A stretch of 64,000 bases of DNA from the NCBI GenBank assembly GCA_027592325.1, contig JAQCKO010000003.1, positions 941 through 64,940 of the forward strand, read 5' to 3'. Position numbers and translations under genes: made by a program. This document shows, in pieces, positions 1 to 64,000 of the stretch (positions are counted from its first letter, which is position 1; the number at the start of each line of letters is the position of its first letter). The notes beneath the pieces were generated by a model. That model worked only from the letters and a program-made list of their open reading frames with translations. It was not told the DNA's origin and did no database searches. Origin of the DNA: a bacterium. GTDB taxonomy: Bacteria; Patescibacteriota; Patescibacteriia; UBA9934.

Positions 1-9
1 AAGTTCTAT

Positions 10-1917
10 CTACTGACAGACAACGCATTCCTCGGTATCAAAGTCTCGTTTCACGCTATCTGCCTCAATACCACGCGCTTGAATTGGGGCAGACGACCGC
101 AGGTAGTAAAGGCTCTTCAATCCCGCTTTCCACGCAAGGAAGTGGGCATCGTGTAGATACTTACCGCTAATTGGGGTTTCGTAGAACAAGTTAAGCGACT
201 GTGCCTGATCAATCCACGGTTGACGTTCACCTGCCTGTTCTACAACCTCACGCATATTAATTTCATATCCAGTACGGAAGACCGCTTTTTCTTCTTCAGA
301 CAGAATATCGAGGTGCTGAACCGATCCTTTCGCCGCAATAATGGACTTCCACACGTCATCGGTATCATGCCCTTTTTCTTCAAGGAGCTTTTTCAGGAAT
401 TTATTTTTCACAAGAAAACTACCTGAAAGTGTTTTCTGCAAATAGGCATTTCCAGAAATTGGCTCGGTACAAGGCGTTGCTTCTCCGCAAATGAAACTAG
501 TTGAAGCTGTTGGTTGAATAGAGCTGGTGTAGCTATTGCGGCGCGTTCCACCATCGAGTGGCAGTCCGCGTTCACGCCCTAGTCGTTCAGAAGCGGCATG
601 TGTTGCTTCACCAATCGCTTTGTAAATCTCTTTATTGATCGCCCGCGCGAGGATGCTTTCAAATGGCACATTACTCTTCATCAGATATCCATGATATCCC
701 ATGGTTCCAAGTCCAATCGAACGCTCACTTTTTACCGAGTGAATGGCTTTTTTATACTCCTCTGCAGGGGCAAGCTCGCAGAATGTATCAAGGTTATTAT
801 CAAGTGCTTTCACGCAGAGATAGGTGATTTCTTCAACCTGATCTTTCCAATCATCCCATGTTTCAAGGTTCAAGTTCCCAAGGCAGCAAACGGCAGTACG
901 GTCATTTGTTGTTGGAAGCATGATTTCGGTACAAAGATTGCTTTGGCGAATTTCAAGGCCAAGATCTTTGTGATGCTGAGGACGCGCTTTGTTAGCGGTA
1001 TCGATGAAAACAAGATATGGCTCGCCGGTTTCTGCACGCATGGTAAGCAGTTTTCGCCACATTTCAAGGGCAGAAAGCTTCTTTGTAACCGTTTTATAGT
1101 GAGGGTCAATGAGCTCGTATTCTTCGTCATTCTCAACCGCCTGCATGAATTTGTCGGTAATGACGACGCCATGATGAATATTGAGCGTTTTACGGTCGAT
1201 ATCTCCTCCAGTCGGCTTACGAATTTCAAGAAAATCTTCAATGTCTGGATGATCAATACGAAGATAAGCAGCAGCAGCACCGCGACGTGTTGAATTGCGC
1301 GAAATTGCGAGTGTTTCTGAGTCCATGATTTTGAGGAAAGGAATCACCCCGCTTGATTTGAGTCCACTCGACTTTAGTGGGGCATTTTGTCCTCGAAGCT
1401 GTGACCAATCTGTTCCAATTCCTCCGCCGTATTTTGAAAGGAAGGCATTTTCGCGGTAGACATCGAAAATTCCGCCAAGGTCGTCTGGAACGGTATTAAG
1501 GAAACAAGAAATAGGAAGACCTTTGTTTGTCCCAATATTCATGAGTACAGGGGTTGCTGGGGTGAACCAAAGCAAACTCATACTGTCGTACAGCTTTTGT
1601 GCGAAAGCAGCATCGCCACGCGACATACCTGTTGCGACACGCGCAAAGAATGTTTGCGGACGCTCACAGATTTGGTCCTTCTCGTCACGAAGGAAATAGC
1701 GTTCTTTTAAGTTTTCAAGTCCAAAATAGGTAAGCAATTTGTCACGTTCGGGCCGAAGCTGAATGCCTGATTGAATGGCACGGTCGGTAATGTAGTGAGG
1801 ATGATCCCAGCTGTGCTTTCCTTCGGTTTCCTCATGAATTTCCTGAAGAAGGTGATCGCGAGCAGCTACGAGATTATGCGTTGAAATGGCTTCAATGATG
1901 GCGGTTCGGTGAGACAT
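10..1917 (-). CDS. ribonucleoside-diphosphate reductase alpha (large) subunit, class I
   Basis: 635-aa ORF with the class I catalytic-site motif SNLCTEI and a C-terminal redox Cys pair (EECVVCQ). TAG stop at 10-12. Immediately downstream of the R2 gene on the same strand. Confidence 0.9.
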   Translation of the reverse strand: MSHRTAIIEAISTHNLVAARDHLLQEIHEETEGKHSWDHPHYITDRAIQSGIQLRPERDKLLTYFGLENLKERYFLRDEKDQICERPQTFFARVATGMSRGDAAFAQKLYDSMSLLWFTPATPVLMNIGTNKGLPISCFLNTVPDDLGGIFDVYRENAFLSKYGGGIGTDWSQLRGQNAPLKSSGLKSSGVIPFLKIMDSETLAISRNSTRRGAAAAYLRIDHPDIEDFLEIRKPTGGDIDRKTLNIHHGVVITDKFMQAVENDEEYELIDPHYKTVTKKLSALEMWRKLLTMRAETGEPYLVFIDTANKARPQHHKDLGLEIRQSNLCTEIMLPTTNDRTAVCCLGNLNLETWDDWKDQVEEITYLCVKALDNNLDTFCELAPAEEYKKAIHSVKSERSIGLGTMGYHGYLMKSNVPFESILARAINKEIYKAIGEATHAASERLGRERGLPLDGGTRRNSYTSSIQPTASTSFICGEATPCTEPISGNAYLQKTLSGSFLVKNKFLKKLLEEKGHDTDDVWKSIIAAKGSVQHLDILSEEEKAVFRTGYEINMREVVEQAGERQPWIDQAQSLNLFYETPISGKYLHDAHFLAWKAGLKSLYYLRSSAPIQARGIEADSVKRDFDTEECVVCQ

Positions 1918-1962
1918 AGTGGGGGGATGTCGTTAGGGTTAAGTATGGTTGAAGAGTGAAGG

Positions 1963-2955
1963 TTACCAGTCAGAGACAACAGCGCCTTTTGCGTATTCTG
2001 TAGCTCGATTCTCAAAGAAGTTTGTATGTTCTTTTGCATTCACCATCACATCAAGCCAGCTAAGGGGGTTTGACGCTCCGTAAACTTTATCGAGGCCAAG
2101 GTCATTAAACTTCTTGTCTGCAGTGTAGCGAATATATGTTTTTACATCTTCAGGCTTAAGACCCGGAACGGCTCCCATGTCAAAGCATGTATCGACAAAT
2201 TTATCTTCAAGAGCGACAATTTCTTTCCCTGCGGCATACAGTTTCTGCTGCAGTTCCGATGTCCAAAGGCTTCGATTTTCCCTTATCAAATCTGCAAATA
2301 AATTGCATACACCTTCCGAATGTAACGTTTCGTCACGAATGCTCCAAGTCACAATTTGCCCGACGCCACGTAATTTTCCAAGCCGTGGAAAATTCATCAA
2401 AATCGCGAACGAGGCAAATAGGCTCACGCCCTCCATGAACGCTCCAAAGACCGCCATGTTCAGGATTAAATCTTCAACACTATTTACGTCAAAAGAATTG
2501 ATAAACTCAGATTTATTCCGCATTGAGTCATATTCAAGAAAGGCAGAGTATTCGCTTTCAGGAAGGCCAAGTGAATCGTTGAGATAGGAATATGCCCATA
2601 CATGAATACTTTCCATAGCCGCAAAAGCAGAGAGCATCATTTTAATTTCTGGCTTCGGAAAAGCAGGAATGAGCTTTGTATTGTAATTATTGTTTACTTC
2701 AACGTCACCTTGTGTAAAAAAGCGTAAAATCTGCATGACAAGATTTTTCTCTTCTTCAGAGAGATTGAATCGATAGTCTGTAATGTCATTTTCCATTGGA
2801 ACCTCAGTCGGTAGCCAATGTGCTTGATTTTGTTGTCGAAAATACTCAAAATACTGCGGATACTCGAATGGCCGGAAAACAGCACGTGGAGTAAGGATGG
2901 GGCTTGTTCCGTGAATATGTGTCATAAATGGGTTCCTCCGCCCTAAATTGGGCAA
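1963..2955 (-). CDS. ribonucleoside-diphosphate reductase beta (small) subunit, ferritin-like di-iron protein
   Basis: 330 aa with ferritin-like ExxH pairs (MESIHVW, DETLHSEGV) and FMEGVSLFASF. Length and layout are typical of R2. Gene order on the minus strand is beta then alpha. Confidence 0.85.
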   Translation of the reverse strand: MPNLGRRNPFMTHIHGTSPILTPRAVFRPFEYPQYFEYFRQQNQAHWLPTEVPMENDITDYRFNLSEEEKNLVMQILRFFTQGDVEVNNNYNTKLIPAFPKPEIKMMLSAFAAMESIHVWAYSYLNDSLGLPESEYSAFLEYDSMRNKSEFINSFDVNSVEDLILNMAVFGAFMEGVSLFASFAILMNFPRLGKLRGVGQIVTWSIRDETLHSEGVCNLFADLIRENRSLWTSELQQKLYAAGKEIVALEDKFVDTCFDMGAVPGLKPEDVKTYIRYTADKKFNDLGLDKVYGASNPLSWLDVMVNAKEHTNFFENRATEYAKGAVVSDW

Positions 2956-3189
2956 AATGAAAAGACCTATCGAAGGGGATGGTCTTTCCGCTTCCGGGTG
3001 GGATCAAGTAAAGTTCGCTTGTATTCCCGCGCCGAAGCGGTACGCGTATATTAGCACAATGCTCCTTTTGGTAACGAATAAAGGGTGTGCATAAATCCCA
3101 TATATTGTGTGGCTATTGAATGATTGGCACTATATGTAGTGGTACCGTTCATTTTTCCTTAATATACGCGCTCACTCATAAAAACTGTT

Positions 3190-4152
3190 CTATTGCCATT
3201 TAAATGCAGCACCTCGCATAATATGATTTGCAAAACGCTGAATGAGGCGAGTAACACCTGGACGCATTTCGTTGTGCAAAGAATGATCACCTCCATTAAC
3301 GACATGTGTAAATGCATTTATGCCTGATGCTCGCAGGACAGCCGCAAAATCTTCCTGTCTTTGTTCGTCATTTTTTGGGTCTTCACTGCCAACAATCAGG
3401 AGAGCAGGTGGGTCGTTAGGGTCAACGTAATTTATTGCCCCGTCCCTTGCAATCATGCCAGAGCGGTTAATTTTCACGTCGTCGTATAAGTTTTCTTGCG
3501 TAGCAAGGTAGTCAAGCGGTGCGATAATCTCGCTTCCAAACGGAGAAATAGTGACATCCACACCTTCTGGAATGAGATTTCCAAAGTGGGTGCTCTCCCC
3601 GTAATACCCAGCAATCGTGTAAGGTTCTTGAGAGCTACAGTTGTTCAACCAGTCAACGGTATCTTCATAAATCATGCGTGAAGTAATAACCCCTCCAAGC
3701 GAATAGCCATGGACCAAAAATTGTGAATTATCGCCGCCATAAACAGGTGCAATGCTCACCAGATGCGAAAGTGCACATGCGATATCGTATTCAAAACCTT
3801 CCTCTGAGTAGCGAAAATTTGTATTTGCAACAATGAAGCCAATATCGGTGTAGGTTGAGATACGATTCACGACTTTTTGCTTATCACCTTCGTCTTCACT
3901 GCCTCCGTGAACAAGTAAAACGACAGGAGCATTGGTATTGGTTTCACGATAATGCAAATCAAATGTTTGTAGATTATCGCTTCCGTAGGAGATATCACGC
4001 GCAATGGTAACAGGCGCATTTATTTGTGTTTGAATGTCTTCGTCTAGCTTCGTTGGATCTGTAAATATGCTCTGAAAGATAATGAACAGCGTAATCGCAG
4101 CGATTATGCCGATTCCACCTATGATGTATAAAGGGATAGTTGATGTGCGCAT
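3190..4152 (-). CDS. alpha/beta-fold hydrolase (esterase/lipase-like) with N-terminal membrane anchor
   Basis: GYSLGG nucleophile elbow (GxSxG), HGGSED oxyanion-region motif and an N-terminal hydrophobic helix. Confidence 0.7.
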   Translation of the reverse strand: MRTSTIPLYIIGGIGIIAAITLFIIFQSIFTDPTKLDEDIQTQINAPVTIARDISYGSDNLQTFDLHYRETNTNAPVVLLVHGGSEDEGDKQKVVNRISTYTDIGFIVANTNFRYSEEGFEYDIACALSHLVSIAPVYGGDNSQFLVHGYSLGGVITSRMIYEDTVDWLNNCSSQEPYTIAGYYGESTHFGNLIPEGVDVTISPFGSEIIAPLDYLATQENLYDDVKINRSGMIARDGAINYVDPNDPPALLIVGSEDPKNDEQRQEDFAAVLRASGINAFTHVVNGGDHSLHNEMRPGVTRLIQRFANHIMRGAAFKWQ

Positions 4153-4208
4153 AAAAGCAGAGTAAATGTTAATATGAATATATTACCATTTTTAATTGTT
4201 TTTGTTAC

Positions 4209-4457
4209 ATGAAAAACATCACCATTTACACACAAAGTTATTGCATGTACTGTCAGCGGGCGAAATATACGCTAAGGCAAGAGGGGTTTGATTTTGAAGA
4301 AATCGACATTACCGAAAATCCGCAGTTACGAACTGAAATACAAGTAAAAACGGGAATGTATACGATGCCACAGATTTTTGTCGGCGAGGAATTCATCGGT
4401 GGCAGTGATGACCTTGATCGGCACATAGAAGAGGTGCGTGCGATGATGAGGTGGTAA
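4209..4457 (+). CDS. glutaredoxin-family thiol-disulfide oxidoreductase
   Basis: 82 aa with a CMYC (CxxC) active site near the N-terminus and the QIFVGEEFIGG motif typical of glutaredoxins. Lies next to the RNR genes. Confidence 0.8.
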   Translation: MKNITIYTQSYCMYCQRAKYTLRQEGFDFEEIDITENPQLRTEIQVKTGMYTMPQIFVGEEFIGGSDDLDRHIEEVRAMMRW

Positions 4458-4517
4458 GTGGCCATGCTTGCTGAAGTTTGGTTGTAGGTTGTATGAGGTA
4501 GGTGGTACGATCGGAAT

Positions 4518-5285
4518 ATGTCAAAATTACTTCTCTCATGGAATGTGAATGGTGTGCGTGCAGCAGTCCAAAAAGGTTTTTTAGAATTTTTGCGTGATGT
4601 AGAGCCAGATGTTCTTGGTATTCAAGAAACAAAAGCCCATACCGAGCAGCTTGGGGACGATGTATTACATCCGGAAGGATATACCGGTATTTGGAATCAG
4701 GCGAAGAAAAAGGGATATAGCGGTGTTGCAACGTTTGTTAAAGACAAACCAGCATTTAGTACGTCGCAATTTGGGGAAGATTTGCTTGATGAAGAGGGGC
4801 GTATTGTTCTTACCGAGCATGACGGATTTTATTTGTTTAACGTCTATTTTCCAAATGGTGGGCGAGGGGAGGAGAGGCTGAAATACAAACTTGATTTTTA
4901 CAAAAGGTTTTTGGAGCTTGCAAATGCCTACAGGAAAAAACATCCGGTGATTATTTGCGGGGACATCAATACGGCACATCGTGAAATTGATCTTGCACGT
5001 CCAAAGCAAAACGAGAAAACGAGCGGATTCATGCCTGTTGAACGTGCATGGCTAGACGAACTTGAAGCGAATGGATACGTCGACAGTTTCCGCGCGTTTC
5101 ATCCAGGCGAGGCAGAATGGTATACCTGGTGGGATATGAAATCACGTTCTCGTGACCGGAATGTTGGCTGGCGGATTGATTATTTTTGGGTCGATAAAGC
5201 CCTCATGCCACGTGTAACGGACGCGTTTATTTTACGAGATATTCATGGAAGTGATCATTGTCCGGTAGGCATTCGTATTGATTAG
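4518..5285 (+). CDS. xth: exodeoxyribonuclease III / AP endonuclease
   Basis: N-terminal LLSWNVNGVRA, then GDINTAHREIDL and a C-terminal SDHCPV. 255 aa, classic ExoIII/EEP-fold signature. Confidence 0.85.
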   Translation: MSKLLLSWNVNGVRAAVQKGFLEFLRDVEPDVLGIQETKAHTEQLGDDVLHPEGYTGIWNQAKKKGYSGVATFVKDKPAFSTSQFGEDLLDEEGRIVLTEHDGFYLFNVYFPNGGRGEERLKYKLDFYKRFLELANAYRKKHPVIICGDINTAHREIDLARPKQNEKTSGFMPVERAWLDELEANGYVDSFRAFHPGEAEWYTWWDMKSRSRDRNVGWRIDYFWVDKALMPRVTDAFILRDIHGSDHCPVGIRID

Positions 5286-6466
5286 CTTGGCATTTCCTCA
5301 AGCGTGAGTGTGGTTGTGAGTTCATCTTCGCCCCGAAGTATACGAAGCGTTACCTTGTCGCCAACATTGTAGCGACGAATAAGAATCGCAAGACTTTGTT
5401 CTTGCGTGATATTGTCCTCATTTACGGAGAGGATAATGTCGCCCTCCTGCAGGCCGGCTTTTGCAGCCGGCGAATCGTTGAGGATGGCATTTTCGCCGGT
5501 TACATACGCTCCATTTTGGACAGGAAGTTCAATGTCTGCAAAAGGGACAGGGATGTACTGAACACCAATATATGGACGAATGACCCGTCCATTTTCGATA
5601 ATCGATTCTATGGTCATTTGTACGGTATTTGACGGGAGAGCAAACCCGATATTCTCTGAACCAGATGCAACGGCAACATTTACACCTATAACCTCACCAC
5701 GAAGATTAAGGAGCGGTCCGCCAGAATTTCCGGGATTAATCGCTGCATCAGTTTGAATGACATTATCAAGAAGTTCAGAATTGCCGCGATTATCTCCTGC
5801 AATAATTGATCGCGACAGACCAGAAACAACGCCGGTCGAAACGGAATTGCTGTATTCGGCGAGAGCATTCCCAATGGCAATTACCGACTGACCAAGCCGA
5901 AGCTGTTCAGAATCACCGAATGTGAGATAGGGAAGCTGTTGTCCGTCAATTTTCAATAAGGCAATATCGAGCATGGTATCGCGATCAATCACATCGGCGA
6001 TAAAGTCTCGTCCATCTGGAAGGTGCACCGTATAGGTAGCGTCAATGCTTGAGACTACATGGGCATTGGTGACCAAATAGCCGTCTTCAGAAACGATAAA
6101 ACCAGATCCTCCACCGACTTCACGCTCAATAGTTCCATCTTGTTCTAAGAGTGGGACCTGAATGTCAAGGCCGAAGAAATCCTCGAATGGATTATCGAAA
6201 ACACGATTGAAACTTGGGACTTCTTCGGTAATGCTAATCGCCACAACGGCAGGGTTTACGACATCAACAATATCGGCGACACCGAGGACGGTTCCATTGA
6301 GACTGCTCGTAAGCATTGCTGCCTTACGCGTAAGATCGGTTTCAACGGGTTGCATAAGAAGATAGAGCCCCACGAATGAAAGCGTAAAAATCGCTCCTAT
6401 AATACCGCCGGTAATAGTATTCGAGAGTGATGATTGTTTTATTGATGACATATCTCTATTGTTCAC
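5282..6466 (-). CDS. htrA: HtrA/DegP-family trypsin-like serine protease with PDZ domain
   Basis: GNSGGPL serine motif with upstream His/Asp. C-terminal PDZ-like region and N-terminal TM helix. Confidence 0.85.
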   Translation of the reverse strand: MNNRDMSSIKQSSLSNTITGGIIGAIFTLSFVGLYLLMQPVETDLTRKAAMLTSSLNGTVLGVADIVDVVNPAVVAISITEEVPSFNRVFDNPFEDFFGLDIQVPLLEQDGTIEREVGGGSGFIVSEDGYLVTNAHVVSSIDATYTVHLPDGRDFIADVIDRDTMLDIALLKIDGQQLPYLTFGDSEQLRLGQSVIAIGNALAEYSNSVSTGVVSGLSRSIIAGDNRGNSELLDNVIQTDAAINPGNSGGPLLNLRGEVIGVNVAVASGSENIGFALPSNTVQMTIESIIENGRVIRPYIGVQYIPVPFADIELPVQNGAYVTGENAILNDSPAAKAGLQEGDIILSVNEDNITQEQSLAILIRRYNVGDKVTLRILRGEDELTTTLTLEEMPS

Positions 6467-7061
6467 GATTCATGTGAGTATGTTACACCTCGATTGACGA
6501 GCTGTGTAGTTCGCGAGACGTTTTAGAGGAGGGGGTTAGATGAAACTTCAAAACGCCTCGTATTGCATGAAGACACGAACGGCTACCTATTAGGTGACGA
6601 GCCACGGCACATCTGCACAGACGAATCACGGTACACTAGTCGTGACGTTAGCGTTTAGCGCAGTGATGTCAGATATCATGTGTGCATTGGCAATCGCACA
6701 CGATGTAGTGCAAGAGGGGGAGGTTAATCTGGAGAGCGACAGATCCGGATGATCAAGTGAGACATGTTGTTTTGCGTGGGAGCAAGTGGGATTGTTGATG
6801 CGTCAGCTTGAGACGAGTGCCCAAAAGGAGGAATTTTGGCGAATTGTTTCAGATGCGCATCATCGCATTGTCTCGGAAGTCTTTGCTCAAGAGCTTATGC
6901 GCCGCCATTTGGTAGTAGCTCTTCCCCATGTGTGACCACCTTCTTTGTGGGGGTGGTCTTGAATATTTCTCAACGATCTGTTATCATTCTGTCACAATTT
7001 TCTGTTCAAAAGACTCGTTGTACAAATAGTCCGCACAGGAAATAAAATGAAAGAACAACCT

Positions 7062-7136
7062 TCCGGGGTAGCTCAGTGGCAGAGCAGTTGGCTGTTAACC
7101 AATTGGTCGTGGGTTCGAATCCCACCCCCGGAGCCA
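7062..7136 (+). tRNA. tRNA-Asn (anticodon GTT)
   Basis: Hand-folded cloverleaf. Acceptor stem TCCGGGG/CCCCGGA, D arm GCTC-AGTGGCA-GAGC and anticodon loop CTGTTAA. T arm GTGGG-TTCGAAT-CCCAC, discriminator G and encoded CCA. Confidence 0.9.
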
Positions 7137-7145
7137 TCAAAGAAT

Positions 7146-7170
7146 CTCAGTTTTACTGAGGTTTTTTGTT
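7146..7170 (+). terminator. intrinsic terminator after tRNA-Asn
   Basis: Hairpin CTCAG-TTTTA-CTGAG followed by TTTTTTGTTT. Confidence 0.7.
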
Positions 7171-7215
7171 TGACCCAAGTGGGATTTCAGAACCCTAGTG
7201 TGATAACATGGCTCC
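7169..7215 (+). promoter_or_regulatory. conserved junction block P1 (TTTGACCCAAGTGGGAYKTCRGAACC...TGATAA), candidate promoter/leader
   Basis: Near-identical 40-45 nt blocks at 7169-7215, 13069-13110, 14152-14193, 21636-21677 and 22420-22447. Each lies between a junction terminator and the next cassette gene and contains the -35-like TTGACC. Confidence 0.4.
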
Positions 7216-7217
7216 AT

Positions 7218-7928
7218 ATGTTTTTAGAAGAAATGAAAACAACAGATTTTGAGGAAGGCAAAAAGTACATTTTTGTCATTCCAACGGGATCTACGGAACA
7301 ACATGGACCGTTCCTACCGCTTGGCACGGATTCTTACATTCAGGATGCAATTATCAATGGGGCCGAGAAACAGCTGACTGAGTTTATCTTTCTTCCAACG
7401 ATGCGGATTACTTGCTCAGAGGAACATGAAGGTTTTGCGGGGTCTGTTTGGATTTCACTCGATACTATGGAGCGTGTAATGAACGATATCTGTAAGTCGC
7501 TAGAGCCTTACGCTAAGAAGTTCATTTTCACTACGGCTCACGGTGGAAATATTGAGGTATTAAAGCGATTTGTTGAAAAGCATAAAAATGATTTTCCTAA
7601 TATCGAACTTCATTACGTAGACCCTGATAACGAAGAGATCGAGGAGAAGACGGTTGAATTGATTGGCGGACCAGTGGAAGATCATGCTGGTAACACGGAA
7701 ATCTCTATTATGCTTGGAATTCGTAACGACCTAACAATGATCCCAACTAAAGATTACCCGAAAAAGATTCTTGATAATGCTTTCAAAACAAATCGCTTGA
7801 AAGATTTCTCAGAAGACGGGATTGCCGATAACCATCCAGATTGGGTAATAGATGAAAGCCACGGAGAAAAGATACTGGACTGGATTGTTGAAGATTTTGT
7901 CGACTCATTGAAGAAGATTGTAAGCTAG
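7218..7928 (+). CDS. creatininase-family amidohydrolase
   Basis: IPTGSTEQHGPFLPLGTD motif. Start trimmed to the first ATG (7218) downstream of the tRNA, because the raw ORF 7047-7928 overlaps the tRNA. Confidence 0.7.
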   Translation: MFLEEMKTTDFEEGKKYIFVIPTGSTEQHGPFLPLGTDSYIQDAIINGAEKQLTEFIFLPTMRITCSEEHEGFAGSVWISLDTMERVMNDICKSLEPYAKKFIFTTAHGGNIEVLKRFVEKHKNDFPNIELHYVDPDNEEIEEKTVELIGGPVEDHAGNTEISIMLGIRNDLTMIPTKDYPKKILDNAFKTNRLKDFSEDGIADNHPDWVIDESHGEKILDWIVEDFVDSLKKIVS

Positions 7929-8668
7929 ATAAATTGATCCATCGCCATCAGGGACTCCAAGTTTGCCGTTCTGAATCCGTCCAGTATTCGGAGCCAATAA
8001 AAATTCACCGTCTTGTGCGGTGGATTTTTATTGGCTCTGGAGGGGGTAGGACAGTCCTGAGGACTGTCCGTGGGATGAGAACGGCCGGAGGCATATGTCG
8101 TCAGCAGACGACATGCCGAGGCCTGGTCCTGAGTGCGGTTTTCTGCAGAAAACCGACACGACGGCGAATCCCACCCCCGGAGCCAGGCTAGACGATCAGC
8201 ATCAAAGCTGATCGTTTTGCTTTTCTGAGGTATGTAATCAGATAGATTTAGTACCAAATTAAAAGGACTTCTTAATTCTAACAGTAATTTGCGATCCTTT
8301 AATTCTGGGTTCTGAACGAGGAAATTAATGAATTGGCGTTTTTCGTGTAATTCAGCACCTTCGAATATTTCTCGAGAACGACGAGCCACGGAAAGTACCG
8401 TGGCTACTGTCGTTTTGTAGTCATGATCTGCTTGAGTATGTTCTCCAAGCTCTATATTTAGACGCTGAAGACGATCTGTAAGCTCTTGCAGTTTTGTGTC
8501 GTAATCCTCCTTAGTAATCCGCACATTGAACTGGACACAACTTCGAAGGATTGGGATGGGTGTGTAGAAACGATTCTCAAACTGCTCGACGATGAGAGAA
8601 ACTGAACCATCAACAGCTTCAGCTCTGGCTACTTCACTGTTCTGAATGCGTCCAGTATCGGGAACCAA
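7925..8668 (-). CDS. hypothetical protein, probably a truncated or decaying gene
   Basis: Only ORF between R0 and R2. The N-terminal 150 codons (8230-8668) look protein-like. The C-terminal 95 codons read through the terminator, R0, the structured segment and R1 and are Pro/Ser/Arg-rich (likely non-coding read-through). A 25-codon homologous remnant (HEESQFINALVQTP) sits at 14954-15039. Confidence 0.3.
   Translation of the reverse strand: MVPDTGRIQNSEVARAEAVDGSVSLIVEQFENRFYTPIPILRSCVQFNVRITKEDYDTKLQELTDRLQRLNIELGEHTQADHDYKTTVATVLSVARRSREIFEGAELHEKRQFINFLVQNPELKDRKLLLELRSPFNLVLNLSDYIPQKSKTISFDADRLAWLRGWDSPSCRFSAENRTQDQASACRLLTTYASGRSHPTDSPQDCPTPSRANKNPPHKTVNFYWLRILDGFRTANLESLMAMDQFI
7968..7996 (+). 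repeat. junction repeat R1 (GTTCTGAATCCGTCCAGTATTCGGAGCCA), tRNA 3'-end-like
   Basis: 29-nt core ending in CGGAGCCA. Its last 6 nt begin a 47-nt near-perfect inverted repeat (7991-8037). Confidence 0.75.
7991..8037 (+). repeat. long hairpin GAGCCAATAAAAATTCACCG-TCTTGTG-CGGTGGATTTTTATTGGCTC (class B junction hairpin)
   Basis: 20-nt arms with one mismatch. The same hairpin core recurs at 9849-9885 after R3. Confidence 0.7.
8038..8164 (+). other. GC-rich highly structured segment with three perfect hairpins (candidate ncRNA or recombination-site arm)
   Basis: Hairpins GGACAGTCC-TGA-GGACTGTCC, ATGTCGTC-AGCA-GACGACAT with extended flanking pairing, and CGGTTTTCTG/CAGAAAACCG. GC content is well above the flanks, with an exact tRNA 3'-end copy at its 3' edge. 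Confidence 0.4.
8165..8185 (+). repeat. R0: exact 21-nt direct repeat of tRNA-Asn 3' end (CGAATCCCACCCCCGGAGCCA = 7116-7136)
   Basis: Perfect identity to the tRNA 3' end. Candidate att core delimiting a 1.07-kb unit. Confidence 0.85.
8192..8226 (+). terminator. intrinsic terminator (ACGATCAGC-ATCAAA-GCTGATCGT plus T-run)
   Basis: 9-bp perfect stem followed by TTTGCTTTTCT. A similar GACGATCAG hairpin follows R7 at 14846-14880. Confidence 0.65.
8639..8667 (+). repeat. junction repeat R2 (degenerate, ends GGGAACCA)
   Basis: GTTCTGAATGCGTCCAGTATCGGGAACCA followed by a degenerate class B hairpin (GCGGCGGATTTTT). Confidence 0.55.
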
Positions 8669-8724
8669 TAATCCTTCGCTAATTTCAGCGGCGGATTTTT
8701 GATACCCAAATAAAATTCAGAACC

Positions 8725-9819
8725 GTGGTAAAATCTTCGGGTGTGAAATTTGAACATAGAAGAACAGTCGAATATGTAGAATCGGCTAAAGTCAGTTTAG
8801 AAGATTTTGATGTTGGAGATACTCTAGAGGCATTGGCGGGTATTGCGTTAAAAGACGAAACTCAAAAGCGCGTATTGGAACTTCAAGAAAAAAAAAGGGG
8901 GGTAATGGAGTGGTTGAAAAATCAACGTACCAAAATTAACAATGGTGAAAAGATAGAATTGCATGAACAGCATTCGAAAATTTTCCATGTTGTTTATCAA
9001 GATGGCGCTTTCATCGGGAGTGACGGTGAACAAAGCTTTGATTTAACATTAGGCGAGTTGTTAACAGATGCATCTTGGGGCATTGATTATGATCTTGACA
9101 TGGATTCGGTGCCTTCAGATATAGCAAAGCAATATATTTTATCTAGAGCTAAAAGGATGCTGCGTGAATTGCTAAACAGGCAACTGGTTTTAATCGAATT
9201 GGATGTAAATAACGACGATCAGCAGAAGAAGTCCTTTTCAGCTGTTGGTGAAAGACAGAAGCAAGGAAGAGAGCTGATAGCTCAAGATCAGGGTTTTATT
9301 GCTGAAGAGATGATATTAAATTTAATAAAAAAACTAGTCATAGATCACGATTTGCCAGTTGAAATAGAGGAAGTAGATGTTTATGACGATGTGGTTAATA
9401 AAGTTGATTATGTTATCAGGAGAACTGATCGTAAAAGAGGGGTTGAAATTGATGTGATTGATGAAGAAAGTCCTGAACGGATAGGTGTTCAGTTCACACT
9501 CATGTTTCGAAAGGCCTCTATGGTTGGTAAGCGTAAAACAGTCTTACAGGCATTGAGAAGAGGTATGGTAGGTGAACTGCAAGATTTACAGGATATTGCT
9601 GTAGTAAATGTTCACCCAGCATATATAAAGCGATCAGTTAACACATGGAAAAAAACTAGAAAACCTGGCGGGCCGGACAATTGTTTAGAGGTAGCTGCTA
9701 AGGTAGATTTAGTTCAAAAAATGCTAAAAGATTTATTTTCAGAAAATGAAATAGATGAAATTGTAAGTGAAGTTTACGGCGTTGATAGAAATAAAACTAA
9801 AATTCGCAGAACCTATTAA
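8725..9819 (+). CDS. hypothetical protein
   Basis: 364-aa ORF filling cassette R2-R3, with no recognisable motifs. Confidence 0.5.
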   Translation: MVKSSGVKFEHRRTVEYVESAKVSLEDFDVGDTLEALAGIALKDETQKRVLELQEKKRGVMEWLKNQRTKINNGEKIELHEQHSKIFHVVYQDGAFIGSDGEQSFDLTLGELLTDASWGIDYDLDMDSVPSDIAKQYILSRAKRMLRELLNRQLVLIELDVNNDDQQKKSFSAVGERQKQGRELIAQDQGFIAEEMILNLIKKLVIDHDLPVEIEEVDVYDDVVNKVDYVIRRTDRKRGVEIDVIDEESPERIGVQFTLMFRKASMVGKRKTVLQALRRGMVGELQDLQDIAVVNVHPAYIKRSVNTWKKTRKPGGPDNCLEVAAKVDLVQKMLKDLFSENEIDEIVSEVYGVDRNKTKIRRTY

Positions 9820-9848
9820 GTTCTAACATCCTCCACGATGCGGAGCCA
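9820..9848 (+). repeat. junction repeat R3 (GTTCTAACATCCTCCACGATGCGGAGCCA)
   Basis: Followed by the class B hairpin AAAAATTCACCG-TCTTGTG-CGGTGGATTTTT (9849-9885). Confidence 0.75.
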
Positions 9849-9936
9849 ATAAAAATTCACCGTCTTGTGCGGTGGATTTTTGTATTTCCAATCACCCTCC
9901 CAGATTTCTTGCCGAAATGATACACTTGGTCACAAT

Positions 9937-10761
9937 ATGAACGTGAAAGAATTTTATAAACATTCATCAAAGGAAATCGTCGATCTATTTCGTGATTTTA
10001 TTGAAAAAGATTGTTTCAGCCAATATCCTGAATTAAAGGATAAGTTGAGCTTCGTGCTCACGGGATCCGTACCCTCGAATCACTATGATCAATATAGTGA
10101 TATTGATTGTAATTTGTTATTCGAGAACGAATCTGATCTGGCCATGATTAAGGAAGCTGTAAAAAAGTATAAGATGAGCTTACGGGAACAAAAACTTCCG
10201 ATTCAGCTTCACTCCCCAATGACGTTTAGCGAATTGGAAAACTCCTTGACCAATTGGAATCATGATTCGGCTTTACGTGAACACGCGGCAGCACTCGTCA
10301 TTTTTGACCCACACGATCGCTATAAAACAATTCAATCGCGGATCAAATGGTATCCAAAAGAAGTATTACAAGAAAAGATTCAATGGCTTTTTGCCGAATC
10401 TATTTTTGCGTTTGAAGATCGTCTTGTTGTGGCCGTGGAACGTGAAAATGATCTCTATGTACGCTCGTTGAGTTTACAGATAGTGAAACTGCTAGCCAAC
10501 GCACTCATCATGATAAATGACCGCTATCCTGTATTTGAAAAGCATATATATTTTAATCTCCGTGATCTCGGTGAAAATGAGTTTTGTGCTCAAATCGACT
10601 TGCTCCTGAGCATGACCGAGACAGATGAAATCCAAAGGTCTATTACTGATATCATCGATACCGTGGAACAACGCCTTATTAAAGCTGGTTTTATGGAAAA
10701 ACAGCCCAAAGAGCATTGGATACAGCTTCGTCCTAAGTTTCAGATTGAAGGATGCGCCTAG
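9937..10761 (+). CDS. polymerase-beta-superfamily nucleotidyltransferase domain protein
   Basis: LTGS-x10-DID matches the hG[GS]-x9-13-DhD minimal nucleotidyltransferase signature. Helical C-terminal domain. Start trimmed to ATG 9937. Confidence 0.6.
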   Translation: MNVKEFYKHSSKEIVDLFRDFIEKDCFSQYPELKDKLSFVLTGSVPSNHYDQYSDIDCNLLFENESDLAMIKEAVKKYKMSLREQKLPIQLHSPMTFSELENSLTNWNHDSALREHAAALVIFDPHDRYKTIQSRIKWYPKEVLQEKIQWLFAESIFAFEDRLVVAVERENDLYVRSLSLQIVKLLANALIMINDRYPVFEKHIYFNLRDLGENEFCAQIDLLLSMTETDEIQRSITDIIDTVEQRLIKAGFMEKQPKEHWIQLRPKFQIEGCA

Positions 10762-10841
10762 AAGGATTCAATGAATTTTGCAAATGTTCCATGCTGACTT
10801 AGACCTGGTATACTCATTCAAACCTCACAAAGAGTTTTTTT

Positions 10842-11861
10842 ATGGCAGAAAGACCAACGTTTAATCCTGAAATCAGAGAACTGCATGAAGGTGTAAAGAA
10901 GTTTGAAATCGTCGATGTAGAAGGTAATCGGTTAGGAGTTTGTGAATCTGTATTTGAAAAACACCCAACCAATGAACAGTACAAAGTTTTGCAGAGATGT
11001 GAACTTACTGCTGCAAACGGTGAAAAAATTGACTTGCTTCAGATGCCTGATGGTGAAAGAAGCAATGTCGAGGTTTTATTTGTCGACAATCCACGGATTG
11101 AAGAACAATATCTGATGCGTGTTGGTACCGTAGTTTTAGTTAATCGAGACATGACCTCCATTGATGACATTGCCGTATTATTGCATGAGATGGGACATGA
11201 CGAGCAGGCTCGCTCTTCTGATGGTTTCTCAGAAGTTTACAATGCGATGCACATTAACAACGACCTGCCATATGATGATTTTTCACGAGCGTTTCGTGAT
11301 TTAAGCGACAGTTTTCGAGTTCTTTATGCTTATATTGAAATGGTAGATCGTGATGTACCAATGCACGTTAAGCTTGATCAGGATTTAGAAGAAGAAATTA
11401 GAAATGCCGTAGCGGAATTTAAGCGTTTACATTTAGACGATGCAAAAGAATCTGATCGCATTAAAAAAGAAGTTGGTAGGGGTTATCTAGAGTGGTCCGA
11501 GGATGAGGAGCGTTATAACAAAGATCACCTAGCTGGGATTCGGGCCTTATCGTCCTCTACAGAGAGTGTTCTAAAAAAACATCCAAAGCTTCGTGGCATT
11601 TACACCGATATGGTTTTATGGCAGGAACGGGATGCTTCTGACCGAGCACGCGCTCGACTGAACGTTTTTGTCGAACAGGGAATGAATCTTGTTGACGCAA
11701 AGTTTCCTCTCACCGATCGAGAAATAGCTATGGCTGAAAATAACTTAACGCACAAATCGAGAAGGATGCAGGAGGCAACGAGGGCCTATCTTGAAGATCG
11801 AGACAAGACGATCGATGAGCGGCTTAAATTCTCGTATCAAACGTATGAATGTACGCATTGA
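10842..11861 (+). CDS. hypothetical protein with HExxH (zincin-like) motif, possible metallopeptidase
   Basis: LLHEMGHDEQ motif. Shares a cassette with the nucleotidyltransferase, with no junction repeat between them. Confidence 0.45.
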   Translation: MAERPTFNPEIRELHEGVKKFEIVDVEGNRLGVCESVFEKHPTNEQYKVLQRCELTAANGEKIDLLQMPDGERSNVEVLFVDNPRIEEQYLMRVGTVVLVNRDMTSIDDIAVLLHEMGHDEQARSSDGFSEVYNAMHINNDLPYDDFSRAFRDLSDSFRVLYAYIEMVDRDVPMHVKLDQDLEEEIRNAVAEFKRLHLDDAKESDRIKKEVGRGYLEWSEDEERYNKDHLAGIRALSSSTESVLKKHPKLRGIYTDMVLWQERDASDRARARLNVFVEQGMNLVDAKFPLTDREIAMAENNLTHKSRRMQEATRAYLEDRDKTIDERLKFSYQTYECTH

Positions 11862-11884
11862 TTGGTGAATTCTGTTCAACGGCA

Positions 11885-11913
11885 GTTCTAACATCCTCCA
11901 CGATGCGGAGCCA
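11885..11913 (+). repeat. junction repeat R4 (identical core to R3/R5)
   Basis: GTTCTAACATCCTCCACGATGCGGAGCCA followed by a class A terminator (ACCGG-TTTCA-CTGGT plus T-run). Confidence 0.75.
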
Positions 11914-12014
11914 ACAAAAACATACCGGTTTCACTGGTGTTTTTTTGTTTGTTTCAAAGCTATCTAGAGTGGGAATTGAACTTTCTTGATATAATGAATC
12001 TAGAAGATTGAATT

Positions 12015-13001
12015 ATGCGCAAATCATTCGATATTCCTCAACGCAGGTCAGATGTTGAGAAGCCCCCTGCACCAGAACTTAGGTTCTTCTTCTCTGCTCA
12101 CGGACAAATTCAAGACTATGAAGGTATCCAAGAAGCTTTACAGGATGCTGATGTTTTTGTTGTAGAAGCACACGGATGGAACGAAGATGATCTAAGGTAT
12201 CTTCAAGAAATTTCAGATGGAACCAAGGTTCCGAGGCACATAGAGGAAAAACGTGAACCACAAGATGTTATTGAATATGAGGAAGACTTGCTTTATAAAA
12301 CTGGTAAACGGATTGAAATCGTTGACGTACCCGAAGGCCACGAATTAGACAAAGAAGACGATGGAACAGCTGGGATATCTGAGGCTGCGCGCACTTTTAT
12401 TGCTCGTGGAGATCTAGAATCTGCACTTGCAGCGCTAGATACGGCAGTAAAGATGAATGCGGAGTACATTAGAAAAAAAGATGAGTATATTGAAGGTCAA
12501 TTGGATGCTCTTTTGAAGAAGCTTTCAATTGAGGATCCAAATGCGAAAGTGTTGGTTCAGATAGGATCGACACATACAGGCATTTCGCACGACTTAAGAA
12601 GAGAAGGAATAGCAAGTCGAGTACGTAATAGTGTAAAATTCGATTTTAAAGATGAGCTTGTTCGTTCTTATCGATTCAAAAAATCTCCTGAGAGGGATCT
12701 ATTAATAAAAGTCTTGATTGAAGAGGTGTTAAGAACAAGTTTTCAAGATCAACTCAGAAAGGTGCCATATATTCAGCGAGTCGATTTTTTCAGAAAGCAT
12801 TTAGCAAATATAACTGAGGAACAGATTCAAAATTTGGGCTATAAGACAGAGTCTAAGTTCTTTGATCGAGTGATTATGCGCTATGAGAATTACACACCAG
12901 AGCTTAAGAGACAGATTTTGACTGAATCATGGCAAGTTGTCTTCGGGGCGGCTATCGATGAAAGTATTGCAAAGTTAGTAAATCAGCAGCATGATCGATG
13001 A
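12015..13001 (+). CDS. hypothetical protein
   Basis: 328-aa ORF in cassette R4-R5, with no recognisable motifs. Confidence 0.5.
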   Translation: MRKSFDIPQRRSDVEKPPAPELRFFFSAHGQIQDYEGIQEALQDADVFVVEAHGWNEDDLRYLQEISDGTKVPRHIEEKREPQDVIEYEEDLLYKTGKRIEIVDVPEGHELDKEDDGTAGISEAARTFIARGDLESALAALDTAVKMNAEYIRKKDEYIEGQLDALLKKLSIEDPNAKVLVQIGSTHTGISHDLRREGIASRVRNSVKFDFKDELVRSYRFKKSPERDLLIKVLIEEVLRTSFQDQLRKVPYIQRVDFFRKHLANITEEQIQNLGYKTESKFFDRVIMRYENYTPELKRQILTESWQVVFGAAIDESIAKLVNQQHDR

Positions 13002-13006
13002 TCTTG

Positions 13007-13035
13007 GTTCTAACATCCTCCACGATGCGGAGCCA
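13007..13035 (+). repeat. junction repeat R5
   Basis: Identical 29-mer to R3/R4. Followed by a class A terminator (CATCGG-GTTTA-CTGGTG plus T8) and conserved block P2 (13069-13110). Confidence 0.8.
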
Positions 13036-13118
13036 GCAAAAGACATCGGGTTTACTGGTGTTTTTTTTGTTTGACCCAAATGGGACTTCGGAACAAGAAT
13101 TTGATAAACTGGTTTTAT

Positions 13119-14009
13119 ATGAAAAATGCATTCAACCTGCAAATCCCTGAGATGAAAGACATTCTGGCAGATCCTGAGATAGAGAAGTCCGTATCGGACA
13201 TGTTGGGAACCGTTTTGAGTTACCTCGGAATTCCAGACGACGCAACTGGGCGTGTAGTTGAGGAAACGTTCGACAAAACGAAAAAGGCGGTGTCAATCAC
13301 CGAATACGAGAAGAATGTACACGCTCTGCTTGATCGCGAGGGCGTAGTAGCCGCATTTCCACATAAGCTACTTGAGCGTACAAAGATCATGGTAGAAGAG
13401 CTTAGACCGTATCTTCTTGAGGGTAGCGTGCTAGATTTGGGATGTGGTGACGGCAAGACAGGGGAACTGCTAGCCGATACGCATGAAGTACAACTAGCGG
13501 ACGTGTTTGAACATCTGCACATCAAGGAAACGGGCTTGGACTTTACGTTTTTCAAGCAGGGCGAGCTTGTACCTATTGAAGATAACTCGTTCGACAATAC
13601 GTTAAGTATCTACGTATATCATCACAGCGACGATCCAATACAATCAATGCTCGAGGCGAAGCGGGTCACTCGGTCTGGTGGGAGAATCATTGTAATGGAA
13701 TCGGTTTATGGAGTGGACGAGTTGCTTCTCAGCGATGAACAGAAAGAGAAAGCTAAACCATTCTTACGCTTATCTGCGGAACAGCAGCGTTTATGTAACA
13801 TTTTTTTTGACCATTTCTGGAATCGGGTATTGATGTATAGCGATGACCCAAGCATGAAGATCAACGTTCCATTCAATTTTAATACTCCCGATGGTTGGAA
13901 GAAGATCTTTGAGGCTAATGGTCTTACACAGGAGAAAATGATTCACATGGGTATGGATCAACCAACCGTTCCTGAGTACCACACGATGCATATTTTGCGA
14001 GTAAACTAA
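13119..14009 (+). CDS. class I SAM-dependent methyltransferase
   Basis: VLDLGCGDGKTG motif I. Start trimmed to ATG 13119, after the conserved block. Confidence 0.7.
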   Translation: MKNAFNLQIPEMKDILADPEIEKSVSDMLGTVLSYLGIPDDATGRVVEETFDKTKKAVSITEYEKNVHALLDREGVVAAFPHKLLERTKIMVEELRPYLLEGSVLDLGCGDGKTGELLADTHEVQLADVFEHLHIKETGLDFTFFKQGELVPIEDNSFDNTLSIYVYHHSDDPIQSMLEAKRVTRSGGRIIVMESVYGVDELLLSDEQKEKAKPFLRLSAEQQRLCNIFFDHFWNRVLMYSDDPSMKINVPFNFNTPDGWKKIFEANGLTQEKMIHMGMDQPTVPEYHTMHILRVN

Positions 14010-14092
14010 TTTTTGAATGTGTTTACAAAAAGTTGAATGTATTCATGATAGAAACTGATCTATTGTAGGCCTTTAATGATGCCCAATGCACG

Positions 14093-14121
14093 GTTCTGAA
14101 CCCGTTCAGTATTCGGAGCCA
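14093..14121 (+). repeat. junction repeat R6 (GTTCTGAACCCGTTCAGTATTCGGAGCCA)
   Basis: Followed by the terminator TCAAAAAATCTCAGTTTTACTGAGGTTTTTTG, which is near-identical to the one after the tRNA, then block P3 (14152-14193). Confidence 0.8.
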
Positions 14122-14203
14122 TCAAAAAATCTCAGTTTTACTGAGGTTTTTTGTTTGATCCAAATGGGACTTCAGTACAAGAATTTGATAAACTAATATT
14201 TGT

Positions 14204-14776
14204 ATGAACGTTGCTGAACAAATTCAAAAGATGGTTACCGATGGGGTTTTGATCATTGCCATAGATGGTCATGGTGGTTCTGGCAAATCTTCCCTCGGAA
14301 GGATGTTGGGAGAAAAACTTCATGCCACAGTTTTCCATACCGATGATTTTGCTTCATGGGATAACCCAACCGAGTGGTACGAGGATATGATCGAGCAAGT
14401 CTTTATACCTATTGAAAATGGCGTAAAGACATTGAGTTATGAATTGTCAGTATGGGAAAAAGGTAAATCTCGTGGAAAAATTGAGAACCAGCCAGTAACG
14501 AACATTATCATCGTGGAAGGTGTCGGTGCGAGCAGAGCGGAGTTTCGCAAGTATCTCGACTTTTCCATCCTTGTCGATGTTCCTGAAAGCATTTGTATTG
14601 AAAGAGGGGTAAGTAGAGATCTTGCAGACATGCCCCACAAATCGAAAACGGAAATACGGAAACTTTGGCTTGATTGGATGGAAGAGGAGCGAAAGTATTT
14701 TTCAAAGCATCAACCCAAGGAAAATGCTGACGTTATTCTTGATGGAACAAAGTCGTTTGCTGAACAGATCGACTGA
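14204..14776 (+). CDS. P-loop nucleoside/nucleotide kinase-like protein (uridine-kinase/CPT-like fold)
   Basis: Walker A AIDGHGGSGKSS and Walker B-like IIIVEGVGA. 190 aa. Confidence 0.55.
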   Translation: MNVAEQIQKMVTDGVLIIAIDGHGGSGKSSLGRMLGEKLHATVFHTDDFASWDNPTEWYEDMIEQVFIPIENGVKTLSYELSVWEKGKSRGKIENQPVTNIIIVEGVGASRAEFRKYLDFSILVDVPESICIERGVSRDLADMPHKSKTEIRKLWLDWMEEERKYFSKHQPKENADVILDGTKSFAEQID

Positions 14777-14816
14777 CAAACTGAGCCATCATAGGCTTAA
14801 CTCCTGCCACTTGACC

Positions 14817-14845
14817 GTTCTGAACCCGTCCACGATGCGGAGCCA
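14817..14845 (+). repeat. junction repeat R7 (GTTCTGAACCCGTCCACGATGCGGAGCCA)
   Basis: Preceded by a 40-nt extension (14777-14816) that is 100% identical to 20425-20464. Followed by the terminator ACGATCAGTA-GAAA-TACTGGTCGT plus T-run. Confidence 0.8.
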
Positions 14846-15359
14846 AGAAGGACGATCAGTAGAAATACTGGTCGTTTTTCTTTGTGCTACTGAATAGTGT
14901 GCGAATTCTAGTACTGTATTCATTGGTTCTTTAGCTCAATAATGAATTCCCGTTCTTTCAATTAGGGAGTCTGAACAAGGGCATTGATGAACTGGCTTTC
15001 TTCATGCAAATCTATTGGCGAGCAGAAGGTAATATTGAGTCATGACATACTGAATACAAATGGATTGAGTTTGGCGATATAAAAAAATATCTTGGCACAA
15101 TCAAAACAATGAGATCGTGGCGATAAAATCAAAAATTCAAGACCTGACCCCTTTACGGTAGCATTGGCGAGTTGCTGCAACTCGGAGCACCTTCCACGGG
15201 TGGTCCTTACGTTTTAAAGGCGGAAATCGTGACAAAGTGAATGCACTTTTTTCTGGCAGGTCTTCTATGGTGGCTGTTTATGGGGGAGGTGCGTTTTGCA
15301 AGAGCTTGCCGCGTAAGGAGAAGAAGTGATGAGAGTTATTATTTGCTATACTTCTTCAT

Positions 15360-18293
15360 ATGGTCAGAAGATCAGAATATTATCGTATCAGTGAATTTGA
15401 GAGAGGTAGTGGTCATGAGCGTCCTCGTACTTCTATGGAGGGGGTTGAGGATTATGAGGCGCGAGAGCAGTCTTTTTTGTACGCTGCTCAAGATGAGAAG
15501 CGTGATTTGAAGGATTTGCTGAATGAGGTGCGTCCGTCGACGAGGTATTGGAGTGGCATGAAATCTCGAGTGCTAGAAAGTTTGCGGCGTATTGTTGGCG
15601 TTAAGGACTATGCGTCGATTTCTGATTCGCTTTCTAGTGAGGCTGCGCTAGACGCTTCTGGCGTTGAAGCGGAGGTTGCAGCCATGCGCGAAGATTTGGA
15701 AGTCCGAGAGCTTGAAGCTATTCTTGCGGAGTCACGTGGATCATCGCTTTTGGCGCGTCTCCGAGAGTTTTCATTTTCCTTTTTAGCAAAGCGTCAGCGA
15801 ATTTCGTTCGATGATAAGGGCGGCGAAGTGTCTAGCAAGCCAACCGCAGCGATCGAGAAGATTCAAAAAGTAGAGGAAAAGCGAGAAGAAATTTCCCTTA
15901 CCGATTGGCTTGAGGCGAAGATTCGTCGCGCTCGAGCGGAACGTATGTCCGATGGAGCTTCGGATGATGAGGTGCGGTTGGTTGATGATGAAATTTCGGA
16001 ATGGTTTCGAGCGAAGTTGGATCATTTTTTTGTGAGTGGTGGTGATCCTACGGATGAACAGGTATTGATTGATTGGCTTGAATCTGACGGTGAAGAAGTT
16101 GTTCCATCGGTTGAGACTACGGTTGTTCCGCGAGATAGCGATATATCTTCATCTGAAAAGCCGGGTGATGATGAAGAAGCGATTGAGAAAATGCTTGCGG
16201 AGATTCGCGGGCGTGAGGGGTTTTTGAATTCACTTTCTAACCATCGACGATATGTTCATGCTTTTCAATTAGCTTCGTTTTTAATGGCATCTGACGGAGG
16301 GAGTGCAGAAGCGTACAGGGATCTGGGGTCGGATATTGAAAAAGAAATGCAAGCAGGATTGGGAGAGAAGGTTGATTTAGAGGGGGTGCTTGAGGAGGAT
16401 CTTGATCATTTGGTGATGTACCGCTCGAATGAGCTTTTGAAAGCGTTTATTGAGGCGCCTGATCATCCTTTGGCTGCGAAGGGATTGCAAATGATGGCGG
16501 CGGAAAATCCATGCTATTTTGCGGGCGGATTATCTGCATTTTTTGAGCAGAGTTATTATAAAGATTTGCTTGAAGAAGTGATTTTTGCTGATCCTCGGTA
16601 TACGCTTGGCGTATTAGCTGAAGCAAAAGGGGATCAGAAGAACAGTGCTCTTGCCGATGAGGTTACCACTTTACTAAAGGATTCAACTCAGCTATCGGCG
16701 GAAACAATGCTAGTGCTGTCTTCTGAGGATATGCCAGCTTTTGAACGTGATAGGCTAGCTGATATTTTCCCTTTTTTGGTACGTGACAATGTGGGCGGTG
16801 AATTGTTTGACCAGATTCTGGGGGATGATCATGCGTATGTGGATGGACTCGTGTATGTGGCTTCGAATGATTTTGGGATTATGTCTGAGCGGGCCGACGA
16901 TACATTGAATGTAATTATGGACGAGCGCGTGGCTAGAATGAATAACTTGCAGGAGTCAGGGGACCCATATGCATCGATTAGGGGGGCGAGTGTTGATGAG
17001 CTGTATGCAACCATGGCCTATGGTAACTATGCAGCTCCGTGGATGGTCGATACGATGTTTAAAGAGCTTTCAGCGAAGATGAGGGAGGATGGCCTGGGGT
17101 CGAAGCAATTGGTTGATCGGCTGGGCGGACTTCAATTTCAGCAGTTTGCGGAAAATCTTTCAGAGGTAGGGCTATTTGATGAATTTTTGGTATTGGCCGT
17201 CGCTGAGCATCGCGGGAAGGCGCTCATTGATCGTTTTATTTCTGGGATTACTTCTGATAATGCTCGTGAATCGCTCGGACATATTACTCAGATGATTCAA
17301 CTCACCTCGCATACGGGTGTTCAATCGTATTTGAAGGAAGCTATCGAGCGCGAGTACGTGACAGCTCGTGATTCTGGCGACAAAGATCAACAGCGTGCTT
17401 ATGGAGTGCTTTCTTCTTTATTTGGCGAAGAAGCGACATGGCTTGATTCTAATGAATATATGGTTTCACCGCAGGAGAAGCTGGCCATTTCAGAGCTCTT
17501 CGATGAGAGTGGTCGCAGTGTTTCAGAGAATCGTTTTTATCAAGATATAGATAGTGATGGGCATTGGTCGTTTCTTAGCTGGGTGCAGCAACAGAAGCAG
17601 CTTGGGTTTGATGTGGAAGATCATGGAACCTTCATTCGTATGGTTAGGAAGCAAGAGAATCGTGTGGTGATTTTGTACGGAAATAAGCCTCAAGCTTCTC
17701 CACACGGTGCTACGAAACTCAAGGCCATGGATTATGCTCAATTTCAGCAGTTTAAGAAGAGTGCTGGACTAGGTGATGGGATCGCGGACGTACCGAGAGA
17801 TCGGTGGGATGACGGTATGAATGGAGTTGCTGATATGCGTGAACATATGCAAGCGAATGGCTTAGATGGGCAGATTTTGGTGCATCGTGGTCATTCGTAT
17901 TGGAATCAGTATACACTTGAAGATGTTTATGATTCGACCAGGCTTGTTATTGATGGGTCCTGCGGGGGAGCGGGGACTGTTCAGAATGCAATTCGTGCGA
18001 ATCCTGATGTGCAGATGCTTTATACTCGAGGGATTGGTTCAACGGGTATTAATGATACATTGGTTCGAAATATTAATGCGTTATTGATTGCAGGTAAAGA
18101 TATCGTTTGGAGTGATTTGCGAAGTGAAACTGGCGGAGAGTTCGGCGCCCTCTATAGCGATGCAGAGACTAGAGAAAAGGCTGAGGGATATTATGATAAG
18201 TATGTTTTTCCAGATCAGAAACAAGGTCTTTCTACGCGTGTTGTGCAACGATTTTTAGCCGGCGATACAGATCCCATTATAACAGCAGGTTAA
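15360..18293 (+). CDS. large acidic hypothetical protein (977 aa) with C-terminal His...Cys pattern whose order matches clan-CD (caspase-like) peptidases
   Basis: Long Asp/Glu-rich helical N-terminal region. C-terminal QILVHRGHSYW then RLVIDGSCGGAG, each after a hydrophobic strand, with His before Cys. Start uncertain (15360 or a downstream Met). Confidence 0.5.
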   Translation: MVRRSEYYRISEFERGSGHERPRTSMEGVEDYEAREQSFLYAAQDEKRDLKDLLNEVRPSTRYWSGMKSRVLESLRRIVGVKDYASISDSLSSEAALDASGVEAEVAAMREDLEVRELEAILAESRGSSLLARLREFSFSFLAKRQRISFDDKGGEVSSKPTAAIEKIQKVEEKREEISLTDWLEAKIRRARAERMSDGASDDEVRLVDDEISEWFRAKLDHFFVSGGDPTDEQVLIDWLESDGEEVVPSVETTVVPRDSDISSSEKPGDDEEAIEKMLAEIRGREGFLNSLSNHRRYVHAFQLASFLMASDGGSAEAYRDLGSDIEKEMQAGLGEKVDLEGVLEEDLDHLVMYRSNELLKAFIEAPDHPLAAKGLQMMAAENPCYFAGGLSAFFEQSYYKDLLEEVIFADPRYTLGVLAEAKGDQKNSALADEVTTLLKDSTQLSAETMLVLSSEDMPAFERDRLADIFPFLVRDNVGGELFDQILGDDHAYVDGLVYVASNDFGIMSERADDTLNVIMDERVARMNNLQESGDPYASIRGASVDELYATMAYGNYAAPWMVDTMFKELSAKMREDGLGSKQLVDRLGGLQFQQFAENLSEVGLFDEFLVLAVAEHRGKALIDRFISGITSDNARESLGHITQMIQLTSHTGVQSYLKEAIEREYVTARDSGDKDQQRAYGVLSSLFGEEATWLDSNEYMVSPQEKLAISELFDESGRSVSENRFYQDIDSDGHWSFLSWVQQQKQLGFDVEDHGTFIRMVRKQENRVVILYGNKPQASPHGATKLKAMDYAQFQQFKKSAGLGDGIADVPRDRWDDGMNGVADMREHMQANGLDGQILVHRGHSYWNQYTLEDVYDSTRLVIDGSCGGAGTVQNAIRANPDVQMLYTRGIGSTGINDTLVRNINALLIAGKDIVWSDLRSETGGEFGALYSDAETREKAEGYYDKYVFPDQKQGLSTRVVQRFLAGDTDPIITAG

Positions 18294-18294
18294 T

Positions 18295-18549
18295 ATGAAT
18301 AAACGATTATTTGCACTTATTCATTCATCTGATTTAGCGAAGGATGAACAGTATCGATTTCTTGGTATGCTTCGAGCTTCTTCTGAGTTAGATCAGAAAA
18401 AACTGGCGGTACTATTTTTGGAAGACCCTGCTTCTTTGCGAGCTGTTTTCGAAAATTTTGACGCGAAGCGTTCGGCGAAGGAGGACGGGAGTGTGGAGCT
18501 TTTTGAGCAGGCTATTGATAAAGAAAAGGAGTTTTTGCAAAATCTCTAA
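18295..18549 (+). CDS. small hypothetical protein (84 aa), translationally coupled to the upstream large protein
   Basis: Starts 1 nt after the stop of the 977-aa ORF. Confidence 0.45.
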   Translation: MNKRLFALIHSSDLAKDEQYRFLGMLRASSELDQKKLAVLFLEDPASLRAVFENFDAKRSAKEDGSVELFEQAIDKEKEFLQNL

Positions 18550-18618
18550 AAACGGCTCCATTAACAAGACCCCATTCGCCGTTGCGTTTGGGGTCTTTCG
18601 CCGTGAACTGAGCGTGTC

Positions 18619-19368
18619 TCAATTCGTTTGGCAGTCGTAGGCGCCGTCAGCGTTGACAGTGCAGTTCATTGGGATGATGAGGACCTCGTCGCCGACCTCT
18701 GCGACGTCGAAGAGGTAGTTCATCCAGGCACCATCCACGCCGACGCAGCCTTGGGTGTATTGCCCGGGCGTCCAGGAGTGGATGAGGATGTCTCCCCCCA
18801 TCGCGGTTTGTTGCGACGGTACCCTGCCGCTCTCGATGTGTTTCAGCATGCGTTTCATGGTGGGCTCGTCGATGACACCCTGCGTAAATGCACGCTTGAT
18901 GTCGCGACGGCGGGGGTAGTCGATGCGGAGGCCCTGCTCGAAACTCGTCTTGTACGGGTAGGCGCGATCGGAGTCGCGCGTCGCCTTCACGTGGACGACG
19001 TACTTGCCCTCGGGCGTTGACGACCAGTCGCGGCGGGTCTTTGGCCCTTCAGGCGTCTTCCCCATGTTCACGGGGATGCAGACAGTTTCGCCGCTCTGTA
19101 CCACCAGATAGCCTTCGTAATAAAGGGCGATGTGGTGGGTGTCCTTGAAGACCACCAGGGTGCGCTTCCCGGTTGTTCGACCGTCTGGTCGGTACTCGAT
19201 GGGAAGCTTGCCAAGGTCGGCGGGGCAGGGCGACTCCTTCTCGTAGGAGTAAGGGTTGTCGCTCCACGGGTGGGGAGCGGTCGCGGATGTGGTTATGATG
19301 TCGGCTGGTTTCTGAGGAGCGCAAAATGTCAGGTTTGAGGTCAGGGCGAGAATGAATGCTCGGAGCAT
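18619..19368 (-). CDS. secreted L,D-transpeptidase (YkuD-like) domain protein, compositionally foreign
   Basis: Signal peptide, then IHSWTPGQYTQGCVGV matching the LD-transpeptidase His/Cys catalytic motif. Markedly higher GC than all neighbours, and a high-GC gene typically carries long shadow ORFs on other frames (18628-19020, 19049-19324, 19132-19338). Confidence 0.6.
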   Translation of the reverse strand: MLRAFILALTSNLTFCAPQKPADIITTSATAPHPWSDNPYSYEKESPCPADLGKLPIEYRPDGRTTGKRTLVVFKDTHHIALYYEGYLVVQSGETVCIPVNMGKTPEGPKTRRDWSSTPEGKYVVHVKATRDSDRAYPYKTSFEQGLRIDYPRRRDIKRAFTQGVIDEPTMKRMLKHIESGRVPSQQTAMGGDILIHSWTPGQYTQGCVGVDGAWMNYLFDVAEVGDEVLIIPMNCTVNADGAYDCQTN

Positions 19369-19930
19369 GGCATCTCCAGCATGAAGTTAAAGAATTGACT
19401 GACCACTAACCTTAGCTTAAATGTGTTCATTTTGTCAAGGGGGTAATTGTTTTTACTCCTATCAAGCTTGTCAACAAGATTTTCCTGTTTCTCGCTTATT
19501 TTGATATAATGTGCAGCCGATCTCGCTCAGACGCTTTGCGCTCCTGATACGGAATCTGCCTATTGTGCAACTACGGATACGGCGGTCTATTATGTGACGC
19601 CAGATTGCCAGCGGTATTTTTTGAACGAGGATATTTTCATTAGTTATTATTCTTCTTGGGATGAAGTGAAGGAGAATGAGGAACTTTCCTTTATGCCTTC
19701 GGGGCCAAATTATCCCCTTTAATTTGGAACGCCTGTAAAGACGGTGAACGATCCCAAGGTCTGCATATTACTCCTTCCACTTTTGCCACTACCAGTATTT
19801 TTTTGTATTTGTTTCTTGCTTTGAAGAAAAATTACAAAATCAACTGGGTATTACTGTGGCTATTGTAGATATGGATGAGTATTGGCTAGACCGAGAATCC
19901 GATGCCTTCAAAGATGGCCGCGATCAGGAA

Positions 19931-19958
19931 CAGCTCGAATCCATGTGATGCGGAGCCA
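19931..19958 (+). repeat. junction repeat R8 (short variant ...GCTCGAATCCATGTGATGCGGAGCCA)
   Basis: Ends CGGAGCCA. Followed by the class C hairpin GGGACTCGAAC-TATCCAAT-GTTCGAG plus T-run (19961-19998). Confidence 0.65.
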
Positions 19959-20024
19959 ATGGGACTCGAACTATCCAATGTTCGAGTTTTGTTTTATGCT
20001 AGAGAAAAATTCGGTTCTAATTAT

Positions 20025-20432
20025 ATGAATCATATAGCAACAGGGATATTGATAGACAAGGATGGAAAACTCTTGGCCTATCTACGAGATGACAAACCGA
20101 GCATTCCGTTTCCTAATCATTGGGATCTTTTTGGTGGATACGTAGAAGATGGGGAAACGAATGAAGAAGCTCTTGTGCGTGAAGTGCAGGAAGAATTGGG
20201 ATGTAACCTCAAAGATTACAGCTTCTACAAAGATTATGAGTGTTTGAAGGGCGATGACCATGTAAATGTGAAGCATGTTTTTGTTGCGCACATTGATGCA
20301 AAAGCGGATGACCTGACTTTATATGAGGGTCAAGAGCTGCGTGGTATTCCACTTGAAGAAATACATGAGTACAAATGGGCAAACATTTTGGGAGTGATTT
20401 TGGATGACTTCGTAAAAGATCAAGCAAACTGA
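20025..20432 (+). CDS. NUDIX hydrolase
   Basis: Nudix box GGYVEDGETNEEALVREVQEELG. Start trimmed to ATG 20025, downstream of the junction hairpin. Confidence 0.75.
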   Translation: MNHIATGILIDKDGKLLAYLRDDKPSIPFPNHWDLFGGYVEDGETNEEALVREVQEELGCNLKDYSFYKDYECLKGDDHVNVKHVFVAHIDAKADDLTLYEGQELRGIPLEEIHEYKWANILGVILDDFVKDQAN

Positions 20433-20464
20433 GCCATCATAGGCTTAACTCCTGCCACTTGACC

Positions 20465-20493
20465 GTTCTGAACCCGTTCAGTATTCGAAGACA
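20465..20493 (+). repeat. junction repeat R9 (degenerate end CGAAGACA)
   Basis: GTTCTGAACCCGTTCAGTATTCGAAGACA, preceded by a 40-nt extension identical to 14777-14816. Followed by the hairpin CCTCAGCA-GAAA-TGCTGGGG plus T-run and a GGGGTTCGAACTG motif. Confidence 0.7.
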
Positions 20494-20598
20494 ACATCGC
20501 CTCAGCAGAAATGCTGGGGGTTTGTTATTGTTTTTGGACTTCCCGAAATGGGGTTCGAACTGATATAGTCCGAGAAGTAATTTTTTAACTCTCTAGTT

Positions 20599-20784
20599 AT
20601 GAAGACAATGAAATGTGATATGTGTGAAGCGACCGCAGAAGGCGAAACATTTGAGGCGTGGATGCAGGCTCTCATGCCTCATTACATGCAAGTTCATGCA
20701 GACGTAATGAATGATCCTAAGAATGGGAAAGAGGAGCAGATGAAATGGATGGTTGAAAATAAGGCAAGGTTTGAGGCTGCCTAA
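20599..20784 (+). CDS. small hypothetical protein (61 aa, CxxC near N-terminus)
   Basis: MKCDMCEATAEG. Sole ORF in cassette R9-R10. Confidence 0.4.
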   Translation: MKTMKCDMCEATAEGETFEAWMQALMPHYMQVHADVMNDPKNGKEEQMKWMVENKARFEAA

Positions 20785-20890
20785 AATCACGCGGCAACTA
20801 TCGATTGTTATGCCGAAAAATAATCGCTAAACCAAATCTGACACTGTGAAGGTCGGGGTGCTAGCATGCCCTTTGTACTTCTGAATAGCA

Positions 20891-20918
20891 GTTTTACATC
20901 CTCTACGACGCGGAGCCA
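20891..20918 (+). repeat. junction repeat R10 (GTTTTACATCCTCTACGACGCGGAGCCA)
   Basis: Ends CGGAGCCA. Followed by the same CTCAGCAGAAATGCTGGG hairpin and CCCGAAATGGGGTTCGAACTG motif as R9. Confidence 0.7.
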
Positions 20919-21104
20919 ACAAAATCTCAGCAGAAATGCTGGGATTTTGTTATTGTTTTTGGATTACCCGAAATGGGGTTCGAACTGGTAAAGTATATCT
21001 GTATGGATTCGATCAAATTTCACCCGAACGATGGCATGCATGTCTTGAAGACGATTGGCTAACCATACATGAAACAGAAATTAAATGATCACCGAAGAAA
21101 TACC

Positions 21105-21491
21105 ATGAAACTCAAAATCCAAACAGCTAATGCCCCCTTGCCAAAAAGTAGCCCTCACTCCCAGGCCATCGTCGCGAATGGTTTTGTTTTCACTCAAGGT
21201 TCCATTTGCTTAACAACTGAAGGTAAACTTCTTGAGGGAACCATCGAAGAACAGATTCATCAAATCATGAAAAATCTGAAAGCTATTTTGGATGAAGCGC
21301 ATGTGTCATTTGAAGATGTAGTGAAGTCCACCATTTATCTTACAGACATGTCGTTATACGGAAAGGTAAATGAGATTTATGGGAGCTACTTCTCAGATCC
21401 ATACCCAGCACGGGAGACCGTATGCGTTTCCGAGCTTCCTCTTGGCGCGAAGGTTGAAATCAGCATGATCGCCGCCTTAACTATCCAATAA
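21105..21491 (+). CDS. ridA: RidA/YjgF-family reactive-intermediate deaminase
   Basis: PARETVCVSELPLGAKVEI C-terminal motif, about 128 aa. Start trimmed to MKLKIQT. Confidence 0.75.
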   Translation: MKLKIQTANAPLPKSSPHSQAIVANGFVFTQGSICLTTEGKLLEGTIEEQIHQIMKNLKAILDEAHVSFEDVVKSTIYLTDMSLYGKVNEIYGSYFSDPYPARETVCVSELPLGAKVEISMIAALTIQ

Positions 21492-21575
21492 CCTAATGAT
21501 GCATTTGCGTGATGAAGTGACAGCTGGTGTGCATTTTCTCCATACTCACCTTCACCTCAGCATAAACACTCCCCA

Positions 21576-21604
21576 GTTCGGTAAAAAGGTAATCTAGGGA
21601 GCCA
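21576..21604 (+). repeat. junction repeat R11 (degenerate: GTTCGGTAAAAAGGTAATCTAGGGAGCCA)
   Basis: 29 nt retaining GTTCGG...GGAGCCA. Followed by a class A terminator (CATATG-TTTTA-CAGGTG plus T7) and block P4 (21636-21677). Confidence 0.55.
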
Positions 21605-21684
21605 GCAAAAGACATATGTTTTACAGGTGTTTTTTTGTTTGACCCAAGTGGGACGTCAGAACCAGAATCTGATAAACTGTCATT

Positions 21685-22335
21685 ATGAAACGGCTAAAAG
21701 ACACATTTCTTGAGACAATACAGTCACAGATCAACTTTACTGAAAAAACGTTATTTGAAGTTGGATGTGGAGATGGTTCTCGTACGGTGCAAATGGCAAA
21801 ATACTGCAAGCAAATTTTTGCCATAGAACCTGACGCTGAAAAGGTGCAGTTAGCTATAAAGTCGAATGCACAAAAAAACATTACCTACTCCGTTGGATAT
21901 GCCGAGCAGCTACCAGCGGGAGATCATACATTTGATATCGTGATCTTCACACTCTCTCTGCATCACGTAGCAATCAAGAAAATGAATGTAGCTTTAGACG
22001 AAGCGATTCGTGTAGTAAAAAAGAATGGATACATAATTGTTTTCGAACCAGCCTTCAATGGATCATTTTTTGAAGCCGAGATCGCTTTTGATGCATGTGA
22101 TGGTGATGAGCGGATGCAAAAGGCATCCGCTTACGCACACATACTCTCACATCCGAATCTTAAAGAGGTGGCGGAACTGAATGACGAAACAGTTTTTCAG
22201 TTTGATTCGTACGAAGATTTCGTTTCGTCCATGAATCCATCAATTCGAACAGCTGATGAAATCAATACCTTTCTCGAAAAGCATAATTACGTCTTAAAGG
22301 CAGATCGTCGCATCAATATTTTTCAACCTTATTAG
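21685..22335 (+). CDS. class I SAM-dependent methyltransferase
   Basis: FEVGCGDGSRT motif I. 216 aa. Confidence 0.7.
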   Translation: MKRLKDTFLETIQSQINFTEKTLFEVGCGDGSRTVQMAKYCKQIFAIEPDAEKVQLAIKSNAQKNITYSVGYAEQLPAGDHTFDIVIFTLSLHHVAIKKMNVALDEAIRVVKKNGYIIVFEPAFNGSFFEAEIAFDACDGDERMQKASAYAHILSHPNLKEVAELNDETVFQFDSYEDFVSSMNPSIRTADEINTFLEKHNYVLKADRRINIFQPY

Positions 22336-22360
22336 ATTTTCTAAAACCGCCAAATTCATC

Positions 22361-22389
22361 GTTCTGAATCCGTCCAGTATGCGGAGCCA
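22361..22389 (+). repeat. junction repeat R12 (GTTCTGAATCCGTCCAGTATGCGGAGCCA)
   Basis: Followed by a class A terminator (CATCTG-TTTTA-CAGGTG plus T-run) and block P5 (22420-22447). Confidence 0.8.
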
Positions 22390-22485
22390 GCAAAAGACAT
22401 CTGTTTTACAGGTGATTTTTGTTTGACCCAAGTGGGACGTCAGAACCATTGACCTTTATTTTTTAATCCTAGATACTTTAACAGT

Positions 22486-22983
22486 ATGGATGACGTATAC
22501 ATTGGTAAAGGAAAGCTTGCAGGAAAGGGTGTGTATGCAGCTCGTGATTTCGCAGTCGGCGAAGTCGTGAAATATTACAATCTCAAATCTTTTTCACAAT
22601 TAGATTTTGATAACCTCCCCGATGAAGAGAAGATGTTTGTACATTCCTTTTGGGGCGAGATGTTTTTATTTCCAGAACCATCTCGATATACAAATCACTC
22701 AGCAAATCCAAATACCCGATCGGATCTTAAGAAAATGTGTGATATTGCCATAAGACCCATCAAAAAAGGAGAAATGATAACTACTAATGCGACTACCGAG
22801 GTGCGCAAAGAACTACAAACATTTTTGGAGGCTCACGAGGGTATTGAGATTAAAGATTTCAAATGGCTCAAGGGTGGTTACCGAAATGCTACTGTTTCCT
22901 ACTTGGTATCAAACGGGTCTAAGAAAGTGCTCAATCTAAAGCGAATCGATGGAAATTGGCGTATTTTGAAAGAGAGTGTTTAA
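22486..22983 (+). CDS. SET-domain protein (putative protein-lysine methyltransferase)
   Basis: N-terminal GKGVYAARDFAVGEVV, then RYTNHSANPN (compare SET NHSCxPN) and GEMITTNAT (compare GEELTxxY). 165 aa. Confidence 0.5.
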   Translation: MDDVYIGKGKLAGKGVYAARDFAVGEVVKYYNLKSFSQLDFDNLPDEEKMFVHSFWGEMFLFPEPSRYTNHSANPNTRSDLKKMCDIAIRPIKKGEMITTNATTEVRKELQTFLEAHEGIEIKDFKWLKGGYRNATVSYLVSNGSKKVLNLKRIDGNWRILKESV

Positions 22984-23011
22984 GTTTATATGTACTTCGC
23001 TCCATTTCACC

Positions 23012-23040
23012 GTTCGGAACCCGTCCACCAATCGGAGCCA
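23012..23040 (+). repeat. junction repeat R13 (GTTCGGAACCCGTCCACCAATCGGAGCCA), last copy
   Basis: Followed by the class C hairpin GGGACTCGAAC-TGTTAAAG-GTTCGAG plus T-run (23041-23078). No further copies downstream. Confidence 0.75.
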
Positions 23041-23145
23041 ATGGGACTCGAACTGTTAAAGGTTCGAGTCTTGTTTATGCCAAAGAAGATAGTAGTTCAG
23101 AGAGTAGCAATGTTCAATCATACGAAATACTGATAACATACCTTT

Positions 23146-23523
23146 ATGCAAAGAGATGTATTTCTGACATTTTCCAGATGGGTAGCAGTTATGTTGTTGA
23201 CTGCTTCTTTTGTGATCCCCTCTGTGCATAGTGTACATGCAGCTGAAATGGAAATGGATCATGAGAGAATGCACACGGAATGTAAGGATACTGGCTGTGA
23301 AGATTCAGAAGCTAAGCAAGATTGCTTGGAGCATTGCTTGCAAACCAATGCATCGGATGGGGTACTGTTTGTTATTGCTCCACACCAGAATGATACGCGA
23401 TCAGATACCATTCATCAGGAAATATTTGAAAGGCCTGCTCGAAAAGCAGCAAAATTATTTACGCAAAAAACTGGCCCTCCGCACAACAGGGAACGCCACC
23501 TCACAACTCAAAAACGAGAATAA
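23146..23523 (+). CDS. small secreted Cys/His/Met-rich hypothetical protein (possible periplasmic metal-binding protein)
   Basis: Signal-peptide-like MLLTASFVIPSVHSVHA and a Cys/His/Met-rich segment. Immediately upstream of the copper module. Confidence 0.35.
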   Translation: MQRDVFLTFSRWVAVMLLTASFVIPSVHSVHAAEMEMDHERMHTECKDTGCEDSEAKQDCLEHCLQTNASDGVLFVIAPHQNDTRSDTIHQEIFERPARKAAKLFTQKTGPPHNRERHLTTQKRE

Positions 23524-23569
23524 CACATTGGGGCATCTTCATTCAGAAATCCTAATATTTTTATTTTCT

Positions 23570-24916
23570 ATGGCAAAGCAGCAATTCTTCGTTCAGGGGA
23601 CTTCATGTAAAAGTTGTGAGGTCATTATTGAACGAGAGCTAAAAAAACAATCTGACATCGTATCTGTTGATGTTTCCCATGTTAAACGTCAAATCACGAT
23701 CAAAACGTTGGGTGACCGAAGGTATTCTCACGAAGAAATACAAACAATTCTAGAAAAATTTAACTATACAGTTGGTACAAAAGATCAATCACGGCATCAA
23801 ATAAAGCCGGCAATAAACTGGCAGGGGGTCGGTGCCGCGGCGATCTTTGTGTTATCGCTCTATATCATTTTGGACAGACTTGGCTTACTGCGGCTTAGCC
23901 CTTCCTCTGCTGAACCGGCGAGTTTGATAGGAATCCTAGTCATTGGCTTCATTGCCTCTCTGTCATCTTGTACAGCAGTTGTAGGAGGCCTTGTTGCGAC
24001 CGTGAGCAGTGCTGTCGCTAAAGATCAGGTGAGGATGTCGTCGAAAGAACGCTTCATGCCGCATATTCTTTTTAATGGAGGTCGTATTCTGGGGTTCTTT
24101 ATCTTCGGTGCCCTTATTGGCTACGCTGGATCAGCACTACAACTTAGCCCAGCACTAAACGGTATTTTCGTTGTCGTTATTGCAATTCTCATGATCATTA
24201 TAGGCATAAACCTTATGGGAGTATTCCCGGCTCCTCTGATCGGTGTACCGAAATGGTTAGCGCATAGAGTACATGCTATCGCTGAGTCAAAAGATCCAAA
24301 AGCGCCAATGGTGTTAGGTGCCATGACGTTCTTTCTTCCCTGTGGATTCACCCAGTCAATGCAATTGTTCGCCCTGACCCTTCAAGATCCAATTCAATCC
24401 GGCCTCGTGTTGGCTGTTTTTGCCTTTGGAACGTCTCCGGTTCTTCTTGGTATTGGTGGAGCTATATCTTATGCTTCTGGAAATACCTTAAAGAACATAA
24501 CGCAATTCGCAGGAGTGATCGTCCTCATTCTTGGAATTAGCAATGTTGGGAATGGCTTTGCGCTACTCGGAGTAACGGCTGATCGCATATTTGCGAAATC
24601 AACACAGACAGGTGCTTCAGGAGGGGTGTTGATCGTAAACGGTCGTCAACAAATTGAAATGGATATGACGAGTCGCGGTCTTTATGACCCAGATGTTTTG
24701 TCGGTTCAAGAGGGAATTCCTGTCGATTGGATCATTAACGGAGATGACTTTATGGGCTGCGGAGACACCTTAATAATGCCTGCTTTCGGAATAAACACGA
24801 CATTAAAGACTGGTCCAAATCTTGTGCAGTTTACTCCTACGAAAACAGGCCGATATCCATTCAGTTGTTCAATGGGAATGATCCGTGGAACAATGGTCGT
24901 CACACCAGCAAGCTAA
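23570..24916 (+). CDS. HMA-domain / polytopic membrane (DsbD_2/TauE-like, two intramembrane Cys) / C-terminal cupredoxin-like fusion protein
   Basis: N-terminal ferredoxin-like HMA with TSCKSCE. About 6 TM helices with Cys in [11 protein letters not shown] and FFLPCGFT. C-terminal [18 protein letters not shown] beta-rich domain. Start trimmed from 23231 to the in-frame ATG 23570. Confidence 0.6.
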
Positions 24917-24917
24917 T

Positions 24918-27035
24918 ATGAAAAAACATACATTCAAAATCTCAGGCATGCATTGTGCGTCCTGTGCTGTCAAAATCGAAGGAGCTCTGCAGAACCTTCC
25001 GGAAGTAAAAAATGCTTCTGTTAATTATGCAACAGCAGAAGCTCATGTTGAATCAGAATCAGAGGATGTAAAACACCTTCATGACGTCGTTATTGACGAG
25101 GGATACAAGGTTATTAGCGGTGACGCAAAGCATGAACACTATAGCGATGCAAGGCAAGGCAAGAAAAAGGCAATCATTGCAAGCGTGTTGGCATTGCCAG
25201 TCTTCATACTTGCAATGTTTATGCTTGATGTTCCGTACAGGCCTTACATTGAAGCAATTCTCACGTACATCATTGTTTTTGGCCCCGGAATGGAGTTTCA
25301 CAAAATGGCTTGGAAGCAACTGAAGAGGAGGAGGGCGAACATGGACAGTTTGATTTCCATGGGAACGCTTGCAGCAACCGCGTTCAGTAGTTGGTCGTTA
25401 ACTCAAAACGGGGCAGTCTATTTTGAAACAGCTGCCGTTATCACTGCACTTATTCTCGTAGGTCGATATCTCGAGGCGTATAGCAAAGGTCGTGCCGGTG
25501 AAGCAATCCAAAAACTGTTAGAGTTGGGGGCAAAAACGGCGCATCTCGTACAAAAAGATGGATCAATCAAAGAAGTAGATGTCACCTCCTTACAAGTAGA
25601 TGATGTTGTACTCGTAAAGCCAGGAGAAAAAGTACCGCTAGATGGAATGGTTGTAGATGGTTCAACACGTATTGATGAGTCTATGCTGACGGGCGAGAGT
25701 CTTCCTGTAAAAAAGACTCTGAAGCAAGCGGTGTATGGAGCAACGGTAAACCAGACGGGCGTGATAAAGGTTCGCATAACGGCCGCATCAACAGAATCAG
25801 TATTGGCTAGCATTATTGAATTGGTAAAAAACGCGCAGGCAGAGAAAGCTCCAATGCAAAAGCTTGCTGACCGAATTTCAGGAGTTTTTGTTCCGGTTGT
25901 TATAGGTATCGCTCTTTTGACATTTGTTATTTGGCTAGTAGTGACAGGGAGCATTGAGGAGTCACTCATACCCGCAGTTGCGGTATTGGTGATCGCCTGT
26001 CCATGTGCACTTGGACTTGCTACACCTACGGCCATACTTGTTGGAACCGGTCGAGCGGCAAAAAGCGGTATCTTCATTAAGTCCGGAGAGGCGCTTGAGC
26101 GCGGTAAAAATCTTGATATTGTAATGCTCGACAAAACGGGAACAATTACCAAAGGAAAGCCTGCAGTTACAGATATTATTCCTAATGGAGTTCCTGACAA
26201 TGAGCTTCTCTCCATCGCTGCATCGGTTGAGGTACATTCAGAACATCCGCTTGCAGCTGCGATCGTTCGGTCAGCAGAAGAGAAGAAGCTAAAATTACCG
26301 AAGGCATTGAATACTCAGTCAGAAACCGGAAAAGGAATGTTTGGCATTGTGAACGGAGAAGAAGTTCGAGTCGGACGAAAAGGGTTTATTTTAGGATCGG
26401 AAGCTATTCCCAAAGCGGACGTTGAACGACTGGAAAATGAAGCAAAAACGGTTATATTTGTATCACGTGGTCATGAATACGTTGGCGCAATTGCCGTTAG
26501 CGATCCAATAAAAGATGGAGCGATTGAGGCTATTCAACAACTGCGTGCGTTACATATACATCCAGTCATGCTGACGGGGGACAATAAAAGAACAGCGGAA
26601 GCGATTGCGAAACAAGTCGGCATCAAAGATGTTCATGCTGAAATCTTTCCAGAGGATAAATTACATCTTGTGAAGCAGGAGCAAAAGAATGGGAAGAAAG
26701 TGGTATTTGTTGGTGACGGTATTAACGACGCTCCAGCACTAACGCAGGCGGATTTAGGGATAGCTATGGGAACGGGGACCGATATAGCAATCGAATCGGG
26801 ACAGATTGTCATAGTTGGCGGTGAAGCCACCAAAATTCCTGAAGCAATCCGTATTTCTCGAAAAACGGTTAGTACGATTAAACAGAATCTGTTCTGGGCG
26901 TTTCTCTATAACACGCTCGGCATACCGCTGGCTGCATTTGGATTACTTAATCCTATGATCGCTGCAGGAGCAATGGCTTTCTCGTCGATATCAGTATTGT
27001 TGAACTCCCTTCGTCTTCGTAAAATCAACAAATAG
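24918..27035 (+). CDS. copA: copper-translocating P1B-type ATPase
   Basis: N-terminal [21 protein letters not shown] motif [16 protein letters not shown] phosphorylation site and GDGINDAP hinge. Start overlaps the stop of the upstream fusion gene. Confidence 0.9.
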
Positions 27036-27138
27036 CCTCACTTTATGATTTCTAGTTGCACGAATTGAATCCGATCGAACGTAGCGTTGACGATTTCGCT
27101 GTTCAAAATTCATAAGTTGTCTATACTGCCTTAAAATA

Positions 27139-28394
27139 TTGTTATTATTGAATACTATGCGAGTAGCGATTATTGGCGGGGGAGCGGCCGGAATGATGTG
27201 CGCGGCGACGTTGCAGGAAATGAATTCTGCTACCGATATTTTTCTTATTGAACGAAATCATAGTCTTGGGAAGAAGGTCATTATTTCTGGCGGAGGCCGT
27301 TGCAATGTAACTACCGGAATTCACGATGTAACAACTGTACTCACCAACTACCCGCGCGGGAATAAATTTTTAACCTCGGCGATGTATGGATTCCCTCCAG
27401 AGGCTGTGTATGCGTGGTTTGAAATGCATGGAGTGCCCCTGAAAACGCAGCCAGATGAACGTGTCTTTCCGGTTTCTGACAACGGGGAAGATGTCGTTGG
27501 TGTATTTGAGAGGCTTTTTGAGAAATCTCGTGTACATGTCTTAGTGAATCATTCAGCTATATCGGTAAAAAAGAACGGGAAGCAGTTTGCCATCGTATGT
27601 AAAAGCAAGCAGGAGGTTCTGCTTGTCGACAGTGTTGTTATCGCTACGGGTGGACAAGCCTATCGACAGACCGGTTCAACAGGAGATGGGTATGCATTCG
27701 CCTCGGAACTTGGTCACACAATTACCCCGCTTGCACCAAGTTTAAATGCATTTTTTACAAAAGAACAGTGGCCTGCAGACATTTCAGGTCTTTCGTTCCA
27801 AGACGCACTCATTACGGCTTTTGGGAACAGGCACATTTTCGAGGACCGTTTCTCTTCACACATAAGGGGATTAGTGGACCTGCTGTTTTTGCACTTTCAG
27901 CGCTGACGGCATTTGAGTTTTATGACAGAGAACATCCGCTGAGAATTGTGATTAATCTCTTTCCGCAAGATAGTATGGAGGAATTATTTCGTCGTTTAAA
28001 GGAAATTATTAACCATGCTGGAAAAAAACAGTTTTCGACCGTCTTAGGAAAGATTATCCCAAAGTCGCTTGTAATGATCGCCTTGCCGTTCTTAAAGATT
28101 TCGCTTTCTCGCCGAGCAAATGGTGTGTCAAATGTTGAGTTGCGCTGTCTTGTAGACTGGCTTATGGCAATCCCTCTGCATGTGATACAAAGGGGGGCTG
28201 GTGATGAATTTGTCACTGCGGGTGGGGTAGATCTTTCAGAAATCGACCCTTCCACCATGCAGTCAAAGGTTTGCAGAAACCTTTACTTTGCGGGAGAAAT
28301 TTTGAATGTGGATGGGTTTACGGGCGGCTTCAATTTGCAAGCATCTTGGGCGGCAGGCAGAGCAGCGGGAACTGCGATTGGGAAGTATGAGTAA
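27139..28394 (+). pseudogene. HI0933/BaiN-family NAD(P)/FAD flavoprotein, split by a frameshift
   Basis: N-terminal half 27139-27906 carries VAIIGGGAAGMMCAA and GGGRCNVT. C-terminal half 27768-28394 in another frame carries the conserved FLFTHKGISGPAV. The frames overlap 27768-27906, consistent with a single-nt indel near 27825-27860. Confidence 0.6.
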
Positions 28395-28604
28395 ATAGGA
28401 ATTTGCTATGAAGACCAATCACGATGAATTACTCGTTCTTGGGATTGCACTTCTCAATGAAAGTCGAGATCAAATATAAATGACAGCGCGTCAACTCATC
28501 ATTACTTGAAGAGTTGTAGCGTGGTTTTGGGTAGGCATTGGTGTTCAATGGATATTATTGAGGTAGCGTAAGCATAATTTGAATTAGGTGATATTTATAT
28601 CAAC

Positions 28605-29153
28605 TCACCCACCATGCATTCGCTTTCGCCATGCATAGGTCACGTTACCGATGATGAATCCAGCGAGTATGGTTCCCAAATAGATGAGTATCGCACTTTC
28701 TATACTAATTGGAATGCGTGGCAAGGCGCCAAGAATAAGCGCGCTGGTCCATGAGGTAACTGAAATGCTTGCAAGGAGGATGATGTACGGGATATCTTTT
28801 TGAAAGGTCTTTTCTTTGAGGAGATGTTTATTCAGGTGACGCTTCAAAAGGGGAAGCGAGTAGAGGTGCAGCAAACATCCATTCACGGTCACAATCCCGA
28901 CGATAATCATTTTTGTGAGAAATTTCGTCGAAGCTAGATAGCCTTGCGGGTCAGAAAGAAATAGACCAACTCCTGATGCAATCAGGAGAAAAAGACCAAA
29001 AATCACCACATAGCCAGCGCGATGTAAAATCACATATTCGTTTTTGCTCAGACGATGATCTCTCAGCGCAGTCAAAATAATGACATCGGAGGTATAGGCC
29101 CCGCCAACACCAAGTGCGACGCCGAGTAGGTGAAATATGAGAAACATATGCAT
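28605..29153 (-). CDS. polytopic membrane protein, hypothetical
   Basis: 182 aa with about 5 hydrophobic helices. Confidence 0.5.
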   Translation of the reverse strand: MHMFLIFHLLGVALGVGGAYTSDVIILTALRDHRLSKNEYVILHRAGYVVIFGLFLLIASGVGLFLSDPQGYLASTKFLTKMIIVGIVTVNGCLLHLYSLPLLKRHLNKHLLKEKTFQKDIPYIILLASISVTSWTSALILGALPRIPISIESAILIYLGTILAGFIIGNVTYAWRKRMHGG

Positions 29154-29609
29154 GTATGATACATGAGCTGTGAGGTGCTTCTAGCAATCCTCCTCAAATT
29201 GCTACAAAAGAGCTGAGATATTGAATATCCAGCTGACACGGAAGAATATGCATATCCCCGAGAATAATGTGAAGAATCCGCTCTTGGGGATTTCCGGGAG
29301 CGATATCTGATCGCTACATCAAAAGCTCATTCGTGAAGAGAAGTACACTATCGCGATCATTCAACAGCGGGGTACACCGCCGAATATCACGCGGTATTTA
29401 GAAACGATTTTGTCACCTAGGGTCAATTTTGAGGATAGCCTTAGCAATGATAATAATTTCACTACATCACTTATTGTCTAAAAGCATAACAAGAAGTACT
29501 CAGTTGGCTATGCGTCGATTGCTCGTCGTCATATGTCAAACGCAATGGAAAATGCTGATATTAGCGTTCTGTTGATGTACTAAGTTCAGCCTATGCTAAA
29601 CTCGAGGAT

Positions 29610-30500
29610 ATGAATCAGGAACAATTAGATCGAATAAAGAACGGTGACGGCTTTCTTGCCGCGCTTGACCAAAGTGGGGGATCAACACCTAAGGCACTTG
29701 AGGTATATGGGATTTATCAGGACGACTATGCATCAGATGACGAAATGTTCCATTTGGTGCATGAAATGCGTACGCGGATGATGACATCACCGGCTTTCAC
29801 GGGAGAGAGAATACTCGGTGCCATTTTATTTAAGGAAACCATGGAGCGTCAGGTTGAAGGGAAAGATACAGCCGATTATCTTTGGGAAGAAAAACACATT
29901 GTCCCGTTTTTGAAAGTTGACAGTGGACTTGCAGAAGAATCCGGTGGTGTGCAATTGATGAAGCCAATGCCAGATATTGATGTTCTGCTCGAACGCGCCA
30001 CGCAAAAGCATATCTTTGGGACAAAAATGCGCTCAGTGATACATCGGCTTGAACCTGACGGGATTAAGGCAGTCGTCAATCAGCAATTTGAAATCGCGCG
30101 CCTAATCATGAAGCACGGGCTAGTACCGATTATCGAGCCAGAGGTGAGCATTGCGGCGACTGGTAAGGGAAAGATCGAAACCATGCTTCAGCAAGAAATT
30201 GCGGCAAAGCTGAATACGCTCGAAGATGACAAGCTTGTTATGCTCAAGCTAACACTACCAGAGCAAGATAACCTATACTCAAGCCTTGCTGCGCATCCTA
30301 ATGTCATTCGCATTGTGGCGCTTTCGGGTGGGTATAGTCAGGAAGAGGCGGTGAGAAGACTCTCTCGAAACACAACTATGATTGCTAGTTTTTCCCGCGC
30401 GCTTTCAGAGGGCCTTTCGGTTCATCAAACTGACGGGGAGTTTTCAAAAGTGCTCAATAATTCGGTACAAACCATTTACGAAGCATCAAGAACGGAGTAG
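29610..30500 (+). CDS. fba: fructose-bisphosphate aldolase, class I
   Basis: N-terminus [21 protein letters not shown]...FLKVDSGL closely matches Gram-positive class I FBA (Fda type). 296 aa. Confidence 0.85.
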
Positions 30501-30514
30501 ATTTTGCTAGAAAT

Positions 30515-32320
30515 TTGCGGTATAACGCGCATATGCTAAAACCGCTCCTCAGTATAAAAAACGTCTCAAAATCATTTGGTCTGCAGCAAGTGCTTGATCA
30601 AGTGTCGTTTCAGGTTTCTGAGGGGCAAAAAATCGCGCTTATTGGGCGGAATGGGGCAGGGAAGTCGACGCTATTCCACATACTCACTGGTGACCTTGAG
30701 GCCGACGACGGACTGGTGCAATTTTTCGATCGCGCGCATATTGGCGTTATTCGTCAGAATGAAGTATTGCCAGGCGGCGTATCGGTGAAGCAATTCTTGG
30801 AATCAACGAGCGGAAAACCGGAGTGGGAGGTGAAAAAACTGGCGTCTCGCTTCGGATTGCATGGAGATGACCTCATGAAAGCCCCCACGGAACTTTCGGG
30901 TGGGTATCAAATGCGCGTGAAATTAACCGCGATGTTTTTAGGTGATCCAAATCTACTTCTACTCGATGAACCAGTGAATTATCTCGATCTACAAACTCTG
31001 CTCATGCTCGAAGACGTTCTTTCGGAATACCGTGGTGCTTTTATTCTAATCGCGCATGATCGAACATTTTTACAGCATACCTGTGACATGACCTTTGAAA
31101 TCGAACGGGGAATACTCACAGAATTTGACGGCGATATTGAAACGTATTTGGAGTGGAAGAAAGAACAGCGTGAATTTACGCTGAAGACAAACAAAAAACT
31201 TGCTAAAGAGATTCGTCATAATCAAAAATTTGTTGATCGATTTCGGTATAAAGCGAGTCAGGCTTCACGCGCACAGAATAAGCTGAAACATATCAATCGT
31301 TTAAAAAAGCAGGTGTATGCGATCGATGACGCTCTAAAAACAACACGCATTCAAATTTCTTGTGAGAGATGGCATACCGGACCTGCGCTCCGTATTAATG
31401 ATCTTGCGATTGGATACGCGAGCCATGTCCTTGCAGACCACATTGATCTTGAAATTCAGCGCGGGGAAAAGGTTGTCATTGCCGGCGAGAATGGAAGGGG
31501 AAAGTCGACGTTTCTGAAGACGATTACGGGGAAGATTGAACCACTCGCAGGTTCGGTGAAGTGGTGGAAGCATGCAAGTATTGGCTACTATGATCAAATG
31601 ACGAATAAGTCACTCAACGCGAGTGATACCGTGTTGAAGCATCTACAGGCTTCCGCGCCGCATGACGTCGCAGCAGAGCACATTTTAATGATGGCAGGGA
31701 ATTTTCTCTTTCGCGGGAATGATTTAGATAAAACGGTTTCGGTGCTTTCGGGCGGGGAGAGGGCCCGCCTTGCGCTCGCGGGGCTATTACTCAAACGTCA
31801 CACGATTTTGGTGCTTGATGAACCAACGAATCACTTGGACGTTGAAACGGCGGAAGCCCTTGCACTCGGGCTTAAAGCATATGAGGGAACAGTGATCGTC
31901 GTTTCACATGCGCGAACATTTGTATCTTCGCTCGTTGATCGGGTTTTTTGTATTGATCATGATGGCCTACGCGAATTTATGGGGGATTATGGCGCATACG
32001 TGGATTACTTGACTGATCTTGCGAAAGCAGAAATAGCAGACTCACTTCCTGAAAAAACAACCGATGTACGAAAAGAGGAGCGCAAATCCGCGTATGCGCG
32101 CGTACAAGGGCTGAAGCGTACGCTTGTTCAATTAGAAAGAGAGTTGGAAAAGCTTGAATCAGAGAAAAGCACGATTATGCAATTTTTCTTCGATAATCCT
32201 TCTGATTATGCTCCATCAAAAGCAGAACGGCTGACGGAGCTGAATGAGTATATTCAATCAGCGGAAACAAAATGGCTTGAGATGCAGGAGGAGATGATAC
32301 GATTGAGAACTGCTGAATAA
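30515..32320 (+). CDS. ABC-F family ATPase (two ABC cassettes, no TMD)
   Basis: Walker A GRNGAGKST and GENGRGKST. Signatures LSGGYQMRVKL and LSGGERARLALA. Inter-domain linker and C-terminal coiled-coil. Start may be at 30533. Confidence 0.85.
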   Translation: MRYNAHMLKPLLSIKNVSKSFGLQQVLDQVSFQVSEGQKIALIGRNGAGKSTLFHILTGDLEADDGLVQFFDRAHIGVIRQNEVLPGGVSVKQFLESTSGKPEWEVKKLASRFGLHGDDLMKAPTELSGGYQMRVKLTAMFLGDPNLLLLDEPVNYLDLQTLLMLEDVLSEYRGAFILIAHDRTFLQHTCDMTFEIERGILTEFDGDIETYLEWKKEQREFTLKTNKKLAKEIRHNQKFVDRFRYKASQASRAQNKLKHINRLKKQVYAIDDALKTTRIQISCERWHTGPALRINDLAIGYASHVLADHIDLEIQRGEKVVIAGENGRGKSTFLKTITGKIEPLAGSVKWWKHASIGYYDQMTNKSLNASDTVLKHLQASAPHDVAAEHILMMAGNFLFRGNDLDKTVSVLSGGERARLALAGLLLKRHTILVLDEPTNHLDVETAEALALGLKAYEGTVIVVSHARTFVSSLVDRVFCIDHDGLREFMGDYGAYVDYLTDLAKAEIADSLPEKTTDVRKEERKSAYARVQGLKRTLVQLERELEKLESEKSTIMQFFFDNPSDYAPSKAERLTELNEYIQSAETKWLEMQEEMIRLRTAE

Positions 32321-32434
32321 ATACAAAAAACAAGTCGCTATTTTTGGCGCAACTGAGAAAAACATTTTATCTATTGACAGCAAGCTATTATTGGTGTAGT
32401 ATCGTCTATTCGCACAAAAAAGCGACAAAGAATT

Positions 32435-32872
32435 ATGTATAACAATAAAAAGCGTTCGAATGGATTCGGACAAAAGAGAAATGCATACGGAGGTGGCGGT
32501 AGAAGTCATAGTGGAGGAAATGACCGTTTTTCTCAACGAAGCGAGAGTTTTAAGGCAAATTGTGCACAATGTCATAATGACTGCCATGTGCCGTTTAAGC
32601 CGAATGGACGCAAGCCCGTGCTTTGTTCTGACTGTTTTGGTAGGCAACAAGGTGGGGGGAATGATCGTTCAGATCGTTCAGATCGTTTCAATCGTTCGGA
32701 TCGATTTGATCGATCGGAACGAGCACCTTCGCGGCGTTCATTCGATGGACCTCGTGTAAAGCGACAATCAGATGACACAGGGCTACAAGATGAACTAAAG
32801 CAAATTCGGAAAAAGCTTGAACAGATCCTCGAACTCATGCGAGAAACAAGTGTTGACGAACAAAACGACTAG
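32435..32872 (+). CDS. Arg/Gly-rich zinc-ribbon protein with tandem RSDRF repeats
   Basis: CAQCHNDC-x17-CSDC four-Cys ribbon. N-terminal GGGGRSHSGG and repeat RSDRSDRFNRSDRFDRSER encoded by tandem 9-12-nt DNA repeats. C-terminal helix. Confidence 0.55.
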   Translation: MYNNKKRSNGFGQKRNAYGGGGRSHSGGNDRFSQRSESFKANCAQCHNDCHVPFKPNGRKPVLCSDCFGRQQGGGNDRSDRSDRFNRSDRFDRSERAPSRRSFDGPRVKRQSDDTGLQDELKQIRKKLEQILELMRETSVDEQND

Positions 32873-32982
32873 TCAGCAATAATGAAAACAGGCCCAATGG
32901 GTCTGTTTTGTCTCCTACCCTGCAATGCATTGCTTTTTTACGAAAAACAAGGTTGAATGTAGCTATTTTTACTGCCCAACAT

Positions 32983-34449
32983 ATGTCGCAAACAAATAGC
33001 GTTGTCAGATTCGATACCGTCACATTTGCCTACGATGACGGCAAAAACACCCTCAATGAGGCGAGTTTTTCGGCACGAGAAAATACCAAATATGCTCTGA
33101 TGGGTCAGAATGGAGCAGGGAAGAGTACATTATTTAAACTCATCGCGGGCGAACTCGCACCAACGTCTGGGAAGATTCACCTCGCGCATGGTGCAACAAT
33201 TGCCATTGCAAAGCAGGTCATGGACCGTGAACATCATGAAAAAACAGTGCGTGCATATCTTTCTAGTGCACTCACAGAAGTACCGCGAAATATTGATAAA
33301 CGTATTACAGAAACGCTCGAGGTAGTGAATTTTGCGGTACCGCTTGAAAAGACAGTTGGCGAGCTTTCCGGTGGTCAACAAGCACGACTTCTACTCGCGC
33401 ATGCCCTTATTCAAGAGCCCGATATTCTCCTTCTTGATGAGCCGACAAATAATCTTGATGCCGAGGGCATTGGCTATTTAACGGCGTTTATTTTGATGTA
33501 TCCAAAAACGGTTCTTGTCATTTCGCATGACGCAGACTTTCTCAATAGCTTTACGGAAGGTGTTTTCCATCTTGATGTGTATACGGGGAAGGTCGATAAA
33601 TACGATGGAAACTATACTGATGTTGTTGAGGAGATTTCTGCACGCGTTGAGCGCGAACGAGCAAAAAATGCACAGCTTTTAAAGACCATCCAGGACCGTA
33701 AAGATAAAGTGAACTTCTTTTCGCATAAAGGAGGGAAGATGCGTAAACTCGCAAGCAAGCTTCGTGACGAGATCAAGGAGGCTGAAGAGAATATGGTCGG
33801 GGTGAGACGTGATGACAAAACGATTCGTGACTTTATTATTCCTGCTGAGGAGTGGAAAGAAGAAGTCGTGACGATTGATGCGGTGAAGGTAATGCTCGAT
33901 CACGAACCCCACCAAGTGAATGTTGAAGTGCGTTTGCGAAGAAAAAATCACTTGCTAGTGAAGGGCCCAAATGGAATCGGAAAATCGACTCTACTTCGAT
34001 CCCTTGCCGATGGTACAAATTCGGATGCAAAAATCGCTGAAGGGGTAAAAGTAGGGTATTACCGACAGGATTTTTCAGGGATTGATTTTTCGCAAACTGC
34101 GTATGACTCGCTGGCATCAATCATGGACGTTCCTGATGAAGAGCATATTCGTCATATTGCATCGGTATTCTTGCTAAGTCGTCCCGAACTTGCAACTACG
34201 GTGGGATCGCTTTCTGAAGGCCAAAAAGGATTGCTATGCTTTGCACGATTTGTTCTACAGGAACCTGGCCTCATTATTCTTGATGAGCCTACGAATCACA
34301 TCAACTTCAGACATATTCCTATTATTGCAAAGGCTATTAATGCTTACGAAGGTAGCTTGATTGTTGTGAGCCATGCGGAAGAATTTGTCTCCCAGCTAGT
34401 ATTTGATCAAGAGCTTGATTTGTCACATTTGATGAAAAAAATTGCGTAG
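32983..34449 (+). CDS. ABC-F family ATPase, second paralogue
   Basis: Walker A GQNGAGKST and GPNGIGKST. Signatures LSGGQQARLLLA and LSEGQKGLLCFA. Start trimmed to ATG 32983. Confidence 0.85.
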   Translation: MSQTNSVVRFDTVTFAYDDGKNTLNEASFSARENTKYALMGQNGAGKSTLFKLIAGELAPTSGKIHLAHGATIAIAKQVMDREHHEKTVRAYLSSALTEVPRNIDKRITETLEVVNFAVPLEKTVGELSGGQQARLLLAHALIQEPDILLLDEPTNNLDAEGIGYLTAFILMYPKTVLVISHDADFLNSFTEGVFHLDVYTGKVDKYDGNYTDVVEEISARVERERAKNAQLLKTIQDRKDKVNFFSHKGGKMRKLASKLRDEIKEAEENMVGVRRDDKTIRDFIIPAEEWKEEVVTIDAVKVMLDHEPHQVNVEVRLRRKNHLLVKGPNGIGKSTLLRSLADGTNSDAKIAEGVKVGYYRQDFSGIDFSQTAYDSLASIMDVPDEEHIRHIASVFLLSRPELATTVGSLSEGQKGLLCFARFVLQEPGLIILDEPTNHINFRHIPIIAKAINAYEGSLIVVSHAEEFVSQLVFDQELDLSHLMKKIA

Positions 34450-34635
34450 ACAGATAATTTTTCTTTGGTGTGTTGATGCGGATTTGTAAGCAACCTCGGG
34501 ACGAAATTCACCCCTTGAAGTAAGTACAGTGGTAATTTTACTGAACCCGCCTTACTGAAATTTGGTTCTCGTTCCTGCGGTGATCGTAGTCATGATCGAT
34601 AGATCATTCACGTTATAAATATGTGATAACCGCCG

Positions 34636-35334
34636 CTAATTGTTGACCACAGACTTAGCGTCATTATGAACATACCATTTTGATCGATTAAGCTCGGTCA
34701 AACCATCATTTAACCAGTCGTGGCAGGCATGTTTGGGGCAGCAAGGTTTGTAAAGGTCGGGGCTACGGCCAGATAATAATTCTGTGCGTGAATCGTGGCC
34801 AATACGCTTTGTAAGAAACGCTGCCTGATGGCAATCAGATCCATCGTTTCCCTCACATTGCGCGGCGACATGTTCCCGTATTTCAGATACCATGACAGCT
34901 TCCGCAACGTTCATGAATGCTTTCCCACTCGCAGATCGATCAAGCCCTGCCATCACTACAAAGTTACCCGACAAACGTAGTGTCGCAAGAGTGATAGCGA
35001 GTGTCGATAATTGTGTAGGCTGCGATTCGCCGGTAAAGAAATGTGCTTCATCGATAATGATTCCTTTCCGTTGACCAGGGGAGGTATGGTTGAAAATATC
35101 AGAAACACATTTTAGACTTGTAGCTTCAATCTGTTCGGTTTTAAATCGGCTGACGATATTTGTCGTCGACGAATCACGTTCCGGTTTGAATGCTTGCACC
35201 ATGAGTCCAGCTCGTTTCATGCGATCGGCATATTCATATAGACGCAATGATTTCGAGGCGAACATCGGCCCAACAATGGTGATGAACTTAGAATCACCGT
35301 GCCGAAAATCAATATGTTGAAATGCTTGGCTCAT
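34636..35334 (-). CDS. tdk: thymidine kinase
   Basis: P-loop IVGPMFASKS, IIDEAHFF and a C-terminal Cys-rich zinc lasso region. Confidence 0.8.
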   Translation of the reverse strand: MSQAFQHIDFRHGDSKFITIVGPMFASKSLRLYEYADRMKRAGLMVQAFKPERDSSTTNIVSRFKTEQIEATSLKCVSDIFNHTSPGQRKGIIIDEAHFFTGESQPTQLSTLAITLATLRLSGNFVVMAGLDRSASGKAFMNVAEAVMVSEIREHVAAQCEGNDGSDCHQAAFLTKRIGHDSRTELLSGRSPDLYKPCCPKHACHDWLNDGLTELNRSKWYVHNDAKSVVNN

Positions 35335-35458
35335 GAACGAGATATTTTAGACAAACTATACACCATTCTAAGCATGGGGAACATTGCAGTTTTTGAGTAA
35401 TCAAAATCGCTCACCCATGCCTATGGGTGAGCTGATGCGGTTTCAAGCCCGGAAAAGC

Positions 35459-35713
35459 CTATTCACAGGATTCCCAGCGAGAATTATCCGACGTTCTCCG
35501 GAACTTGCGCACAGAATAGCATCCACTACATCTGAGCTTGAACACACCATCGTCGAACGCCACCAGCTTCATCACCGGTCCGTAGTATTTGGGGACCGGA
35601 TCGGCGACGGCCGGTTCCTCGCTTGGTTCATGAACGGTCTTTCTACGTTCCACGTACCGAAGGACCATTACGGGCAAGAGACGGACATCGCTATGCCTAA
35701 ATGGTAGAATCAA
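35459..35713 (-). CDS. hypothetical small protein (CSGC motif). Strand choice uncertain.
   Basis: Overlaps an equally long plus-strand ORF (35384-35707). Locally GC-rich, and neither product is recognisable. Confidence 0.25.
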   Translation of the reverse strand: MILPFRHSDVRLLPVMVLRYVERRKTVHEPSEEPAVADPVPKYYGPVMKLVAFDDGVFKLRCSGCYSVRKFRRTSDNSRWESCE

Positions 35714-36018
35714 AAGATACTTTCTCAGAAAGTCGGTTTACCGCCCTTAGTGAACATTATGTAAGTGCAGGAGTGCCGACAGATTTTTCTTACAAAGTTG
35801 GAGAAATAGTATCAACAACAGTAGGGAATAATGGAGACCTCGATATTAACACCACGGTACTTGATGCTACCAATACGCTCAAACTCAATTTGCTCGATGG
35901 CACCGAATGCAATTTGATGGTCCTTGTTGGAAGCGACGCCGGTGATCTAAACTGTATGAGTGCAGCAGGCGATGATCTTTGCACGGTCAACTACACCGCA
36001 TTTGCGATTCCTCGATAA
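35701..36018 (+). CDS. hypothetical protein (105 aa)
   Basis: ORF only, Thr/Asn/Asp-rich. Confidence 0.3.
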   Translation: MVESKDTFSESRFTALSEHYVSAGVPTDFSYKVGEIVSTTVGNNGDLDINTTVLDATNTLKLNLLDGTECNLMVLVGSDAGDLNCMSAAGDDLCTVNYTAFAIPR

Positions 36019-36159
36019 GCCTACTTCTTCATTGGATCAAGGCACAAAAACAAGAAATCCTGAATGGGTTTTTTTGTTTTTTACACAGACCTGACGAAAC
36101 AATCATTCAAAATCCCAACTGACAACTTCATCGAAATAGCTTATAGTATAGGTACGTGT

Positions 36160-36468
36160 ATGGACATATCAATTCCAGACTATAAAGACCTCCGTGAATC
36201 AGGTTCGCCTCATGAACTCATTGACGTGCGAGAGGCTTTCGAATGGAATGAAGGACATCTTGACGGGGCAAGACTCATTCCATTAAGCGAATTGGAGCTT
36301 CAGATCAAAAAACAACTTCCAGATCAATCAATGCCAATTATTCTCTATTGTAGAAGTGGAGCCCGATCTTCACGCGCAGTAGAGCTCCTCGGAACAATGG
36401 GGTATATCAACGTCTATAATTTGATAGGTGGATATTCAATGTGGAGCATCGATCCGGACAATCGCTAA
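36160..36468 (+). CDS. single-domain rhodanese (sulfurtransferase)
   Basis: Active-site loop YCRSGARS and DVREAFEW...GHL. Start trimmed to ATG 36160. Confidence 0.75.
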   Translation: MDISIPDYKDLRESGSPHELIDVREAFEWNEGHLDGARLIPLSELELQIKKQLPDQSMPIILYCRSGARSSRAVELLGTMGYINVYNLIGGYSMWSIDPDNR

Positions 36469-36481
36469 CGTGATATAAGGA

Positions 36482-37090
36482 ATGTATATGATGACAATTG
36501 AAACGATTTTTCTTCTCAGTCTCATTTTGATGGGACTATCAACGCTCTTCTTTTTTGTCCTGCGCAATGCTACAACGCATTATCGTTCAGCGCTTGCCGT
36601 CACATCGGCAACCACCGTGGCATCTCTTGTCTTGTTTTCAGGCGCTGTTTGGATAGGGGACTTGTCGCCATTCCGATGGCTATTTTATATTGTCAGCTGC
36701 TCGGTTCTGATGATGACCATCATGAAGGTTCTTTCCGTGAAGAAAGAGAATAAAACCCCGATTTTAATTTTGAACGGCCTCGTCATGCTCACCGGGGCAA
36801 TTGCTTCATTCTTCCGGCAAAATGAAGATATGATGCTCGCATTCTTTGTTTTGGGAGGTGTATTCTTTCTCATGCAGCTAATGCTTCTTGCTGAAAATAA
36901 CGCAAAGAAGTCGACGTCTAAAATGGTCTGGACGTATATTCTTGCCGGTTGGTGTGCATTCCCACTTGTCTTCGTATTAAGTCCAGAAGCCTTTTCGATT
37001 ATCGATGCAGCAATTGCGGCAATCCTCTATCTTGCTCTCGATATCTTTACCAAGGTTGGATTCTATATTCACCTGTCAAAACTCAAATAA
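36482..37090 (+). CDS. polytopic membrane protein, hypothetical
   Basis: 202 aa with 6-7 hydrophobic helices. Confidence 0.5.
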   Translation: MYMMTIETIFLLSLILMGLSTLFFFVLRNATTHYRSALAVTSATTVASLVLFSGAVWIGDLSPFRWLFYIVSCSVLMMTIMKVLSVKKENKTPILILNGLVMLTGAIASFFRQNEDMMLAFFVLGGVFFLMQLMLLAENNAKKSTSKMVWTYILAGWCAFPLVFVLSPEAFSIIDAAIAAILYLALDIFTKVGFYIHLSKLK

Positions 37091-37091
37091 T

Positions 37092-37496
37092 ATGCCATCA
37101 AATACAAAATACGTTACCTCACCAATCGTCGTTGTTCTCACTATTGTTGCTGTCTGTCTTTCAGCGCTCGCAGTGATTATCAGCATCACGGGTCTTTTCT
37201 TCAATACTACTGTCGATGTTCGCGTTGGCGACTCGGCTATAAATGAAGCGGTGAAATATGCCGAGATCTATGAAGAAGGAATTACTGAGTACGAGGATGA
37301 TTCGATTAGCTTTAACGTGCCGCAAGACGTCATCGTAAATTGTGAGCTTGGTGTTTGTACGTTATTCCCAGAAGTCGGAGCTGATCCTGATATGTTAATT
37401 CAATTCGCTGACGGAGAGATTCGCTATTCGATTGAATCGCAAACGCCTCCAGTTTATTTTGATCTTGTGGTTGAGTCCGTTCAATTAGCTCAGTAA
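37092..37496 (+). CDS. small N-terminally membrane-anchored protein
   Basis: ATG 37092 directly follows the stop of the upstream gene. One TM helix, then an acidic ectodomain. Confidence 0.45.
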   Translation: MPSNTKYVTSPIVVVLTIVAVCLSALAVIISITGLFFNTTVDVRVGDSAINEAVKYAEIYEEGITEYEDDSISFNVPQDVIVNCELGVCTLFPEVGADPDMLIQFADGEIRYSIESQTPPVYFDLVVESVQLAQ

Positions 37497-37513
37497 CCTA
37501 ATCGCCGTTTAGT

Positions 37514-39856
37514 ATGCCCGAACAAAGATTATTCATACCAGACGCTCGCGATAGTATTAGGTCGTTTGACAAGAATGATCTTACATTAGGTTTGAACGTA
37601 ATACGCAGAATGGTTGAACAGCCAGCAATTGAAGAGTTCACCGATGTATACGGTGAAAAAATTATACTCCAAGATCAAAAAAGAGTTTACGAAAAAAAAG
37701 AAGGCTTTTCATCTTCATTGTCTTGTATCGCCGAAGCTGCGGAATTTATTGTTCCATATGCTAGCAGAGATGCATCTCCATTTGGTGAGCTTGGGGTTGT
37801 AAGTAAAGCATCTGAATTTGATGATTTGTTCCGTGGAACTGATGTAGTAGCTGAAATTCGAAATCCACTAAGAAACAAGGAAACACTTGTCGCATCAATT
37901 GACATCACTACAGGCGTATCAGCATTAGCGGATAAGCTGCAACGACTGTTAGATAATGTTCATAGATCTAGAAAGAAACTTAAATATTATCGATCTCCAT
38001 TTTCTGATAGAACAGGACTACAGGTTAATGTAGAAGCTATTACATACATTTCGAATGAACGTGTCACTGAGGCCTTACGATTAGTAGCCGAAAATGAACC
38101 GTTTGATAATAAAGGATTCCGATCCTTGCTGGCCGAACAGCTACTTGTCCTTACAGCAGCCATGTCGCAATTTGCTCGATCTGTCGGCAATCCCAAAGCT
38201 GCCAATATTTACAATCAAATGCACAGATTTGCTTCATCAGGCGTCTATAATGCAGGTGCTACTGTTTTCTCAAAACAAGCGTTGCTTAGTGAAGATATGC
38301 GTATCTTCCGTGAACAATTAGCGGACGTAACGGGCATAGAGGAGATCCTAGACTATTGTTTTGTATTAGATATTCATGATATTACTGACGAAGTCACATC
38401 AGAGGTTGAGACGCCAGTCGATCATGAGTTTATACCAGACTCGATGGTTGCATTAGTCGATTTAGCAGACGAAGTTACATGCTCATTATCATCATTAATA
38501 CGCCTAGTAGAAGAAGCTCAAGAAGTAGGACATGACGGATCGGTACTGCGCAAAAGTGCAAAACATCGAAACCAACTAACTCGTTTTATCGACAAAGATA
38601 CACTGGAATTTGTTTATTCGAAGCTATCTGAACGCCCGTGGAATTTGCCTAATCCACCAGAAGGCTGGTTAACACATGATGAATACATGACTGAAGCTTA
38701 TGGAGATAAGGCTAGTCGTAGAGGACGCAGTGCGTTTATGCGTGTTGCTGATTTGAATAATCCCGACGAAGTATTACTGGCACGTGGAAAAAATGGCCGC
38801 CCATGCCGGGTATTTTCTCCAAAAGGAGTTGCACATGCCTTGCATAAATACAGTCTTGGACCGAAAGAACCACAACGTGAGGTTGATTCAAATAAGCTGA
38901 CCGTATCAGATATTGCACAAGAACTAGGTTGTTCTTGGAGCATGGCACATGATGTCATTACATCTCTCATAGAATTAGATTCTTCTCAGTCGACTCCACA
39001 TTCTATTGATCGATTAACTGTAGAACCGTTGCTAGCAGATGTTCGAGAACAGATTGAGACTATCACGGAGCTCTATGAGAAAGGTTGTGTGACAAGACAT
39101 AGGGCATATGAATTGCTAGGTGTTACCTCACTTTCAGAATTAGAGGCAGATTACGTGTTTGAAAATGATGGCTCATCACCATCTGTCATTATTGATTTTT
39201 CGCACACAAAAAAACCGCTCTACTTCTATTCAGAGGAATTTGTTGAGTGGTGCATGGAAAAAATTACGAAAACAATACCGGACGGATTTGAACTATTTTC
39301 CTCTACTGGTCACAAATTAGTACAAACACGCTATGATCGTGTGATGCAACAGATGCTTGATGAAGGATATGATGAATCTGATTTATATGTCGTGAGATAC
39401 GCGAGAAATAAAATGGGTACTAAAACAATTAGAAAAACAAGATACTATTCCGATGCCTTCAGAAAACGCTATAAAAATGATGCAGAAGAAGCCTTCCCCT
39501 CAGATACTTTCACTGTTTCGGATATTGCTGAGATCTTTCCTTTAGGACGAAAAGTGATCATGAAATATATGAAACGTATAGCTGGGGATCGCATACGAAT
39601 AATTCTTAAGGGGAAAAAAACACTTGTTAGTTTCAGAAAAGAAGATGTTGATATTGCTAAGGAAACCCTTCCGCTCCGTGGGTGGCAACCAGCGAATATT
39701 GTTCGTGACGAATTAGGATTAACTGATCGTGAAATTAAGGCTGCTATCACTGAATTTTCTCATGACAATGGATCAGTGCGATCGATAGGAAGACACAATA
39801 TAAACAGTACTTATTTGAGTCCTGAATTAATTAAACATCTACGAGAACAAAAATGA
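37514..39856 (+). CDS. large hypothetical protein (780 aa) with two C-terminal excisionase/MerR-type HTH (HTH_17-like) modules
   Basis: LTVSDIAQELGCSWSMAHDVITSL, and FTVSDIAEIFPLGRKVIMKYMKRIAGDRIRIILKGKKTLVSFRKEDV (pattern hTV.EhA..hG...Y.hh..G.h..hK.G). The remainder is unrecognised. Confidence 0.5.
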   Translation: MPEQRLFIPDARDSIRSFDKNDLTLGLNVIRRMVEQPAIEEFTDVYGEKIILQDQKRVYEKKEGFSSSLSCIAEAAEFIVPYASRDASPFGELGVVSKASEFDDLFRGTDVVAEIRNPLRNKETLVASIDITTGVSALADKLQRLLDNVHRSRKKLKYYRSPFSDRTGLQVNVEAITYISNERVTEALRLVAENEPFDNKGFRSLLAEQLLVLTAAMSQFARSVGNPKAANIYNQMHRFASSGVYNAGATVFSKQALLSEDMRIFREQLADVTGIEEILDYCFVLDIHDITDEVTSEVETPVDHEFIPDSMVALVDLADEVTCSLSSLIRLVEEAQEVGHDGSVLRKSAKHRNQLTRFIDKDTLEFVYSKLSERPWNLPNPPEGWLTHDEYMTEAYGDKASRRGRSAFMRVADLNNPDEVLLARGKNGRPCRVFSPKGVAHALHKYSLGPKEPQREVDSNKLTVSDIAQELGCSWSMAHDVITSLIELDSSQSTPHSIDRLTVEPLLADVREQIETITELYEKGCVTRHRAYELLGVTSLSELEADYVFENDGSSPSVIIDFSHTKKPLYFYSEEFVEWCMEKITKTIPDGFELFSSTGHKLVQTRYDRVMQQMLDEGYDESDLYVVRYARNKMGTKTIRKTRYYSDAFRKRYKNDAEEAFPSDTFTVSDIAEIFPLGRKVIMKYMKRIAGDRIRIILKGKKTLVSFRKEDVDIAKETLPLRGWQPANIVRDELGLTDREIKAAITEFSHDNGSVRSIGRHNINSTYLSPELIKHLREQK

Positions 39857-39860
39857 TTGT

Positions 39861-40163
39861 ATGAAAGGATTCATTGATTTTATCCGCGAGCAGGGCGTTG
39901 TTGGCCTTGCCATTGGTTTCATTTTGGGAGCGGCAAGTAAAGATCTGGTTTCGAGTTTCGTAGATGGGATTATCCAGCCGCTTATTGGTCTCATCTTTGG
40001 TGGAAAAGCGAGTCTTGCCGAGGCGTCTATTCTCGTCAATGAAGTCTCGATTGAATATGGCGCCTTCATTTCTGCTGTGTTCGATTTTATGATTCTTGTA
40101 GCCATTGTGTATTTCGGCATTAAAGGATTCGGTCTAGATAAGCTTGATATAAAGAAGTCGTAG
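39861..40163 (+). CDS. mscL: large-conductance mechanosensitive channel
   Basis: MKGFIDFIREQGVVGLAIGFILGAA...PLIGLIFGG is the canonical MscL TM1 signature. 100 aa. Confidence 0.85.
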   Translation: MKGFIDFIREQGVVGLAIGFILGAASKDLVSSFVDGIIQPLIGLIFGGKASLAEASILVNEVSIEYGAFISAVFDFMILVAIVYFGIKGFGLDKLDIKKS

Positions 40164-40222
40164 CAAGGTCACATTCGACGAATGTGCGTGGTAAAGTGTA
40201 AGTCTAATTCGTAATAGCAGGT

Positions 40223-40489
40223 ATGAATGGGTATATCACGAATAGAGAAAAAGCTACGCTTGAAAATACAGATTATCGGCGTGTACTTTACACAACGCAT
40301 CGATCACAACTAGTCCTGATGTCGATTGAATCAGGAGATGAGATCAGGCAAGAACGTCATGGTCTTGATCAATTTATTCGTATAGAACAGGATCTGGCTA
40401 GGTTGTGCTCGATGGGTGAAAAACGAGGTACAATCCATAAAACAAAACACGATGAAACCGAAAAACACTTTGACGGCATGATATCGTAA
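40223..40489 (+). CDS. cupin-domain small protein
   Basis: 88 aa with a cupin-like His/Glu pattern (HRSQLVLMSIESGDEIRQERH). Confidence 0.4.
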   Translation: MNGYITNREKATLENTDYRRVLYTTHRSQLVLMSIESGDEIRQERHGLDQFIRIEQDLARLCSMGEKRGTIHKTKHDETEKHFDGMIS

Positions 40490-40490
40490 G

Positions 40491-40524
40491 AAAAAAAGTA
40501 ACCCCTTCCGGGTTACTTTCTCTT
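40491..40524. terminator. bidirectional intrinsic terminator between cupin gene and DEAD-box helicase gene
   Basis: A7-GTAACCC-CTTCC-GGGTTAC-TTTCTCTT. Confidence 0.6.
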
Positions 40525-41745
40525 GTAGCGAGGATGACCGTTTCTTCGGCGTCCTGCGATTCCTCCTCGTCCCTGGGTTGAACGTGGTGTACGCTCGGTA
40601 AGGGGTAATGAGGGAAGGCTTGAGCCGTCCTCATGGAAAAGCGGAATTTGCTTTCCAATCAGTCTTTGAATGGCGGCAATGTCACCGCGTTGGCGAGGAG
40701 ATGCGAATGAAATTGCTTTCCCTTCGCGCCCGGCGCGTCCTGTTCGTCCAATACGATGAACATAATCGTCTGCCTGATCAGGAAGATCGAAATTGATCAC
40801 GAGTTTTATGGAACTTACATCAATTCCTCGCGCGGCAATATCGGTTGCAACAAGCACACGATATTTCCCCGCATCAAACCCATTCAATGCTCTTTGGCGC
40901 TGAGCTTGTGTGCGGTTTGAATGAATTTCATCTGCTTTATATCCCTCCTGAGAGAGAGTTTTCGCAACCTTTTTTGCTCCGTGTTTTGTACGGCTAAATA
41001 CAAGCGTTTGACCTTCATGCTCATCAAGAATATCCATGAGCAAATCAACCTTGACGTCATTCCGTACAATGAAGATTTCTTGTTCAATTTGATCGGCAGT
41101 TGTCCCCGGTTTCGCAACTTCAATACGCTTTGGATCGCGCATATACGCATTCGCTACTGCTTCAACTCCCTTTGCCATCGTCGCAGAGAAAAGGAGGGTT
41201 TGGCGTGATTCTGGGACCATCTCGCGAATCCTATCGAGTTGTGGTTTGAATCCCATATCAAGCATGCGATCCGCTTCGTCAAGCACGAGCACAGAAATCG
41301 CATCGATTTTCGCATACCCTTGCTCAACCATATCAATCAGTCGGCCAGGTGTAGCAATGATTACGTGTGGTCGCTTTTTCAGCTCTTTCATTTGACCATG
41401 TGCGCTCACGCCTCCAATCAGAAGGGCCGTACGGAAGTTCGATCCATTAAGCAATTTTCTCATTGTTTCTTGAACCTGCACAGCAAGCTCGCGTGTAGGA
41501 AGTAAAATAAGCCCGGGTTTTCCGGTTTCCATTACCTTTTGTATGAGTGGAAGGCAAAATGCAAGCGTTTTCCCCGATCCTGTTTGTGCAATTCCCATTA
41601 CATCGCTGCCGCTTAAAACGGTAGGAATTGCATCAAATTGAATTGGGGTTGGGTGCTTAAACCCTTGTTTGTCGAGTCTTGCAAGAAGTCCTTCCGAAAT
41701 CCCTAATCCTTCAAAACTCGTATCTTGTAATTCGTTTCTAGACAT
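40513..41745 (-). CDS. DEAD-box ATP-dependent RNA helicase with Arg/Gly-rich C-terminal tail
   Basis: Q-motif region, AQTGSGKT, DEAD, SAT, HRIGRTGRAG and a C-terminal RGGIAGRRR tail. Confidence 0.9.
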   Translation of the reverse strand: MSRNELQDTSFEGLGISEGLLARLDKQGFKHPTPIQFDAIPTVLSGSDVMGIAQTGSGKTLAFCLPLIQKVMETGKPGLILLPTRELAVQVQETMRKLLNGSNFRTALLIGGVSAHGQMKELKKRPHVIIATPGRLIDMVEQGYAKIDAISVLVLDEADRMLDMGFKPQLDRIREMVPESRQTLLFSATMAKGVEAVANAYMRDPKRIEVAKPGTTADQIEQEIFIVRNDVKVDLLMDILDEHEGQTLVFSRTKHGAKKVAKTLSQEGYKADEIHSNRTQAQRQRALNGFDAGKYRVLVATDIAARGIDVSSIKLVINFDLPDQADDYVHRIGRTGRAGREGKAISFASPRQRGDIAAIQRLIGKQIPLFHEDGSSLPSLPLTERTPRSTQGRGGIAGRRRNGHPRYKRK

Positions 41746-41786
41746 GAAGGCGCAATGATAGCATACTGAGGGTATATTGTCAATGT

Positions 41787-42215
41787 ATGCGCGACGAACT
41801 CAAGACGAAACAGAATAAACAGAGTGTAACAACCTTTTTAAATCGTATTTCTGATAAAAAGCGTAAAAAGGACGCAAAACGGGCGCTCAACCTACTGAAA
41901 GAGGTGACAGGGGAGAAACCGACAATGTGGGGATCTTCTATCATTGGCTTTGGAAGCTACACCTATACAAATTCGAGAGGGAAATCGTTTACTTATTTGG
42001 CAACCGGATTTTCTCCACGTAAACAGGCACTGACTTTCTACATTATGCCTGGGTACGACGATTTTTCTGATTTATTAGAAAAGCTTGGCCCTTATACACA
42101 TGGAAAATGTTGTTTGTATATTCGCGATTTAGATGCAATCGATGAGAACGTTTTGCGGAACATCATCAAAAGGGGCTTCGACATCGTCCAGACACGTTAT
42201 AAAACAGAAGCGTGA
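41787..42215 (+). CDS. DUF1801 (YdhG-like) domain protein
   Basis: GFGSYTY...GFSPRKQALTFYI pattern. Confidence 0.45.
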   Translation: MRDELKTKQNKQSVTTFLNRISDKKRKKDAKRALNLLKEVTGEKPTMWGSSIIGFGSYTYTNSRGKSFTYLATGFSPRKQALTFYIMPGYDDFSDLLEKLGPYTHGKCCLYIRDLDAIDENVLRNIIKRGFDIVQTRYKTEA

Positions 42216-42219
42216 GAAT

Positions 42220-42972
42220 ATGAAGATCGTACTTGTCCATTTTCGGCCTGATCGAAATGTCCTTCAACAGGAACGACAGGGATTTTTACGAAATACCGGG
42301 CTTGCTGATTCACAAGTTGAGAGTTTGAATGTATTTGAGCAACTCCCACGGTTTGATGATCTGAAAACGGCAAGTGCCGCCGTCATTGGTGGAAGCGGGG
42401 ATTTTTTTATTTCTCGCGGGGATATTCCGAAGGAACGTGCAGCCGTAGGGAACATTATCAAAGAAGCGAAGGACAAGAATTATCCAATGGCTGGAATTTG
42501 TTATGGGGCACAATTAATAGCTGATGTGCTTGGAGGTACGCTCGAATACGATGCATCGAGGGCTGAGATTGGAACATTCGCGATTGAAAAAACGGATGCG
42601 GCAAAACATTGCGCGATCTTTTCTGACATGCCGGAGCGATTTGATGTACAGTTAGGGCATAAAGATCACATTACAAAACTTCCGCCGGAGGCAGTCAATC
42701 TAGCACGTAGTGAGCGCAGTGAAGTGCAAGCGTTCACATTTCCTCAGTCCAAGCTATACGGATTTACGTTTCATCCAGAACTCGATAAAAAGGGAATGAT
42801 TGAGCGGCTTGATTATTACAATGGCGTGCCAGAACTCAAAGCACAATACGGCCTTACAGACGAGGCAATCTCGCATCTCCTTGAGAAAATGTGGGATAGT
42901 GAGCATGCGAAACAACCACTTGAGCGATTTTTAAAAGAAGTTGTCAATAACGGGCAAGCCTATGCAGCATAA
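42220..42972 (+). CDS. class I glutamine amidotransferase-like protein
   Basis: Nucleophile elbow GICYGAQL and a C-terminal His (FHPE). Start trimmed to ATG 42220. Confidence 0.65.
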   Translation: MKIVLVHFRPDRNVLQQERQGFLRNTGLADSQVESLNVFEQLPRFDDLKTASAAVIGGSGDFFISRGDIPKERAAVGNIIKEAKDKNYPMAGICYGAQLIADVLGGTLEYDASRAEIGTFAIEKTDAAKHCAIFSDMPERFDVQLGHKDHITKLPPEAVNLARSERSEVQAFTFPQSKLYGFTFHPELDKKGMIERLDYYNGVPELKAQYGLTDEAISHLLEKMWDSEHAKQPLERFLKEVVNNGQAYAA

Positions 42973-43927
42973 AATACCAGTAACAATTTTGAGCGGTTTT
43001 CTCGGATCAGGGAAAACAACACTCCTGAATCGCTTATTGACCGAATATCAAGACGAGCAACTTGCTCTTATTGTAAACGAATTCGGTGAGATTGGTATTG
43101 ATGACAAACTCCTTCTTCGCACCGATGAAGAAATCATTGAAATGAATAATGGGGCCATTTGCTGCGTTCTGCGTGATGATACAACGAAGACGCTTCTAAA
43201 ACTGGTAGAAAATAAAGATCGTCAATTTGATCGCGTTCTTATTGAAACAACGGGACTCGCGAATCCGATTCCGATTGCGCGTGCAATTTTAGAAAAGCCT
43301 GCACTGAAGGACAAGTTCAAGCTCGAGTCTGTCGTGATAATGGTTGATGCATCGAATGTCCTCGATCAACTACATACAACACAGGAAGCGAAGGAACAAA
43401 TTGCTGCAGCAGATGTGATCGTCCTCAATAAAATCGATCTTGCAGACGAACGCACAATTGCTGCGACAAAGATGAAACTCCGGTCCATCAATCCAATTGC
43501 GAGAATCGTTGAAACACAGAATGCAGAAGTCACACTCGATGACTTACGTAGTGAAGAGAAAGACCGTAGCTTCGTTACTGACCTTGCCCCAGCGCATCAT
43601 GACCACGATGATGAAGTGACCTCCTTTGTCCTTGAGGCTGATGCAGCGCTTGATTTCAACAAAGTGACACAATGGATTGGAGAAACCATTATGCTGAATA
43701 GCGACAAACTTATGCGCTACAAAGGCATACTTGCTATTGCCGGCAAAAACGAGCGTTTTGTGTTTCAAGGTGTGCATCAACATTTTGAGCATCGAAAAGA
43801 TCGAGTATGGAAGGAAGGAGAAGATCGGAAAAGCCAGGTTGTAATGATTGGAAAAGATCTTGACGAAGCGAAGATGCGCGAGGCATTTGCAAAGCTTGTG
43901 ATTGATGAGGATAAATCTGCCTCATAG
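42941..43927 (+). CDS. COG0523 (CobW/YciC/ZigA-type) metallochaperone GTPase
   Basis: P-loop GFLGSGKTT, the CxCC-type NGAICCVLRDD motif and a His-rich linker HHDHDDE before the C-terminal domain. Confidence 0.8.
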   Translation: MSITGKPMQHKIPVTILSGFLGSGKTTLLNRLLTEYQDEQLALIVNEFGEIGIDDKLLLRTDEEIIEMNNGAICCVLRDDTTKTLLKLVENKDRQFDRVLIETTGLANPIPIARAILEKPALKDKFKLESVVIMVDASNVLDQLHTTQEAKEQIAAADVIVLNKIDLADERTIAATKMKLRSINPIARIVETQNAEVTLDDLRSEEKDRSFVTDLAPAHHDHDDEVTSFVLEADAALDFNKVTQWIGETIMLNSDKLMRYKGILAIAGKNERFVFQGVHQHFEHRKDRVWKEGEDRKSQVVMIGKDLDEAKMREAFAKLVIDEDKSAS

Positions 43928-43974
43928 AGAAGATTTTTTGCTATCATTCGTGTAATAAATCACCACCGAATTTT

Positions 43975-44352
43975 ATGACACAATATATTCTTGAGCTTAC
44001 TGGGCTTATCTTCTTCCTCTTCGGGCTTTCAATGCTCGTGAATAGGGATTTCTATGTCGGCTATGCAAAAGACATGCAAAAAGACCGAGGTCATATCTTG
44101 CTCGCGGCGCTCATTAACTTAGTGATCGGTCTTTCGATCGTTCTCAGTCATGTGGGCTGGAATTCAACTGAGGAGGTCGTCGTTTGCCTGATTGGATGGG
44201 CAGCAACAATTAAAGGAGTCACTCTCGTCCTTGCGCCTTCCGTAATGAAGCATATGGCTAAAAAACTTGCCTCTGGATCAGTCGTTACAGTTGCAGGATT
44301 CATCACGCTCGTCCTCGGCGCGCTTATCTCATATCTCGCATTCTTTGCCTAA
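43975..44352 (+). CDS. small membrane protein, hypothetical
   Basis: 125 aa with 4 hydrophobic helices. Confidence 0.45.
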   Translation: MTQYILELTGLIFFLFGLSMLVNRDFYVGYAKDMQKDRGHILLAALINLVIGLSIVLSHVGWNSTEEVVVCLIGWAATIKGVTLVLAPSVMKHMAKKLASGSVVTVAGFITLVLGALISYLAFFA

Positions 44353-44567
44353 CCAAAAATTATGGAGTGGAATATTCACACAATCATCTTCGTTATTCTT
44401 TTTGTTGATAGCCTTGCCGCAAATATGCTCGTGCATGCGGAAAGTAAGAAGCTCAGCAAATTGTGGCGAACCAATTTTCGCACTCTTTCGCGTGCATTCC
44501 CGCTGTCTCGCGGCTGGTCAGCGCTTTATCTTGTGCTGACACTGTACATTGGATACCTTGTTCTTGC

Positions 44568-45281
44568 ATGAGAACAATTCATACAGTTTACAAACGTATA
44601 GGAGAAACGCCGCTTCAGGCGCTAGAGCGGTATCGTGACGAGGCTGGAATTTCTGACGATGTCCCTATGACCTATGCAGGGAGGCTCGATCCGATGGCGG
44701 AAGGGCTTCTTCTTGTCTTGTCGCATGGACAGTGTAAAGCAAAAGAGCAATTTTTATCGCTCGATAAAACCTATCAAGCCTCCGTATTACTCGGCTTTCA
44801 AACCGATAGTTTCGATATTCTCGGAAACGTTGTATCGATACCGCTTTGTGATGTGGATCGGAGTACATCGATTCTCTTTTCACTTAATGGCTCACCATCA
44901 CTGCAAATACCTCCATACGCTTCAGTTCCTGTGGACGGAAAACCGCTTCAAGCATGGGCGAGGGAAGGGGTAATGAAATATGCCGAGCGTACCATGCGTA
45001 TTCTTGCGATAAGTGATGTGATAGTTGAACCAATGCAGGGATGGGCGGTTTTCGATCACATTTCAAAACGCATTCAGGCGGTAGACGGCGATTTTCGTCA
45101 ATACGAAATTCTTGCAAGATGGCGAGCAGTCGTGAACAAAAAATTGAGCTATCAGATTATACATTTCACCATTGATGTTGCATCAGGGACGTATATTCGT
45201 TCCATTGCAAATGCAATGGGCGGTACATTGTTTACCTTGAGAAGGACACGCATTGGCTCTTGGAAAGAAGAGCAGCCCTAG
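44568..45281 (+). CDS. truB: tRNA pseudouridine synthase, TruB family
   Basis: AGRLDPMAEGLL (catalytic Asp motif), LDKTYQA and GTYIRSIANAMG. Start trimmed to ATG 44568. Confidence 0.7.
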   Translation: MRTIHTVYKRIGETPLQALERYRDEAGISDDVPMTYAGRLDPMAEGLLLVLSHGQCKAKEQFLSLDKTYQASVLLGFQTDSFDILGNVVSIPLCDVDRSTSILFSLNGSPSLQIPPYASVPVDGKPLQAWAREGVMKYAERTMRILAISDVIVEPMQGWAVFDHISKRIQAVDGDFRQYEILARWRAVVNKKLSYQIIHFTIDVASGTYIRSIANAMGGTLFTLRRTRIGSWKEEQP

Positions 45282-45316
45282 ACGCGTTGTCGTCTATGGG
45301 CTGCAGTCGGCGATCA

Positions 45317-45580
45317 TTACTTGTCTTCATCTCCGCCGAACACCCTATGGGCGAGTGATTCCACTGCTCTCACCGCGCGTTTGCGCAACCCGGGTGGCAG
45401 CATTGCTCGATCCATGACGAGCTCTGGTACGTCTGCGGTCATGACCCACTTCCCACACTCCCGACAACGCATTAGATGGCCGTGAAGATCATCCGGAATT
45501 TCTTTTCCGGTTGAATCACGGACCACGTACTTCGGATATTCTTCACGAAAAGAATTGCAATTCATGCTTCCCTCCAGCAT
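45317..45580 (-). CDS. small zinc-finger protein (anti-sigma zf-HC2-like H-x3-C-x2-C)
   Basis: HGHLMRCRECGKW. No sigma factor gene adjacent. Confidence 0.35.
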   Translation of the reverse strand: MLEGSMNCNSFREEYPKYVVRDSTGKEIPDDLHGHLMRCRECGKWVMTADVPELVMDRAMLPPGLRKRAVRAVESLAHRVFGGDEDK

Positions 45581-45677
45581 GCTACGGTAGCAAAATCTTC
45601 TCGTATTGTCAACTCAACACCCGCTTATCCACGAAGATTCGCTATCGCATAACTGTCACCTGCTATACTAACCGTAT

Positions 45678-46313
45678 ATGCCAAAGTACTCAGCAAAACC
45701 GCATTCGTCGCTAACTGTGATGATGACGCTCATCGTGTTTATATTGTCGGTCACATTTTTTCTCCTCACCATCACGGCTGTTATTGACGATGTCACGCCA
45801 ATCTCGATGACTCAAACCGCTCAGGAACAGGGTGCATATGCAGGGCCGGTTGTTGAATTGCGGTTTTCCTCTGATGAACCTGATTCGCTCTTAACGAAGG
45901 TACAATCTCTCACTGCGGGTGACGTATTTACTGCAGATGGTTTATACGCGCAGAGTGAAGAGTGCGGGACCAATAGGCGAAAGGCATATTATGAAGATCT
46001 AATGCAGGAATTGCGTGATGTTCCAATGAATCGTTACAATTTCATGTACACAGGTGCGAGTCAATTACCGTCTGATTATATTGTTTCCGTAATGCCCAAT
46101 GAAGCTGGCTATGAATCACTTGAAGAATTCAAGCTCGATTTTAATCTCTGCTTTGCAGGAGGAGATTACTATCCAACGGCACTAGATGTAGATTATTTGT
46201 ACTTTGCAAGCAGTTGTGGAACTGGTTTTGGTGATGGAAGTACCCTTCCGGTGGGATGCGCCGAAGCGAAACGCATTGTTGAAACGGAAACCGATATCAT
46301 TGTCAAAAAATAA
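45678..46313 (+). CDS. membrane-anchored hypothetical protein
   Basis: N-terminal TM. Stop immediately precedes the start of the giant surface protein. Confidence 0.5.
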   Translation: MPKYSAKPHSSLTVMMTLIVFILSVTFFLLTITAVIDDVTPISMTQTAQEQGAYAGPVVELRFSSDEPDSLLTKVQSLTAGDVFTADGLYAQSEECGTNRRKAYYEDLMQELRDVPMNRYNFMYTGASQLPSDYIVSVMPNEAGYESLEEFKLDFNLCFAGGDYYPTALDVDYLYFASSCGTGFGDGSTLPVGCAEAKRIVETETDIIVKK

Positions 46314-46314
46314 T

Positions 46315-49300
46315 ATGAGAACAGCACAGGGAGGCAATTTTGCGCATAAGCAGCTACGCTTTGCATTAATTTTTGCAACATTCATCATTTCATTTGTCGT
46401 CATCGCGCTTGCAACGACACTCAATCCTCAGGCGGCAAATATTTCATGGACAGGAAATGGAGATGGAACGACTTGGACTAGTGGAGCAAATTGGCAAGGA
46501 GGGACATCCCCAGGAGCAAATGACACGGCATTCATCAATAGTGGAAGTAACAACATCGTCATTGATCAGCATATTAACGTCGGAAGAATAGTCGTGTCGT
46601 CAAGCTTCTCTGGAACTATTACACAGCAAGGGAATAAAACGATGACTGTAGGGTCAAGCGGTATTACTATGAATGGAGGATCGTTTACCGGAGGGGACGG
46701 CGCCATTACCGTTAACGGTCCGTTCACACTTGGCTCTGCAGGTACAGCAATTTGGACAACCACAAGCGGAACAACGGACTTCGGAGGCAATATCATCATC
46801 GGAGCAACAGGAACGTTCAACCACAATAGTGGTTCGGTTGTCATTAGTGAATCTTCAAGCATTTCTATTCAAAATGCATCAGTAAACGATTTTAATGTCC
46901 TTTCACTTGCTGCAAGCGGAAAGACCACCACACTTGCAACCGATGTATATGCGGCGGCTCTTACACTTTCTGGTGGAACATATGCAAATAGTACCTATAA
47001 TACCCATGTAACTGGAAACGGAACAATTTTCACCAATGCAAGCGCGGCGACCGTAAGCGGTGCAGGAGACTTCTACTTTGTTGCAGATGGGGGAGATGCA
47101 ACTATTGGCGCACTTAGCTCTACAGCGGACGTAGATGTGTTCTTTCGCGCGACTGGCGATCATTCGCTTACACTTGCTGGTGTAATGAACCTCTCTTCAA
47201 CATCAGGTATTGCTGTAAATACATCGGGATATACCGGTAATACAGCAACATTTGCTTCTGGAAACTACGCGATAACTGCTGGCGAATTCTATATTGGTCA
47301 ATCGGGCAGTTCTGAAAATCATGGAGTTGCCAACTTTGGTTCCTCCATTGTTTCGCTCGATACACTGAGAAGTTATAGCTCCGGTTCTGAATTTAATTTT
47401 GGAAGTGCGTCTGTGACAACATCTGGCGACCTAAATCTTTCTGTCGGTACACTGACTGCCGGTACTTCTACGATCACATTTACAGACCCTAATTCTGCGA
47501 CACTCACTGCGAATCAAGGCCTCAATAATTTGACTTTTTCAGGTGGTGGTACATATACACTTAGTCAGAACACTGATATCAATGGCACACTCACGATTTC
47601 AGATGGAATACTGAATCTCAGTTCTGGGAATCGCACAATGAATTTTGCCGGTGACGTCACGATTGGGGCAAGTGGCTCCATTACATTCGGATCAGGTTCT
47701 ATCATTTTCGACGGTACGACAACCCTGACTGACAGTGCAGCTCTCACCTGGCAAAATGTTCAAACAAGCGGTACGGCTGCCGTAACGCAAGCATCGTCGC
47801 TTACTTTAGACGAACTGTCACTAGCGGCAAATACCTCCTGGGCAACAGCCGGGAACACGTTCGAAATTGTTTCATCGCTCTCAAACGAGGGAACTGTTAC
47901 TGTCCAAGGAAATGAGACCATTACACTCACACCAGGTAATGACACTGATAGCGGAACATTCAGCTACACCGGGCGTAATGCCTCTGAAACCCTAACTATC
48001 GCAGACTTCGGTGCGACGGATTATTACATTCTCATGATTAATGATGCGAATACGAATAAGGCGACATTCAACCTTGCTGATACTGCTGTACTTGCAGATG
48101 ATCTTATCGTAACTTCTGGAACGCTTGCGGGAAATGGCAACACAATGACGGTAGGAGGAGATGTACATCTAAACGGCGGAACAGTTAATTCACCAACGAC
48201 ACTTACCGTCGGAGGAAATTGGACCTTTGATTCTGGAACATTTACTGCTGCTGACGACACAACGGTACGGTTCACCGGATCACCAACGATTACTGGAGCA
48301 AATAGTTTTCATCACCTTTCCAAAACATCTGGTTCCGGAACGATCACGTTGCCGGCTAGCACAACGCAAACTATTGCAGGCAATTTAACGCTTCAAGGAA
48401 ACTCGTCGAACCAAATTACATTGAATTCCGCTTCAGACGGCTTAGCAGCTACTTTGGATGTTTCTGGAACCACTACCTTACAAGGACTGGCTGTAAAAGA
48501 CATTACTTTCACAAATGGGACAAATTGTTTCACAGCATGTACTGATAACGGAAACAATACAAATATCTCTTTTTCGGCAGCGACAACGCCAACCTCGCCA
48601 TTCGCCATCTCTTGTCCAGCACTGCCAAACCCTCGGTTACTTCTCACGTCGGTCGATAAAAGCGATCATCAGCTTGTTGCACGGTTTTCTGCTGATCATG
48701 GACGTGCAGGAACCGGAATTATCGTGAGTACGGATCCGTTTTTCAGAGGTGCAAGCTGGCTGCGACTCACAGACAATGCATCAATCGAGGTGAAGTTGCC
48801 ACAATTTAATAAAACAGGAAAGATCTACTTTATTGTACGTAATCTCTGTTATTCAAGCGGTGTTCGTAGCCTGACACTTTCAGAAGTCGATGGTGCAATC
48901 GTCAGTGATCTTGGAGAATCAGTAGCTATCGATCAACCATCTACTACAAACGAAACCACGACAGAGGCTATAAACGACGGCAGCACGGACACTGTTGACA
49001 CTATCACCGATGAACCAACAGACGATAGTGAAGAGATTTTGTTCATAGATGAAGATACATCTGTTATCGATGAACCAGAGACGAATGCGCCTGTTGTCGA
49101 CGCGGAGGATGATAGTGATATTCTAGAACCTGCTGAACTGATTGCCGGCATGTTGCTTCAGGCACCACAATCTCCGAATATTTACTACTACAGTGCGCAA
49201 GGTTTGCGGCATGAGTTCCGTTCAGAAGACCTGTTCTTTACTTGGTACGAAGATTTCAGTGGCATTACCCGCGTTCCGAATGACCAAATGAATGCGATCG

Positions 49301-49590
49301 CATTTGGTCGCCCTGTTACTGCGAGCCCAGGTGAAACGCTGGTAAAATTTGCAGGAAGCGACCGTGTATATGCCGTAGGATTCGGCGGTGTTCTTCGGTG
49401 GATATTTTCACCAGGTATGGCAGCATCGCTTTTCGGAACCAAATGGCCTGAACTCATCCAAATCACGAATAGCATCTTTTTCGGAGATTATTTGATGGGC
49501 GATCCGATCCTTAATTCTAACGATTACAACCCTGCACGCGAACAGGCTCCGAATCTTGATGCCGATTTAGAGCGTGTAAAGACGGAATAA
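46315..49590 (+). CDS. giant Thr/Ser/Gly/Asn-rich surface protein with probable parallel beta-helix repeats and acidic C-terminal region
   Basis: N-terminal signal/anchor and 700+ residues of low-complexity G/T/S/N repeats (GGTxT, SGxxTxxG). The Asp/Glu-rich stretch ETNAPVVDAEDDSD is about 210 residues before the C-terminus. Start trimmed to ATG 46315. Confidence 0.65.
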   Translation: MRTAQGGNFAHKQLRFALIFATFIISFVVIALATTLNPQAANISWTGNGDGTTWTSGANWQGGTSPGANDTAFINSGSNNIVIDQHINVGRIVVSSSFSGTITQQGNKTMTVGSSGITMNGGSFTGGDGAITVNGPFTLGSAGTAIWTTTSGTTDFGGNIIIGATGTFNHNSGSVVISESSSISIQNASVNDFNVLSLAASGKTTTLATDVYAAALTLSGGTYANSTYNTHVTGNGTIFTNASAATVSGAGDFYFVADGGDATIGALSSTADVDVFFRATGDHSLTLAGVMNLSSTSGIAVNTSGYTGNTATFASGNYAITAGEFYIGQSGSSENHGVANFGSSIVSLDTLRSYSSGSEFNFGSASVTTSGDLNLSVGTLTAGTSTITFTDPNSATLTANQGLNNLTFSGGGTYTLSQNTDINGTLTISDGILNLSSGNRTMNFAGDVTIGASGSITFGSGSIIFDGTTTLTDSAALTWQNVQTSGTAAVTQASSLTLDELSLAANTSWATAGNTFEIVSSLSNEGTVTVQGNETITLTPGNDTDSGTFSYTGRNASETLTIADFGATDYYILMINDANTNKATFNLADTAVLADDLIVTSGTLAGNGNTMTVGGDVHLNGGTVNSPTTLTVGGNWTFDSGTFTAADDTTVRFTGSPTITGANSFHHLSKTSGSGTITLPASTTQTIAGNLTLQGNSSNQITLNSASDGLAATLDVSGTTTLQGLAVKDITFTNGTNCFTACTDNGNNTNISFSAATTPTSPFAISCPALPNPRLLLTSVDKSDHQLVARFSADHGRAGTGIIVSTDPFFRGASWLRLTDNASIEVKLPQFNKTGKIYFIVRNLCYSSGVRSLTLSEVDGAIVSDLGESVAIDQPSTTNETTTEAINDGSTDTVDTITDEPTDDSEEILFIDEDTSVIDEPETNAPVVDAEDDSDILEPAELIAGMLLQAPQSPNIYYYSAQGLRHEFRSEDLFFTWYEDFSGITRVPNDQMNAIAFGRPVTASPGETLVKFAGSDRVYAVGFGGVLRWIFSPGMAASLFGTKWPELIQITNSIFFGDYLMGDPILNSNDYNPAREQAPNLDADLERVKTE

Positions 49591-49619
49591 AAAAACATCC
49601 CCCGGAAGGGGGATGTTTT
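49591..49619. terminator. bidirectional intrinsic terminator
   Basis: AAAAA-CATCCCCC-GGAA-GGGGGATG-TTTT between convergent genes. Confidence 0.7.
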
Positions 49620-50232
49620 ATCGAATGATATATTGTTTCGTATGTTCATCTTGCTCAATGTCTTTTGCGTGGATCATTTCCCCGATCGCTCTCGTGACAG
49701 TAACGCGATTTAACCCTGTTAACTTAGCAAGACGCGCATGTGTTAATCGACGTGATGACGTATCGTTTCGTATCGCATGAAGAATCTTCTCCTTCGCAGA
49801 TCCGTTACAAATCTTCAATCGTTCCTGATACTGTTCAATTCTATCTGCCACCAACCGTAGAGTACGAAGGAGAATCTCAGGACGCTTTGCAAAAAGATTC
49901 AGAAGATCTTGTACGGCAAAAGTATAAATGATGGAAGCGGCCTTCGCCTCAGCAAAGTGATTTGAGACTGCTGGTTTTGTAGTGATATTCCCGAATACAT
50001 CTCCTGATTTTAGCTCCTCAAGGAGAATCCGTCCGGTTTCAGATTCGGAGTAGAGAAGCACAGCACCATCATCAATCACATACAGGCGGTCTAAAAACGC
50101 ACCCGGCTTATATAAATGCTCGTCAGCGGTAATTTTACGTCTCGTGCCCCCTTCGCAGATTTGAAGTAGGTCTTCTTGGCTTATACCGGAGAAGAGATCA
50201 ATATCTTGTAAATACCAACAGGCTTTTGTCAT
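49618..50232 (-). CDS. Crp/Fnr-family transcriptional regulator
   Basis: cNMP-binding-like N-terminal domain and C-terminal HTH RLTHARLAKLTGLNRVTVTRAIGEM. Confidence 0.75.
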   Translation of the reverse strand: MTKACWYLQDIDLFSGISQEDLLQICEGGTRRKITADEHLYKPGAFLDRLYVIDDGAVLLYSESETGRILLEELKSGDVFGNITTKPAVSNHFAEAKAASIIYTFAVQDLLNLFAKRPEILLRTLRLVADRIEQYQERLKICNGSAKEKILHAIRNDTSSRRLTHARLAKLTGLNRVTVTRAIGEMIHAKDIEQDEHTKQYIIR

Positions 50233-50237
50233 AGTGG

Positions 50238-51143
50238 TTGATAGGTTACCATACGATTATGTTGAGTCTACTTCTTGCTTGGTACACCGATGAAGGTCGA
50301 GATTTACCTTGGCGCAAGACGAACAATCCGTATCACATTTTGGTTTCCGAAATGATGCTCCAGCAAACACAGGTTCTGCGTGTTTTAGCATATTATCCAC
50401 GCTTTCTCGATATGTTTCCAAATTGGGAAATACTTGCGAATGCCACAAATAGTCAAATGATCGAAGCCTGGGCAGGCCTGGGATACAATCGTAGAGCACT
50501 CATGCTAAGGGATATCGCTCGGCACGTTGTACAATATGGTGAACCGACGAAGAGGGAAGGGTGGCTGGTATTACGTGGAATTGGTCCGTATACATCGGCG
50601 GCTATCGCCATATTTGCTGATCAAGAAATTGTCATGCCCATCGACACAAATACGCGGAGAGTGCTCGCGCGTCTCTATCTTTCAAAACCATACCCAGGCA
50701 TGAAAGATGATGCACTGCTCGAGACAATTGGTACCAATGAGCTCGCGAATATCGAGCATGCACGAGAAATCCCCCAAGCACTGTTTGATTTAGGATCAAG
50801 CTATTGCGGAAAAATTCCTGATTGCGCCAATTGCCCAATGCGAAGTGTATGTGCGTCAGCAGAGCTTTTCCTTAGTGGTGACGTTAAGGTTCCAAAAAGA
50901 ATGGTAAAAAAAGCAAATGAACGCATACAGGACGGAAAGAACTCTCCCGATCGCATTTATCGTGGAAGAATCTTGAAACTCATTCGTGAAAATGCTGGGC
51001 TAACGCGTAATACTATCGGTCCACGTATCGACAATACCTATGCGGCAAAAGATCAAGAATGGATAGATGCGATGATCGATCGACTCATCAAGGATGGAAT
51101 GCTCGAAGAGCGGAAAAAGGGGCTTTATTTGTCGAGTGCATAG
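50238..51143 (+). CDS. mutY: A/G-specific adenine DNA glycosylase (MutY family, HhH-GPD with 4Fe-4S loop)
   Basis: WYTDEGRDLPWR, LQQTQV, HhH LRGIGPYTSAAI and a Cys cluster CANCPMRSVC. 301 aa, with no obvious NUDIX-like C-terminal domain. Confidence 0.7.
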   Translation: MIGYHTIMLSLLLAWYTDEGRDLPWRKTNNPYHILVSEMMLQQTQVLRVLAYYPRFLDMFPNWEILANATNSQMIEAWAGLGYNRRALMLRDIARHVVQYGEPTKREGWLVLRGIGPYTSAAIAIFADQEIVMPIDTNTRRVLARLYLSKPYPGMKDDALLETIGTNELANIEHAREIPQALFDLGSSYCGKIPDCANCPMRSVCASAELFLSGDVKVPKRMVKKANERIQDGKNSPDRIYRGRILKLIRENAGLTRNTIGPRIDNTYAAKDQEWIDAMIDRLIKDGMLEERKKGLYLSSA

Positions 51144-51892
51144 CAATACATATCATGTAGAAGAATCGCTGCTGCGCTTCCGACATTCAGCGATTCTACG
51201 TCGCTTGAGTGGTCAATATACAGGCTAGGCGCGCGAAAATCTGTTTGAATCCCTTGTCCTTCTGAACCAAAGATAAACATATGCGAGTCATCTTGCAGCA
51301 CCTTTCGATGCTTCATTGCGTGTTCGGTTTTTTCTATGCGGTAAATTGATCTCTCAAGCGAGGCAAGAAATCCACCAAACTCTCTGCGTGGTTTTTCTAT
51401 CCATGGCGTGTGAAACATATTCCCGGCAGATGAGCGAATAACTTTCCCGCTCGTTGGGTCCGCCGATTCCACGAAGATAAGTGATGCCTTAAATGCGCGT
51501 GCCAGACGTATAATCGTTCCGACATTTCCCGGATCCTGTACGCCATCAAGCACGACCACCGTCGCATGTGCAAGGATCTCTTCTTCCGTCCATTTTGGAA
51601 CACGCACTACCGCAGCAATGTCTTGCGGCGTTTGACTATCCATGAATTCATCAAATCGAGGAGTATCTTCACGTGTGAATGTATATTCCACGTGTTCGGC
51701 AGCTGATGCAATATGTTTTGCACCCTCTACGATGCAAAGACCCAGCTCACGCCGGTATTTTTTCTGTGATAGCGACTTAATTTGCTTTTCCTGCGACGTT
51801 GTGAGCATAGTATTGTTATACTCTAACAGAATACTATGATTTTTACGACAACCGACATTAAGAGAGAATATACGATTCTCGGCGTAGTTCAA
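51125..51892 (-). CDS. SpoU/TrmH-family RNA 2'-O-methyltransferase
   Basis: VVLDGVQDPGNVGTIIRLARAF and a C-terminal SLNVGSAAAILL SPOUT knot motif. Confidence 0.8.
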   Translation of the reverse strand: MNYAENRIFSLNVGCRKNHSILLEYNNTMLTTSQEKQIKSLSQKKYRRELGLCIVEGAKHIASAAEHVEYTFTREDTPRFDEFMDSQTPQDIAAVVRVPKWTEEEILAHATVVVLDGVQDPGNVGTIIRLARAFKASLIFVESADPTSGKVIRSSAGNMFHTPWIEKPRREFGGFLASLERSIYRIEKTEHAMKHRKVLQDDSHMFIFGSEGQGIQTDFRAPSLYIDHSSDVESLNVGSAAAILLHDMYCYALDK

Positions 51893-52141
51893 GGCAGTAC
51901 AATACGCGCACGTGGAATTGGATTCGATATTACGGCTGGCCTGCGGTCTATTTTTGGCGGGGAAGTGCCGGAGTACTCAAAGCTTCTCAAAGATTCGCGC
52001 GCCGAAGCTATGGAGCGACTAGAACAAGAGGCAAGAAGATTAGGTGCTGATGCGGTTGTAGGAGTACGGTTTACTTCATCGGCTGTATTGCAAGGTGCCT
52101 CAGAAATTCTTGCATTTGGAACTGCCGTGAAATTCAAATAA
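51836..52141 (+). CDS. YbjQ/UPF0145 family protein
   Basis: IFTTTDIKREYTILGVVQGSTIRARGIGFD...VVGVRF pattern. 101 aa. Confidence 0.65.
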   Translation: MIFTTTDIKREYTILGVVQGSTIRARGIGFDITAGLRSIFGGEVPEYSKLLKDSRAEAMERLEQEARRLGADAVVGVRFTSSAVLQGASEILAFGTAVKFK

Positions 52142-52143
52142 CT

Positions 52144-52866
52144 ATGGCAGAAGGAGGATTATTTGAAATAACTCAAGAGGTGAGCGTGTTACTACCTACG
52201 CTTCCCGTTGAAGACCTTAGTCGATATATTCATCGATCGTTCATTTTTCACTCACCATTCGTACAGCTCGCCATTTCGTTCTTCGTGCTCACGATCGTTT
52301 TTTTTATCTTTCAATTCCGCATCACTGAAAACGCACAGAATGGCCGTACGTCTTCACCATCTTTATTTTCGGGGATTCGATTGCTAGGCGGTTTAAAAGC
52401 ACTCTTTCTCGCCATGACCGTATTTTTGTGTATTCAGCTCCTTGCGCCACCGTTTTTACCGTCCTCATTACCATACACACATCTTCCGTTAGAAGGAGTA
52501 TCTGCTGTGTCAAAAGGTAGCCGTCTTCATTTTATGTATACAGTGAAGAATACTTCAACCGAAGTATTACGTGAGGTGTATTTCACGAGTGACCTGTATC
52601 CGAATATTTCGATCATCCCAGACACACTGATTGTCTACACATATGGTGGTCTTGGTAGGGTGCACATCCCGTTTGTTACCGAGCGCGACTTGCTAGTCCT
52701 AGCTGGCGAACTGCAACCAGGCGATAGTTTCATTGTGCAATTCGAGGCATACATTCATGAACAAGCAAGCCGACAATTTGATCAAGAGTTGCTCATCACA
52801 TCGAGTGGTGGCAATGAACGCATCTCAAAAACAATTTATCTAAACGACGATTCATATGAGTATTGA
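52144..52866 (+). CDS. membrane protein, hypothetical
   Basis: 240 aa with 2-3 N-terminal TM helices. Confidence 0.45.
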   Translation: MAEGGLFEITQEVSVLLPTLPVEDLSRYIHRSFIFHSPFVQLAISFFVLTIVFFIFQFRITENAQNGRTSSPSLFSGIRLLGGLKALFLAMTVFLCIQLLAPPFLPSSLPYTHLPLEGVSAVSKGSRLHFMYTVKNTSTEVLREVYFTSDLYPNISIIPDTLIVYTYGGLGRVHIPFVTERDLLVLAGELQPGDSFIVQFEAYIHEQASRQFDQELLITSSGGNERISKTIYLNDDSYEY

Positions 52867-53329
52867 ACCAGGGAATACAGCACCTCAATTCTGTCTACCA
52901 AATCAACAAAACGCGCCCATTTGTTTAAATCATTATTTAGGGAAGTGGATTATTCTCTATTTCTATCCGAAAGATTATACGCCGGGCTGTACAATGGAGG
53001 CTTGTGCATTCCGTGACACGCATGAACAGCTACAGGCAAATGATGCCGTCATTCTTGGTGTGAGTTCTGATTCAGCTGTGAGGCATGCAAGCTTTTCAGA
53101 GAAATTCAATTTGCCATTCGAGCTACTTGCCGATACTGAAAAGATGGTCATGACGCAGTACGGAGCATGGGGCGAGAAGAAAAATTTTGGCCGAATATAT
53201 CAAGGGGTAAAGCGCATGACCTACATTATTGATCCAGAAGGGAACGTGGCAAAGGTCTTTAAAACGGTAAAGCCTGCCACGCATGCCAAGCAAGTTCTTG
53301 AAGCTCTTGAAACATTACAAACAAAATAA
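52856..53329 (+). CDS. bcp: peroxiredoxin Q / bacterioferritin comigratory protein
   Basis: FYPKDYTPGCTMEAC active site. 157 aa. Confidence 0.85.
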   Translation: MSIEPGNTAPQFCLPNQQNAPICLNHYLGKWIILYFYPKDYTPGCTMEACAFRDTHEQLQANDAVILGVSSDSAVRHASFSEKFNLPFELLADTEKMVMTQYGAWGEKKNFGRIYQGVKRMTYIIDPEGNVAKVFKTVKPATHAKQVLEALETLQTK

Positions 53330-53597
53330 GCGGTTACCCGCCTATTTTGTTTCTGCGTCCTGTTTTGCAAGGCGCTTTGCTTTCTTTTTACGTCGAATGC
53401 GCGCAGCAACCACTTCATTGGCTGCTTCAATCGCTCTGCGGCGCTTACGACCTAGTTGATGTCGTGTTGGCATAGAGAATAGTTAGACAAAGATTACCTG
53501 AGGAACCGGTTTTTGTCAAATAGACAGCAGTTACTCCTTCGTACTGAAACACTGGACAGATCCTGTACACAAGGTAAAGTAAAGAAAATCATGCATT

Positions 53598-55103
53598 ATG
53601 AAGATATTGACTGCTCAAGGTGACGTATTAGAACAGGGAGGAGGCCTCATGCTTATCGGGATGTTTCAACACGAAAATTTCCGTGAAGCGTTCATCGGAC
53701 GAGTAAATGATCGTACGAAAGATCGTGTAGAAAAAACGGCAAAGCATATTGCCTTTGAAGGAAAGGTCGGTCAGACCTTGCTTATTCCTGGTGGAGATGC
53801 CCTTGATGTCGATTTTGTCCTTGTTGTCGGACTCGGGAAACAGGCTGACTTGCATCTCGATACCATACGAAATGCAACAGGAGCCGCTATTCAAATTGCG
53901 CGTCAATACGGTCTTGGAAGCGTTGTTGCCGAGCTTCTCGGTGAAGATATAGAGACGTACGATCCACTTTTGCATGCAAAAGCAATGACAGAAGCAGCGC
54001 TTCTCGCGAGCTATGCATTCACAAATTACAAGGATGAAAAACCTCATCAAAAACTCGTTTCACTCACGCTTGTGATTGAAGATGCAAATGATGTTCAAGC
54101 AGCGAAAAAAGGGATCGAACTTGCTGAAACAATTATCGATGGCGTTACGGTCGCGCGTGACCTTGTAAACACACCTGGTCAGGACATGACACCAAAACGC
54201 CTTGCGGCTGCAGCGACAGAAATCGCAAAGCTTTCTGCAGGGGCCGTAACGGTGAAGATCCTTGGAAGAAAAGAATGCGAAAAACGCAAAATGGGAGCGT
54301 ATCTTGCGGTTGCGCAAGGGTCACATGAAGAGCCTCAGTTTATTCACCTCAGTTATAAACCTGAAAAGCGTGCGAAAAAGCGCATTGCTCTCATTGGAAA
54401 AGGTGTCACCTTTGACTCAGGTGGTCTTTCTATTAAGCCATCAAGCGGAATGGAGACAATGAAATGCGACATGGCAGGTGGGGCAGCCGTCCTTGGAACA
54501 TTTGCGACGCTTGCTCGATTACGTCCTGAAGTCGAAATTCATGGCATCATTGCTGCAACCGAGAATATGCCGTCTGATACAGCCATTCGTCCAGGAGACA
54601 TTGTCCGAGCTTCGAACGGAATGTCGATTGAAATTCTCAACACTGACGCAGAAGGAAGGCTCACGCTTGCCGATGCACTTCATTATGCCGCACAGCAAAA
54701 ACCTGAAGTGATGATTGATCTTGCAACACTTACAGGCGCTTGCGTTGTCGCGCTTGGAGAAGAAATTTCTGCAGCGATGTCGACAAATGATGAACTTCGC
54801 GCTCAGATTCTTTCTGCAGCAAATCGTTCAGGGGAAAATATGTGGCCCATGCCACTTGAGAAAAACTATGCAATGTTAATGGAATCTGACATTGCAGATT
54901 TACGCAATATTTCAACCTCGCGCTATGGTGGATCACTCACAGCGGGTCTGTTCCTGAAAAATTTCGTCCCAGAGGAAATTCCTTGGGTGCACCTTGATAT
55001 TGCAGGTCCAGCATTCGCTGAGCGGCCAATCGGAAAATATCTAGGAAAAGGAGCAACGGGGTATGGAGTACGCACACTCGTCGAATATATTCGAGGAATT
55101 TAG
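53598..55103 (+). CDS. pepA: leucyl aminopeptidase (M17)
   Basis: NTDAEGRLTLAD signature and GKGVTFDSGG. 501 aa. Confidence 0.85.
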   Translation: MKILTAQGDVLEQGGGLMLIGMFQHENFREAFIGRVNDRTKDRVEKTAKHIAFEGKVGQTLLIPGGDALDVDFVLVVGLGKQADLHLDTIRNATGAAIQIARQYGLGSVVAELLGEDIETYDPLLHAKAMTEAALLASYAFTNYKDEKPHQKLVSLTLVIEDANDVQAAKKGIELAETIIDGVTVARDLVNTPGQDMTPKRLAAAATEIAKLSAGAVTVKILGRKECEKRKMGAYLAVAQGSHEEPQFIHLSYKPEKRAKKRIALIGKGVTFDSGGLSIKPSSGMETMKCDMAGGAAVLGTFATLARLRPEVEIHGIIAATENMPSDTAIRPGDIVRASNGMSIEILNTDAEGRLTLADALHYAAQQKPEVMIDLATLTGACVVALGEEISAAMSTNDELRAQILSAANRSGENMWPMPLEKNYAMLMESDIADLRNISTSRYGGSLTAGLFLKNFVPEEIPWVHLDIAGPAFAERPIGKYLGKGATGYGVRTLVEYIRGI

Positions 55104-55482
55104 CTATTAGCCAATAGCGAGTAGCCGATGTCATTCGAACAAAAATGCTTGGTTTCGTCATTCCGCAAAGCAGAAACTACTGAATCATGAAGACAAAACG
55201 GGCCGCTAGGTCCGTTTTGTCTTACTCCTGACCCAGCTGCGTTGGGTGCGTGCTGGCATTGAGCACGCCTTAGCGGTACATCGACATGCTTGGAGATTTC
55301 TACTCGTCAGGGAGGGCGATAAAACGGTAATCGTGCAAGTCTGGCCGGTATCAAATAAGCGGGCCGAACCTCAAGAACAGCCCATGATCGTACACCCAGT
55401 CAACTGCTGGGTGCTTTTTTATGGACAATACGCAAAAACGGGCCCGAAGACCCGATTCGCACAGACGCTGAATAAAAGATGT

Positions 55483-56007
55483 TTAGGCTTTTCCAAGTGT
55501 ATCTTCGCCTTCATTCCACTCGACAGGACAGAGATCTCCGCTTTGCAGAGCCTTTAAAACGCGAAGTGTTTCATGAACAGAGCGCCCAACCGAGCCACTT
55601 GAAACGAGGGCATATTTCACTATCCCTTCAGGATCGATAATAAACAATCCTCGCTCTGCAGATCCATCCTGATCATTCAGCACCTGATACGCTCGTGATA
55701 CTTCCTGTGTTGTATCAGCAAGAACAGGGTATTCTACCTCTGGGAGATCTTTCTCGAACCAATTTTTATGTGACCATTCAGAATCTGTTGACGCTGCGAG
55801 AATCTTACAATCATTCTCGGCAAATTCTTTTTCGAGTTTTGCAAATCCACGAATTTCTGTTGGACAAATGAAGGTGAAATCACGTGGATAAAAGAAAAGG
55901 AGCAACCATGATCCGGAATAGTCTGATAAGCTCTTTTTTACAAATTCTCCTTTGTGGTAAGTTGTTACCCCTTCAAAGCTTGGGGCTTTTTTTCCAATTT
56001 GAATCAT
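55483..56007 (-). CDS. peroxiredoxin (AhpC/Tsa family)
   Basis: FYPRDFTFICPTE peroxidatic Cys motif and a C-terminal DLCPVEW resolving-Cys region. Confidence 0.8.
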   Translation of the reverse strand: MIQIGKKAPSFEGVTTYHKGEFVKKSLSDYSGSWLLLFFYPRDFTFICPTEIRGFAKLEKEFAENDCKILAASTDSEWSHKNWFEKDLPEVEYPVLADTTQEVSRAYQVLNDQDGSAERGLFIIDPEGIVKYALVSSGSVGRSVHETLRVLKALQSGDLCPVEWNEGEDTLGKA

Positions 56008-56125
56008 AACAGGGTTATTTGGTTTACTGACACCAGATTACATGTTCCATTTTACGCCGTGTAGCAATGATAACAAATGATTGCCTAATTATCTCTATTT
56101 TGTTAGATTTAAACAAACTATTTGT

Positions 56126-57253
56126 ATGACTTCATACCAGAAACGTTCGGTCACCATCGCTCTGATTACGTTTGTTTCCATCATTGCGTTGATTTACCTG
56201 CTATCAACTCTTTCAAAACCGCAATTAGACGATACACGCGTCAATGGCCTTCTTCCAGAAGTGACGTTTGTAGGTACCACCGGATATCGTATTCCACCGC
56301 AGCTCATGTATGCTAACGGACTTGAACCGGAAGACGATCCGACGCTTATACATCCAGCGATGCTTACGACATATGCAGCTGATAGCTATCTTGATGATAC
56401 CGTTCAGGGGATAGTCGTTGAATATGCATCCGGAGCACGATTCTACCCGTACCAAATCATGAACTACCACAGTGTGATTATGGATGAGGTGGACGGTGGA
56501 CGCTATGCGATTACGCACAGTAATTTGTGCCTATCTGACAATGTCTTTGATGTCAGTAATGAAGATGACGGTTACACGCTTGAGTCCTCTGGCATGGTGT
56601 ATGAGAATAACATCCTTTTGCGCGATAATATTTCAAATGCGCTCTGGAGTCAGTTACGCGGTGAGGTACTTGTTGGTGACGAAGCAGATTTTGATCGTCA
56701 ATTGATCGACTATCCGTCGCTTACTATGACTTGGGAGAATTTTAAGGCAACATACCCATCTGGTCTTGCCGTTTCGAATGAAACAGAATTTGTGCGTGAT
56801 TATAGCCGCCATCCATTGGGAGCTTACGATACGAACGAATTTATCTACTTCCCGGTAACGGATATCGATACCCGTGTTCCATACAAATGGCCGCTTGAAG
56901 GAATATCTGTTAATGATGTCCAAACCGCCTTTCCGTATCGCATAATGATCGGTATTGGTGCCGCGAATGAAGATATAAATGGACTACCTATCGCAGCATT
57001 CTACGACCCTGAACTTGACCTCGTCCGAATTTTTGACCGTGCACTCGAAGATGGCACCGTTCTCACCTTCTCATACGATTTCGTCACGAAGGAATTCCGT
57101 GACAATGACACCAATTCACTTTGGTCACCGGAAGGACTCGGGCTTAGTGGGGAATACGAAGGGGTACAGTTAACACGTCTCGAATCAGCACAGTCATTTT
57201 GGCTCTGTTGGTCAAATCATTACCCTGAAACAGGAGTTTCAAAATTAGATTAA
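56126..57253 (+). CDS. membrane-anchored hypothetical protein
   Basis: Start trimmed to MTSYQKR, followed by a TM helix. 375 aa with no recognised motif. Confidence 0.5.
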   Translation: MTSYQKRSVTIALITFVSIIALIYLLSTLSKPQLDDTRVNGLLPEVTFVGTTGYRIPPQLMYANGLEPEDDPTLIHPAMLTTYAADSYLDDTVQGIVVEYASGARFYPYQIMNYHSVIMDEVDGGRYAITHSNLCLSDNVFDVSNEDDGYTLESSGMVYENNILLRDNISNALWSQLRGEVLVGDEADFDRQLIDYPSLTMTWENFKATYPSGLAVSNETEFVRDYSRHPLGAYDTNEFIYFPVTDIDTRVPYKWPLEGISVNDVQTAFPYRIMIGIGAANEDINGLPIAAFYDPELDLVRIFDRALEDGTVLTFSYDFVTKEFRDNDTNSLWSPEGLGLSGEYEGVQLTRLESAQSFWLCWSNHYPETGVSKLD

Positions 57254-57393
57254 TCCAGCTACCTTCTCCGTAATTCTGAGCGAGCTTAGCAAGTCGAAGT
57301 AACCATCAATCCAAAGAGTTTCTTCAGCTCTGGCCATTGACTTTTGTTCCCGGCGGATCCGGGCACGAAGGCCGAAAATTGTAACACAATAAC

Positions 57394-58053
57394 ATGTCTG
57401 AGCTCTTCATCATCGCAACGCCCATAGGCAATATTGCCGACCTTTCTCATCGAGCAATCGAAACCATGAAACGGGTTGACATTCTCCTTTGCGAAGATAA
57501 TCGTATAACAGGTAGCCTTCTTCATAAGCTCGGTATTAAGGTAGAAACGACATCGATTCATCAGCATAGCGATGACGCGCAGATCCGCGAACTTCTCAGC
57601 TTGTATAAGACTATTGGCTATGTGAGCGATGCTGGAACGCCTGGCGTAGCAGATCCTGGTGGAAAAGTGGTACAGATAGCGCGCGAACAAAACTTCAAGA
57701 TTAGTCCCATTCCTGGTCCGTCGGCACTAACGGCAGCCCTGAGCATTGCGGGTTTTCCTACGGACCGATTTCTCTTTATGGGGTTTCCTCCTCAAAAAAA
57801 GGGTCGCACAGCCTACTTTCAAGATATTGCTGCATCCGATCGGGCCGTCGGACTCTACGAATCAAAGCATCGCATAGAAAAAACATTGTCAGAACTTCCG
57901 CAAAATCGCTATATGCTTGCAGGACGCGAGTTAACCAAGCTTCACGAATCAATTTACACCGGCACCGCTCCTGAAATCATTCAACAACTGAACGCATCGA
58001 GCTCGAAAGGCGAATTCGTGCTTATTCTTGCGCCAAAACATTGGACTATATGA
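57394..58053 (+). CDS. rsmI: 16S rRNA (cytidine1402-2'-O)-methyltransferase
   Basis: LFIIATPIGNIADLSHRAIETMKRVDILLCED tetrapyrrole-methylase-fold N-terminus typical of RsmI. Confidence 0.75.
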   Translation: MSELFIIATPIGNIADLSHRAIETMKRVDILLCEDNRITGSLLHKLGIKVETTSIHQHSDDAQIRELLSLYKTIGYVSDAGTPGVADPGGKVVQIAREQNFKISPIPGPSALTAALSIAGFPTDRFLFMGFPPQKKGRTAYFQDIAASDRAVGLYESKHRIEKTLSELPQNRYMLAGRELTKLHESIYTGTAPEIIQQLNASSSKGEFVLILAPKHWTI

Positions 58054-59483
58054 AGCATTACATTACAACAACGCTCCCTTACGTTAATGCAAAGCCGCAT
58101 ATTGGATTTGCGCTTGAAATTGTGCAGGCTGATGCTATTGCGAGATTTTGGCGCATGAGCGCACATGAGATCATATTCAACACAGGAACAGACGAGCATG
58201 GGCAAAAAATATACGAGATGGCTCTTGCCGCAGGTAAAGATCCAAAAGAGTATGTTGATGTGTTCGCGGCAAAATTTGATGAACTAAAAGGGGCGTTGAA
58301 TCTGAGTTATACGCACTTCATACAAACAAGTAGTGAAAAACACCGTACGGCCGCGCAAGCCTTTTGGAGGGCCTGCAAGGAAAATGGTGATATTTATAAA
58401 GACCGATATCAGACAAAATATTGTGTTGGCTGTGAGCTTGAAAAAACGGATTCAGAGCTGAATGCCGACGCGCGATGTCCATTGCATCCGAATCGCGATC
58501 TTGAGCTACGTGATGAAGAAAATTACTTTTTCCGATTCTCAAAGTATCAGCAGCCTCTCATAGAGTTTTACAACGCAAATCCTCATTTTGTTCAGCCACC
58601 ACATAGGCAAAAAGAAATTCACACCTTTGTTGAGGCAGGGCTAAAGGATTTCAGTATCTCTCGAGTAAAAGCGAAAATGCCTTGGGGGGTTCCCGTGCCT
58701 GGCGATGAAGAACATGTAATGTACGTGTGGTTTGATGCCCTCGTGAATTATATTTCAACGCTTGGATGGGGAAGTGATGATGCATCTGAATTTGATGCAT
58801 ATTGGCCAGGTGTGCAGGTTGCAGGAAAAGATAATCTCCGTCAGCAATCGGCGATGTGGCAGGCAATGCTCATGTCAGCGAACGTCGCAAACTCGAAGCA
58901 AGTGTTCATTCATGGATTCATTACAGCAAATGGACAAAAAATGAGTAAATCGCTAGGGAATGTTGTCGATCCATTCGAACTTGTAAACGAATACGGAACT
59001 GATGCCGTGCGTTATTATCTGCTACGTGAACTACCTTCCGCAGAAGACGGGGACTATTCGACCGATCGTATGAACCTTCGTTACGCTGAGCTCGCCAATC
59101 AATTAGGGAATTTGGTGAGCCGCGTTGCAGCGATGAGCAATACCTATTTCGATGGCATCCTCGACAAGCCGAAGGTCAGCTGGCTGAAACAAAATGCCGA
59201 GCTTGAAGATATGATCGTGCGTTATCAATTCAAGGCATATGCTGATTATGTCTTCGCTGCGGTAGCTAAAGCGAATGAGATTATCGATAAAGAAGAACCG
59301 TTTAAAACGGTGAAAACTGATCCTCATGCAGCAAAGAAAACCCTCAGCGATGTCGCTGAAATCATTCGCTGGGTAGGAAAGGCACTTCAGCCGATTATTC
59401 CAGAGGCCGGAGAAGAAATCATGCGGCGATACGGCGGAGAAAAGATTCTGATTGGAGAGGCATTATTCCCGAGAAGGGATTAA
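58041..59483 (+). CDS. metG: methionine--tRNA ligase
   Basis: Class I motifs HIGFALEIV (HIGH) and KMSKSLGNVV. 480 aa minimal form. Confidence 0.85.
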   Translation: MDYMKHYITTTLPYVNAKPHIGFALEIVQADAIARFWRMSAHEIIFNTGTDEHGQKIYEMALAAGKDPKEYVDVFAAKFDELKGALNLSYTHFIQTSSEKHRTAAQAFWRACKENGDIYKDRYQTKYCVGCELEKTDSELNADARCPLHPNRDLELRDEENYFFRFSKYQQPLIEFYNANPHFVQPPHRQKEIHTFVEAGLKDFSISRVKAKMPWGVPVPGDEEHVMYVWFDALVNYISTLGWGSDDASEFDAYWPGVQVAGKDNLRQQSAMWQAMLMSANVANSKQVFIHGFITANGQKMSKSLGNVVDPFELVNEYGTDAVRYYLLRELPSAEDGDYSTDRMNLRYAELANQLGNLVSRVAAMSNTYFDGILDKPKVSWLKQNAELEDMIVRYQFKAYADYVFAAVAKANEIIDKEEPFKTVKTDPHAAKKTLSDVAEIIRWVGKALQPIIPEAGEEIMRRYGGEKILIGEALFPRRD

Positions 59484-59535
59484 CCTAAACCTACTTCGGC
59501 TGTAGTGCTTGAACCAATCCTGATACAATACCCCT

Positions 59536-60018
59536 ATGTCCACATTCGATCTCATCCTCATTGGCGTCCTCATTGCCTTCACCGCGTATGGCTTTGTTCA
59601 AGGGTTCATTAAGACCCTTGGGGGTATTGTTGGGCTGATTGTCGGATTTGTTGTTGCTGGGATTCTCCTTGGCTTCTTGCAAGTTCAATATGACATACTC
59701 GCGCAACCAGTTGTATCAACGATTGCCTTTTTGATCATCAGCTTAGTCCTCAGTAAAATCATTAGTTGGCTCTTTGGCATCCTTGAGGGTCTCAAGAATA
59801 TGGCGAAAATCATCCCTTTTGTTGGGCTGACAAATCAGATACTTGGAGGCATTCTCGGTCTGCTCGAAGCAGCATTACTGATCATGGGTGCGGGATTCGT
59901 CATGACGCGCGTGCTTCCCGATGGGCCGATAAAAGATTTTGCCTTCGAATCTGAAGTTCTGGATTTCTTTGAATTCGGTTACGGCATGATTGGCGCAATT
60001 ATTCCAAAACTTTTCTGA
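59536..60018 (+). CDS. cvpA: CvpA-family membrane protein
   Basis: N-terminus DLILIGVLIAFTAYGFVQGF and 4 TM helices. Confidence 0.65.
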   Translation: MSTFDLILIGVLIAFTAYGFVQGFIKTLGGIVGLIVGFVVAGILLGFLQVQYDILAQPVVSTIAFLIISLVLSKIISWLFGILEGLKNMAKIIPFVGLTNQILGGILGLLEAALLIMGAGFVMTRVLPDGPIKDFAFESEVLDFFEFGYGMIGAIIPKLF

Positions 60019-60019
60019 T

Positions 60020-60871
60020 ATGCAATTTATCGATACCCATTGTCACGTTCATTTTGAGGCGTATAAGACGGATATGGACGACGTTGTGCAGCGCGCGCTT
60101 GATGGTGGTGTTCAGATGATTACGGTTGGAACGCAAACAACAACGAGTAAAAACGGGATTCTCCTTGCAGAACGATACGAAGGAGTTTGGGCGACTATTG
60201 GACTTCATCCGAATCATGTTCACAAACAAGCCTTTTTTGACGAAAACGAATTACCCGCTGAAAAACAACCGACAGACGAAATTAAAACGCGATCAGAAAC
60301 CTTCGATGAATCTTACTATCGCGAGCTGGTTGCACATCCAAAAGTCGTGGCCATAGGTGAATTTGGCCTCGATTACTATCGACTTCCTGAAGGGCAAGGC
60401 CCTGAACAGCTTATCGACGATCAAAAACGTGAAGCAAAAAAGCAAATTGAGTTTGCTAGCCAATTCAATAAACCAGTCGTAATACATTGCCGCGATGCTC
60501 ACGCAGATCAATTCGCGCTCTTAAAAGCCGAAATCGATCAAGGTGGACTCACGCGCCGAGGCGTTGTCCATTGTTTTACGGGGACCGCAGAAGATGCAGA
60601 ACGGTATGCATCAATTGGATTTAAAACATCGATTACCGGTATTGTGACGTTCTCAAAAGAACTGCAAGCCGTCGTGAAGGACATCCCGCTTGAACAGATA
60701 ATGATTGAAACGGACAGTCCATACCTCACACCAGCACCGAATAGAGGCAAACGGAATGAACCACTTTATGTGAAGGATGTTGCAAAAGTCATCGCTGACT
60801 TAAAGGGCGTGAGCCTTGAAGAAGTTGCAGAGCGCACAACTGAGACAGCAAAAGGGTTGTTTCTCATCTAA
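60020..60871 (+). CDS. tatD: TatD-family metal-dependent hydrolase
   Basis: FIDTHCHVHF N-terminus, then GLHPNHV and EIGLDYY. Start trimmed to ATG 60020. Confidence 0.8.
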   Translation: MQFIDTHCHVHFEAYKTDMDDVVQRALDGGVQMITVGTQTTTSKNGILLAERYEGVWATIGLHPNHVHKQAFFDENELPAEKQPTDEIKTRSETFDESYYRELVAHPKVVAIGEFGLDYYRLPEGQGPEQLIDDQKREAKKQIEFASQFNKPVVIHCRDAHADQFALLKAEIDQGGLTRRGVVHCFTGTAEDAERYASIGFKTSITGIVTFSKELQAVVKDIPLEQIMIETDSPYLTPAPNRGKRNEPLYVKDVAKVIADLKGVSLEEVAERTTETAKGLFLI

Positions 60872-63690
60872 TGTCACATCTCCTCGAAAACCTGAACGAA
60901 GAGCAAAAAAGCGCCGTTATACATCGTAGCGGGCCTTTAATGATTGTGGCCGGTGCTGGAACGGGGAAGACGACCGTCATAACACGACGCATCGCGTGGC
61001 TAATTGAAGAAGGCCTTGCAAAGCCGCATGAAATTCTGGCACTTACCTTTACCGAAAAAGCGGCAAGTGAGATGGAAGAGCGTGTCGATAAACTGCTCCC
61101 AATTGGAATGATAGATGTTTTCATTGCGACATTTCATGGATTTTGTGATCGCCTGCTTCGCGAGTATGCGCTCGATATTGGACTTTCTCCGAATTACCGA
61201 CTACTCACAGAAATGGATAGCTTACACCTTCTTCGTAAATACGAAGAGAGGTTTGCGTTCAATCTCTATAAACCCCGCAGCCGGCCATCGTCCTTTTACA
61301 AATCATTCTTGAATTATATTTCGAAAATCAAGGACTTTGCACAAAAGCCACAGGAGCTTCTTGAAGCCTTGCGTGCAGAAACACTATTTCCTGATGAAGC
61401 AGAACGCGAATTGCACGAGAAAGAACGAGAACTGCTAGAAGCCTTCCAAACCTTCGAGAATATTCTTCTTGAAGAGGCGGCGATGGACTTTGGAAATTTA
61501 ATCTCCACAATGATTGAGCTTCTTAAAACACGCCCGAGCGTGAGGAAAGAGCTTCAGAATCGGTTCAAATATATTCTTGTTGATGAATTTCAAGACACAA
61601 ACCCCGCACAGTACGAACTTGTCAAACTATTGGTAGACGAGGAACAAAATATCACAGTGGTAGGAGATGACGATCAGTCGATTTACGCTTTTCGGGGAGC
61701 CTCACTTCAAAATATCCTCACATTTCGTGCCGATTTTCCGTCCTCGAGGCAGATTGTTCTCACAATGAATTATCGCAGCAAACAAGAAGTCCTTGATCAT
61801 TCATATACACTGATTTCACAAAATAACCCGCATAGACTCGAGGCACGCGAACATCTTTCAAAGGAATTATTCGCACACAATAAAACGGGTGGGCATGTAT
61901 TGCATCATCATTTTGCCACCGAAGAAGATGAAGTTGAGTTCACGCTGCGCACAATTTTAGAGAAAAAACATGACGGAGGACAGTGGGGCGATATGGCCAT
62001 TTTAGTGCGTGCAAATGCCCATGCAAAAGCGTTCGTTGACGGTTGTGAACGTACTGGGATTCCATACAAGTTCCATGCACTCGAGGGACTATATACCGAG
62101 CCAACCGTGCTTGACACGCTAGCTTGGCTTCATGTCATTCACCAGCCGCATGAAAGTACATACTTGTACCGGGTTCTTCGCATGCACACAGAAATCGACC
62201 CTGATGTAATTGCACGGCTGAGTTTAGAAGCACAAAAATCGGCACGCTCACTTTATGATGTTCTTATTGAGACCACTTCAGAAGCGATACAAGACCTGAC
62301 ATCCACCATTCAAGAACTTCAGATGTTTGCAAGCCAGCGTGCAACCAGTGAAGTCTTTGTCGAAACAGTAAAACGCACCGGCGTACTTGGCCGCATTCGG
62401 CTACTACCAGAAATCGAACAACAACGCGAATTTGATTTACTGAATCAGCTGTATAAACGCATGACGCGTTTTGAACAAATAACTGATGACAAGTCGTTGC
62501 GATGTTTTCTTGACGAGCTTCGTTACGAGCGCGATAGCGGGGAAGAAGGACCACTCCAAGGTGATGTTGAATTAGGGCCAGATGCTGTGCAGATTATGAC
62601 TGTACATGGATCGAAAGGTCTTGAATTCGACATTATTTTCCTTCCAAGTTTGGTCGAACAGCGGTTTCCTGGAACAAAGCGTCGCGATCCACTCCCACTT
62701 CCGAAGGCGATTAACGATGCTATACAGTTACACGACGATCATCACATTCATGAAGAACGGAGACTCTTTTATGTTGCTCTAACACGCGCAAAGAAAGGTG
62801 CATATCTTCTCTCATCAGATACTTACGGTGGAAAACGAAAACGAAAGCCCTCACGATTTCTCGCTGAAATGGACACCACGCCAATCATCGAATCTAGAAC
62901 GCGTGATGGCATCAAGGAAGCCACTGCCATTGAGGCCCCTACATCAACCTTCTCTTCAGAACCACCAAAGACCTTTTCTTTTACACAGATTGCCGCCTAT
63001 GGTAGCTGCCCGCTCCAGTATAAATTTGCGCATTTGTTGCGTATTCCAGTCTTTGGCAGTCCGCACCTAAGTTTCGGAAAAAGCCTTCACAATACGCTAC
63101 ATCAATACCTAGAGCGCTACCGACAATCTGGCGAACTTGGGTCACGAGATGAACTTCATGCGATATTTGAAGAAGAATGGATGGATGAATGGTATGAACA
63201 TGCAACTGCGCGTCAGGAAGCCAAACAGAAGGGAATAGCGATTATCAATGAATATTATGCCATCATCAAAACGTCGCCTCCGAAAATTTTACATCTTGAG
63301 CTTGCATTTAAGCTTTCCATTGGCGGTATTCAAATGAAGGGACGGATCGATCGAATTGACCAAATCGAAGACGGTGTAGAAATTATCGATTATAAAACAG
63401 GCACCCCAAAAATGCGGCTTGATTGGGACGCAAAACGCCAACTGATTCTTTATAACATCGCTGCGGAAGAAGCGCTCAGACCTCCGCTTCCCGTGAAGAA
63501 ATTGACGTATCACTACCTCGATGATCACAGCACTGTCAGTATTGAGCCAAAAGCAGCTGATGTAAAAAGACTCAAACAAGAAATTATGGACACAGCGAAG
63601 GCAATTACAGGAGGAAATTTTGAACCTTCTCCTGGATTTCACTGCCAATTTTGTGATTTTCGTGATATTTGTGAATTTCGCCAAGTATGA
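60871..63690 (+). CDS. UvrD/PcrA-type SF1 helicase fused to C-terminal PD-(D/E)xK (RecB/Cas4-like) nuclease with Cys cluster
   Basis: Walker A AGAGTGKT, DEFQD and GDDDQSIYAFRGA helicase motifs. C-terminal IDRIDQIEDGVEIIDYKTG nuclease motif. Cys at CPLQ and CQFCDFRDIC. Confidence 0.85.
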   Translation: MSHLLENLNEEQKSAVIHRSGPLMIVAGAGTGKTTVITRRIAWLIEEGLAKPHEILALTFTEKAASEMEERVDKLLPIGMIDVFIATFHGFCDRLLREYALDIGLSPNYRLLTEMDSLHLLRKYEERFAFNLYKPRSRPSSFYKSFLNYISKIKDFAQKPQELLEALRAETLFPDEAERELHEKERELLEAFQTFENILLEEAAMDFGNLISTMIELLKTRPSVRKELQNRFKYILVDEFQDTNPAQYELVKLLVDEEQNITVVGDDDQSIYAFRGASLQNILTFRADFPSSRQIVLTMNYRSKQEVLDHSYTLISQNNPHRLEAREHLSKELFAHNKTGGHVLHHHFATEEDEVEFTLRTILEKKHDGGQWGDMAILVRANAHAKAFVDGCERTGIPYKFHALEGLYTEPTVLDTLAWLHVIHQPHESTYLYRVLRMHTEIDPDVIARLSLEAQKSARSLYDVLIETTSEAIQDLTSTIQELQMFASQRATSEVFVETVKRTGVLGRIRLLPEIEQQREFDLLNQLYKRMTRFEQITDDKSLRCFLDELRYERDSGEEGPLQGDVELGPDAVQIMTVHGSKGLEFDIIFLPSLVEQRFPGTKRRDPLPLPKAINDAIQLHDDHHIHEERRLFYVALTRAKKGAYLLSSDTYGGKRKRKPSRFLAEMDTTPIIESRTRDGIKEATAIEAPTSTFSSEPPKTFSFTQIAAYGSCPLQYKFAHLLRIPVFGSPHLSFGKSLHNTLHQYLERYRQSGELGSRDELHAIFEEEWMDEWYEHATARQEAKQKGIAIINEYYAIIKTSPPKILHLELAFKLSIGGIQMKGRIDRIDQIEDGVEIIDYKTGTPKMRLDWDAKRQLILYNIAAEEALRPPLPVKKLTYHYLDDHSTVSIEPKAADVKRLKQEIMDTAKAITGGNFEPSPGFHCQFCDFRDICEFRQV

Positions 63691-64000
63691 GACAAGAATT
63701 CATCGAAAAACCAAAGCGATTTCAGCGTCGGATGCAAAAACACGCAACGAATGCAAATGACCTTGCACATGCATTTTTAAAACGCCACGGCATTAAGGAA
63801 CAGGTTGAATCGTCACAATTGGTGAAACTCGCAAGTACATGGCTTTACGACCATGTGGACCAAGGATTACGCGCTGATATGCGGGTTATATCGTATCAAT
63901 CAGGAATTCTCACAGTTGCCGGTCGCCATGCCGGAGCGATGCATTATCTTGAATCAATTCGTGCATCACTCTACGACAATCTTGTACAGCAAGCCCCAGA
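63687..64000 (+). CDS. DUF721/DciA-like protein (3' end outside window)
   Basis: ATG overlaps the upstream stop (ATGA). Weak pattern match in its first ~100 residues. Partial. Confidence 0.35.
   Translation, partial: MRQEFIEKPKRFQRRMQKHATNANDLAHAFLKRHGIKEQVESSQLVKLASTWLYDHVDQGLRADMRVISYQSGILTVAGRHAGAMHYLESIRASLYDNLVQQAP

Follow-up and report, generated by a model that had tools for sequence, protein, structure and literature searches.

The 16-kb cassette array downstream of the tRNA-Asn(GTT) gene is probably the product of serial integration at this gene, mediated by large serine recombinases (LSRs) and followed by reductive decay, with the 29-nt repeats between the cassettes representing displaced integrase 3' ends. 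The array is located within a 64-kb stretch of DNA (hereafter the window; GC 0.44).

Organization of the tRNA-Asn-anchored array

The intact tRNA-Asn(GTT) gene (7062-7136, + strand; 73.9 bits against Rfam tRNA) is the sole tRNA gene predicted by ARAGORN in the 64-kb window and represents the attB-side anchor, its 3' end (...CCCACCCCCGGAGCCA) holding the common core and its antisense translation reading WLRGWDSNPRPIG*. Downstream of it and on the same strand, 14 repeat copies (R0-R13) are spread over 16 kb, and no copies were found in the remaining 48 kb of the window. The octamer CGGAGCCA occurs 12 times in the window, all on the + strand and inside 7129-23040, compared with 1.4 occurrences by chance and a maximum of four in any shuffle; these correspond to the tRNA end and 11 repeat copies. 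The preliminary description had reported the same tRNA gene, the 14 copies at these places and eleven copies ending in the octamer, which was confirmed with the qualification that R1 is no 29-mer, that the cores of R2 and R9 are degenerate and that R8 and R11 are divergent.

The tRNA-proximal right-arm module (7137..7217, +) consists of a terminator hairpin (7146-7160), a box (TTTGACCCAAGTGGGATTTCAGAACC), which is an inverted and diverged version of the tRNA 3' end, and an extended -10-like element (TGTGATAACAT) just 5' of the creatininase gene (7218-7928; Pfam Creatininase). This cassette is closed by the P-type site R0 (7968-7996, +), reading WLRILDGFRT on the minus strand. A GC-rich (0.63), strongly structured 153-nt segment (8033..8185, +; -86.6 kcal/mol, z -6.5; no match to an Rfam family) has an inverted tRNA-3'-end-like sequence (TGGCTCTGGAGGGGGTAGG) at its start and R1 (8165-8185, +), which reproduces the tRNA 3' end exactly over 20-21 nt, at its end. 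LSR remnant 1 (8186-8515, -) comprises about 110 C-terminal codons, from the coiled-coil to the end of the gene. It is followed by the degenerate P-type site R2 (8639-8668, +; core CGGGAACCA), whose right-arm elements, namely hairpin, box and -10-like element, precede a gene for a 364-aa protein (8725-9819). R3 (9820-9848, +; P-type, WLRIVEDVRT with a stop codon immediately after) opens a cassette with an NTase/DUF4037 gene (9937-10761) and a 339-aa gene (10842-11861). The P-type sites R4 (11885-11913, +), R5 (13007-13035, +) and R6 (14093-14121, +; WLRILNGFRT) are followed by a 328-aa gene (12015-13001), a methyltransferase gene (13119-14009) and a uridine-kinase-like gene (14204-14776), respectively.

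R7 (14817-14845, +; P-type, WLRIVDGFRTVKWQELSL*) is contiguous with LSR remnant 2 (14846-15012, -), for which about 55 codons including a frameshift were identified by tblastn. The largest cassette body (15013..19930) harbors a 977-aa ORF (15360-18293, +), an 84-aa ORF (18295-18549, +) and a YkuD L,D-transpeptidase gene (18619-19368, -) of GC 0.60. The divergent site R8 (19931-19958, +; GCTCGAATCC...GCGGAGCCA), with a spacing intermediate between tRNA type and P type, is followed by a NUDIX gene (~20026-20432). Further downstream, R9 (20465-20493, +; P-type, decayed core CGAAGACA, CLRILNGFRT) precedes a 61-aa ORF (20599-20784), R10 (20890-20918, +; P-type, WLRVVEDVKL) a RidA/L-PSP gene (21069-21491), the divergent R11 (21576-21604, +; WLPRLPFYRT, core GGGAGCCA) a methyltransferase gene (21685-22335) and R12 (22361-22389, +; P-type, WLRILDGFRT) a SET-domain gene (22486-22983). 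The last P-type site, R13 (23012-23040, +; WLRLVDGFRT, then a hairpin), represents the distal end of the array, beyond which housekeeping genes (DsbD/HMA protein, P-type ATPase) are located. The heterogeneous cargo noted previously, with one gene of foreign GC content (YkuD), was thus found again.

A stem-loop with a T-run, previously described for each copy, follows nearly all of them; hairpins not originating from the terminator scan were read by eye, the ones downstream of R11 and R13 being weak. The scan itself yielded 26 sites versus 13.4 +/- 3.8 expected, many of them directly 3' of repeats. Several hairpins contain G-T pairs, which are workable in + strand RNA only. Modules of the 7137..7217 type also occur after R5, R6, R11 and R12 as well as 3' of tRNA-Asn in the related loci L116, L060, L021 and L206. 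Moreover, T-arm and box are paired in the predicted fold (z -4.4), and most cassettes possess a promoter-like element of their own.

The repeat encodes the C-terminus of a large serine recombinase

Every good copy of the 29-mer encodes WLR[IVL][VL]xx[VIF]RT in the minus-strand frame. A search with this pattern returned more than 119 loci, nearly all in Patescibacteria MAGs, and the motif represents the conserved C-terminus of Patescibacteria LSRs. Full-length proteins ending in it, such as those of L002 (532 aa), L015 (592 aa) and L110 (498 aa), feature the Pfam domains Resolvase, Recombinase and Zn_ribbon_recom. Third codon positions of the minus frame account for the most variable columns among 108 distinct copies, and Arg is encoded by either AGA or CGA; this codon-position argument is partly circular, since many columns were fixed beforehand by the search patterns. 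Furthermore, the IYIPDL tail segment shows synonymous changes across loci (cca/ccg, att/ata/atc, tat/tac). The 29-mer is protein-coding and comprises the last conserved codons of an LSR gene.

The tRNA mimicry previously regarded as a property of the repeat is limited to a 6-8-bp core and a T-loop-like similarity. This resemblance is the relatedness expected of an attP/attB pair. The attC-like or tRNA-arm-like fold envisaged in the preliminary description was not recovered, as 33-mers covering the site showed no stable fold (z -1.2 to +1.0). Likewise, no base-pair covariation was detected in the 108 distinct copies of the 29-mer; mutual information was highest for neighbouring columns, and complementarity of the candidate pairs is limited to 41-51% of copies. 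The 29-mer has neither a hairpin nor base-pair covariation and is therefore neither attC-like nor an RNA mimic.

Integrase remnants and a proposed crossover at the tRNA core

The statement that no recombinase is visible anywhere had to be revised in view of the two minus-strand LSR remnants inside the array, and members of the cognate integrase family were recognized both in related genomes and on a phage contig. By means of tblastn and Pfam, no intact recombinase or transposase domain and no intact LSR was detected in the 64-kb window. Remnant 1 matches the LSR of L110 (tblastn E 7e-18) and has more than 50 homologues, every one an LSR C-terminal fragment. Its in-frame fusion to R1 (...DRLA-WLRGWDS) makes it attL-type, and 8033..8185 together with 8186..8515 constitutes an old attL-type junction. 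Remnant 2 contains a hairpin-encoded ...TTSISTDRPS-WLR segment (compare P0003, P0006 and P0014).

LSR bodies in the database end either in the motif or in antisense tRNA-Asn (WLGGWDSNPRPIG*), the latter continuation corresponding to tRNA-Asn up to a stop in the anticodon loop. The same bodies thus have two alternative ends, which would place the attachment site inside the integrase ORF and the crossover in GAGCCA. Relatives of the window's remnant share ...SPNWL and then diverge into motif or antisense tRNA; in L121, an ORF with the antisense-tRNA continuation physically overlaps tRNA-Asn, and continuations derived from other tRNAs were also observed (WLPRLDSNQRPSD, WLRGQDSNLRP). From these sequences we infer that the crossover would occur at the W-L codons. 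A 39-kb tailed-phage contig (L128) encodes an intact LSR of 529 aa beside holin, amidase and tail-fibre genes, and its in-ORF site (GTTCTGAAACCGTCCAGTATGCGGAGCCA) differs from R12 by one mismatch.

The junctions within the array are mosaics. R3, R4 and R5 are identical 29-mers with unrelated tails, and they have one left arm joined to three different right arms; R0 and R3 have a common right arm and different left arms; and R6 has the same right arm as the tRNA, nearly identical to the tRNA flank. In all three comparisons, homology stops at CGGAGCCA. The same was seen between genomes: a right arm is joined to the tRNA in one and to a P site in the other of L206 and L193 (89% identity over 138 nt), and the tRNA flank of the window matches the P-site flank of L003.

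Related loci and stages of decay

Within 832 kb of matched loci, 27 tRNA genes were found, 20 of which are tRNA-Asn. In 19 of the 20 other CPR loci holding tRNA-Asn, the copies lie downstream of this gene and in the same orientation. It is common for two to four copies to form an array, 15 loci having that number within 8 kb. In the close relative L249 (HtrA with 88% amino-acid identity; 77-80% nucleotide synteny over 6.5 kb), the tRNA is 97.6% identical to that of the window, and the DNA is unrelated from the CCA onward. The database relatives, more than 200 in number, are for the most part fragments of 92-405 aa with a truncated N-terminus; many of them reside on long chromosomal contigs. 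Moreover, upstream of its homologous NTase cassette, L116 retains a 266-aa LSR remnant together with an HTH_17-like gene at the place where the window has a stub only. A decay series is visible among the database relatives and between L116 and the window.

Proposed formation of the array

According to the proposed model, attP would be located inside the last part of the integrase ORF, where the W-L codons (TGGCTC) are reverse-complementary to GAGCCA, which in the tRNA spans the last acceptor base, the discriminator and CCA, and the crossover would fall within the 6-8-bp common core. Integration would place the integrase body beside the tRNA, its C-terminus then being encoded by antisense tRNA (attL), and would move the original last codons (WLRIxDxxRT and a variable tail) to the far end of the element (attR). 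With every further integration at the tRNA, earlier elements would be displaced distally and an internal junction would arise, composed of the left arm of the new element and the right arm of the older one. Integrase bodies and most element DNA have presumably since been deleted in the small genome, which would leave compact units of terminator hairpin, box and -10-like promoter element, one to three cargo genes and the next site, beside which two integrase remnants survive.

The lack of an intact LSR in the window counts against this model, as does the result that neither circular or excised forms nor cassette polymorphism within the population was seen. Canonical LSRs recombine attP with attB only. 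An occupied tRNA site is an attL, and repeated integration at the same tRNA therefore requires a relaxation of this rule. Furthermore, the right-arm stubs are suspiciously uniform, in that hairpin, box and -10-like element stop a few bases short of the cargo ATG, and homology of the left arms breaks off abruptly at the edge of the 29-mer; independent random deletions would not obviously yield such uniform stubs and abrupt edges, which speaks against the decay part of the model.

An integron-like platform is an unlikely explanation. Non-autonomous cassettes, each consisting of terminator, box, promoter element, gene and P site, would be excised and inserted singly at the tRNA-Asn core by a serine integrase supplied in trans by a phage or from elsewhere in the genome, and the ~115-nt conserved module would be a functional cassette site and no decaying gene end. 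Consistent with this, solo copies, in which fewer than ~100 open codons precede the W, make up more than 90% of the motif copies in 119 loci, module edges are sharp on both sides with unrelated cargo between, and one module type is combined with differing cargo in the window, L069, L106, L116, L060 and L206. The identical R3-R5 with their unrelated tails and the mosaic exchange at the core also fit, as does the recurrence of cargo in distant arrays (creatininase in L092, NTase in L116, kinase in L021, RidA in L064); however, the homologous cargo elsewhere shows just 27-54% amino-acid identity and thus gives no sign of recent transfer. Neither circular or excised single-cassette forms nor positional polymorphism of cassettes within the population were seen, four sibling contigs being 99.9-100% identical to the window. 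Further counterarguments are the partially decayed stages that retain integrase remnants (8186-8515, 14846-15012 and L116), the coding-like variation of the sites and LSR directionality, which speaks against free exchange between attP-like and attL-like sites. Of the earlier interpretation as an array of recombination sites on a tRNA 3' end, the site-delimited, tRNA-anchored architecture was retained, but not the integron mechanism: an IntI-type tyrosine recombinase is absent from the window, the repeats show neither fold nor covariation, and most cassettes have their own promoter-like element. The serial accretion at a tRNA attB that had been offered as an alternative comes close to the evidence.

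Assembly and shuffling of the array by homologous recombination appears very improbable. In that case, the ~100-nt modules and the tRNA would serve as portable homology for DNA taken up from relatives and swapped in one cassette at a time, with the integrase-derived sites as passive relics. Modules are indeed 80-95% identical between genomes with otherwise unalignable cargo and flanks, several module types are present at two to five copies in the window, and a 53-nt exact repeat links R7 (14817-14845) to 20425-20477, connecting two cassette ends. Yet arms are exchanged precisely at the 8-bp core and not at variable points inside modules, the attL-type fusions of integrase body and antisense tRNA are real site-specific events, and the origin of the sites would be left unexplained. 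Finally, an RNA-level element (a tRNA-like 3'-UTR minihelix cut by tRNA enzymes) or a genome-wide REP or terminator motif, the latter named in the preliminary description as a refuting outcome, is scarcely credible: every copy does sit between the 3' end of a + strand gene and a terminator, close to both, and ends in a tRNA-like GCCA, but this reading is already contradicted by the results on fold and covariation, the lack of an Rfam match, the confinement of copies to the array and their tight link to tRNA-Asn and integrase ORFs.

Based on serial LSR-mediated integration as the probable origin of the array, the tRNA-Asn 3' end would constitute an integration hot spot for integrative elements, at least some of which are temperate tailed phages. 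These elements would encode a Patescibacteria-specific LSR family, representing an array-making integrase type not previously described.

Composition of the tRNA-Asn Locus and Its Repeat Copies

The tRNA-Asn(GTT) gene at 7062-7136 of the plus strand was confirmed by means of ARAGORN and is the only tRNA gene of the window. Likewise, the 14 downstream copies of the approximately 29-nt element (R0 to R13, located between 7968 and 23040) listed in the preliminary description were recovered by sequence reading and junction alignment. The octamer CGGAGCCA occurs 12 times, exclusively on the plus strand and within 7129-23040, as compared to 1.4 occurrences expected by chance. Since all octamers and all 29-mer matches of the 64 kb are confined to this interval, a genome-wide REP or terminator motif is not supported; outside the window, the motif is tied to tRNA-Asn. 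A stem-loop with T-run was found after nearly all copies, and a terminator scan of the window predicted 26 sites (13.4 +/- 3.8 expected), many of them directly 3' of repeats.

The copies differ in their degree of conservation. R3, R4 and R5 are identical 29-mers, R8 and R11 are divergent, and the cores of R2 and R9 are decayed. R1 (8165-8185) lacks the 29-mer and represents an exact copy of the last 20-21 nt of the tRNA. It is the only true tRNA 3' copy; R8 matches the tRNA loosely, and all other copies have at most 8 nt in common with it. In many copies, a shared module extends beyond the 29 nt, comprising the hairpin, the box TTTGACCCAAGTGGGAYNTCAGAAC, and an extended -10-like element TGnTAnAnT shortly 5' of the next ATG, and the tRNA itself is flanked 3' by the same module. 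As deduced from the sequence, most cassettes (intervals between sites) possess TGnTAnAnT 7-12 nt 5' of the ATG as well as their own terminator (for example at 7170-7217, 13085-13118, 14170-14203 and 21655-21684). The position of this element so close to the start codon suggests that predicted transcripts may be leaderless or nearly so.

The heterogeneity of the cargo noted previously was borne out, successive cassettes encoding unrelated domains. Predicted products include a creatininase, an NTase/DUF4037 protein, two methyltransferases, a uridine-kinase-like protein, a NUDIX protein, RidA and a SET-domain protein. Furthermore, the largest cassette harbors a minus-strand YkuD L,D-transpeptidase gene (18619-19368) featuring a GC content of 0.60 (window: 0.44), which probably originated outside the phylum. 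A 53-nt exact repeat (14777-14829 and 20425-20477) covers the stop codons of the uridine-kinase-like and NUDIX genes, the integrase 'tail' and the start of R7 and R9, respectively.

Outside the array, an ORF with a Bac_rhodopsin domain (36482-37090, E 2e-16) adjoins a rhodanese gene in this Patescibacteria-type genome. Moreover, an HI0933-like flavoprotein at 27139-28394 is represented by two overlapping ORFs (27139-27906 and 27768-28394), an arrangement indicative of a frameshift, pseudogenization or misassembly.

Folding and Covariation of the Repeat Copies

The attC-like folding considered in the preliminary description was not observed: 33-mers folded no better than shuffled sequences on either strand (z -1.2 to +1.0). 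Complementary covariation was absent across 108 copies, candidate stem pairs being complementary in only 41-51% of them. Stems recognized by eye (CATC/GATG and CGTCG/CGACG) were discarded, since they showed no pairing signal in mutual information and folding z values near 0. A conserved, covarying tRNA-like RNA element likewise found no support in Rfam, mutual information or folding analyses, and the Rfam scan of 6500-24000 returned the tRNA as its sole match.

The longer module forms an imperfect palindrome, owing only to the terminator and an inverted tRNA-like box. The box that comes after a terminator corresponds in each case to the tRNA 3' end in inverted and diverged form, and the T-arm or the P-type site (the 29-mer site), the terminator and the box together constitute a palindrome of about 90 nt, as at 7110-7200, 14091-14184 and 22359-22452 (z -4.4, -3.6 and -2.6, respectively). 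With the terminator palindrome omitted, the two arms yield a roughly 50-bp dyad centered at the CCA, the presumed crossover point. A crossover in the terminator loop, i.e., at the center of the long dyad, was excluded because mosaic junctions retain perfectly matched hairpins.

A very strongly folding segment is located at 8033-8185 (153 nt, GC content 0.63, fold of -86.6 kcal/mol, z -6.5) and is bounded by inverted and direct tRNA-Asn 3'-end-like sequences. Its interpretation as tmRNA, intron-containing tRNA or group I intron was not supported by ARAGORN or Rfam; possible origins are the decay of a tRNA-like gene, a small element with inverted repeats, or recombination of inverted sites with each other.

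Coding Potential of the 29-mer Repeat

A degenerate 29-mer scan using one genome per species yielded at least 119 loci, nearly all of them in Patescibacteria MAGs. The strand opposite to every match encodes WLR[IVLFM][VL]xx[VIF]RT and, in some of the loci among the matches listed, this motif constitutes the end of a long ORF. Based on Pfam domains (Resolvase, Recombinase and Zn_ribbon_recom), these ORFs encode large serine recombinases (LSRs), namely at the database loci L002 (532 aa), L015 (592 aa) and L110 (498 aa).

Variability across 108 distinct 29-mers is highest at third codon positions of the minus-strand frame, Arg is encoded by either AGA or CGA, and mutual information peaks between adjacent columns; as the search patterns fixed many columns, this codon-position signal represents support rather than proof. 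Independent support for the coding reading is provided by the tail beyond the motif, where the IYIPDL segment shows synonymous third-position changes between loci. By this coding signature, the repeat corresponds to the final conserved segment of an integrase gene. Its coding conservation, the absence of a fold and the lack of an Rfam match argue against both an attC-like hairpin and a tRNA-mimicking RNA.

Integrase Remnants and the Putative Crossover Site

No recombinase had initially been seen in the window. In contrast, tblastn revealed two LSR remnants on the minus strand inside the array, both C-terminal and together representing all LSR sequence of the window. Remnant 1 (8186-8515, E 7e-18) comprises approximately the C-terminal 110 residues, and its reading frame extends into R1 (...DRLA-WLRGWDS), the latter being read as antisense tRNA; the junction is thus of the attL type, with the LSR body fused to the tRNA 3' end. 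Remnant 2 (14846-15012) is contiguous with R7. More than 200 relatives of remnant 1 were found in the databases, nearly all N-terminally truncated. Searches for an intact LSR of this subfamily returned almost only truncated fragments, and intact examples were instead present among the DNA-pattern loci and in the viral scan.

The relatives of remnant 1 have ...SPNWL in common, followed by one of two kinds of ending. The first is of the motif type (WLRIVxDVRT..., WLPLVDEFRTLNW...). The second is antisense tRNA, WLGGWDSNPRPIG and its stop corresponding exactly to tRNA-Asn read back to the TAA of the anticodon loop; at locus L121, an ORF with such an ending physically overlaps tRNA-Asn. Antisense endings derived from other tRNAs were also present (WLPRLDSNQRPSD and WLRGQDSNLRP), indicating that target choice varies within this integrase family. 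Further fusions to other tRNAs (...DSNQRP..., ...GSNLRP...) were noted in the protein relatives P0039, P0033, P0146 and others as well as at 5598-5740 of L125.

The octamer is the point at which arms are exchanged within the window. R3, R4 and R5 combine one left arm (DNA 5' of the core) with three right arms (DNA 3' of it), R0 and R3 combine one right arm with two left arms, and the tRNA and R6 have a right arm in common. Between genomes, L206 and L193 have one right arm in common, which resides on tRNA-Asn in L206 and on a P-type site in L193. These two loci were used from a metagenome scan for CGGAGCCA-N30-55-CCCAARTGGGA, a pattern so loose that 118 of 120 loci were chance matches. Moreover, the tRNA flank of the window is joined to a P-type site in L003. 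Hybrid junctions of attL/attR kind, with arms exchanged at a short common core, are a feature of LSR systems.

L249, a close relative (HtrA 88% and tRNA 97.6% identical), shows synteny upstream of the tRNA over 6.5 kb at 77-80% nucleotide identity and unrelated DNA from the CCA onward. The HtrA gene and tRNA-Asn of L249 are separated by a GIY-YIG endonuclease gene (296-544), the corresponding interval of the window having only a 45-aa ORF. Taken together, the protein endings, the mosaic junctions, the L206/L193 pair, L003 and L249 point to a crossover within the 6-8-bp core (C)GGAGCCA, i.e., the W-L codons, and to an attP that would lie inside the integrase ORF.

Phage-Borne and Intact Elements

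The sole match in viral collections was L128, a 39-kb IMG/VR contig encoding a full-length LSR (529 aa, PHROG integrase) in the neighborhood of holin, amidase and tail-fibre genes. The protein ends in ...WLRILDGFRT-KPEMRK..., the LSR 3'-end site of this type includes TGGCTCCG, and its DNA differs from R12 by one third-position base. This contig indicates that at least some elements using the site are temperate tailed phages. An HTH_17 excisionase-like gene as well as restriction-modification or other cargo is present on further elements, intact or partial (L125, L116).

At 555-2498 of L002, an inverted copy of the terminal 50-85 codons (approximately) of the full-length LSR gene lies ahead of this gene and carries a different motif-type ending; similar arrangements were observed in L047, L067, L076, L105 and L115. 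Site-specific inversion, or a nested integration event of opposite orientation, could have given rise to the arrangement in L002.

Occurrence of the Locus Type in Patescibacteria

Among the matches listed (at least 119 loci, 832 kb), tRNA-Asn accounted for 20 of the 27 tRNAs and was located upstream of motif copies on the same strand in 19 of 20 loci. Two to four copies within 8 kb were present at 15 or more loci, Peregrinibacteria locus L030 featuring tRNA-Asn and four copies, and the pattern recurs in MAGs labelled Uhrbacteria, Saccharibacteria, Peregrinibacteria and Andersenbacteria. Named HtrA relatives among the matches listed originate from Uhrbacteria, Andersenbacteria, Falkowbacteria and the Patescibacteria group, with about 50% identity. 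With 99.9-100% identity to the window, contigs L120, L122, L123 and L124 are too alike to reveal cassette polymorphism; L123 ends inside a repeat module.

Some loci contain tRNA-Asn 3'-half matches alone. At 920-1312 of L036, tRNA-Asn apparently contains an insertion of about 270 nt in its anticodon loop, as also in L044 and L078. Group I introns in Patescibacteria tRNA-Asn genes were recently described, and the L036-type interruption agrees with them (PMC13011429).

Probable Serial Integration and Alternative Explanations

Serial integration of LSR-mediated elements at tRNA-Asn followed by reductive decay is considered the likely explanation of the locus. Elements would have integrated one after another at the CCA end of the tRNA, and the integrase and further element DNA would later have been lost. 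A decay series is consistent with this reading: the cassette between R1 and R2 holds an integrase remnant only, and a 55-codon remnant follows R7. Moreover, in L116 a 266-aa remnant still lies ahead of the NTase cassette together with an HTH_17-like gene, as against a stub only in the window. Three observations, however, fit simple decay poorly. Stubs end uniformly just 5' of the start codon of the cargo, left arms abruptly lose homology at the edge of the 29-mer, and one type of module is associated with different cargo across several genomes. In addition, canonical LSR directionality does not obviously permit repeated integration into an occupied site.

For these reasons, a substantial rival was kept, according to which the integrase-less units would be non-autonomous cassettes moved in trans and the locus would be functionally integron-like. 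The uniform stubs and recurrent modules favor it, the graded remnants speak for decay, and on balance it appears rather improbable. A third explanation, homologous exchange via the conserved modules, is less probable still.

Serial integration with decay, as the preferred reading, leaves room for a more far-reaching proposal, regarded as doubtful when all of its parts are taken jointly. Patescibacteria would possess a serine integrase of an undescribed kind, carrying its att site in its own 3' coding end and targeting the CCA end of tRNAs, chiefly tRNA-Asn. Replacement of its C-terminal tail by an antisense-tRNA one could act as an integration-state switch, the 3'-end module would provide terminator and promoter, and the tRNA-Asn locus would represent a phylum-wide integron-like array of integrase-less cassettes moved in trans.

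Comparison with Known Integration Systems

Mobile and chromosomal integrons, one of two architectures proposed in the preliminary description, resemble the locus in their one-directional array anchored at a fixed site and in their compact cassettes of 1-3 genes, unrelated in cargo, between recombination sites. However, Pfam identified no Phage_integrase or IntI domain in any ORF scanned, the recombinase traces being serine-recombinase remnants only. Furthermore, the sites fold unlike attC, an imperfect palindrome that folds as a single strand, and the site is derived from a serine integrase gene. Integron cassettes mostly lack promoters and are expressed from a common Pc promoter; here, most cassettes have a promoter-like element and a terminator of their own. 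In the absence of IntI and attC folding, the locus is not an integron and, with the recombinase family identified, it is less exotic than first thought.

Phage LSRs of the phiC31, Bxb1 and TP901-1 type are similar with respect to domain architecture (Resolvase, Recombinase and zinc ribbon in L002, L015, L110 and phage L128), short sites and minimal attP/attB identity, and at least one phage-borne example exists here (L128). LSRs recombine attP with attB by means of a 2-bp staggered crossover. Their known attP sites are located beside the gene, not inside it, and attB usually in a protein-coding gene rather than at a tRNA 3' end. Moreover, phage LSRs do not typically occupy one and the same site repeatedly. 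Mycobacteriophages with integration-dependent immunity, as reportedly described by Broussard et al. in 2013, are said to have attP inside the repressor gene and a tyrosine integrase. As here, attP would be located in a coding region and integration at a tRNA would change the C-terminus of a phage protein; in contrast to the present system, the gene encodes a repressor and the recombinase is of the tyrosine type.

Islander-type tRNA islands and the accretion/CIME models for ICEs are alike in showing an intact tRNA at one end, followed on the same strand by att-derived repeats for each insertion, with newer elements nearest the tRNA, degraded integrases and heterogeneous accessory cargo. These systems involve tyrosine integrases and repeats that are genuine duplications of 15-60 nt from the tRNA 3' end, whereas an LSR family is involved here, tRNA identity amounts to only 6-8 bp, and copies other than R1 and the loosely matching R8 are integrase coding sequence instead of displaced tRNA 3' segments.

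'Suicidal' tyrosine integrases of the SSV type, with att in the integrase gene, are exclusively archaeal (PMC8371274). They share with the present system a recombination site within the integrase's own ORF, the parting of the gene to opposite element ends upon tRNA integration, and chimeric N and C parts between elements. Here, however, the recombinase is a serine recombinase in a bacterial host. Whereas the PF16795-type tyrosine recombinase is divided into N and C halves that are inactive, the exchange is limited here to the very end of the C-terminus, the last 10-35 codons (approximately) being displaced and about 13 antisense-tRNA codons taking their place. This leaves the catalytic and DNA-binding domains untouched, and the enzyme would therefore not necessarily lose its activity upon integration.

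Among tycheposons of Prochlorococcus, 910 of 937 integrase-carrying elements possess a tyrosine recombinase, repeats are partial tRNAs, and hallmark replication genes are carried (10.1101/2020.12.28.424599). Tycheposon islands are comparable regarding the streamlined host, tRNA-adjacent stacks, fragmented integrases, extra att remnants and small adaptive cargo; their hallmark replication genes were not found here. Literature searches yielded neither serine integrases that target tRNA-Asn nor Patescibacteria arrays of this kind.

Implications for Gene Acquisition in Patescibacteria

Patescibacteria have tiny genomes with few recognised mobile elements, and their acquisition of accessory genes is poorly understood. 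The locus offers a concrete route, namely serine integrases of phages or other elements landing at the tRNA-Asn 3' end, the integrations leaving stacks of small genes for kinases, NUDIX proteins, methyltransferases, RidA and creatininase. For genome annotation, 'hypothetical proteins' of about 111-250 aa beside tRNA-Asn in these MAGs represent integrase remnants, and tRNA-Asn-adjacent regions represent islands.

The locus is easier to interpret than first thought and in one respect more interesting, given a bacterial serine integrase with a putative attP in its own ORF and a tRNA-end target across the phylum. Archaeal tyrosine integrases are the only enzymes described with attP inside their own ORF (PMC8371274). 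Its presence in a serine integrase of bacteria would be a novelty, and the tRNA 3' end would be an unusual target for the LSR family. Such integrases would furthermore provide naturally diversified new attP/attB pairs to a family that is widely used in genome engineering.

Follow-up and report, generated by a model that had tools for sequence, protein, structure and literature searches.

A tRNA-Asn accretion array in a Patescibacteria chromosome, probably driven by large serine recombinases

Arrays and recombinases of related kinds

Accretion arrays of the kind that large serine recombinases (LSRs) probably built here are already known from the ssrA islands of Dehalococcoides and the tycheposons of Prochlorococcus. 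In Dehalococcoides, tandem islands lie downstream of a small stable-RNA gene, the 3′ end of that gene is repeated at the junctions, a serine recombinase of about 540 amino acids is encoded on the reverse strand beside attL, and some half of the islands are without an integration module (DsiB, DsiA, ParB and Mom) and are presumed mobilised or accreted. The locus described here, which belongs to a different phylum, is alike in all these respects but differs in its target (tRNA-Asn, or tRNA-Gln in relatives, versus tmRNA, ssrA), in the size of its units (mostly 1–2 kb with one gene versus islands of 10–20 kb) and in its junctions, which consist of the integrase gene's own tail rather than copies of the target end. 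Neither a DsiA/ParB/Mom module of the Dehalococcoides type nor a small serine recombinase was found among the open reading frames (ORFs) of the array. Tycheposons also resemble the locus, in that tRNA-targeted elements are stacked at one tRNA and partial tRNAs, fragmented integrases and cargo occupy a hypervariable island, and a minority of them use large serine recombinases (bioRxiv 10.1101/2020.12.28.424599). Most tycheposons, unlike the array, have tyrosine recombinases and often replication genes, and partial tRNAs form their junctions; neither junctions made of integrase tails nor a 5-nt spacing rule like the one found here has been described for them.

An attP site inside a gene of the element, such that integration alters the encoded protein, is a feature of mycobacteriophage integration-dependent immunity and of SSV-type archaeal integrases, which insert into a tRNA gene and have their own gene divided in the process. 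Both systems use tyrosine recombinases, and the SSV integrase gene is split into two fragments. The family found here is like SSV in having attP within the integrase ORF; unlike SSV, its enzyme is a serine recombinase, and only the last 25 or so codons are swapped for 13 encoded by the tRNA, leaving the catalytic and DNA-binding domains in one ORF. The phage serine integrases (Listeria A118/LI, Bxb1 and phiC31) share with this family the succession of resolvase, recombinase and zinc-ribbon domains, a short common core, and a distal motif that lies 5 bp nearer the centre in attB (PMC3783163). Their attP is intergenic and an occupied site is barred to them, whereas the present family has attP within the integrase ORF and gives rise to arrays.

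Here, we describe the region behind tRNA-Asn in a window of 64 kb, the whole stretch of DNA that was analysed. Judged from sequence, this region is quite probably an LSR-driven accretion array behind the tRNA 3′ end, with a creatininase unit at 7137–7996 as its first member. The Patescibacteria form, which combines single-gene cassettes with an integrase tail swapped on integration, appears to be undescribed, and no account of such a system was found in the part of the literature that was searched for CPR/Patescibacteria serine recombinases and tRNA. CPR/Patescibacteria genomes usually measure about 1 Mb, and how such tiny genomes acquire accessory genes is poorly known; here, some 16 kb of exchangeable genes (creatininase, nucleotidyltransferase, methyltransferases, NUDIX, RidA, SET and kinase) lie at one tRNA, and over 1800 integrases belong to the family, the majority of them in a state that overlaps a tRNA gene.

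Junctions made of integrase tails

The array lies between core genes (table 1) and is heterogeneous in GC content (0.37–0.50). About 15 GGAGCCA-type junctions, all on the plus strand, are spread over 7130–23040, each followed by a hairpin; GGAGCCA itself has 13 plus-strand copies within 7130–23034 versus two on the minus strand of the whole window, and two more degenerate copies lie at 8661 and 20487. Terminator-like hairpins number 26 in the array, against 12.9 ± 3.1 expected. The first-pass annotation had counted 13 further copies of the repeat and read them as diverged tRNA ends. The count stands, but the copies belong to an integrase-tail class with a spacing 5 nt longer, and fall into three subtypes that correspond to three integrase tail types. 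Read as a plus-strand tRNA or minihelix, the junction folds inconsistently; the consistent reading is coding, on the minus strand, where the attP-type arms encode the last 24–25 integrase codons (WLRILDGFRTVNW...). The same motif was found in 34 metagenome contigs, several of which hold 2–5 copies, and reads WLRI[LV][DN]GFRTVNW on the minus strand with a stop after 24–25 codons and with variation mostly at third codon positions. Viral contigs scanned for it gave 0 hits.

Table 1. Features of the tRNA-Asn array (positions in the window).
Feature	Position	Strand	Evidence or remarks
tRNA-Asn(GTT), canonical	7062–7136	+	ARAGORN; Rfam tRNA 73.9 bits
21-mer copy 1	7116–7136	+	3′ end of tRNA-Asn
attB-type left arm (GTTCGAATCCCACCCCCGG) and core CGGAGCCA	core 7129–7136	+	tRNA-Asn 3′ end
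Whole accretion array	7137–23080	+	HtrA/tRNA-Asn on left; DsbD-HMA/Cu-ATPase (core genes) on right
Right arm of cassette 1	7137–7217	+	shared with L123
9-nt A-rich spacer, hairpin tctcagttttactgagg, T-run	7137–7171	+	
Motif GACCCAAGTGGGATTTCAGAAC	7172–7193	+	then promoter-like leader
Creatininase-family gene, cargo of cassette 1	7218–7928	+	PF02633, E = 2.6e-43
Integrase-gene tail remnant (WLRILDGFRTANLESLMAMDQFI, stop)	7928–7996	-	tblastn with tail peptides; translation
attP-type left arm GTTCTGAATCCGTCCAGTATT and core	7968–7988, core 7989–7996		GTTC 24 nt from centre
Hairpin/terminator module after core	7997–8029	+	
Body of structured tRNA-like element S	8030–8164	+	RNAfold
21-mer copy 2	8165–8185	+	tRNA-type (attB-type) arm and core; GTT of GTTCGAA motif missing
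Truncated large serine recombinase gene	8165–8518	-	C-terminal ~116 codons; tblastn; translation
Degenerate tail and attP-type junction	8599–8667	-	core GGAACCA
Type-B junctions (GTTCTAACATCCTCCACGATGCGGAGCCA)	9820–9848, 11885–11913, 13007–13035	+	minus strand WLRIVEDVRT
Type-B-bounded cassettes	9820–13035		NTase/DUF4037 and 339-aa ORF; 328-aa ORF
Type-A junctions	14093–14121, 14817–14845	+	PRK-like kinase cassette between
Junction, degenerate	19930–19958	+	
Junction, type A, degenerate	20465–20493	+	
Junction, B-like	20890–20918	+	
Junction, type C	21576–21604	+	WLPRLPFYRT
Junctions, type A	22361–22389, 23012–23040	+	
Cassettes among these last junctions	19930–23040		NUDIX, RidA, methyltransferase, SET

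The gene to which the tails belong is seen in an intact element at a related locus (L089), where tRNA-Asn is followed directly by a minus-strand protein of 519 amino acids whose last 13 codons lie inside the tRNA, and a tail junction lies 11 kb from the tRNA. This integrase (database copy P0001) has an N-terminal ..ARVSTEEQ.. and the domains PF00239, PF07508 and PF13408, the Resolvase, Recombinase and Zn_ribbon_recom architecture of its family. Homologues number 1829 at E ≤ 1e-30, all from Patescibacteria wherever the source names the organism; among the best 120 of them, most carry all three domains and a few are without PF13408 or PF00239. The C-terminus occurs in two forms. Most members end in ..WL[RG]G[WR][DG]SNPRP.., the complement of the tRNA, and the 3′ end of tRNA-Asn in the window, read on the minus strand, likewise gives WLRGWDSNPRPIG and a stop, with which integrated-form integrases such as P0008 end. 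A minority hold the long tail in one ORF, of type A in P0019, P0002 and P0009 and of type B in P0068, P0033 and P0083, the three full-length integrases that the type-B tail of the array matches. The attP site is inside the integrase ORF: unsplit ORFs (P0019, at locus L122) have the tail and integrated forms end in the tRNA complement. Comparison of the unsplit L122 with attR of L089 finds the two alike as far as GCGGAGCCAA and unrelated beyond; the block common to attL and attR is CGGAGCCA(AA), 8–10 nt long, and the breakpoint between L122 attP and L089 attR falls directly after it.

The two kinds of arm differ in spacing. Measured to the AG of the core (GGAGCC), the distance of GTTC is 19 nt in 13 of the 13 tRNA ends listed (Asn and Gln, from the loci and the window), and that of GTTC.GAA is 24 nt in the tail-type junctions that keep the motif (49 of the 50 listed). 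For the Listeria integrase, the ZD motif occupies positions 11–19 in attB and 16–24 in attP, and the difference between 19 and 24 nt here equals this 5-bp attB/attP shift of serine integrases (PMC3783163). For work on serine-integrase mechanism and engineering, the family is of interest in two ways: its natural attP/attB pairs are numerous and their spacing rule can be read off, and it provides a natural case in which the integrase's own C-terminus is rewritten by integration.

These features suggest how the array could have been built. The tRNA-Asn gene of this Patescibacteria (CPR) chromosome would be the attachment site for LSR-family integrative elements. In the free (attP) form, the integrase gene would cross the attachment site on the strand opposite the tRNA, its last 24–25 codons (W-L-R-I-L-D-G-F-R-T-V-N-W...) lying beyond a crossover placed within the shared core CGGAGCCA, probably at AG. 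In the integrated form, the gene would abut the tRNA and gain a short C-terminus from the tRNA complement (..WLRGWDSNPRPIG and stop), while the orphaned tail and attP-type arm would stay behind as an attR-type junction where the element ends on the side away from the tRNA. Repeated rounds of insertion, after which integrase genes were lost or integrase-less cassettes were mobilised in trans, may then have left the stack of about 14 units behind the tRNA; most units have one or two genes, and every unit has its tail junction as well as a hairpin/terminator and a promoter-like leader. The single cassettes may have moved in trans or, alternatively, may be deletion derivatives. Because attP and attL are not a substrate pair for canonical serine integrases, re-insertion at an occupied tRNA would require an additional, hypothetical property: the right arms might function as attB-type arms, or the recombinase might be promiscuous in the manner of Ccr.

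Integrons resemble the array in outline: insertion takes place at one fixed point, the single-gene cassettes are co-oriented, and genomes share cassettes that lack an integrase. The array could accordingly be imagined as an integron or CALIN, its repeats being attC sites that fold as single strands and are used by an IntI-type tyrosine recombinase encoded elsewhere; the co-oriented single-gene units would fit, and so would the junctions, in each of which an imperfect inverted repeat spanning about 95 nt (GTTCTGAA...TTCAGAAC) flanks a central hairpin. Such an origin is scarcely credible. IntI is absent from the window ORFs scanned, and the left arm can be shown to come from a serine recombinase gene, of which it is the 3′ end. 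Judged on its boxes, the junction has no attC signature, consisting of GTTCTGAAYCCGTCCAGTATKCGGAGCCA, a hairpin and GTGGGAYTTCAGAAC with no RYYYAAC/GTTRRRY. Hairpin terminators belong to the cassettes themselves, as do promoter-like boxes in some of them, and the array begins at the end of a tRNA, with a serine enzyme, rather than at attI beside intI.

The creatininase cassette and its right junction

The first-pass annotation had singled out an exact 21-nt repeat of the tRNA-Asn 3′ end and taken its two copies for attL and attR of a 1.07-kb unit ending at 8185. The repeat itself is borne out: CGAATCCCACCCCCGGAGCCA has exactly two plus-strand copies in the 64-kb window, no third even with three mismatches allowed, and no match in 100 dinucleotide-preserving shuffles, none being expected by chance. 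Identity is lost abruptly on either side, as had been said, with GTGGGTT before the shared CGAAT in copy 1 and CGACGG in copy 2, and with tcaaag after the final CCA in copy 1 and ggctag in copy 2. Site-specific integration at the tRNA 3′ end is likewise upheld, the region being an integration hotspot, and the creatininase-family gene is real; its cassette has the hairpin/terminator and promoter-like leader ascribed to it and occurs also in other genomes, at other positions.

The assignment of the two ends does not hold. Both 21-mers have tRNA-type left arms and, from their sequence, are best regarded as two attB-type arms, not as attL and attR of one event. The attP-type site at 7968–7996 has every appearance of the true right junction of the creatininase cassette, which would span 7137–7996. 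Homologues of the creatininase with 80–85% identity occur in other arrays or elements (L116–L121, L123 and L124), and homology to the module covers window positions 7172–7997 in L116, 7212–7996 in L124 and 7122–7903 in L123, with different neighbours in all three. It never extends as far as 8164 or 8185, ending 170–190 nt short of 21-mer copy 2. From 7997, right of the core, the window reads ataaaaattcacc, and from 8186, right of copy 2, ggctagacgatc. Loss of 7137–7996 on the LSR model would leave tRNA..CGGAGCCA joined to ATAAAAATTCACC, and the circle would join 7996 to 7137. As the tRNA-proximal unit, the creatininase cassette would be the most recent.

The right-arm module of cassette 1 recurs after the core at 13036, 14122, 21605 and 22390, and after tRNA-Asn or tRNA-Gln in L091, L098 and L104. 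Other cassettes of the window are also found again in other arrays: the NTase block, which starts at 9874, has 92.6% identity to L102, and the junction at 14817–14845 is followed by an integrase-type right arm, window 14839–15012 being similar to L102 2611–2785. The hairpin behind the core was considered as a part that always moves with the gene to its right, as would be expected of one crossover in the core; this is true against L123 but fails against L116 and for the NTase block against L102, and a second exchange point or homologous shuffling must exist. Mosaic breakpoints also lie directly behind the hairpin, as the core and hairpin at 7989–8029 are identical over 41 nt to 9841–9881 and the NTase homology begins at 9874, so one crossover in the core cannot account for all the shuffling.

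Exact-protein look-ups of the window creatininase (with two alternative starts) and of HtrA returned no match because public gene calls differ: the only record of the creatininase gene is P0121, a 293-aa ORF whose call wrongly runs across the tRNA, on a contig (L115) that is the same sequence as the window. A scan of genome contigs for HtrA found only relatives of at most 49% identity, none with tRNA-Asn beside HtrA.

The tRNA-like element and the second 21-mer

The structured element S, closed by 21-mer copy 2, forms a folded unit at 8030–8185 with a predicted energy of -86.6 kcal/mol (RNAfold; z = -6.5, 0 of 200 shuffles equally stable). In the predicted fold, its 5′ strand complements the 3′ strand of the acceptor, 9 bp without a mismatch form a hairpin, and GTGGGAT pairs with AATCCCAC of the 21-mer, with two further hairpins inside that helix. 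Rfam, at gathering and E-value thresholds, found only the tRNA in the window and no family for S, nor did it find one for the folded element in 16 related loci. S-like elements follow junctions in L092, L113 (twice) and L091, and partial ones are present in L089, L096 and L114; seven aligned together have 47% column identity, too poor for covariation or a covariance model.

The creatininase cassette has no integrase, as had been claimed, but the claim does not extend to its surroundings, since a truncated large serine recombinase gene adjoins 21-mer copy 2. Its product has 62.7% identity (tblastn) to residues 399–513 of the 519-aa L089 integrase and no catalytic domain, and there is no full-length integrase in the 64-kb window. 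The ORF reads through the hairpin at 8190–8217 and the 21-mer (..DADRLAWLRGWDSP..), as intact relatives read through the real tRNA. On the LSR model, the attB-type arm that closes S may itself have been the target of an LSR element, and the 3′ 350 nt of the integrase gene would be what is left of that element.

If the 21-mers were instead attL and attR of one non-autonomous cassette of 1.05 kb (7137–8164), crossover would have occurred in the T-loop and required about 21 nt of identity, as with tRNA-targeting tyrosine integrases, and the folded piece at 8030–8164 would be the attP arm. The repeat does run for exactly 21 nt from the T-loop (TT/CGAAT) to CCA, in a layout like that of the displaced tRNA fragments of classical islands (Islander paper, PMC4383910). 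The tRNA before such an insertion, with the integrase remnant beside it, would make a normal attL as in L089 and L092, and the creatininase cassette of L123 is also preceded by an internal degenerate tRNA end. This origin is nevertheless improbable. The window ORFs scanned give no match to a tyrosine recombinase of Phage_integrase type, and a complete LSR-type junction lies inside the proposed unit. Homology in L116 and L124 ends at the core, and S follows the cassette in no homologue. S with a tRNA-type end stands beside the same integrase fragment in L113 with no link to creatininase, and distal to junctions in L092, L091 and others independently of it; in L089, where one element is present, its attR is followed directly by S and a separate island would have no space. 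Loss of 7137–8185 would on this account give tRNA..CGGAGCCA joined to GGCTAGACGATC, with a circle joint from 8164 to 7116.

Copy 2 and the folded piece could also be the remnant of a duplicated tRNA-Asn gene that kept its acceptor and T stems, gained insertions and plays no part in recombination, its exact identity being due to gene conversion with the live tRNA. The 5′ part of S, TCTGGAGGGGGTAG, is similar to the tRNA 5′ end, TCCGGGGTAG, and GTGGGAT is similar to the 5′ strand of the T stem; acceptor-like and T-like helices are preserved in the fold, and the analogous element of L091 mimics the end of the local tRNA-Gln. Perfect hairpins and a z of -6.5 are, however, not expected of random decay. 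The same architecture in at least four genomes and at two tRNAs points to an element-linked process or function, and copy 2 serves as an integrase junction through which the LSR ORF reads. We therefore regard a decayed tRNA gene as very unlikely.

Taken together with the LSR model, these features allow a wider and distinctly tentative reading, more doubtful than not, of the array as a Patescibacteria serine-recombinase counterpart of the integron. The tRNA 3′ end would be a permanent acceptor, with the right arm of every inserted unit restoring an attB-like site, and single-gene cassettes reduced to a tail arm and a hairpin arm would undergo capture, excision and exchange between genomes in trans. 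The C-terminus swap, between the long tail of the free form and the 13 tRNA-encoded residues of the integrated form, would act as a switch of integrase activity or directionality, and S with 21-mer copy 2 would serve as a spare acceptor or as a decoy. Provided that cassettes do move in trans, such arrays would be a second, mechanistically independent answer to the integron problem.

One point that weighs against the LSR account is the exact identity (21 of 21 nt) of copy 2 to the tRNA end, which a recent event would explain more readily than a long-resident pseudo-site. Its counterpart in L092 has diverged from its own tRNA.

The tRNA-Asn 21-mer and the cassette array

The 3′ end of tRNA-Asn(GTT) forms the first copy of the 21-mer CGAATCCCACCCCCGGAGCCA, and a second, exact copy lies about one gene further downstream (see table). 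These are the only two matches; none was added at up to three mismatches, and 100 shuffles gave 0 matches. The first-pass annotation had correctly described the pair, the sharp end of identity on either side of it and the creatininase-family protein between the copies. Its reading of the locus as an integration hotspot with an integrase-less cassette also stands, but it does not hold for what the other copies are, and probably not for where the unit ends or which sites are attL and attR. The creatininase unit most probably has its attR-type junction at 7968–7996, and both 21-mers are best read as attB-type arms rather than the attL and attR of one unit, the first belonging to the live tRNA. 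The other 13 copies, previously taken for decayed tRNA ends, are attP-type arms with GTTC.GAA 5 nt further out, and they resemble a tRNA end with five extra bases because of this shift.

Features of the array and its surroundings, in window coordinates
Feature	Position	Strand
Public annotation P0121 (database protein, 293-aa ORF)	7047–7928	
tRNA-Asn(GTT)	7062–7136	
First 21-mer	7116–7136	
Right arm (hairpin, motif, leader)	7137–7217	
Creatininase	7218–7928	
247-codon ORF	7925–8668	minus
Intact-looking type-A tail (WLRILDGFRTANLESLMAMDQFI and stop) with arm and core	7928–7996	
Hairpin	7997–8029	
Strongly folded segment	8030–8164	
Second 21-mer	8165–8185	
Last ~116 codons of LSR	8165–8518	minus
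13 exact GGAGCCA	7130–23040	plus
Identical 41-nt core + hairpin blocks	7989–8029; 9841–9881	
Copies of opening motif GACCCAAGTGGGAYTTCAGAAC	7172–7193; 13073–13094; 14157–14178; 21641–21662; 22426–22446	
70-nt tail-plus-arm segments	14777–14846; 20425–20494	
977-aa ORF	15360–18293	
Six tandem 9-nt units (CAGATCGTT-like)	32661–32715	

Besides the exact GGAGCCA copies, the array has two degenerate ones, and the minus strand carries only two in the whole 64 kb. Each junction is preceded by an arm of 21–22 nt, which is of type A (GTTCTGAAYCCGTCCAGTATK) at most junctions, type B (GTTCTAACATCCTCCACGATG) at three and type C (GTTCGGTAAAAAGGTAATCTAG) at one. On the 3′ side follow a 9-nt A-rich spacer, a hairpin and a T-run, after which the motif TTTGACCCAAGTGGGACTTCAGAAC and a short leader often precede the next gene. 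Each interval between junctions holds a single gene or a pair, almost always in plus orientation: creatininase; a 364-aa ORF; NTase/DUF4037 and a 339-aa ORF; a 328-aa ORF; a methyltransferase; a PRK-like kinase; a 977-aa ORF with a YkuD protein; NUDIX; RidA; a second methyltransferase; and a SET-domain protein. Terminator-like hairpins are enriched twofold (26 versus 12.9 ± 3.1 expected) and GC content is patchy. Housekeeping genes flank the array, with nrdAB, xth and HtrA on the left and DsbD/HMA, Cu-ATPase and many more on the right. The relatives of HtrA are all Patescibacteria MAGs at no more than 49% identity, and this CPR bacterium therefore has no close relative in the genome collection.

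The 977-aa ORF is the largest unit of the array, has no Pfam hit, sits in a stretch of raised GC (0.46–0.50) and strong GC skew (0.26–0.34) and is followed by the YkuD L,D-transpeptidase gene in opposite orientation. The two 70-nt tail-plus-arm segments are 91% identical and lie behind unrelated cassettes (kinase and NUDIX). The tandem 9-nt units occupy the gap between two ABC-F-type ATPase genes.

Junctions as the 3′ end of an integrase gene

The type-A motif occurs in 34 metagenome contigs; none was found in viral contigs. Read on the minus strand, the motif and ~70 nt to its left encode the peptide W-L-R-I-[LV]-[DN]-G-F-R-T-V-[NK]-W, conserved across those contigs, then ~10 variable residues, often including M-[AV]-Q-F, with a stop after 24–25 codons. 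The variable DNA positions are third codon positions, and the Arg codon is CGN with all four bases. Since the frame is closed to the right of GGAGCCA, what each junction preserves is the cut-off 3′ end of a gene.

The related locus L089 carries a minus-strand 519-aa protein directly after tRNA-Asn, its last 13 codons overlapping the tRNA, and a type-A junction 11 kb downstream. This protein is a large serine recombinase (LSR) with 1829 homologues at E ≤ 1e-30, all from Patescibacteria where named, and most of the best 120 of these 1829 have resolvase, recombinase and zinc-ribbon domains. The C-termini of the homologues take two forms. The majority form, ..WLRG[WR][DG]SNPRP.., is encoded by the complement of a tRNA 3′ end; the complement of the window tRNA encodes WLRGWDSNPRPIG and a stop, identical to the end of database protein P0008. 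A minority keep a long tail in one piece, among them P0019 (ending ..WLRLLDGFRTTNWKEWNMAMAQVAL) and P0068, whose end ..WLRIVEDVRTIIQQQNEYIYIPDL gives the tail of type B; that of type C, WLPRLPFYRT, occurs in locus L102. The unsplit site is preserved in L122, the locus encoding P0019, in the order cargo, tail, arm, GCGGAGCCAA, hairpin, integrase. L122 and the right junction of L089 are alike as far as GCGGAGCCAA and unrelated past it, which places attP inside the integrase ORF with the crossover in the core, the short GGAGCC-containing block shared by junctions. From the same breakpoint it follows that on integration the gene loses its ~25 terminal codons and gains 13 encoded by the tRNA.

The two site classes differ in spacing. 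From the start of GTTC.GAA to the AG of GGAGCC the distance is 19 nt in 13 of the 13 tRNA ends listed (fetched loci and window; Asn and Gln), and 24 nt in 49 of the 50 listed tail-type junctions that keep GTTC.GAA. In a Listeria integrase, the zinc-ribbon-domain motif lies at 16–24 in attP half-sites and at 11–19 in attB, a 5-bp shift (PMC3783163). If AG is the central dinucleotide, the 19/24-nt spacing would match this shift exactly. Judging by the DSNL, DSNQ and GSNP C-terminal variants of the family, its targets may include a wide range of tRNAs. Junctions and right arms of this kind also follow tRNA-Gln(TTG), with 3′ end ..CCGAGCCA (L091, L094/L098), and tRNA-Trp is nearby in L105.

The second 21-mer and the folded element

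The LSR remnant at the second 21-mer is 62.7% identical to residues 399–513 of the L089 integrase, and its frame is open across its hairpin and the 21-mer (..DADRLAWLRGWDSP..). Because intact relatives read through a tRNA in this way, the second 21-mer is best read as an attL-like junction's attB-type arm; its perfect 21/21 identity speaks for a recent event. The remnant is cut at the same codon (R-ITK-[EPQ]-DY) in three genomes (window 8440–8600, L102 2880–3040, L113 2495–2655). At all three breakpoints DNA homology starts at ATTACTAAG, with unrelated sequence upstream and no consistent start codon, a pattern suggesting either that all three descend from one mini-element or that the breakpoint is site-specific. 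The 247-codon ORF runs uninterrupted from the remnant across 21-mer, folded element and hairpin to the stop of the creatininase cassette's type-A tail; the 63 extra codons may be open by chance, or the frame may go back to a once contiguous integrase 3′ end that received an insertion. P0121 starts upstream of tRNA-Asn and runs across it; the real creatininase start is 7218 or 7233.

The folded element closed by the second 21-mer (S) has a predicted fold of −86.6 kcal/mol (z = −6.5), in which the 5′ strand pairs with CCCCCGGAGCC, and GTGGGAT with AATCCCAC of the next 21-mer. Similar pieces follow a junction and hairpin in L092, L091 and, twice, L113, where the pair is 95% alike and flanks an 8-kb unit starting with the same integrase fragment; L089, L096 and L114 hold partial ones. 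They align poorly and no Rfam family was found for them; in each, an upstream strand and a tRNA-type 3′ end pair in a helix that closes a hairpin-rich insert, and in L091 the element mimics the local tRNA-Gln end. Since S directly follows the presumed original tRNA terminator in L089, a locus with a single intact element, we favour S as a weaker, second acceptor site that is resident behind the tRNA and has itself probably been used by an LSR element. Candidate origins are tRNA duplication, a by-product of recombination, or a functional RNA.

The two 41-nt core and hairpin blocks are identical between unlike left arms (type A versus B) and right neighbours (S versus the NTase cassette), so the block itself is exchangeable. 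The opening motif GACCCAAGTGGGAYTTCAGAAC, present also in L091, L098, L108 and L109, repeats the attP-type arm and tRNA T-arm in inverted, slightly shorter form and overlaps a TTGACC −35-like box; it is a candidate recombinase site, promoter or relic of integrase ..FNLVL.. codons.

Proposed array growth and shared cassettes

Crossover would occur at AG, the unit nearest the tRNA would be the newest, and arrays would be built up by repeated insertion. Right arms share a geometry of 9 nt then hairpin, often with ATCAG at positions 13–17, and as attB-type arms they could keep an occupied site receptive; alternatively, the enzyme may be promiscuous, as Ccr recombinases are. An attP inside a gene is known from SSV-type elements and integration-dependent immunity, with which the present system shares this idea. 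The system does not qualify as an integron: no IntI was found among the window ORFs scanned, the junctions have no attC boxes, and the enzyme is a serine recombinase. Notable features are an integron-like cassette architecture on a serine-integrase chassis, an integrase that rewrites its own C-terminus, and how abundant the family is in Patescibacteria. Among described systems the closest is the ssrA-GI array of Dehalococcoides, with a reverse-strand LSR next to attL and tandem islands, half of them without an integration module (PMC3146451). Tycheposons likewise stack at tRNAs, but mostly with tyrosine recombinases (bioRxiv 10.1101/2020.12.28.424599). The literature searched yielded no account of arrays of this kind from CPR bacteria.

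Several genomes share the cassettes. A Candidatus Uhrbacteria genome (L116–L121) has a creatininase of 85% identity as cassette number two in a tRNA-Asn array, between abhydrolase and deacetylase cassettes; nucleotide homology covers window 7172–7997 (78.5% over 837 nt) and stops at the core. Homology to L123 spans 7122–7903, with a degenerate internal tRNA end, hairpin and motif. In L124, where it covers 7212–7996 with tail, arm and core behind it, the creatininase comes last among the genes of a large methyltransferase/helicase/DUF2779 element, of the same type as those in L089 and L122. No folded element follows the creatininase cassette in the Uhrbacteria array, L124 or L123. L102 carries the NTase block at 92.6% identity over 934 nt, among different neighbours; L087 has the 364-aa ORF, L084 the 328-aa ORF and L088 the SET protein. 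Because the creatininase is terminal cargo of a large element in L124, trans movement and deletion from large elements are both plausible routes to single-gene units. Extra mosaic breakpoints just after hairpins show that more than one exchange process is at work. The 11-kb integrase-bearing element of L089 also contains, at 8229–8350, a LOOT RNA (Rfam RF03000, 82.5 bits) upstream of the methyltransferase/helicase genes.

Follow-up and report, generated by a model that had tools for sequence, protein, structure and literature searches.

The Islander resource catalogues attachment (att) sites as displaced direct repeats of tRNA 3′ ends that border tRNA-integrated genomic islands (PMC4383910). 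The locus described here, found in a window of 64,000 nucleotides (the whole stretch of DNA that was analysed), resembles such islands in that an exact 21-nt copy of a tRNA 3′ end lies downstream of the gene, with a recombinase reading toward it at the start of the island. It differs in that the recombinase is a serine rather than a tyrosine recombinase, in that a conserved structured domain of 100–250 nt and the copy's own complement precede the copy, and in that tRNA-Asn is followed by the complete unit in island-free genomes as well. Tandem islands built by large serine recombinases (LSRs) have been described for SCCmec/Ccr at rlmH and for the Dehalococcoides ssrA islands with DsiB (PMC3146451). 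The present locus shares with them a reverse-strand recombinase beside attL, tandem arrays bounded by repeats of approximately 20 bp from the 3′ end of the target gene, and cargo-only units that are presumably mobilised in trans. Unlike those islands, it targets tRNA-Asn (tRNA-Asp and tRNA-Gln as well in relatives) and carries its att core within the last conserved codons of the recombinase, and the SCCmec and DsiB islands have no described counterpart of its hairpin-rich pseudo-tRNA unit.

Structured RNAs and functional trailers with tRNA-like features include the tRNA-like domain of tmRNA, YrlA, mascRNA, viral tRNA-like structures, and 3′ETS-leuZ. As these do, the element mimics an acceptor and a T stem and has a CCA end, lies in or beside a tRNA transcription unit, and is GC-rich with conserved structure. 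Unlike them, it is known from DNA sequence alone and has no Rfam match, its CCA end is base-paired, and a large branched insert takes the place of its T loop. Another parallel comes from the attC sites and gene-less cassettes of integrons, namely imperfect palindromes of conserved structure and variable sequence at a cassette boundary, and a gene-free unit within a same-strand cassette array. The element nevertheless occurs once per locus and not at every cassette junction, and the serine enzyme acts on duplex DNA, so that a folded single-strand substrate is mechanistically implausible. A literature search retrieved no published description of the element.

Extent and fold of the element behind tRNA-Asn

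The sequence-only reading had singled out a 127-nt GC-rich segment (8038–8164) made of hairpins and ending at a copy of the tRNA 3′ end, and this description was borne out. The GC ratio of the segment was 0.606, compared with a window mean of 0.442 (sd 0.054, 100-nt windows), and the peak was among only a few such in the 64 kb and the only one noticed outside a long ORF. The three hairpins were found where they had been placed: the perfect hairpin H1 (GGACAGTCC-TGA-GGACTGTCC), a ATGTCGTC-AGCA-GACGACAT hairpin (8095–8114) with its stem lengthened by GGCAT/ATGCC with a 2-nt bulge, and the perfect palindromic hairpin CGGTTTTCTGCAGAAAACCG (8136–8155). The fold z-score was approximately −6 for the segment, which directly adjoins 21 nt that exactly repeat the 3′ end of tRNA-Asn. 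The same reading had reported no ORF on the cassette strand; here it was mistaken, as a plus-strand ORF (7934–8191, 85 aa, TTG start) spans the segment. Nothing points to this ORF being a real gene.

The true structural unit is larger than the segment and covers positions 8031–8185 (Table 1), where the tRNA 3′ copy is matched by a complementary left edge, TGGCTCTGGAGGGGG, that closes the entire structure. Region 8030–8190 reached a folding energy of −86.6 kcal/mol, compared with −58.9 ± 4.2 kcal/mol in dinucleotide shuffles, corresponding to z-scores of −6.5 and −7.4 on the plus and minus strands, respectively. The predicted fold of the unit is a tRNA-shaped scaffold, consisting of an acceptor-like helix (P1), a single hairpin that replaces the D and anticodon arms, and a T stem (P2) whose loop has become a multi-hairpin domain. 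In relatives, GGGAUGAGAA or GGGAUUCGAA is present at the position of the T-loop-like motif (L094, L126, L174, L142, L152, and L114). The upstream terminator hairpin also has an extended stem, in which 7991–8010 pairs with 8018–8037 (inverted repeat I1, 20 nt, 95% complementary), taking in the core GAGCCA and its complement TGGCTC.

Table 1. Features between positions 7062 and 8227 of the window
Feature	Position	Strand	Basis and remarks
Functional tRNA-Asn (GTT)	7062–7136	+	ARAGORN; Rfam tRNA, 73.9 bits; last 21 nt (7116–7136) = CGAATCCCACCCCCGGAGCCA, duplicated at 8165–8185
Creatininase-family cassette	7137–7996	+	Pfam PF02633, E 5e-43; between the tRNA and its ancestral terminator plus element
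Junction repeat R1, ending the creatininase cassette	P arm 7968–7988, core CGGAGCCA 7989–7996	+	Junction list
Bidirectional terminator hairpin with A tract and T tract	7997–8037	.	Terminator-like sites on both strands; ancestral tRNA-Asn terminator by alignment with L126 and L174
Element 5′ arm TTGGCTCTGGAGGGGGTA, 5′ strand of acceptor-like helix P1	8031–8048	+	Inverted repeats I3 and I8; MFE folds; complementary to the tRNA 3′ copy
H1, perfect 9-bp hairpin with loop TGA	8049–8069	+	In the position of tRNA D and anticodon arms
T-stem 5′ strand GTGGGAT (P2, pairs with 8168–8174), then T-loop-like motif GAGAAC	8070–8082	+	Folds; recurrent motif
Inner domain, first branch (Pa, GGA/GA loop, Pb, Ha)	8083–8123	+	Fold; alignment pair counts. 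Pa GGCC/GGCC (8083–8086 with 8120–8123); conserved asymmetric internal loop GGA/GA (8087–8089 and 8118–8119); Pb GGCAT/ATGCC (8090–8094 with 8113–8117); Ha GTCGTC-AGCA-GACGAC (8097–8112)
Inner domain, second branch Hc, GTG-CGGTTTTC-TGCA-GAAAACCG-A-CAC	8133–8159	+	Inverted repeats; fold
Exact tRNA-Asn 3′-end copy	8165–8185	+	3′ strands of P2 and P1; B-type half-site and core CGGAGCCA of the putative second attachment site
Terminator-like hairpin with T run, closing the unit	8190–8227	+	Same hairpin in L008–L019; opposite strand is the C-terminal coding extension of the recombinase
LSR remnant, C-terminal part only	8177–8518	−	Residues 51–164 of ORF 7925–8668
Non-coding read-through tail of the 247-aa ORF	7925–8176	−	Antisense of the element and R1

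The motifs GGGGTAG and GTGGGAT...CGAATCCCAC are common to the element and the tRNA, and the element is evidently a remodelled copy of the neighbouring tRNA-Asn gene. Two relatives (L144 and L136) contain partial tRNA copies with a real anticodon arm at the position of H1, and these look like intermediates. ARAGORN detected only the tRNA at 7062–7136 in the window and none at the element; likewise, the Rfam tRNA model matched only 7062–7133, with nothing at 8031–8185 even at E ≤ 10. In the proposed comparison with Rfam, the elements of the window, L034, and L153 matched no family at the gathering threshold or at E ≤ 10 beyond chance-level miRNA and sRNA hits that scored well below gathering. 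The only above-gathering match in the scans of homologues was the true tRNA beside the L153 element. Two motif-based candidates were discarded: a hammerhead core (GAUGAG...GAAA) lacked the required CUGA and helix arrangement, with Rfam also silent, and a kink-turn at the GGA/GA loop would have a bulge of 1 nt instead of 3. A terminator scan flagged the flanking hairpins (8008–8023 and 8190–8217) and not H1, Ha, or Hc.

Homologous loci and covariation

A metagenome scan for the tRNA-end 17-mer outside a tRNA context, together with the GTDB recombinase loci L034, L028, and L073, yielded a family of homologues. The same architecture was present in about 20 other loci, comprising Patescibacteria MAGs and mostly metagenome contigs, which answers the earlier call for a homologue search. 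The element nearly always lies directly behind a real tRNA-Asn, and the usual order is tRNA-Asn, a terminator or short spacer, the element, and a terminator. In most of the metagenome loci, it stands alone behind the tRNA, without an array or a nearby recombinase. Members share a scaffold in which the 3′ end of the host tRNA-Asn, present as an exact copy, is paired with the 5′ arm (P1 and P2), one perfect hairpin takes the place of the D and anticodon arms, and 1 to 5 GC-rich hairpins make up a domain that stands in for the T loop. The stems have wholly different sequences with the pairing retained. The GC content of the elements is 61–74%, and their conserved unpaired motifs include GGGAUGAGAA, GGA/GA, and GCCCAGG.

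Members folded independently gave the same layout of P1, H1, P2, and inner domain, with z-scores from −6 to −11. In the alignment of members, 92.3% of the cells were paired and 17 of the 31 pairs changed on both sides; the covariation score was 0.391, compared with 0.120 ± 0.021 in shuffles, none of which reached it (0/500), while slid controls had at most 52% of cells paired and scores of at most 0.073. The compensatory changes that the sequence-only reading had proposed to look for are thus present. All 9 columns of H1 showed changes on both sides among 8 homologues, as did 3 of the 3 pairs in Pb and 5 of the 6 in Ha, and the counterpart of Hc in L034, CAATTTCC-GTCA-GGAAATTG, carries three compensatory changes. 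Regarding P1 and P2, L073 and L028 have different tRNA ends that their 5′ arms match (GGGUAGGG with CCCUACCC; GGUGGUA with UACCGCC), and the covariation of these helices rests on two or three independent tRNA variants, the 17-mer search having required an exact match. The identity of the 3′ ends is therefore partly a matter of ascertainment. Two sister contigs, L001 and L003, show no differences over the element and are thus uninformative on covariation. Overall, the element is a genuinely conserved structured nucleic-acid element.

Other searches located no further members. A blastn comparison of the segment with 84 recombinase loci gave matches to its tRNA-end portion alone; scans of viral contigs with two internal motifs returned nothing or chance matches only; nhmmer with an inner-domain profile found no additional members among the family and recombinase loci collected; and scanning for GC peaks was too unspecific to serve as a locus finder. 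Dispersed repeats of the REP/BIME or MITE type are expected in many copies per genome; there was no second copy of the element within the 64-kb window, and in the loci compared, the copies in relatives are tied to tRNA-Asn or att cores.

Attachment sites and the recombinase remnant

Collinearity of the window with L126 and L174 begins at the R1 core, which corresponds to the tRNA 3′ end in those two loci, and the creatininase cassette is inserted between the tRNA-Asn of the window and the old terminator plus element. A long cassette array (8187 to about 23040) begins at the end of the element; its other junctions carry only a 29-nt tRNA-like arm and a simple terminator. The tRNA 3′-end repeats measured 15–21 nt in relatives and 21 nt in the window.

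The minus strand at 8185–8177 reads ...AWLRG, so that residues W162-L163-R164 of the 247-aa ORF (7925–8668) are encoded by the tRNA 3′ copy, and the conserved C-terminal codons of the LSR (WLR = TGGCTCCG) coincide with the att core. We identified 165 relatives of this LSR in Patescibacteria genomes. Homologues stop at or soon after WLRxxDxxRT or read on into whichever tRNA adjoins, and two of them (P0006 and P0014) carry the domains PF07508 and PF13408. The conserved WLRxxDxxRT reading belongs to the recombinase C-terminus and lies in a different frame from that in which the ORF crosses the junction repeat; a minus-strand coding role for the junction repeat in the frame of the ORF was considered and dropped on account of an in-frame stop in the 9820 copy.

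Fusion of the LSR to the true tRNA is seen in at least 20 loci. Four loci, namely the window, L034, L028, and L073, have it joined instead to the tRNA copy of the element (in frame with the LSR remnant in the window), which indicates that the element end marks a second attachment site. We infer from the fusions that the tRNA copy of the element is a second attB-type site. In serine integrase systems, the distal motif lies about 5 bp farther from the centre in attP half-sites than in attB half-sites. The distance from GTTC to the core was 21 nt in the junction arms of the array and 16 nt in the tRNA, in keeping with this spacing; the arm of the element has the B-type spacing, but only CGAA is kept of the distal GTTCGAA motif. 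The LSR could have integrated while the copy of the element was still an intact tRNA. The 5′ arm was also considered as an inverted half-site of P type at a constant distance, a view that was rejected, as a hand count (leaving out H1) gave a spacing that varied from 15 to 24 nt from element to element. Single-stranded, attC-like recombination by the serine recombinase was likewise rejected, as a hairpin substrate cut through both strands in concert would leave the chromosome broken.

Strand preference, possible role, and competing explanations

The tRNA-sense strand is purine-rich and more stably folded than the antisense strand in all 17 instances, with a mean difference of −6.8 kcal/mol, of which base composition explains −3.7 (about half). 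Among 28 tetraloops, GNRA loops numbered 5 on the sense strand and 0 on the antisense strand, and the asymmetric GGA/GA internal loop is a further conserved feature of the sense strand. Internal G-U pairs were similarly frequent on both strands (20 and 26), and the H1 stems are pure Watson-Crick, so that the helices are silent on RNA versus DNA and on the strand; the asymmetry of G-U versus A-C, tried as a strand test, gave no signal. There is no terminator between the tRNA and the element in L114, L152, L148, L108, L136, and L144. In the window, terminator-like hairpins (8008–8030 and 8190–8227) bracket the element, and a sequence scan revealed no promoter-like site between them.

On balance, we consider it probable that the segment constitutes the central part of a structured, conserved module derived from tRNA-Asn, a 'shadow tRNA' (8031–8185) that is probably transcribed and doubles as a spare landing site for the LSR. 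The hairpin domain would be kept by selection for the single-strand fold of the tRNA-sense strand. It would most likely act as RNA, as a 3′ trailer or read-through product of the tRNA-Asn transcript that is trimmed like a tRNA, and candidate roles include that of a stable tRNA-like RNA and that of insulating the essential tRNA from the transcripts of the recombinase and array. A more specific version, which we offer tentatively, is that these elements form a new family of structured RNAs in Patescibacteria, made from the tRNA-Asn transcription unit, in which the anticodon arm shrank to a single hairpin, with the T loop grown into a domain of several helices rich in GNRA and G-A motifs; the gene would double as a preferred, 'safe' landing pad (second attB) for an integron-like cassette system of a serine recombinase that carries the att core in its own last codons.

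If the fold works as RNA, it would represent a new class of tRNA-derived RNA in a phylum of tiny genomes, where each retained non-coding element is informative, and a clear natural case of a remodelled tRNA gene with intermediates still visible. Whether RNA or not, the element appears to be an unrecognised feature of a widespread integration hot spot in Patescibacteria, namely an attachment site duplicated downstream of the only tRNA-Asn copy, which helps to explain how two independent cassette arrays can grow at one tRNA. It also highlights a serine-recombinase cassette system that is integron-like in logic but not in chemistry, with the att core in the C-terminal codons of the recombinase and tRNA terminators supplied by mobile DNA.

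The sequence-only reading had proposed a small structured RNA riding in a gene-free mini-cassette. The gene-free unit between two att cores and its conserved structure stand. What that reading had missed is that the element also occurs behind tRNA-Asn in genomes without an array. A related possibility, which we regard as unlikely, is a selfish gene-free mini-cassette (terminator, hairpin block, and att arm; 7997–8185, 189 bp) mobilised in trans by the LSR in the manner of a MITE or an empty integron cassette, whose fold would serve the excision, persistence, or transfer of the cassette and not the host. Besides the two bounding cores, this would account for a left boundary that is a recombination core in two settings, behind the tRNA (L126 and L174) and behind a cassette arm (the window and copy B of L034), for the two copies with identical 5′ halves in one array of L034, and for the almost complete self-complementarity that the unit would have if circularised (I1 and I3). 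In L153, L144, and L136, the true tRNA has no encoded CCA and the element copy retains CCA and terminator, as expected from insertion between GGAG and CCA, but a tandem-tRNA explanation fits this pattern equally well. The right arm has the tRNA-type spacing and not the 5-nt-longer P-type of real cassettes; the unit is thus flanked by two attB-like sites, which to our knowledge serine integrases do not recombine. A double-stranded circle of 189 bp would also be a poor substrate, and the solitary position of most metagenome copies speaks against mobilisation. Functionless decay, in which an old tRNA-Asn copy or an att scar left by the recombinase acquired palindromes through DNA-level processes, is improbable in our judgement. 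In its favour are the location in a recombination hot spot beside a recombinase pseudogene, the partial tRNA copies, the lack of a visible promoter, and helices that are strand-symmetric and perfectly Watson-Crick, as those of DNA palindromes would be; however, neutral decay in a 44% GC genome would not be expected to produce 61–74% GC, a common architecture of several helices in which 17 pairs covary, the conserved unpaired motifs, or persistence across contigs from many unrelated samples. The earlier reading had itself named a missing transcript, missing homologues, and missing covariation together as the marks of a decaying remnant, and here homologues exist and the hairpins covary.

That reading had also considered the segment as the protein-binding arm of the recombination site, with arm-type recombinase or IHF-like sites, and this idea we judge very improbable. 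The segment does directly adjoin the att core, and palindromes are often recognised by dimeric DNA-binding proteins. The recombinase, however, is an LSR, and LSRs act on sites of about 40–50 bp without arm sites; we know of no use of arm sites in this family. Approximately 12 other array junctions lack any such block, none intervenes where the LSR of relatives is fused to the true tRNA (at least 20), and the stems differ completely between homologous elements, so that they cannot be sequence-specific binding sites. There is next to no chance that the segment instead encodes the C-terminal part of a real 247-aa protein on the minus strand, even though the uninterrupted ORF was called as a gene in two assemblies. 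Pfam gave no match for the ORF, and homology is confined to residues 51–164, ending at W162-L163-R164 before the GC-rich block, with the N-terminal part and the tail unmatched; homologues end around WLRxxDxxRT or continue into their local tRNA, and the tail is the antisense of covarying hairpins. The only homologue aligning over the tail, P0001, is 99% identical and comes from a sister sample of the same population, in agreement with the earlier impression that this Pro/Ser/Arg-rich stretch is non-coding. The ORF is a chimera in which only residues 51–164 are an LSR remnant, and the 247-aa 'gene' of public assemblies accordingly joins a recombinase remnant to the antisense of structured DNA.

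Fold and extent of the hairpin-rich element

The three hairpins described by the sequence-only reading for the segment 8038-8164 were all present at their places, and the high GC content that it had noted was borne out (0.61, compared with 0.44 ± 0.05 in 100-nt windows). The bounds required revision: the left edge, TTGGCTCTGGAGGGGG (8031-8046), is complementary to the tRNA 3′ copy, CCCACCCCCGGAGCCA, a pairing that had been overlooked, and the real unit therefore spans 8031-8185. RNAfold yielded −86.6 kcal/mol for 8030-8190 versus −58.9 ± 4.2 kcal/mol for shuffled sequences (z = −6.5; −7.4 for the opposite strand). The cassette strand, said to lack an ORF, has one of 85 aa on the plus strand (7934-8191) that spans the element; nothing indicates that it is a real gene.

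Coordinates of the features in the window
Feature	Position	Description
tRNA-Asn	7062-7136	
Integron-like array	7137-23040	about 13 accessory-gene cassettes, all on one strand, at tRNA-Asn
H1	8049-8069	GGACAGTCC-TGA-GGACTGTCC
Second hairpin		ATGTCGTC-AGCA-GACGACAT, lengthened by GGCAT/ATGCC, 2-nt bulge
Third hairpin	8136-8155	palindrome CGGTTTTCTGCAGAAAACCG
Conserved cassette-left-end motif	7161-7217, 13062-13118, 14146-14202, 21630-21686	

Cassette array, recombinase remnant, and attachment sites

Downstream of tRNA-Asn, CGGAGCCA is repeated without mismatch 12 times, compared with 1.4 occurrences expected by chance, and these copies bound same-strand cassettes, including creatininase-family, nucleotidyltransferase, methyltransferase, kinase, NUDIX, RidA, and SET genes. 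An ordinary junction consists of a 29-nt tRNA-3′-like arm that includes this core, followed by a terminator, and the distance from GTTC to the core is 21 nt in the junction arms versus 16 nt in the tRNA. This spacing matches the attP/attB geometry of serine integrases, whose sites are offset by 5 bp. We noticed no intact recombinase gene within the array (7137-23040). The conserved motif TTTTTTGTTTGACCCAAGTGGGAyTTCAGAAC...GATAAAC comes after the terminator at the left ends of several cassettes and also follows the tRNA. It may serve as a promoter for the cassettes, in which case TTGACC would be the −35 box, or belong to the recombination site. The array also contains a 977-aa ORF (15360-18293) without a Pfam match and with unusually high local GC skew (0.26-0.34).

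A homology search with the 247-aa minus-strand ORF as the query matched 17 proteins. One of them, 99% identical, came from a sister sample taken from this population, and its contig shows 4 differences from the window, all outside the element. The other proteins align only to ORF residues of about 51-164. Because two longer homologues contain Recombinase and Zn_ribbon_recom domains, this part is what is left of the C-terminal region of a large serine recombinase (LSR). Across the GC-rich block the ORF encodes only a read-through tail, unmatched by the homologues, in agreement with its previous description as non-coding; that the segment codes for a 247-aa protein is effectively excluded, with virtually no probability left to it.

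Intact recombinase C-termini end in ...(S/N)WLRxxDxxRT, where the WLR codons, TGGCTCCG, are the tRNA end, CGGAGCCA, read as its reverse complement. Since the array junction repeat, GTTCTGAATCCGTCCAGTATTCGGAGCCA, translates on the minus strand to WLRILDGFRT, the att core lies inside the recombinase's own last conserved codons, and with this location integration replaces the last residues with antisense tRNA. The core, WLR followed by xxDxxRT, was seen at recombinase ends in the window (8177-8230), in locus L006 (4595-4653), and in L008-L019. Recombinase 3′ remnants of this kind, with unrelated N-termini, account for many database 'proteins' 140-230 aa long. A terminator for the tRNA, comprising a tRNA-strand hairpin and T run, lies within the opposite-strand C-terminal coding extension of the recombinase (...KTISFDADRLAWL) in the window (8187-8227) and in L008-L019; thus, the mobile element supplies the tRNA with a new terminator.

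From the core (7989-7996) of R1, the junction repeat ending the creatininase cassette, the window is collinear with loci L126 and L174 from their tRNA ends onward, in the order A-tract/T-tract terminator, GGAGGGGG, H1, and GTGGGATGAGAA. The creatininase cassette has therefore been inserted with the tRNA on one side and, on the other, the tRNA's old terminator together with the element. In the window, both the LSR remnant and the remaining array begin at the tRNA copy of the element, and LSR-to-element fusion recurs in L034, L028, and L073, which points to a locus with two attachment positions, both apparently occupied in the window.

Related loci and covariation

Scanning genomes with the C-terminal alignment of the LSR gave 165 relatives, from which 80 loci were kept; nearly all were labelled Patescibacteria or unclassified bacterium, a few having other labels, and the closest were Uhrbacteria. 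The recombinase was fused straight to a real tRNA-Asn, tRNA-Asp, or tRNA-Gln in at least 20 of the 35 loci scanned. In BLASTN against the LSR loci, the tRNA-end part of the segment was matched and the rest was not. L034 contains the architecture twice, with different sequence. JGI metagenomes were scanned for occurrences of the tRNA-end 17-mer outside a T-loop context, which retrieved about 18 contigs that were clear relatives, many other matches being chance hits in high-GC DNA; L028 and L073, whose tRNA-Asn ends differ, were added by a direct-repeat search. Usually a real tRNA-Asn is followed by a terminator or a short spacer, then by the element, whose end is a 15-21-nt copy of the tRNA end, and finally by a terminator; most of the metagenome contigs show no cassette array further downstream.

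Four features were common to the independent folds: the acceptor-like helix P1, in which a G run (often also UGGC) pairs with the acceptor 3′ strand; H1, a perfect hairpin of 7-10 bp with the loop CUGC (five sequences), UGA (two), or GAAU or AAAU (two); the T stem P2, GUGGGAU pairing with AUCCCAC; and an inner domain of 1 to 5 hairpins. The conserved unpaired motifs were GGGAU(UC|GA)GAA, GCCCAGG, and an asymmetric GGA/GA internal loop between the inner-domain helices Pa and Pb. In an 8-sequence alignment with a hand-drawn structure, compensatory changes affected both sides of 17 of 31 pairs, and 92.3% of cells were paired. The covariation score was 0.391, compared with 0.120 ± 0.021 for shuffles (0 of 500 reached it) and at most 0.073 for slid partners. 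P1 and P2 cannot vary in this set because the 17-mer search fixed the 3′ end; the 5′ arm tracks the differing tRNA end in L073 and L028 and the T-loop variant GAGU in L120 and L191.

Strand, origin, and alternative readings

The tRNA-sense strand was purine-rich and folded better than its complement in 17 of 17 instances (mean difference −6.8 kcal/mol, of which composition accounts for −3.7), and 5 GNRA tetraloops were found in sense versus 0 in antisense (n = 28 tetraloops). A sense-strand RNA is also favoured by the asymmetric G-A loop on that strand, by six loci with no terminator between tRNA and element, and by the high GC content typical of structured RNA genes in AT-rich genomes. Against it, G-U usage is symmetric between strands, H1 is purely Watson-Crick, and no promoter lies between the two terminators flanking the element in the window.

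The element and tRNA-Asn have GGGGTAG and GTGGGAT...CGAATCCCACCCCCGGAGCCA in common, and H1 occupies the position of the D and anticodon arms, its CUGC loops seemingly resembling a shrunken anticodon loop (CUGUUAA). Hairpins are inserted in the T loop of L144 and L136, two partial copies of tRNA-Asn that retain the anticodon arm. We consider it rather probable that the element is a tRNA-derived structured module, probably transcribed, that provides a second attachment site. A selfish, gene-free mini-cassette, the main rival, would explain why the boundary coincides with the core in two different contexts and why L034 has two copies, as well as the CCA pattern of L153, L144, and L136; however, the element's arm is of the attB type and the element usually stands alone, making this reading unlikely. 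Neutral decay is less likely still, being inconsistent with the GC content, covariation, and conserved motifs, and the earlier proposal of arm-type binding sites is effectively excluded, retaining only a very slight chance.

No published description of the element was found in the literature. Its near relatives, namely tRNA-end repeats at island borders (PMC4383910), serine-recombinase tandem islands (SCCmec and the Dehalococcoides ssrA islands), tRNA-like RNAs, and integron attC sites, lack a conserved pseudo-tRNA hairpin unit. In the ssrA islands, a reverse-strand CcrB-like recombinase adjoins attL, and the 20-bp repeat begins in the T loop (PMC3146451).

Several loci showed variants. The two L034 copies (4291-4504 and 1521-1815, minus strand), located in one array, have identical 5′ halves, including the preceding terminator, and unlike 3′ halves with 2 versus 5 inner hairpins, which suggests that the element was duplicated, or carried by a mobile circle, and gained hairpins in a modular way. 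L114, L142, and L152 contain 60-nt miniatures behind tRNA-Asn (GGGAUGAGAAGUUUAU, one small GC hairpin, and AAAUCCCACCCCCGGAGCCA), that of L114 being 12 nt past the tRNA without an intervening terminator. In L008, L035, L037, L073, L097, L126, and L142, tRNA-Asn is broken after the anticodon by group I intron-like sequence (AGATATAGTCC and GTAGAGACTAGA motifs); ARAGORN reported no tRNA in L008, L035, and L037, the three interrupted loci scanned. An 18-nt tandem repeat, TTCCCACCCCCGGAGCCA, in the GC-rich metagenome contig L101 (minus strand, about 5310-5440) was rejected as a chance match to the tRNA-end pattern, probably in a repetitive coding region unrelated to the element. The window itself has a short tandem repeat at 32661-32715, with about 5-6 copies of a 9-nt, CAGATCGTT-like unit.
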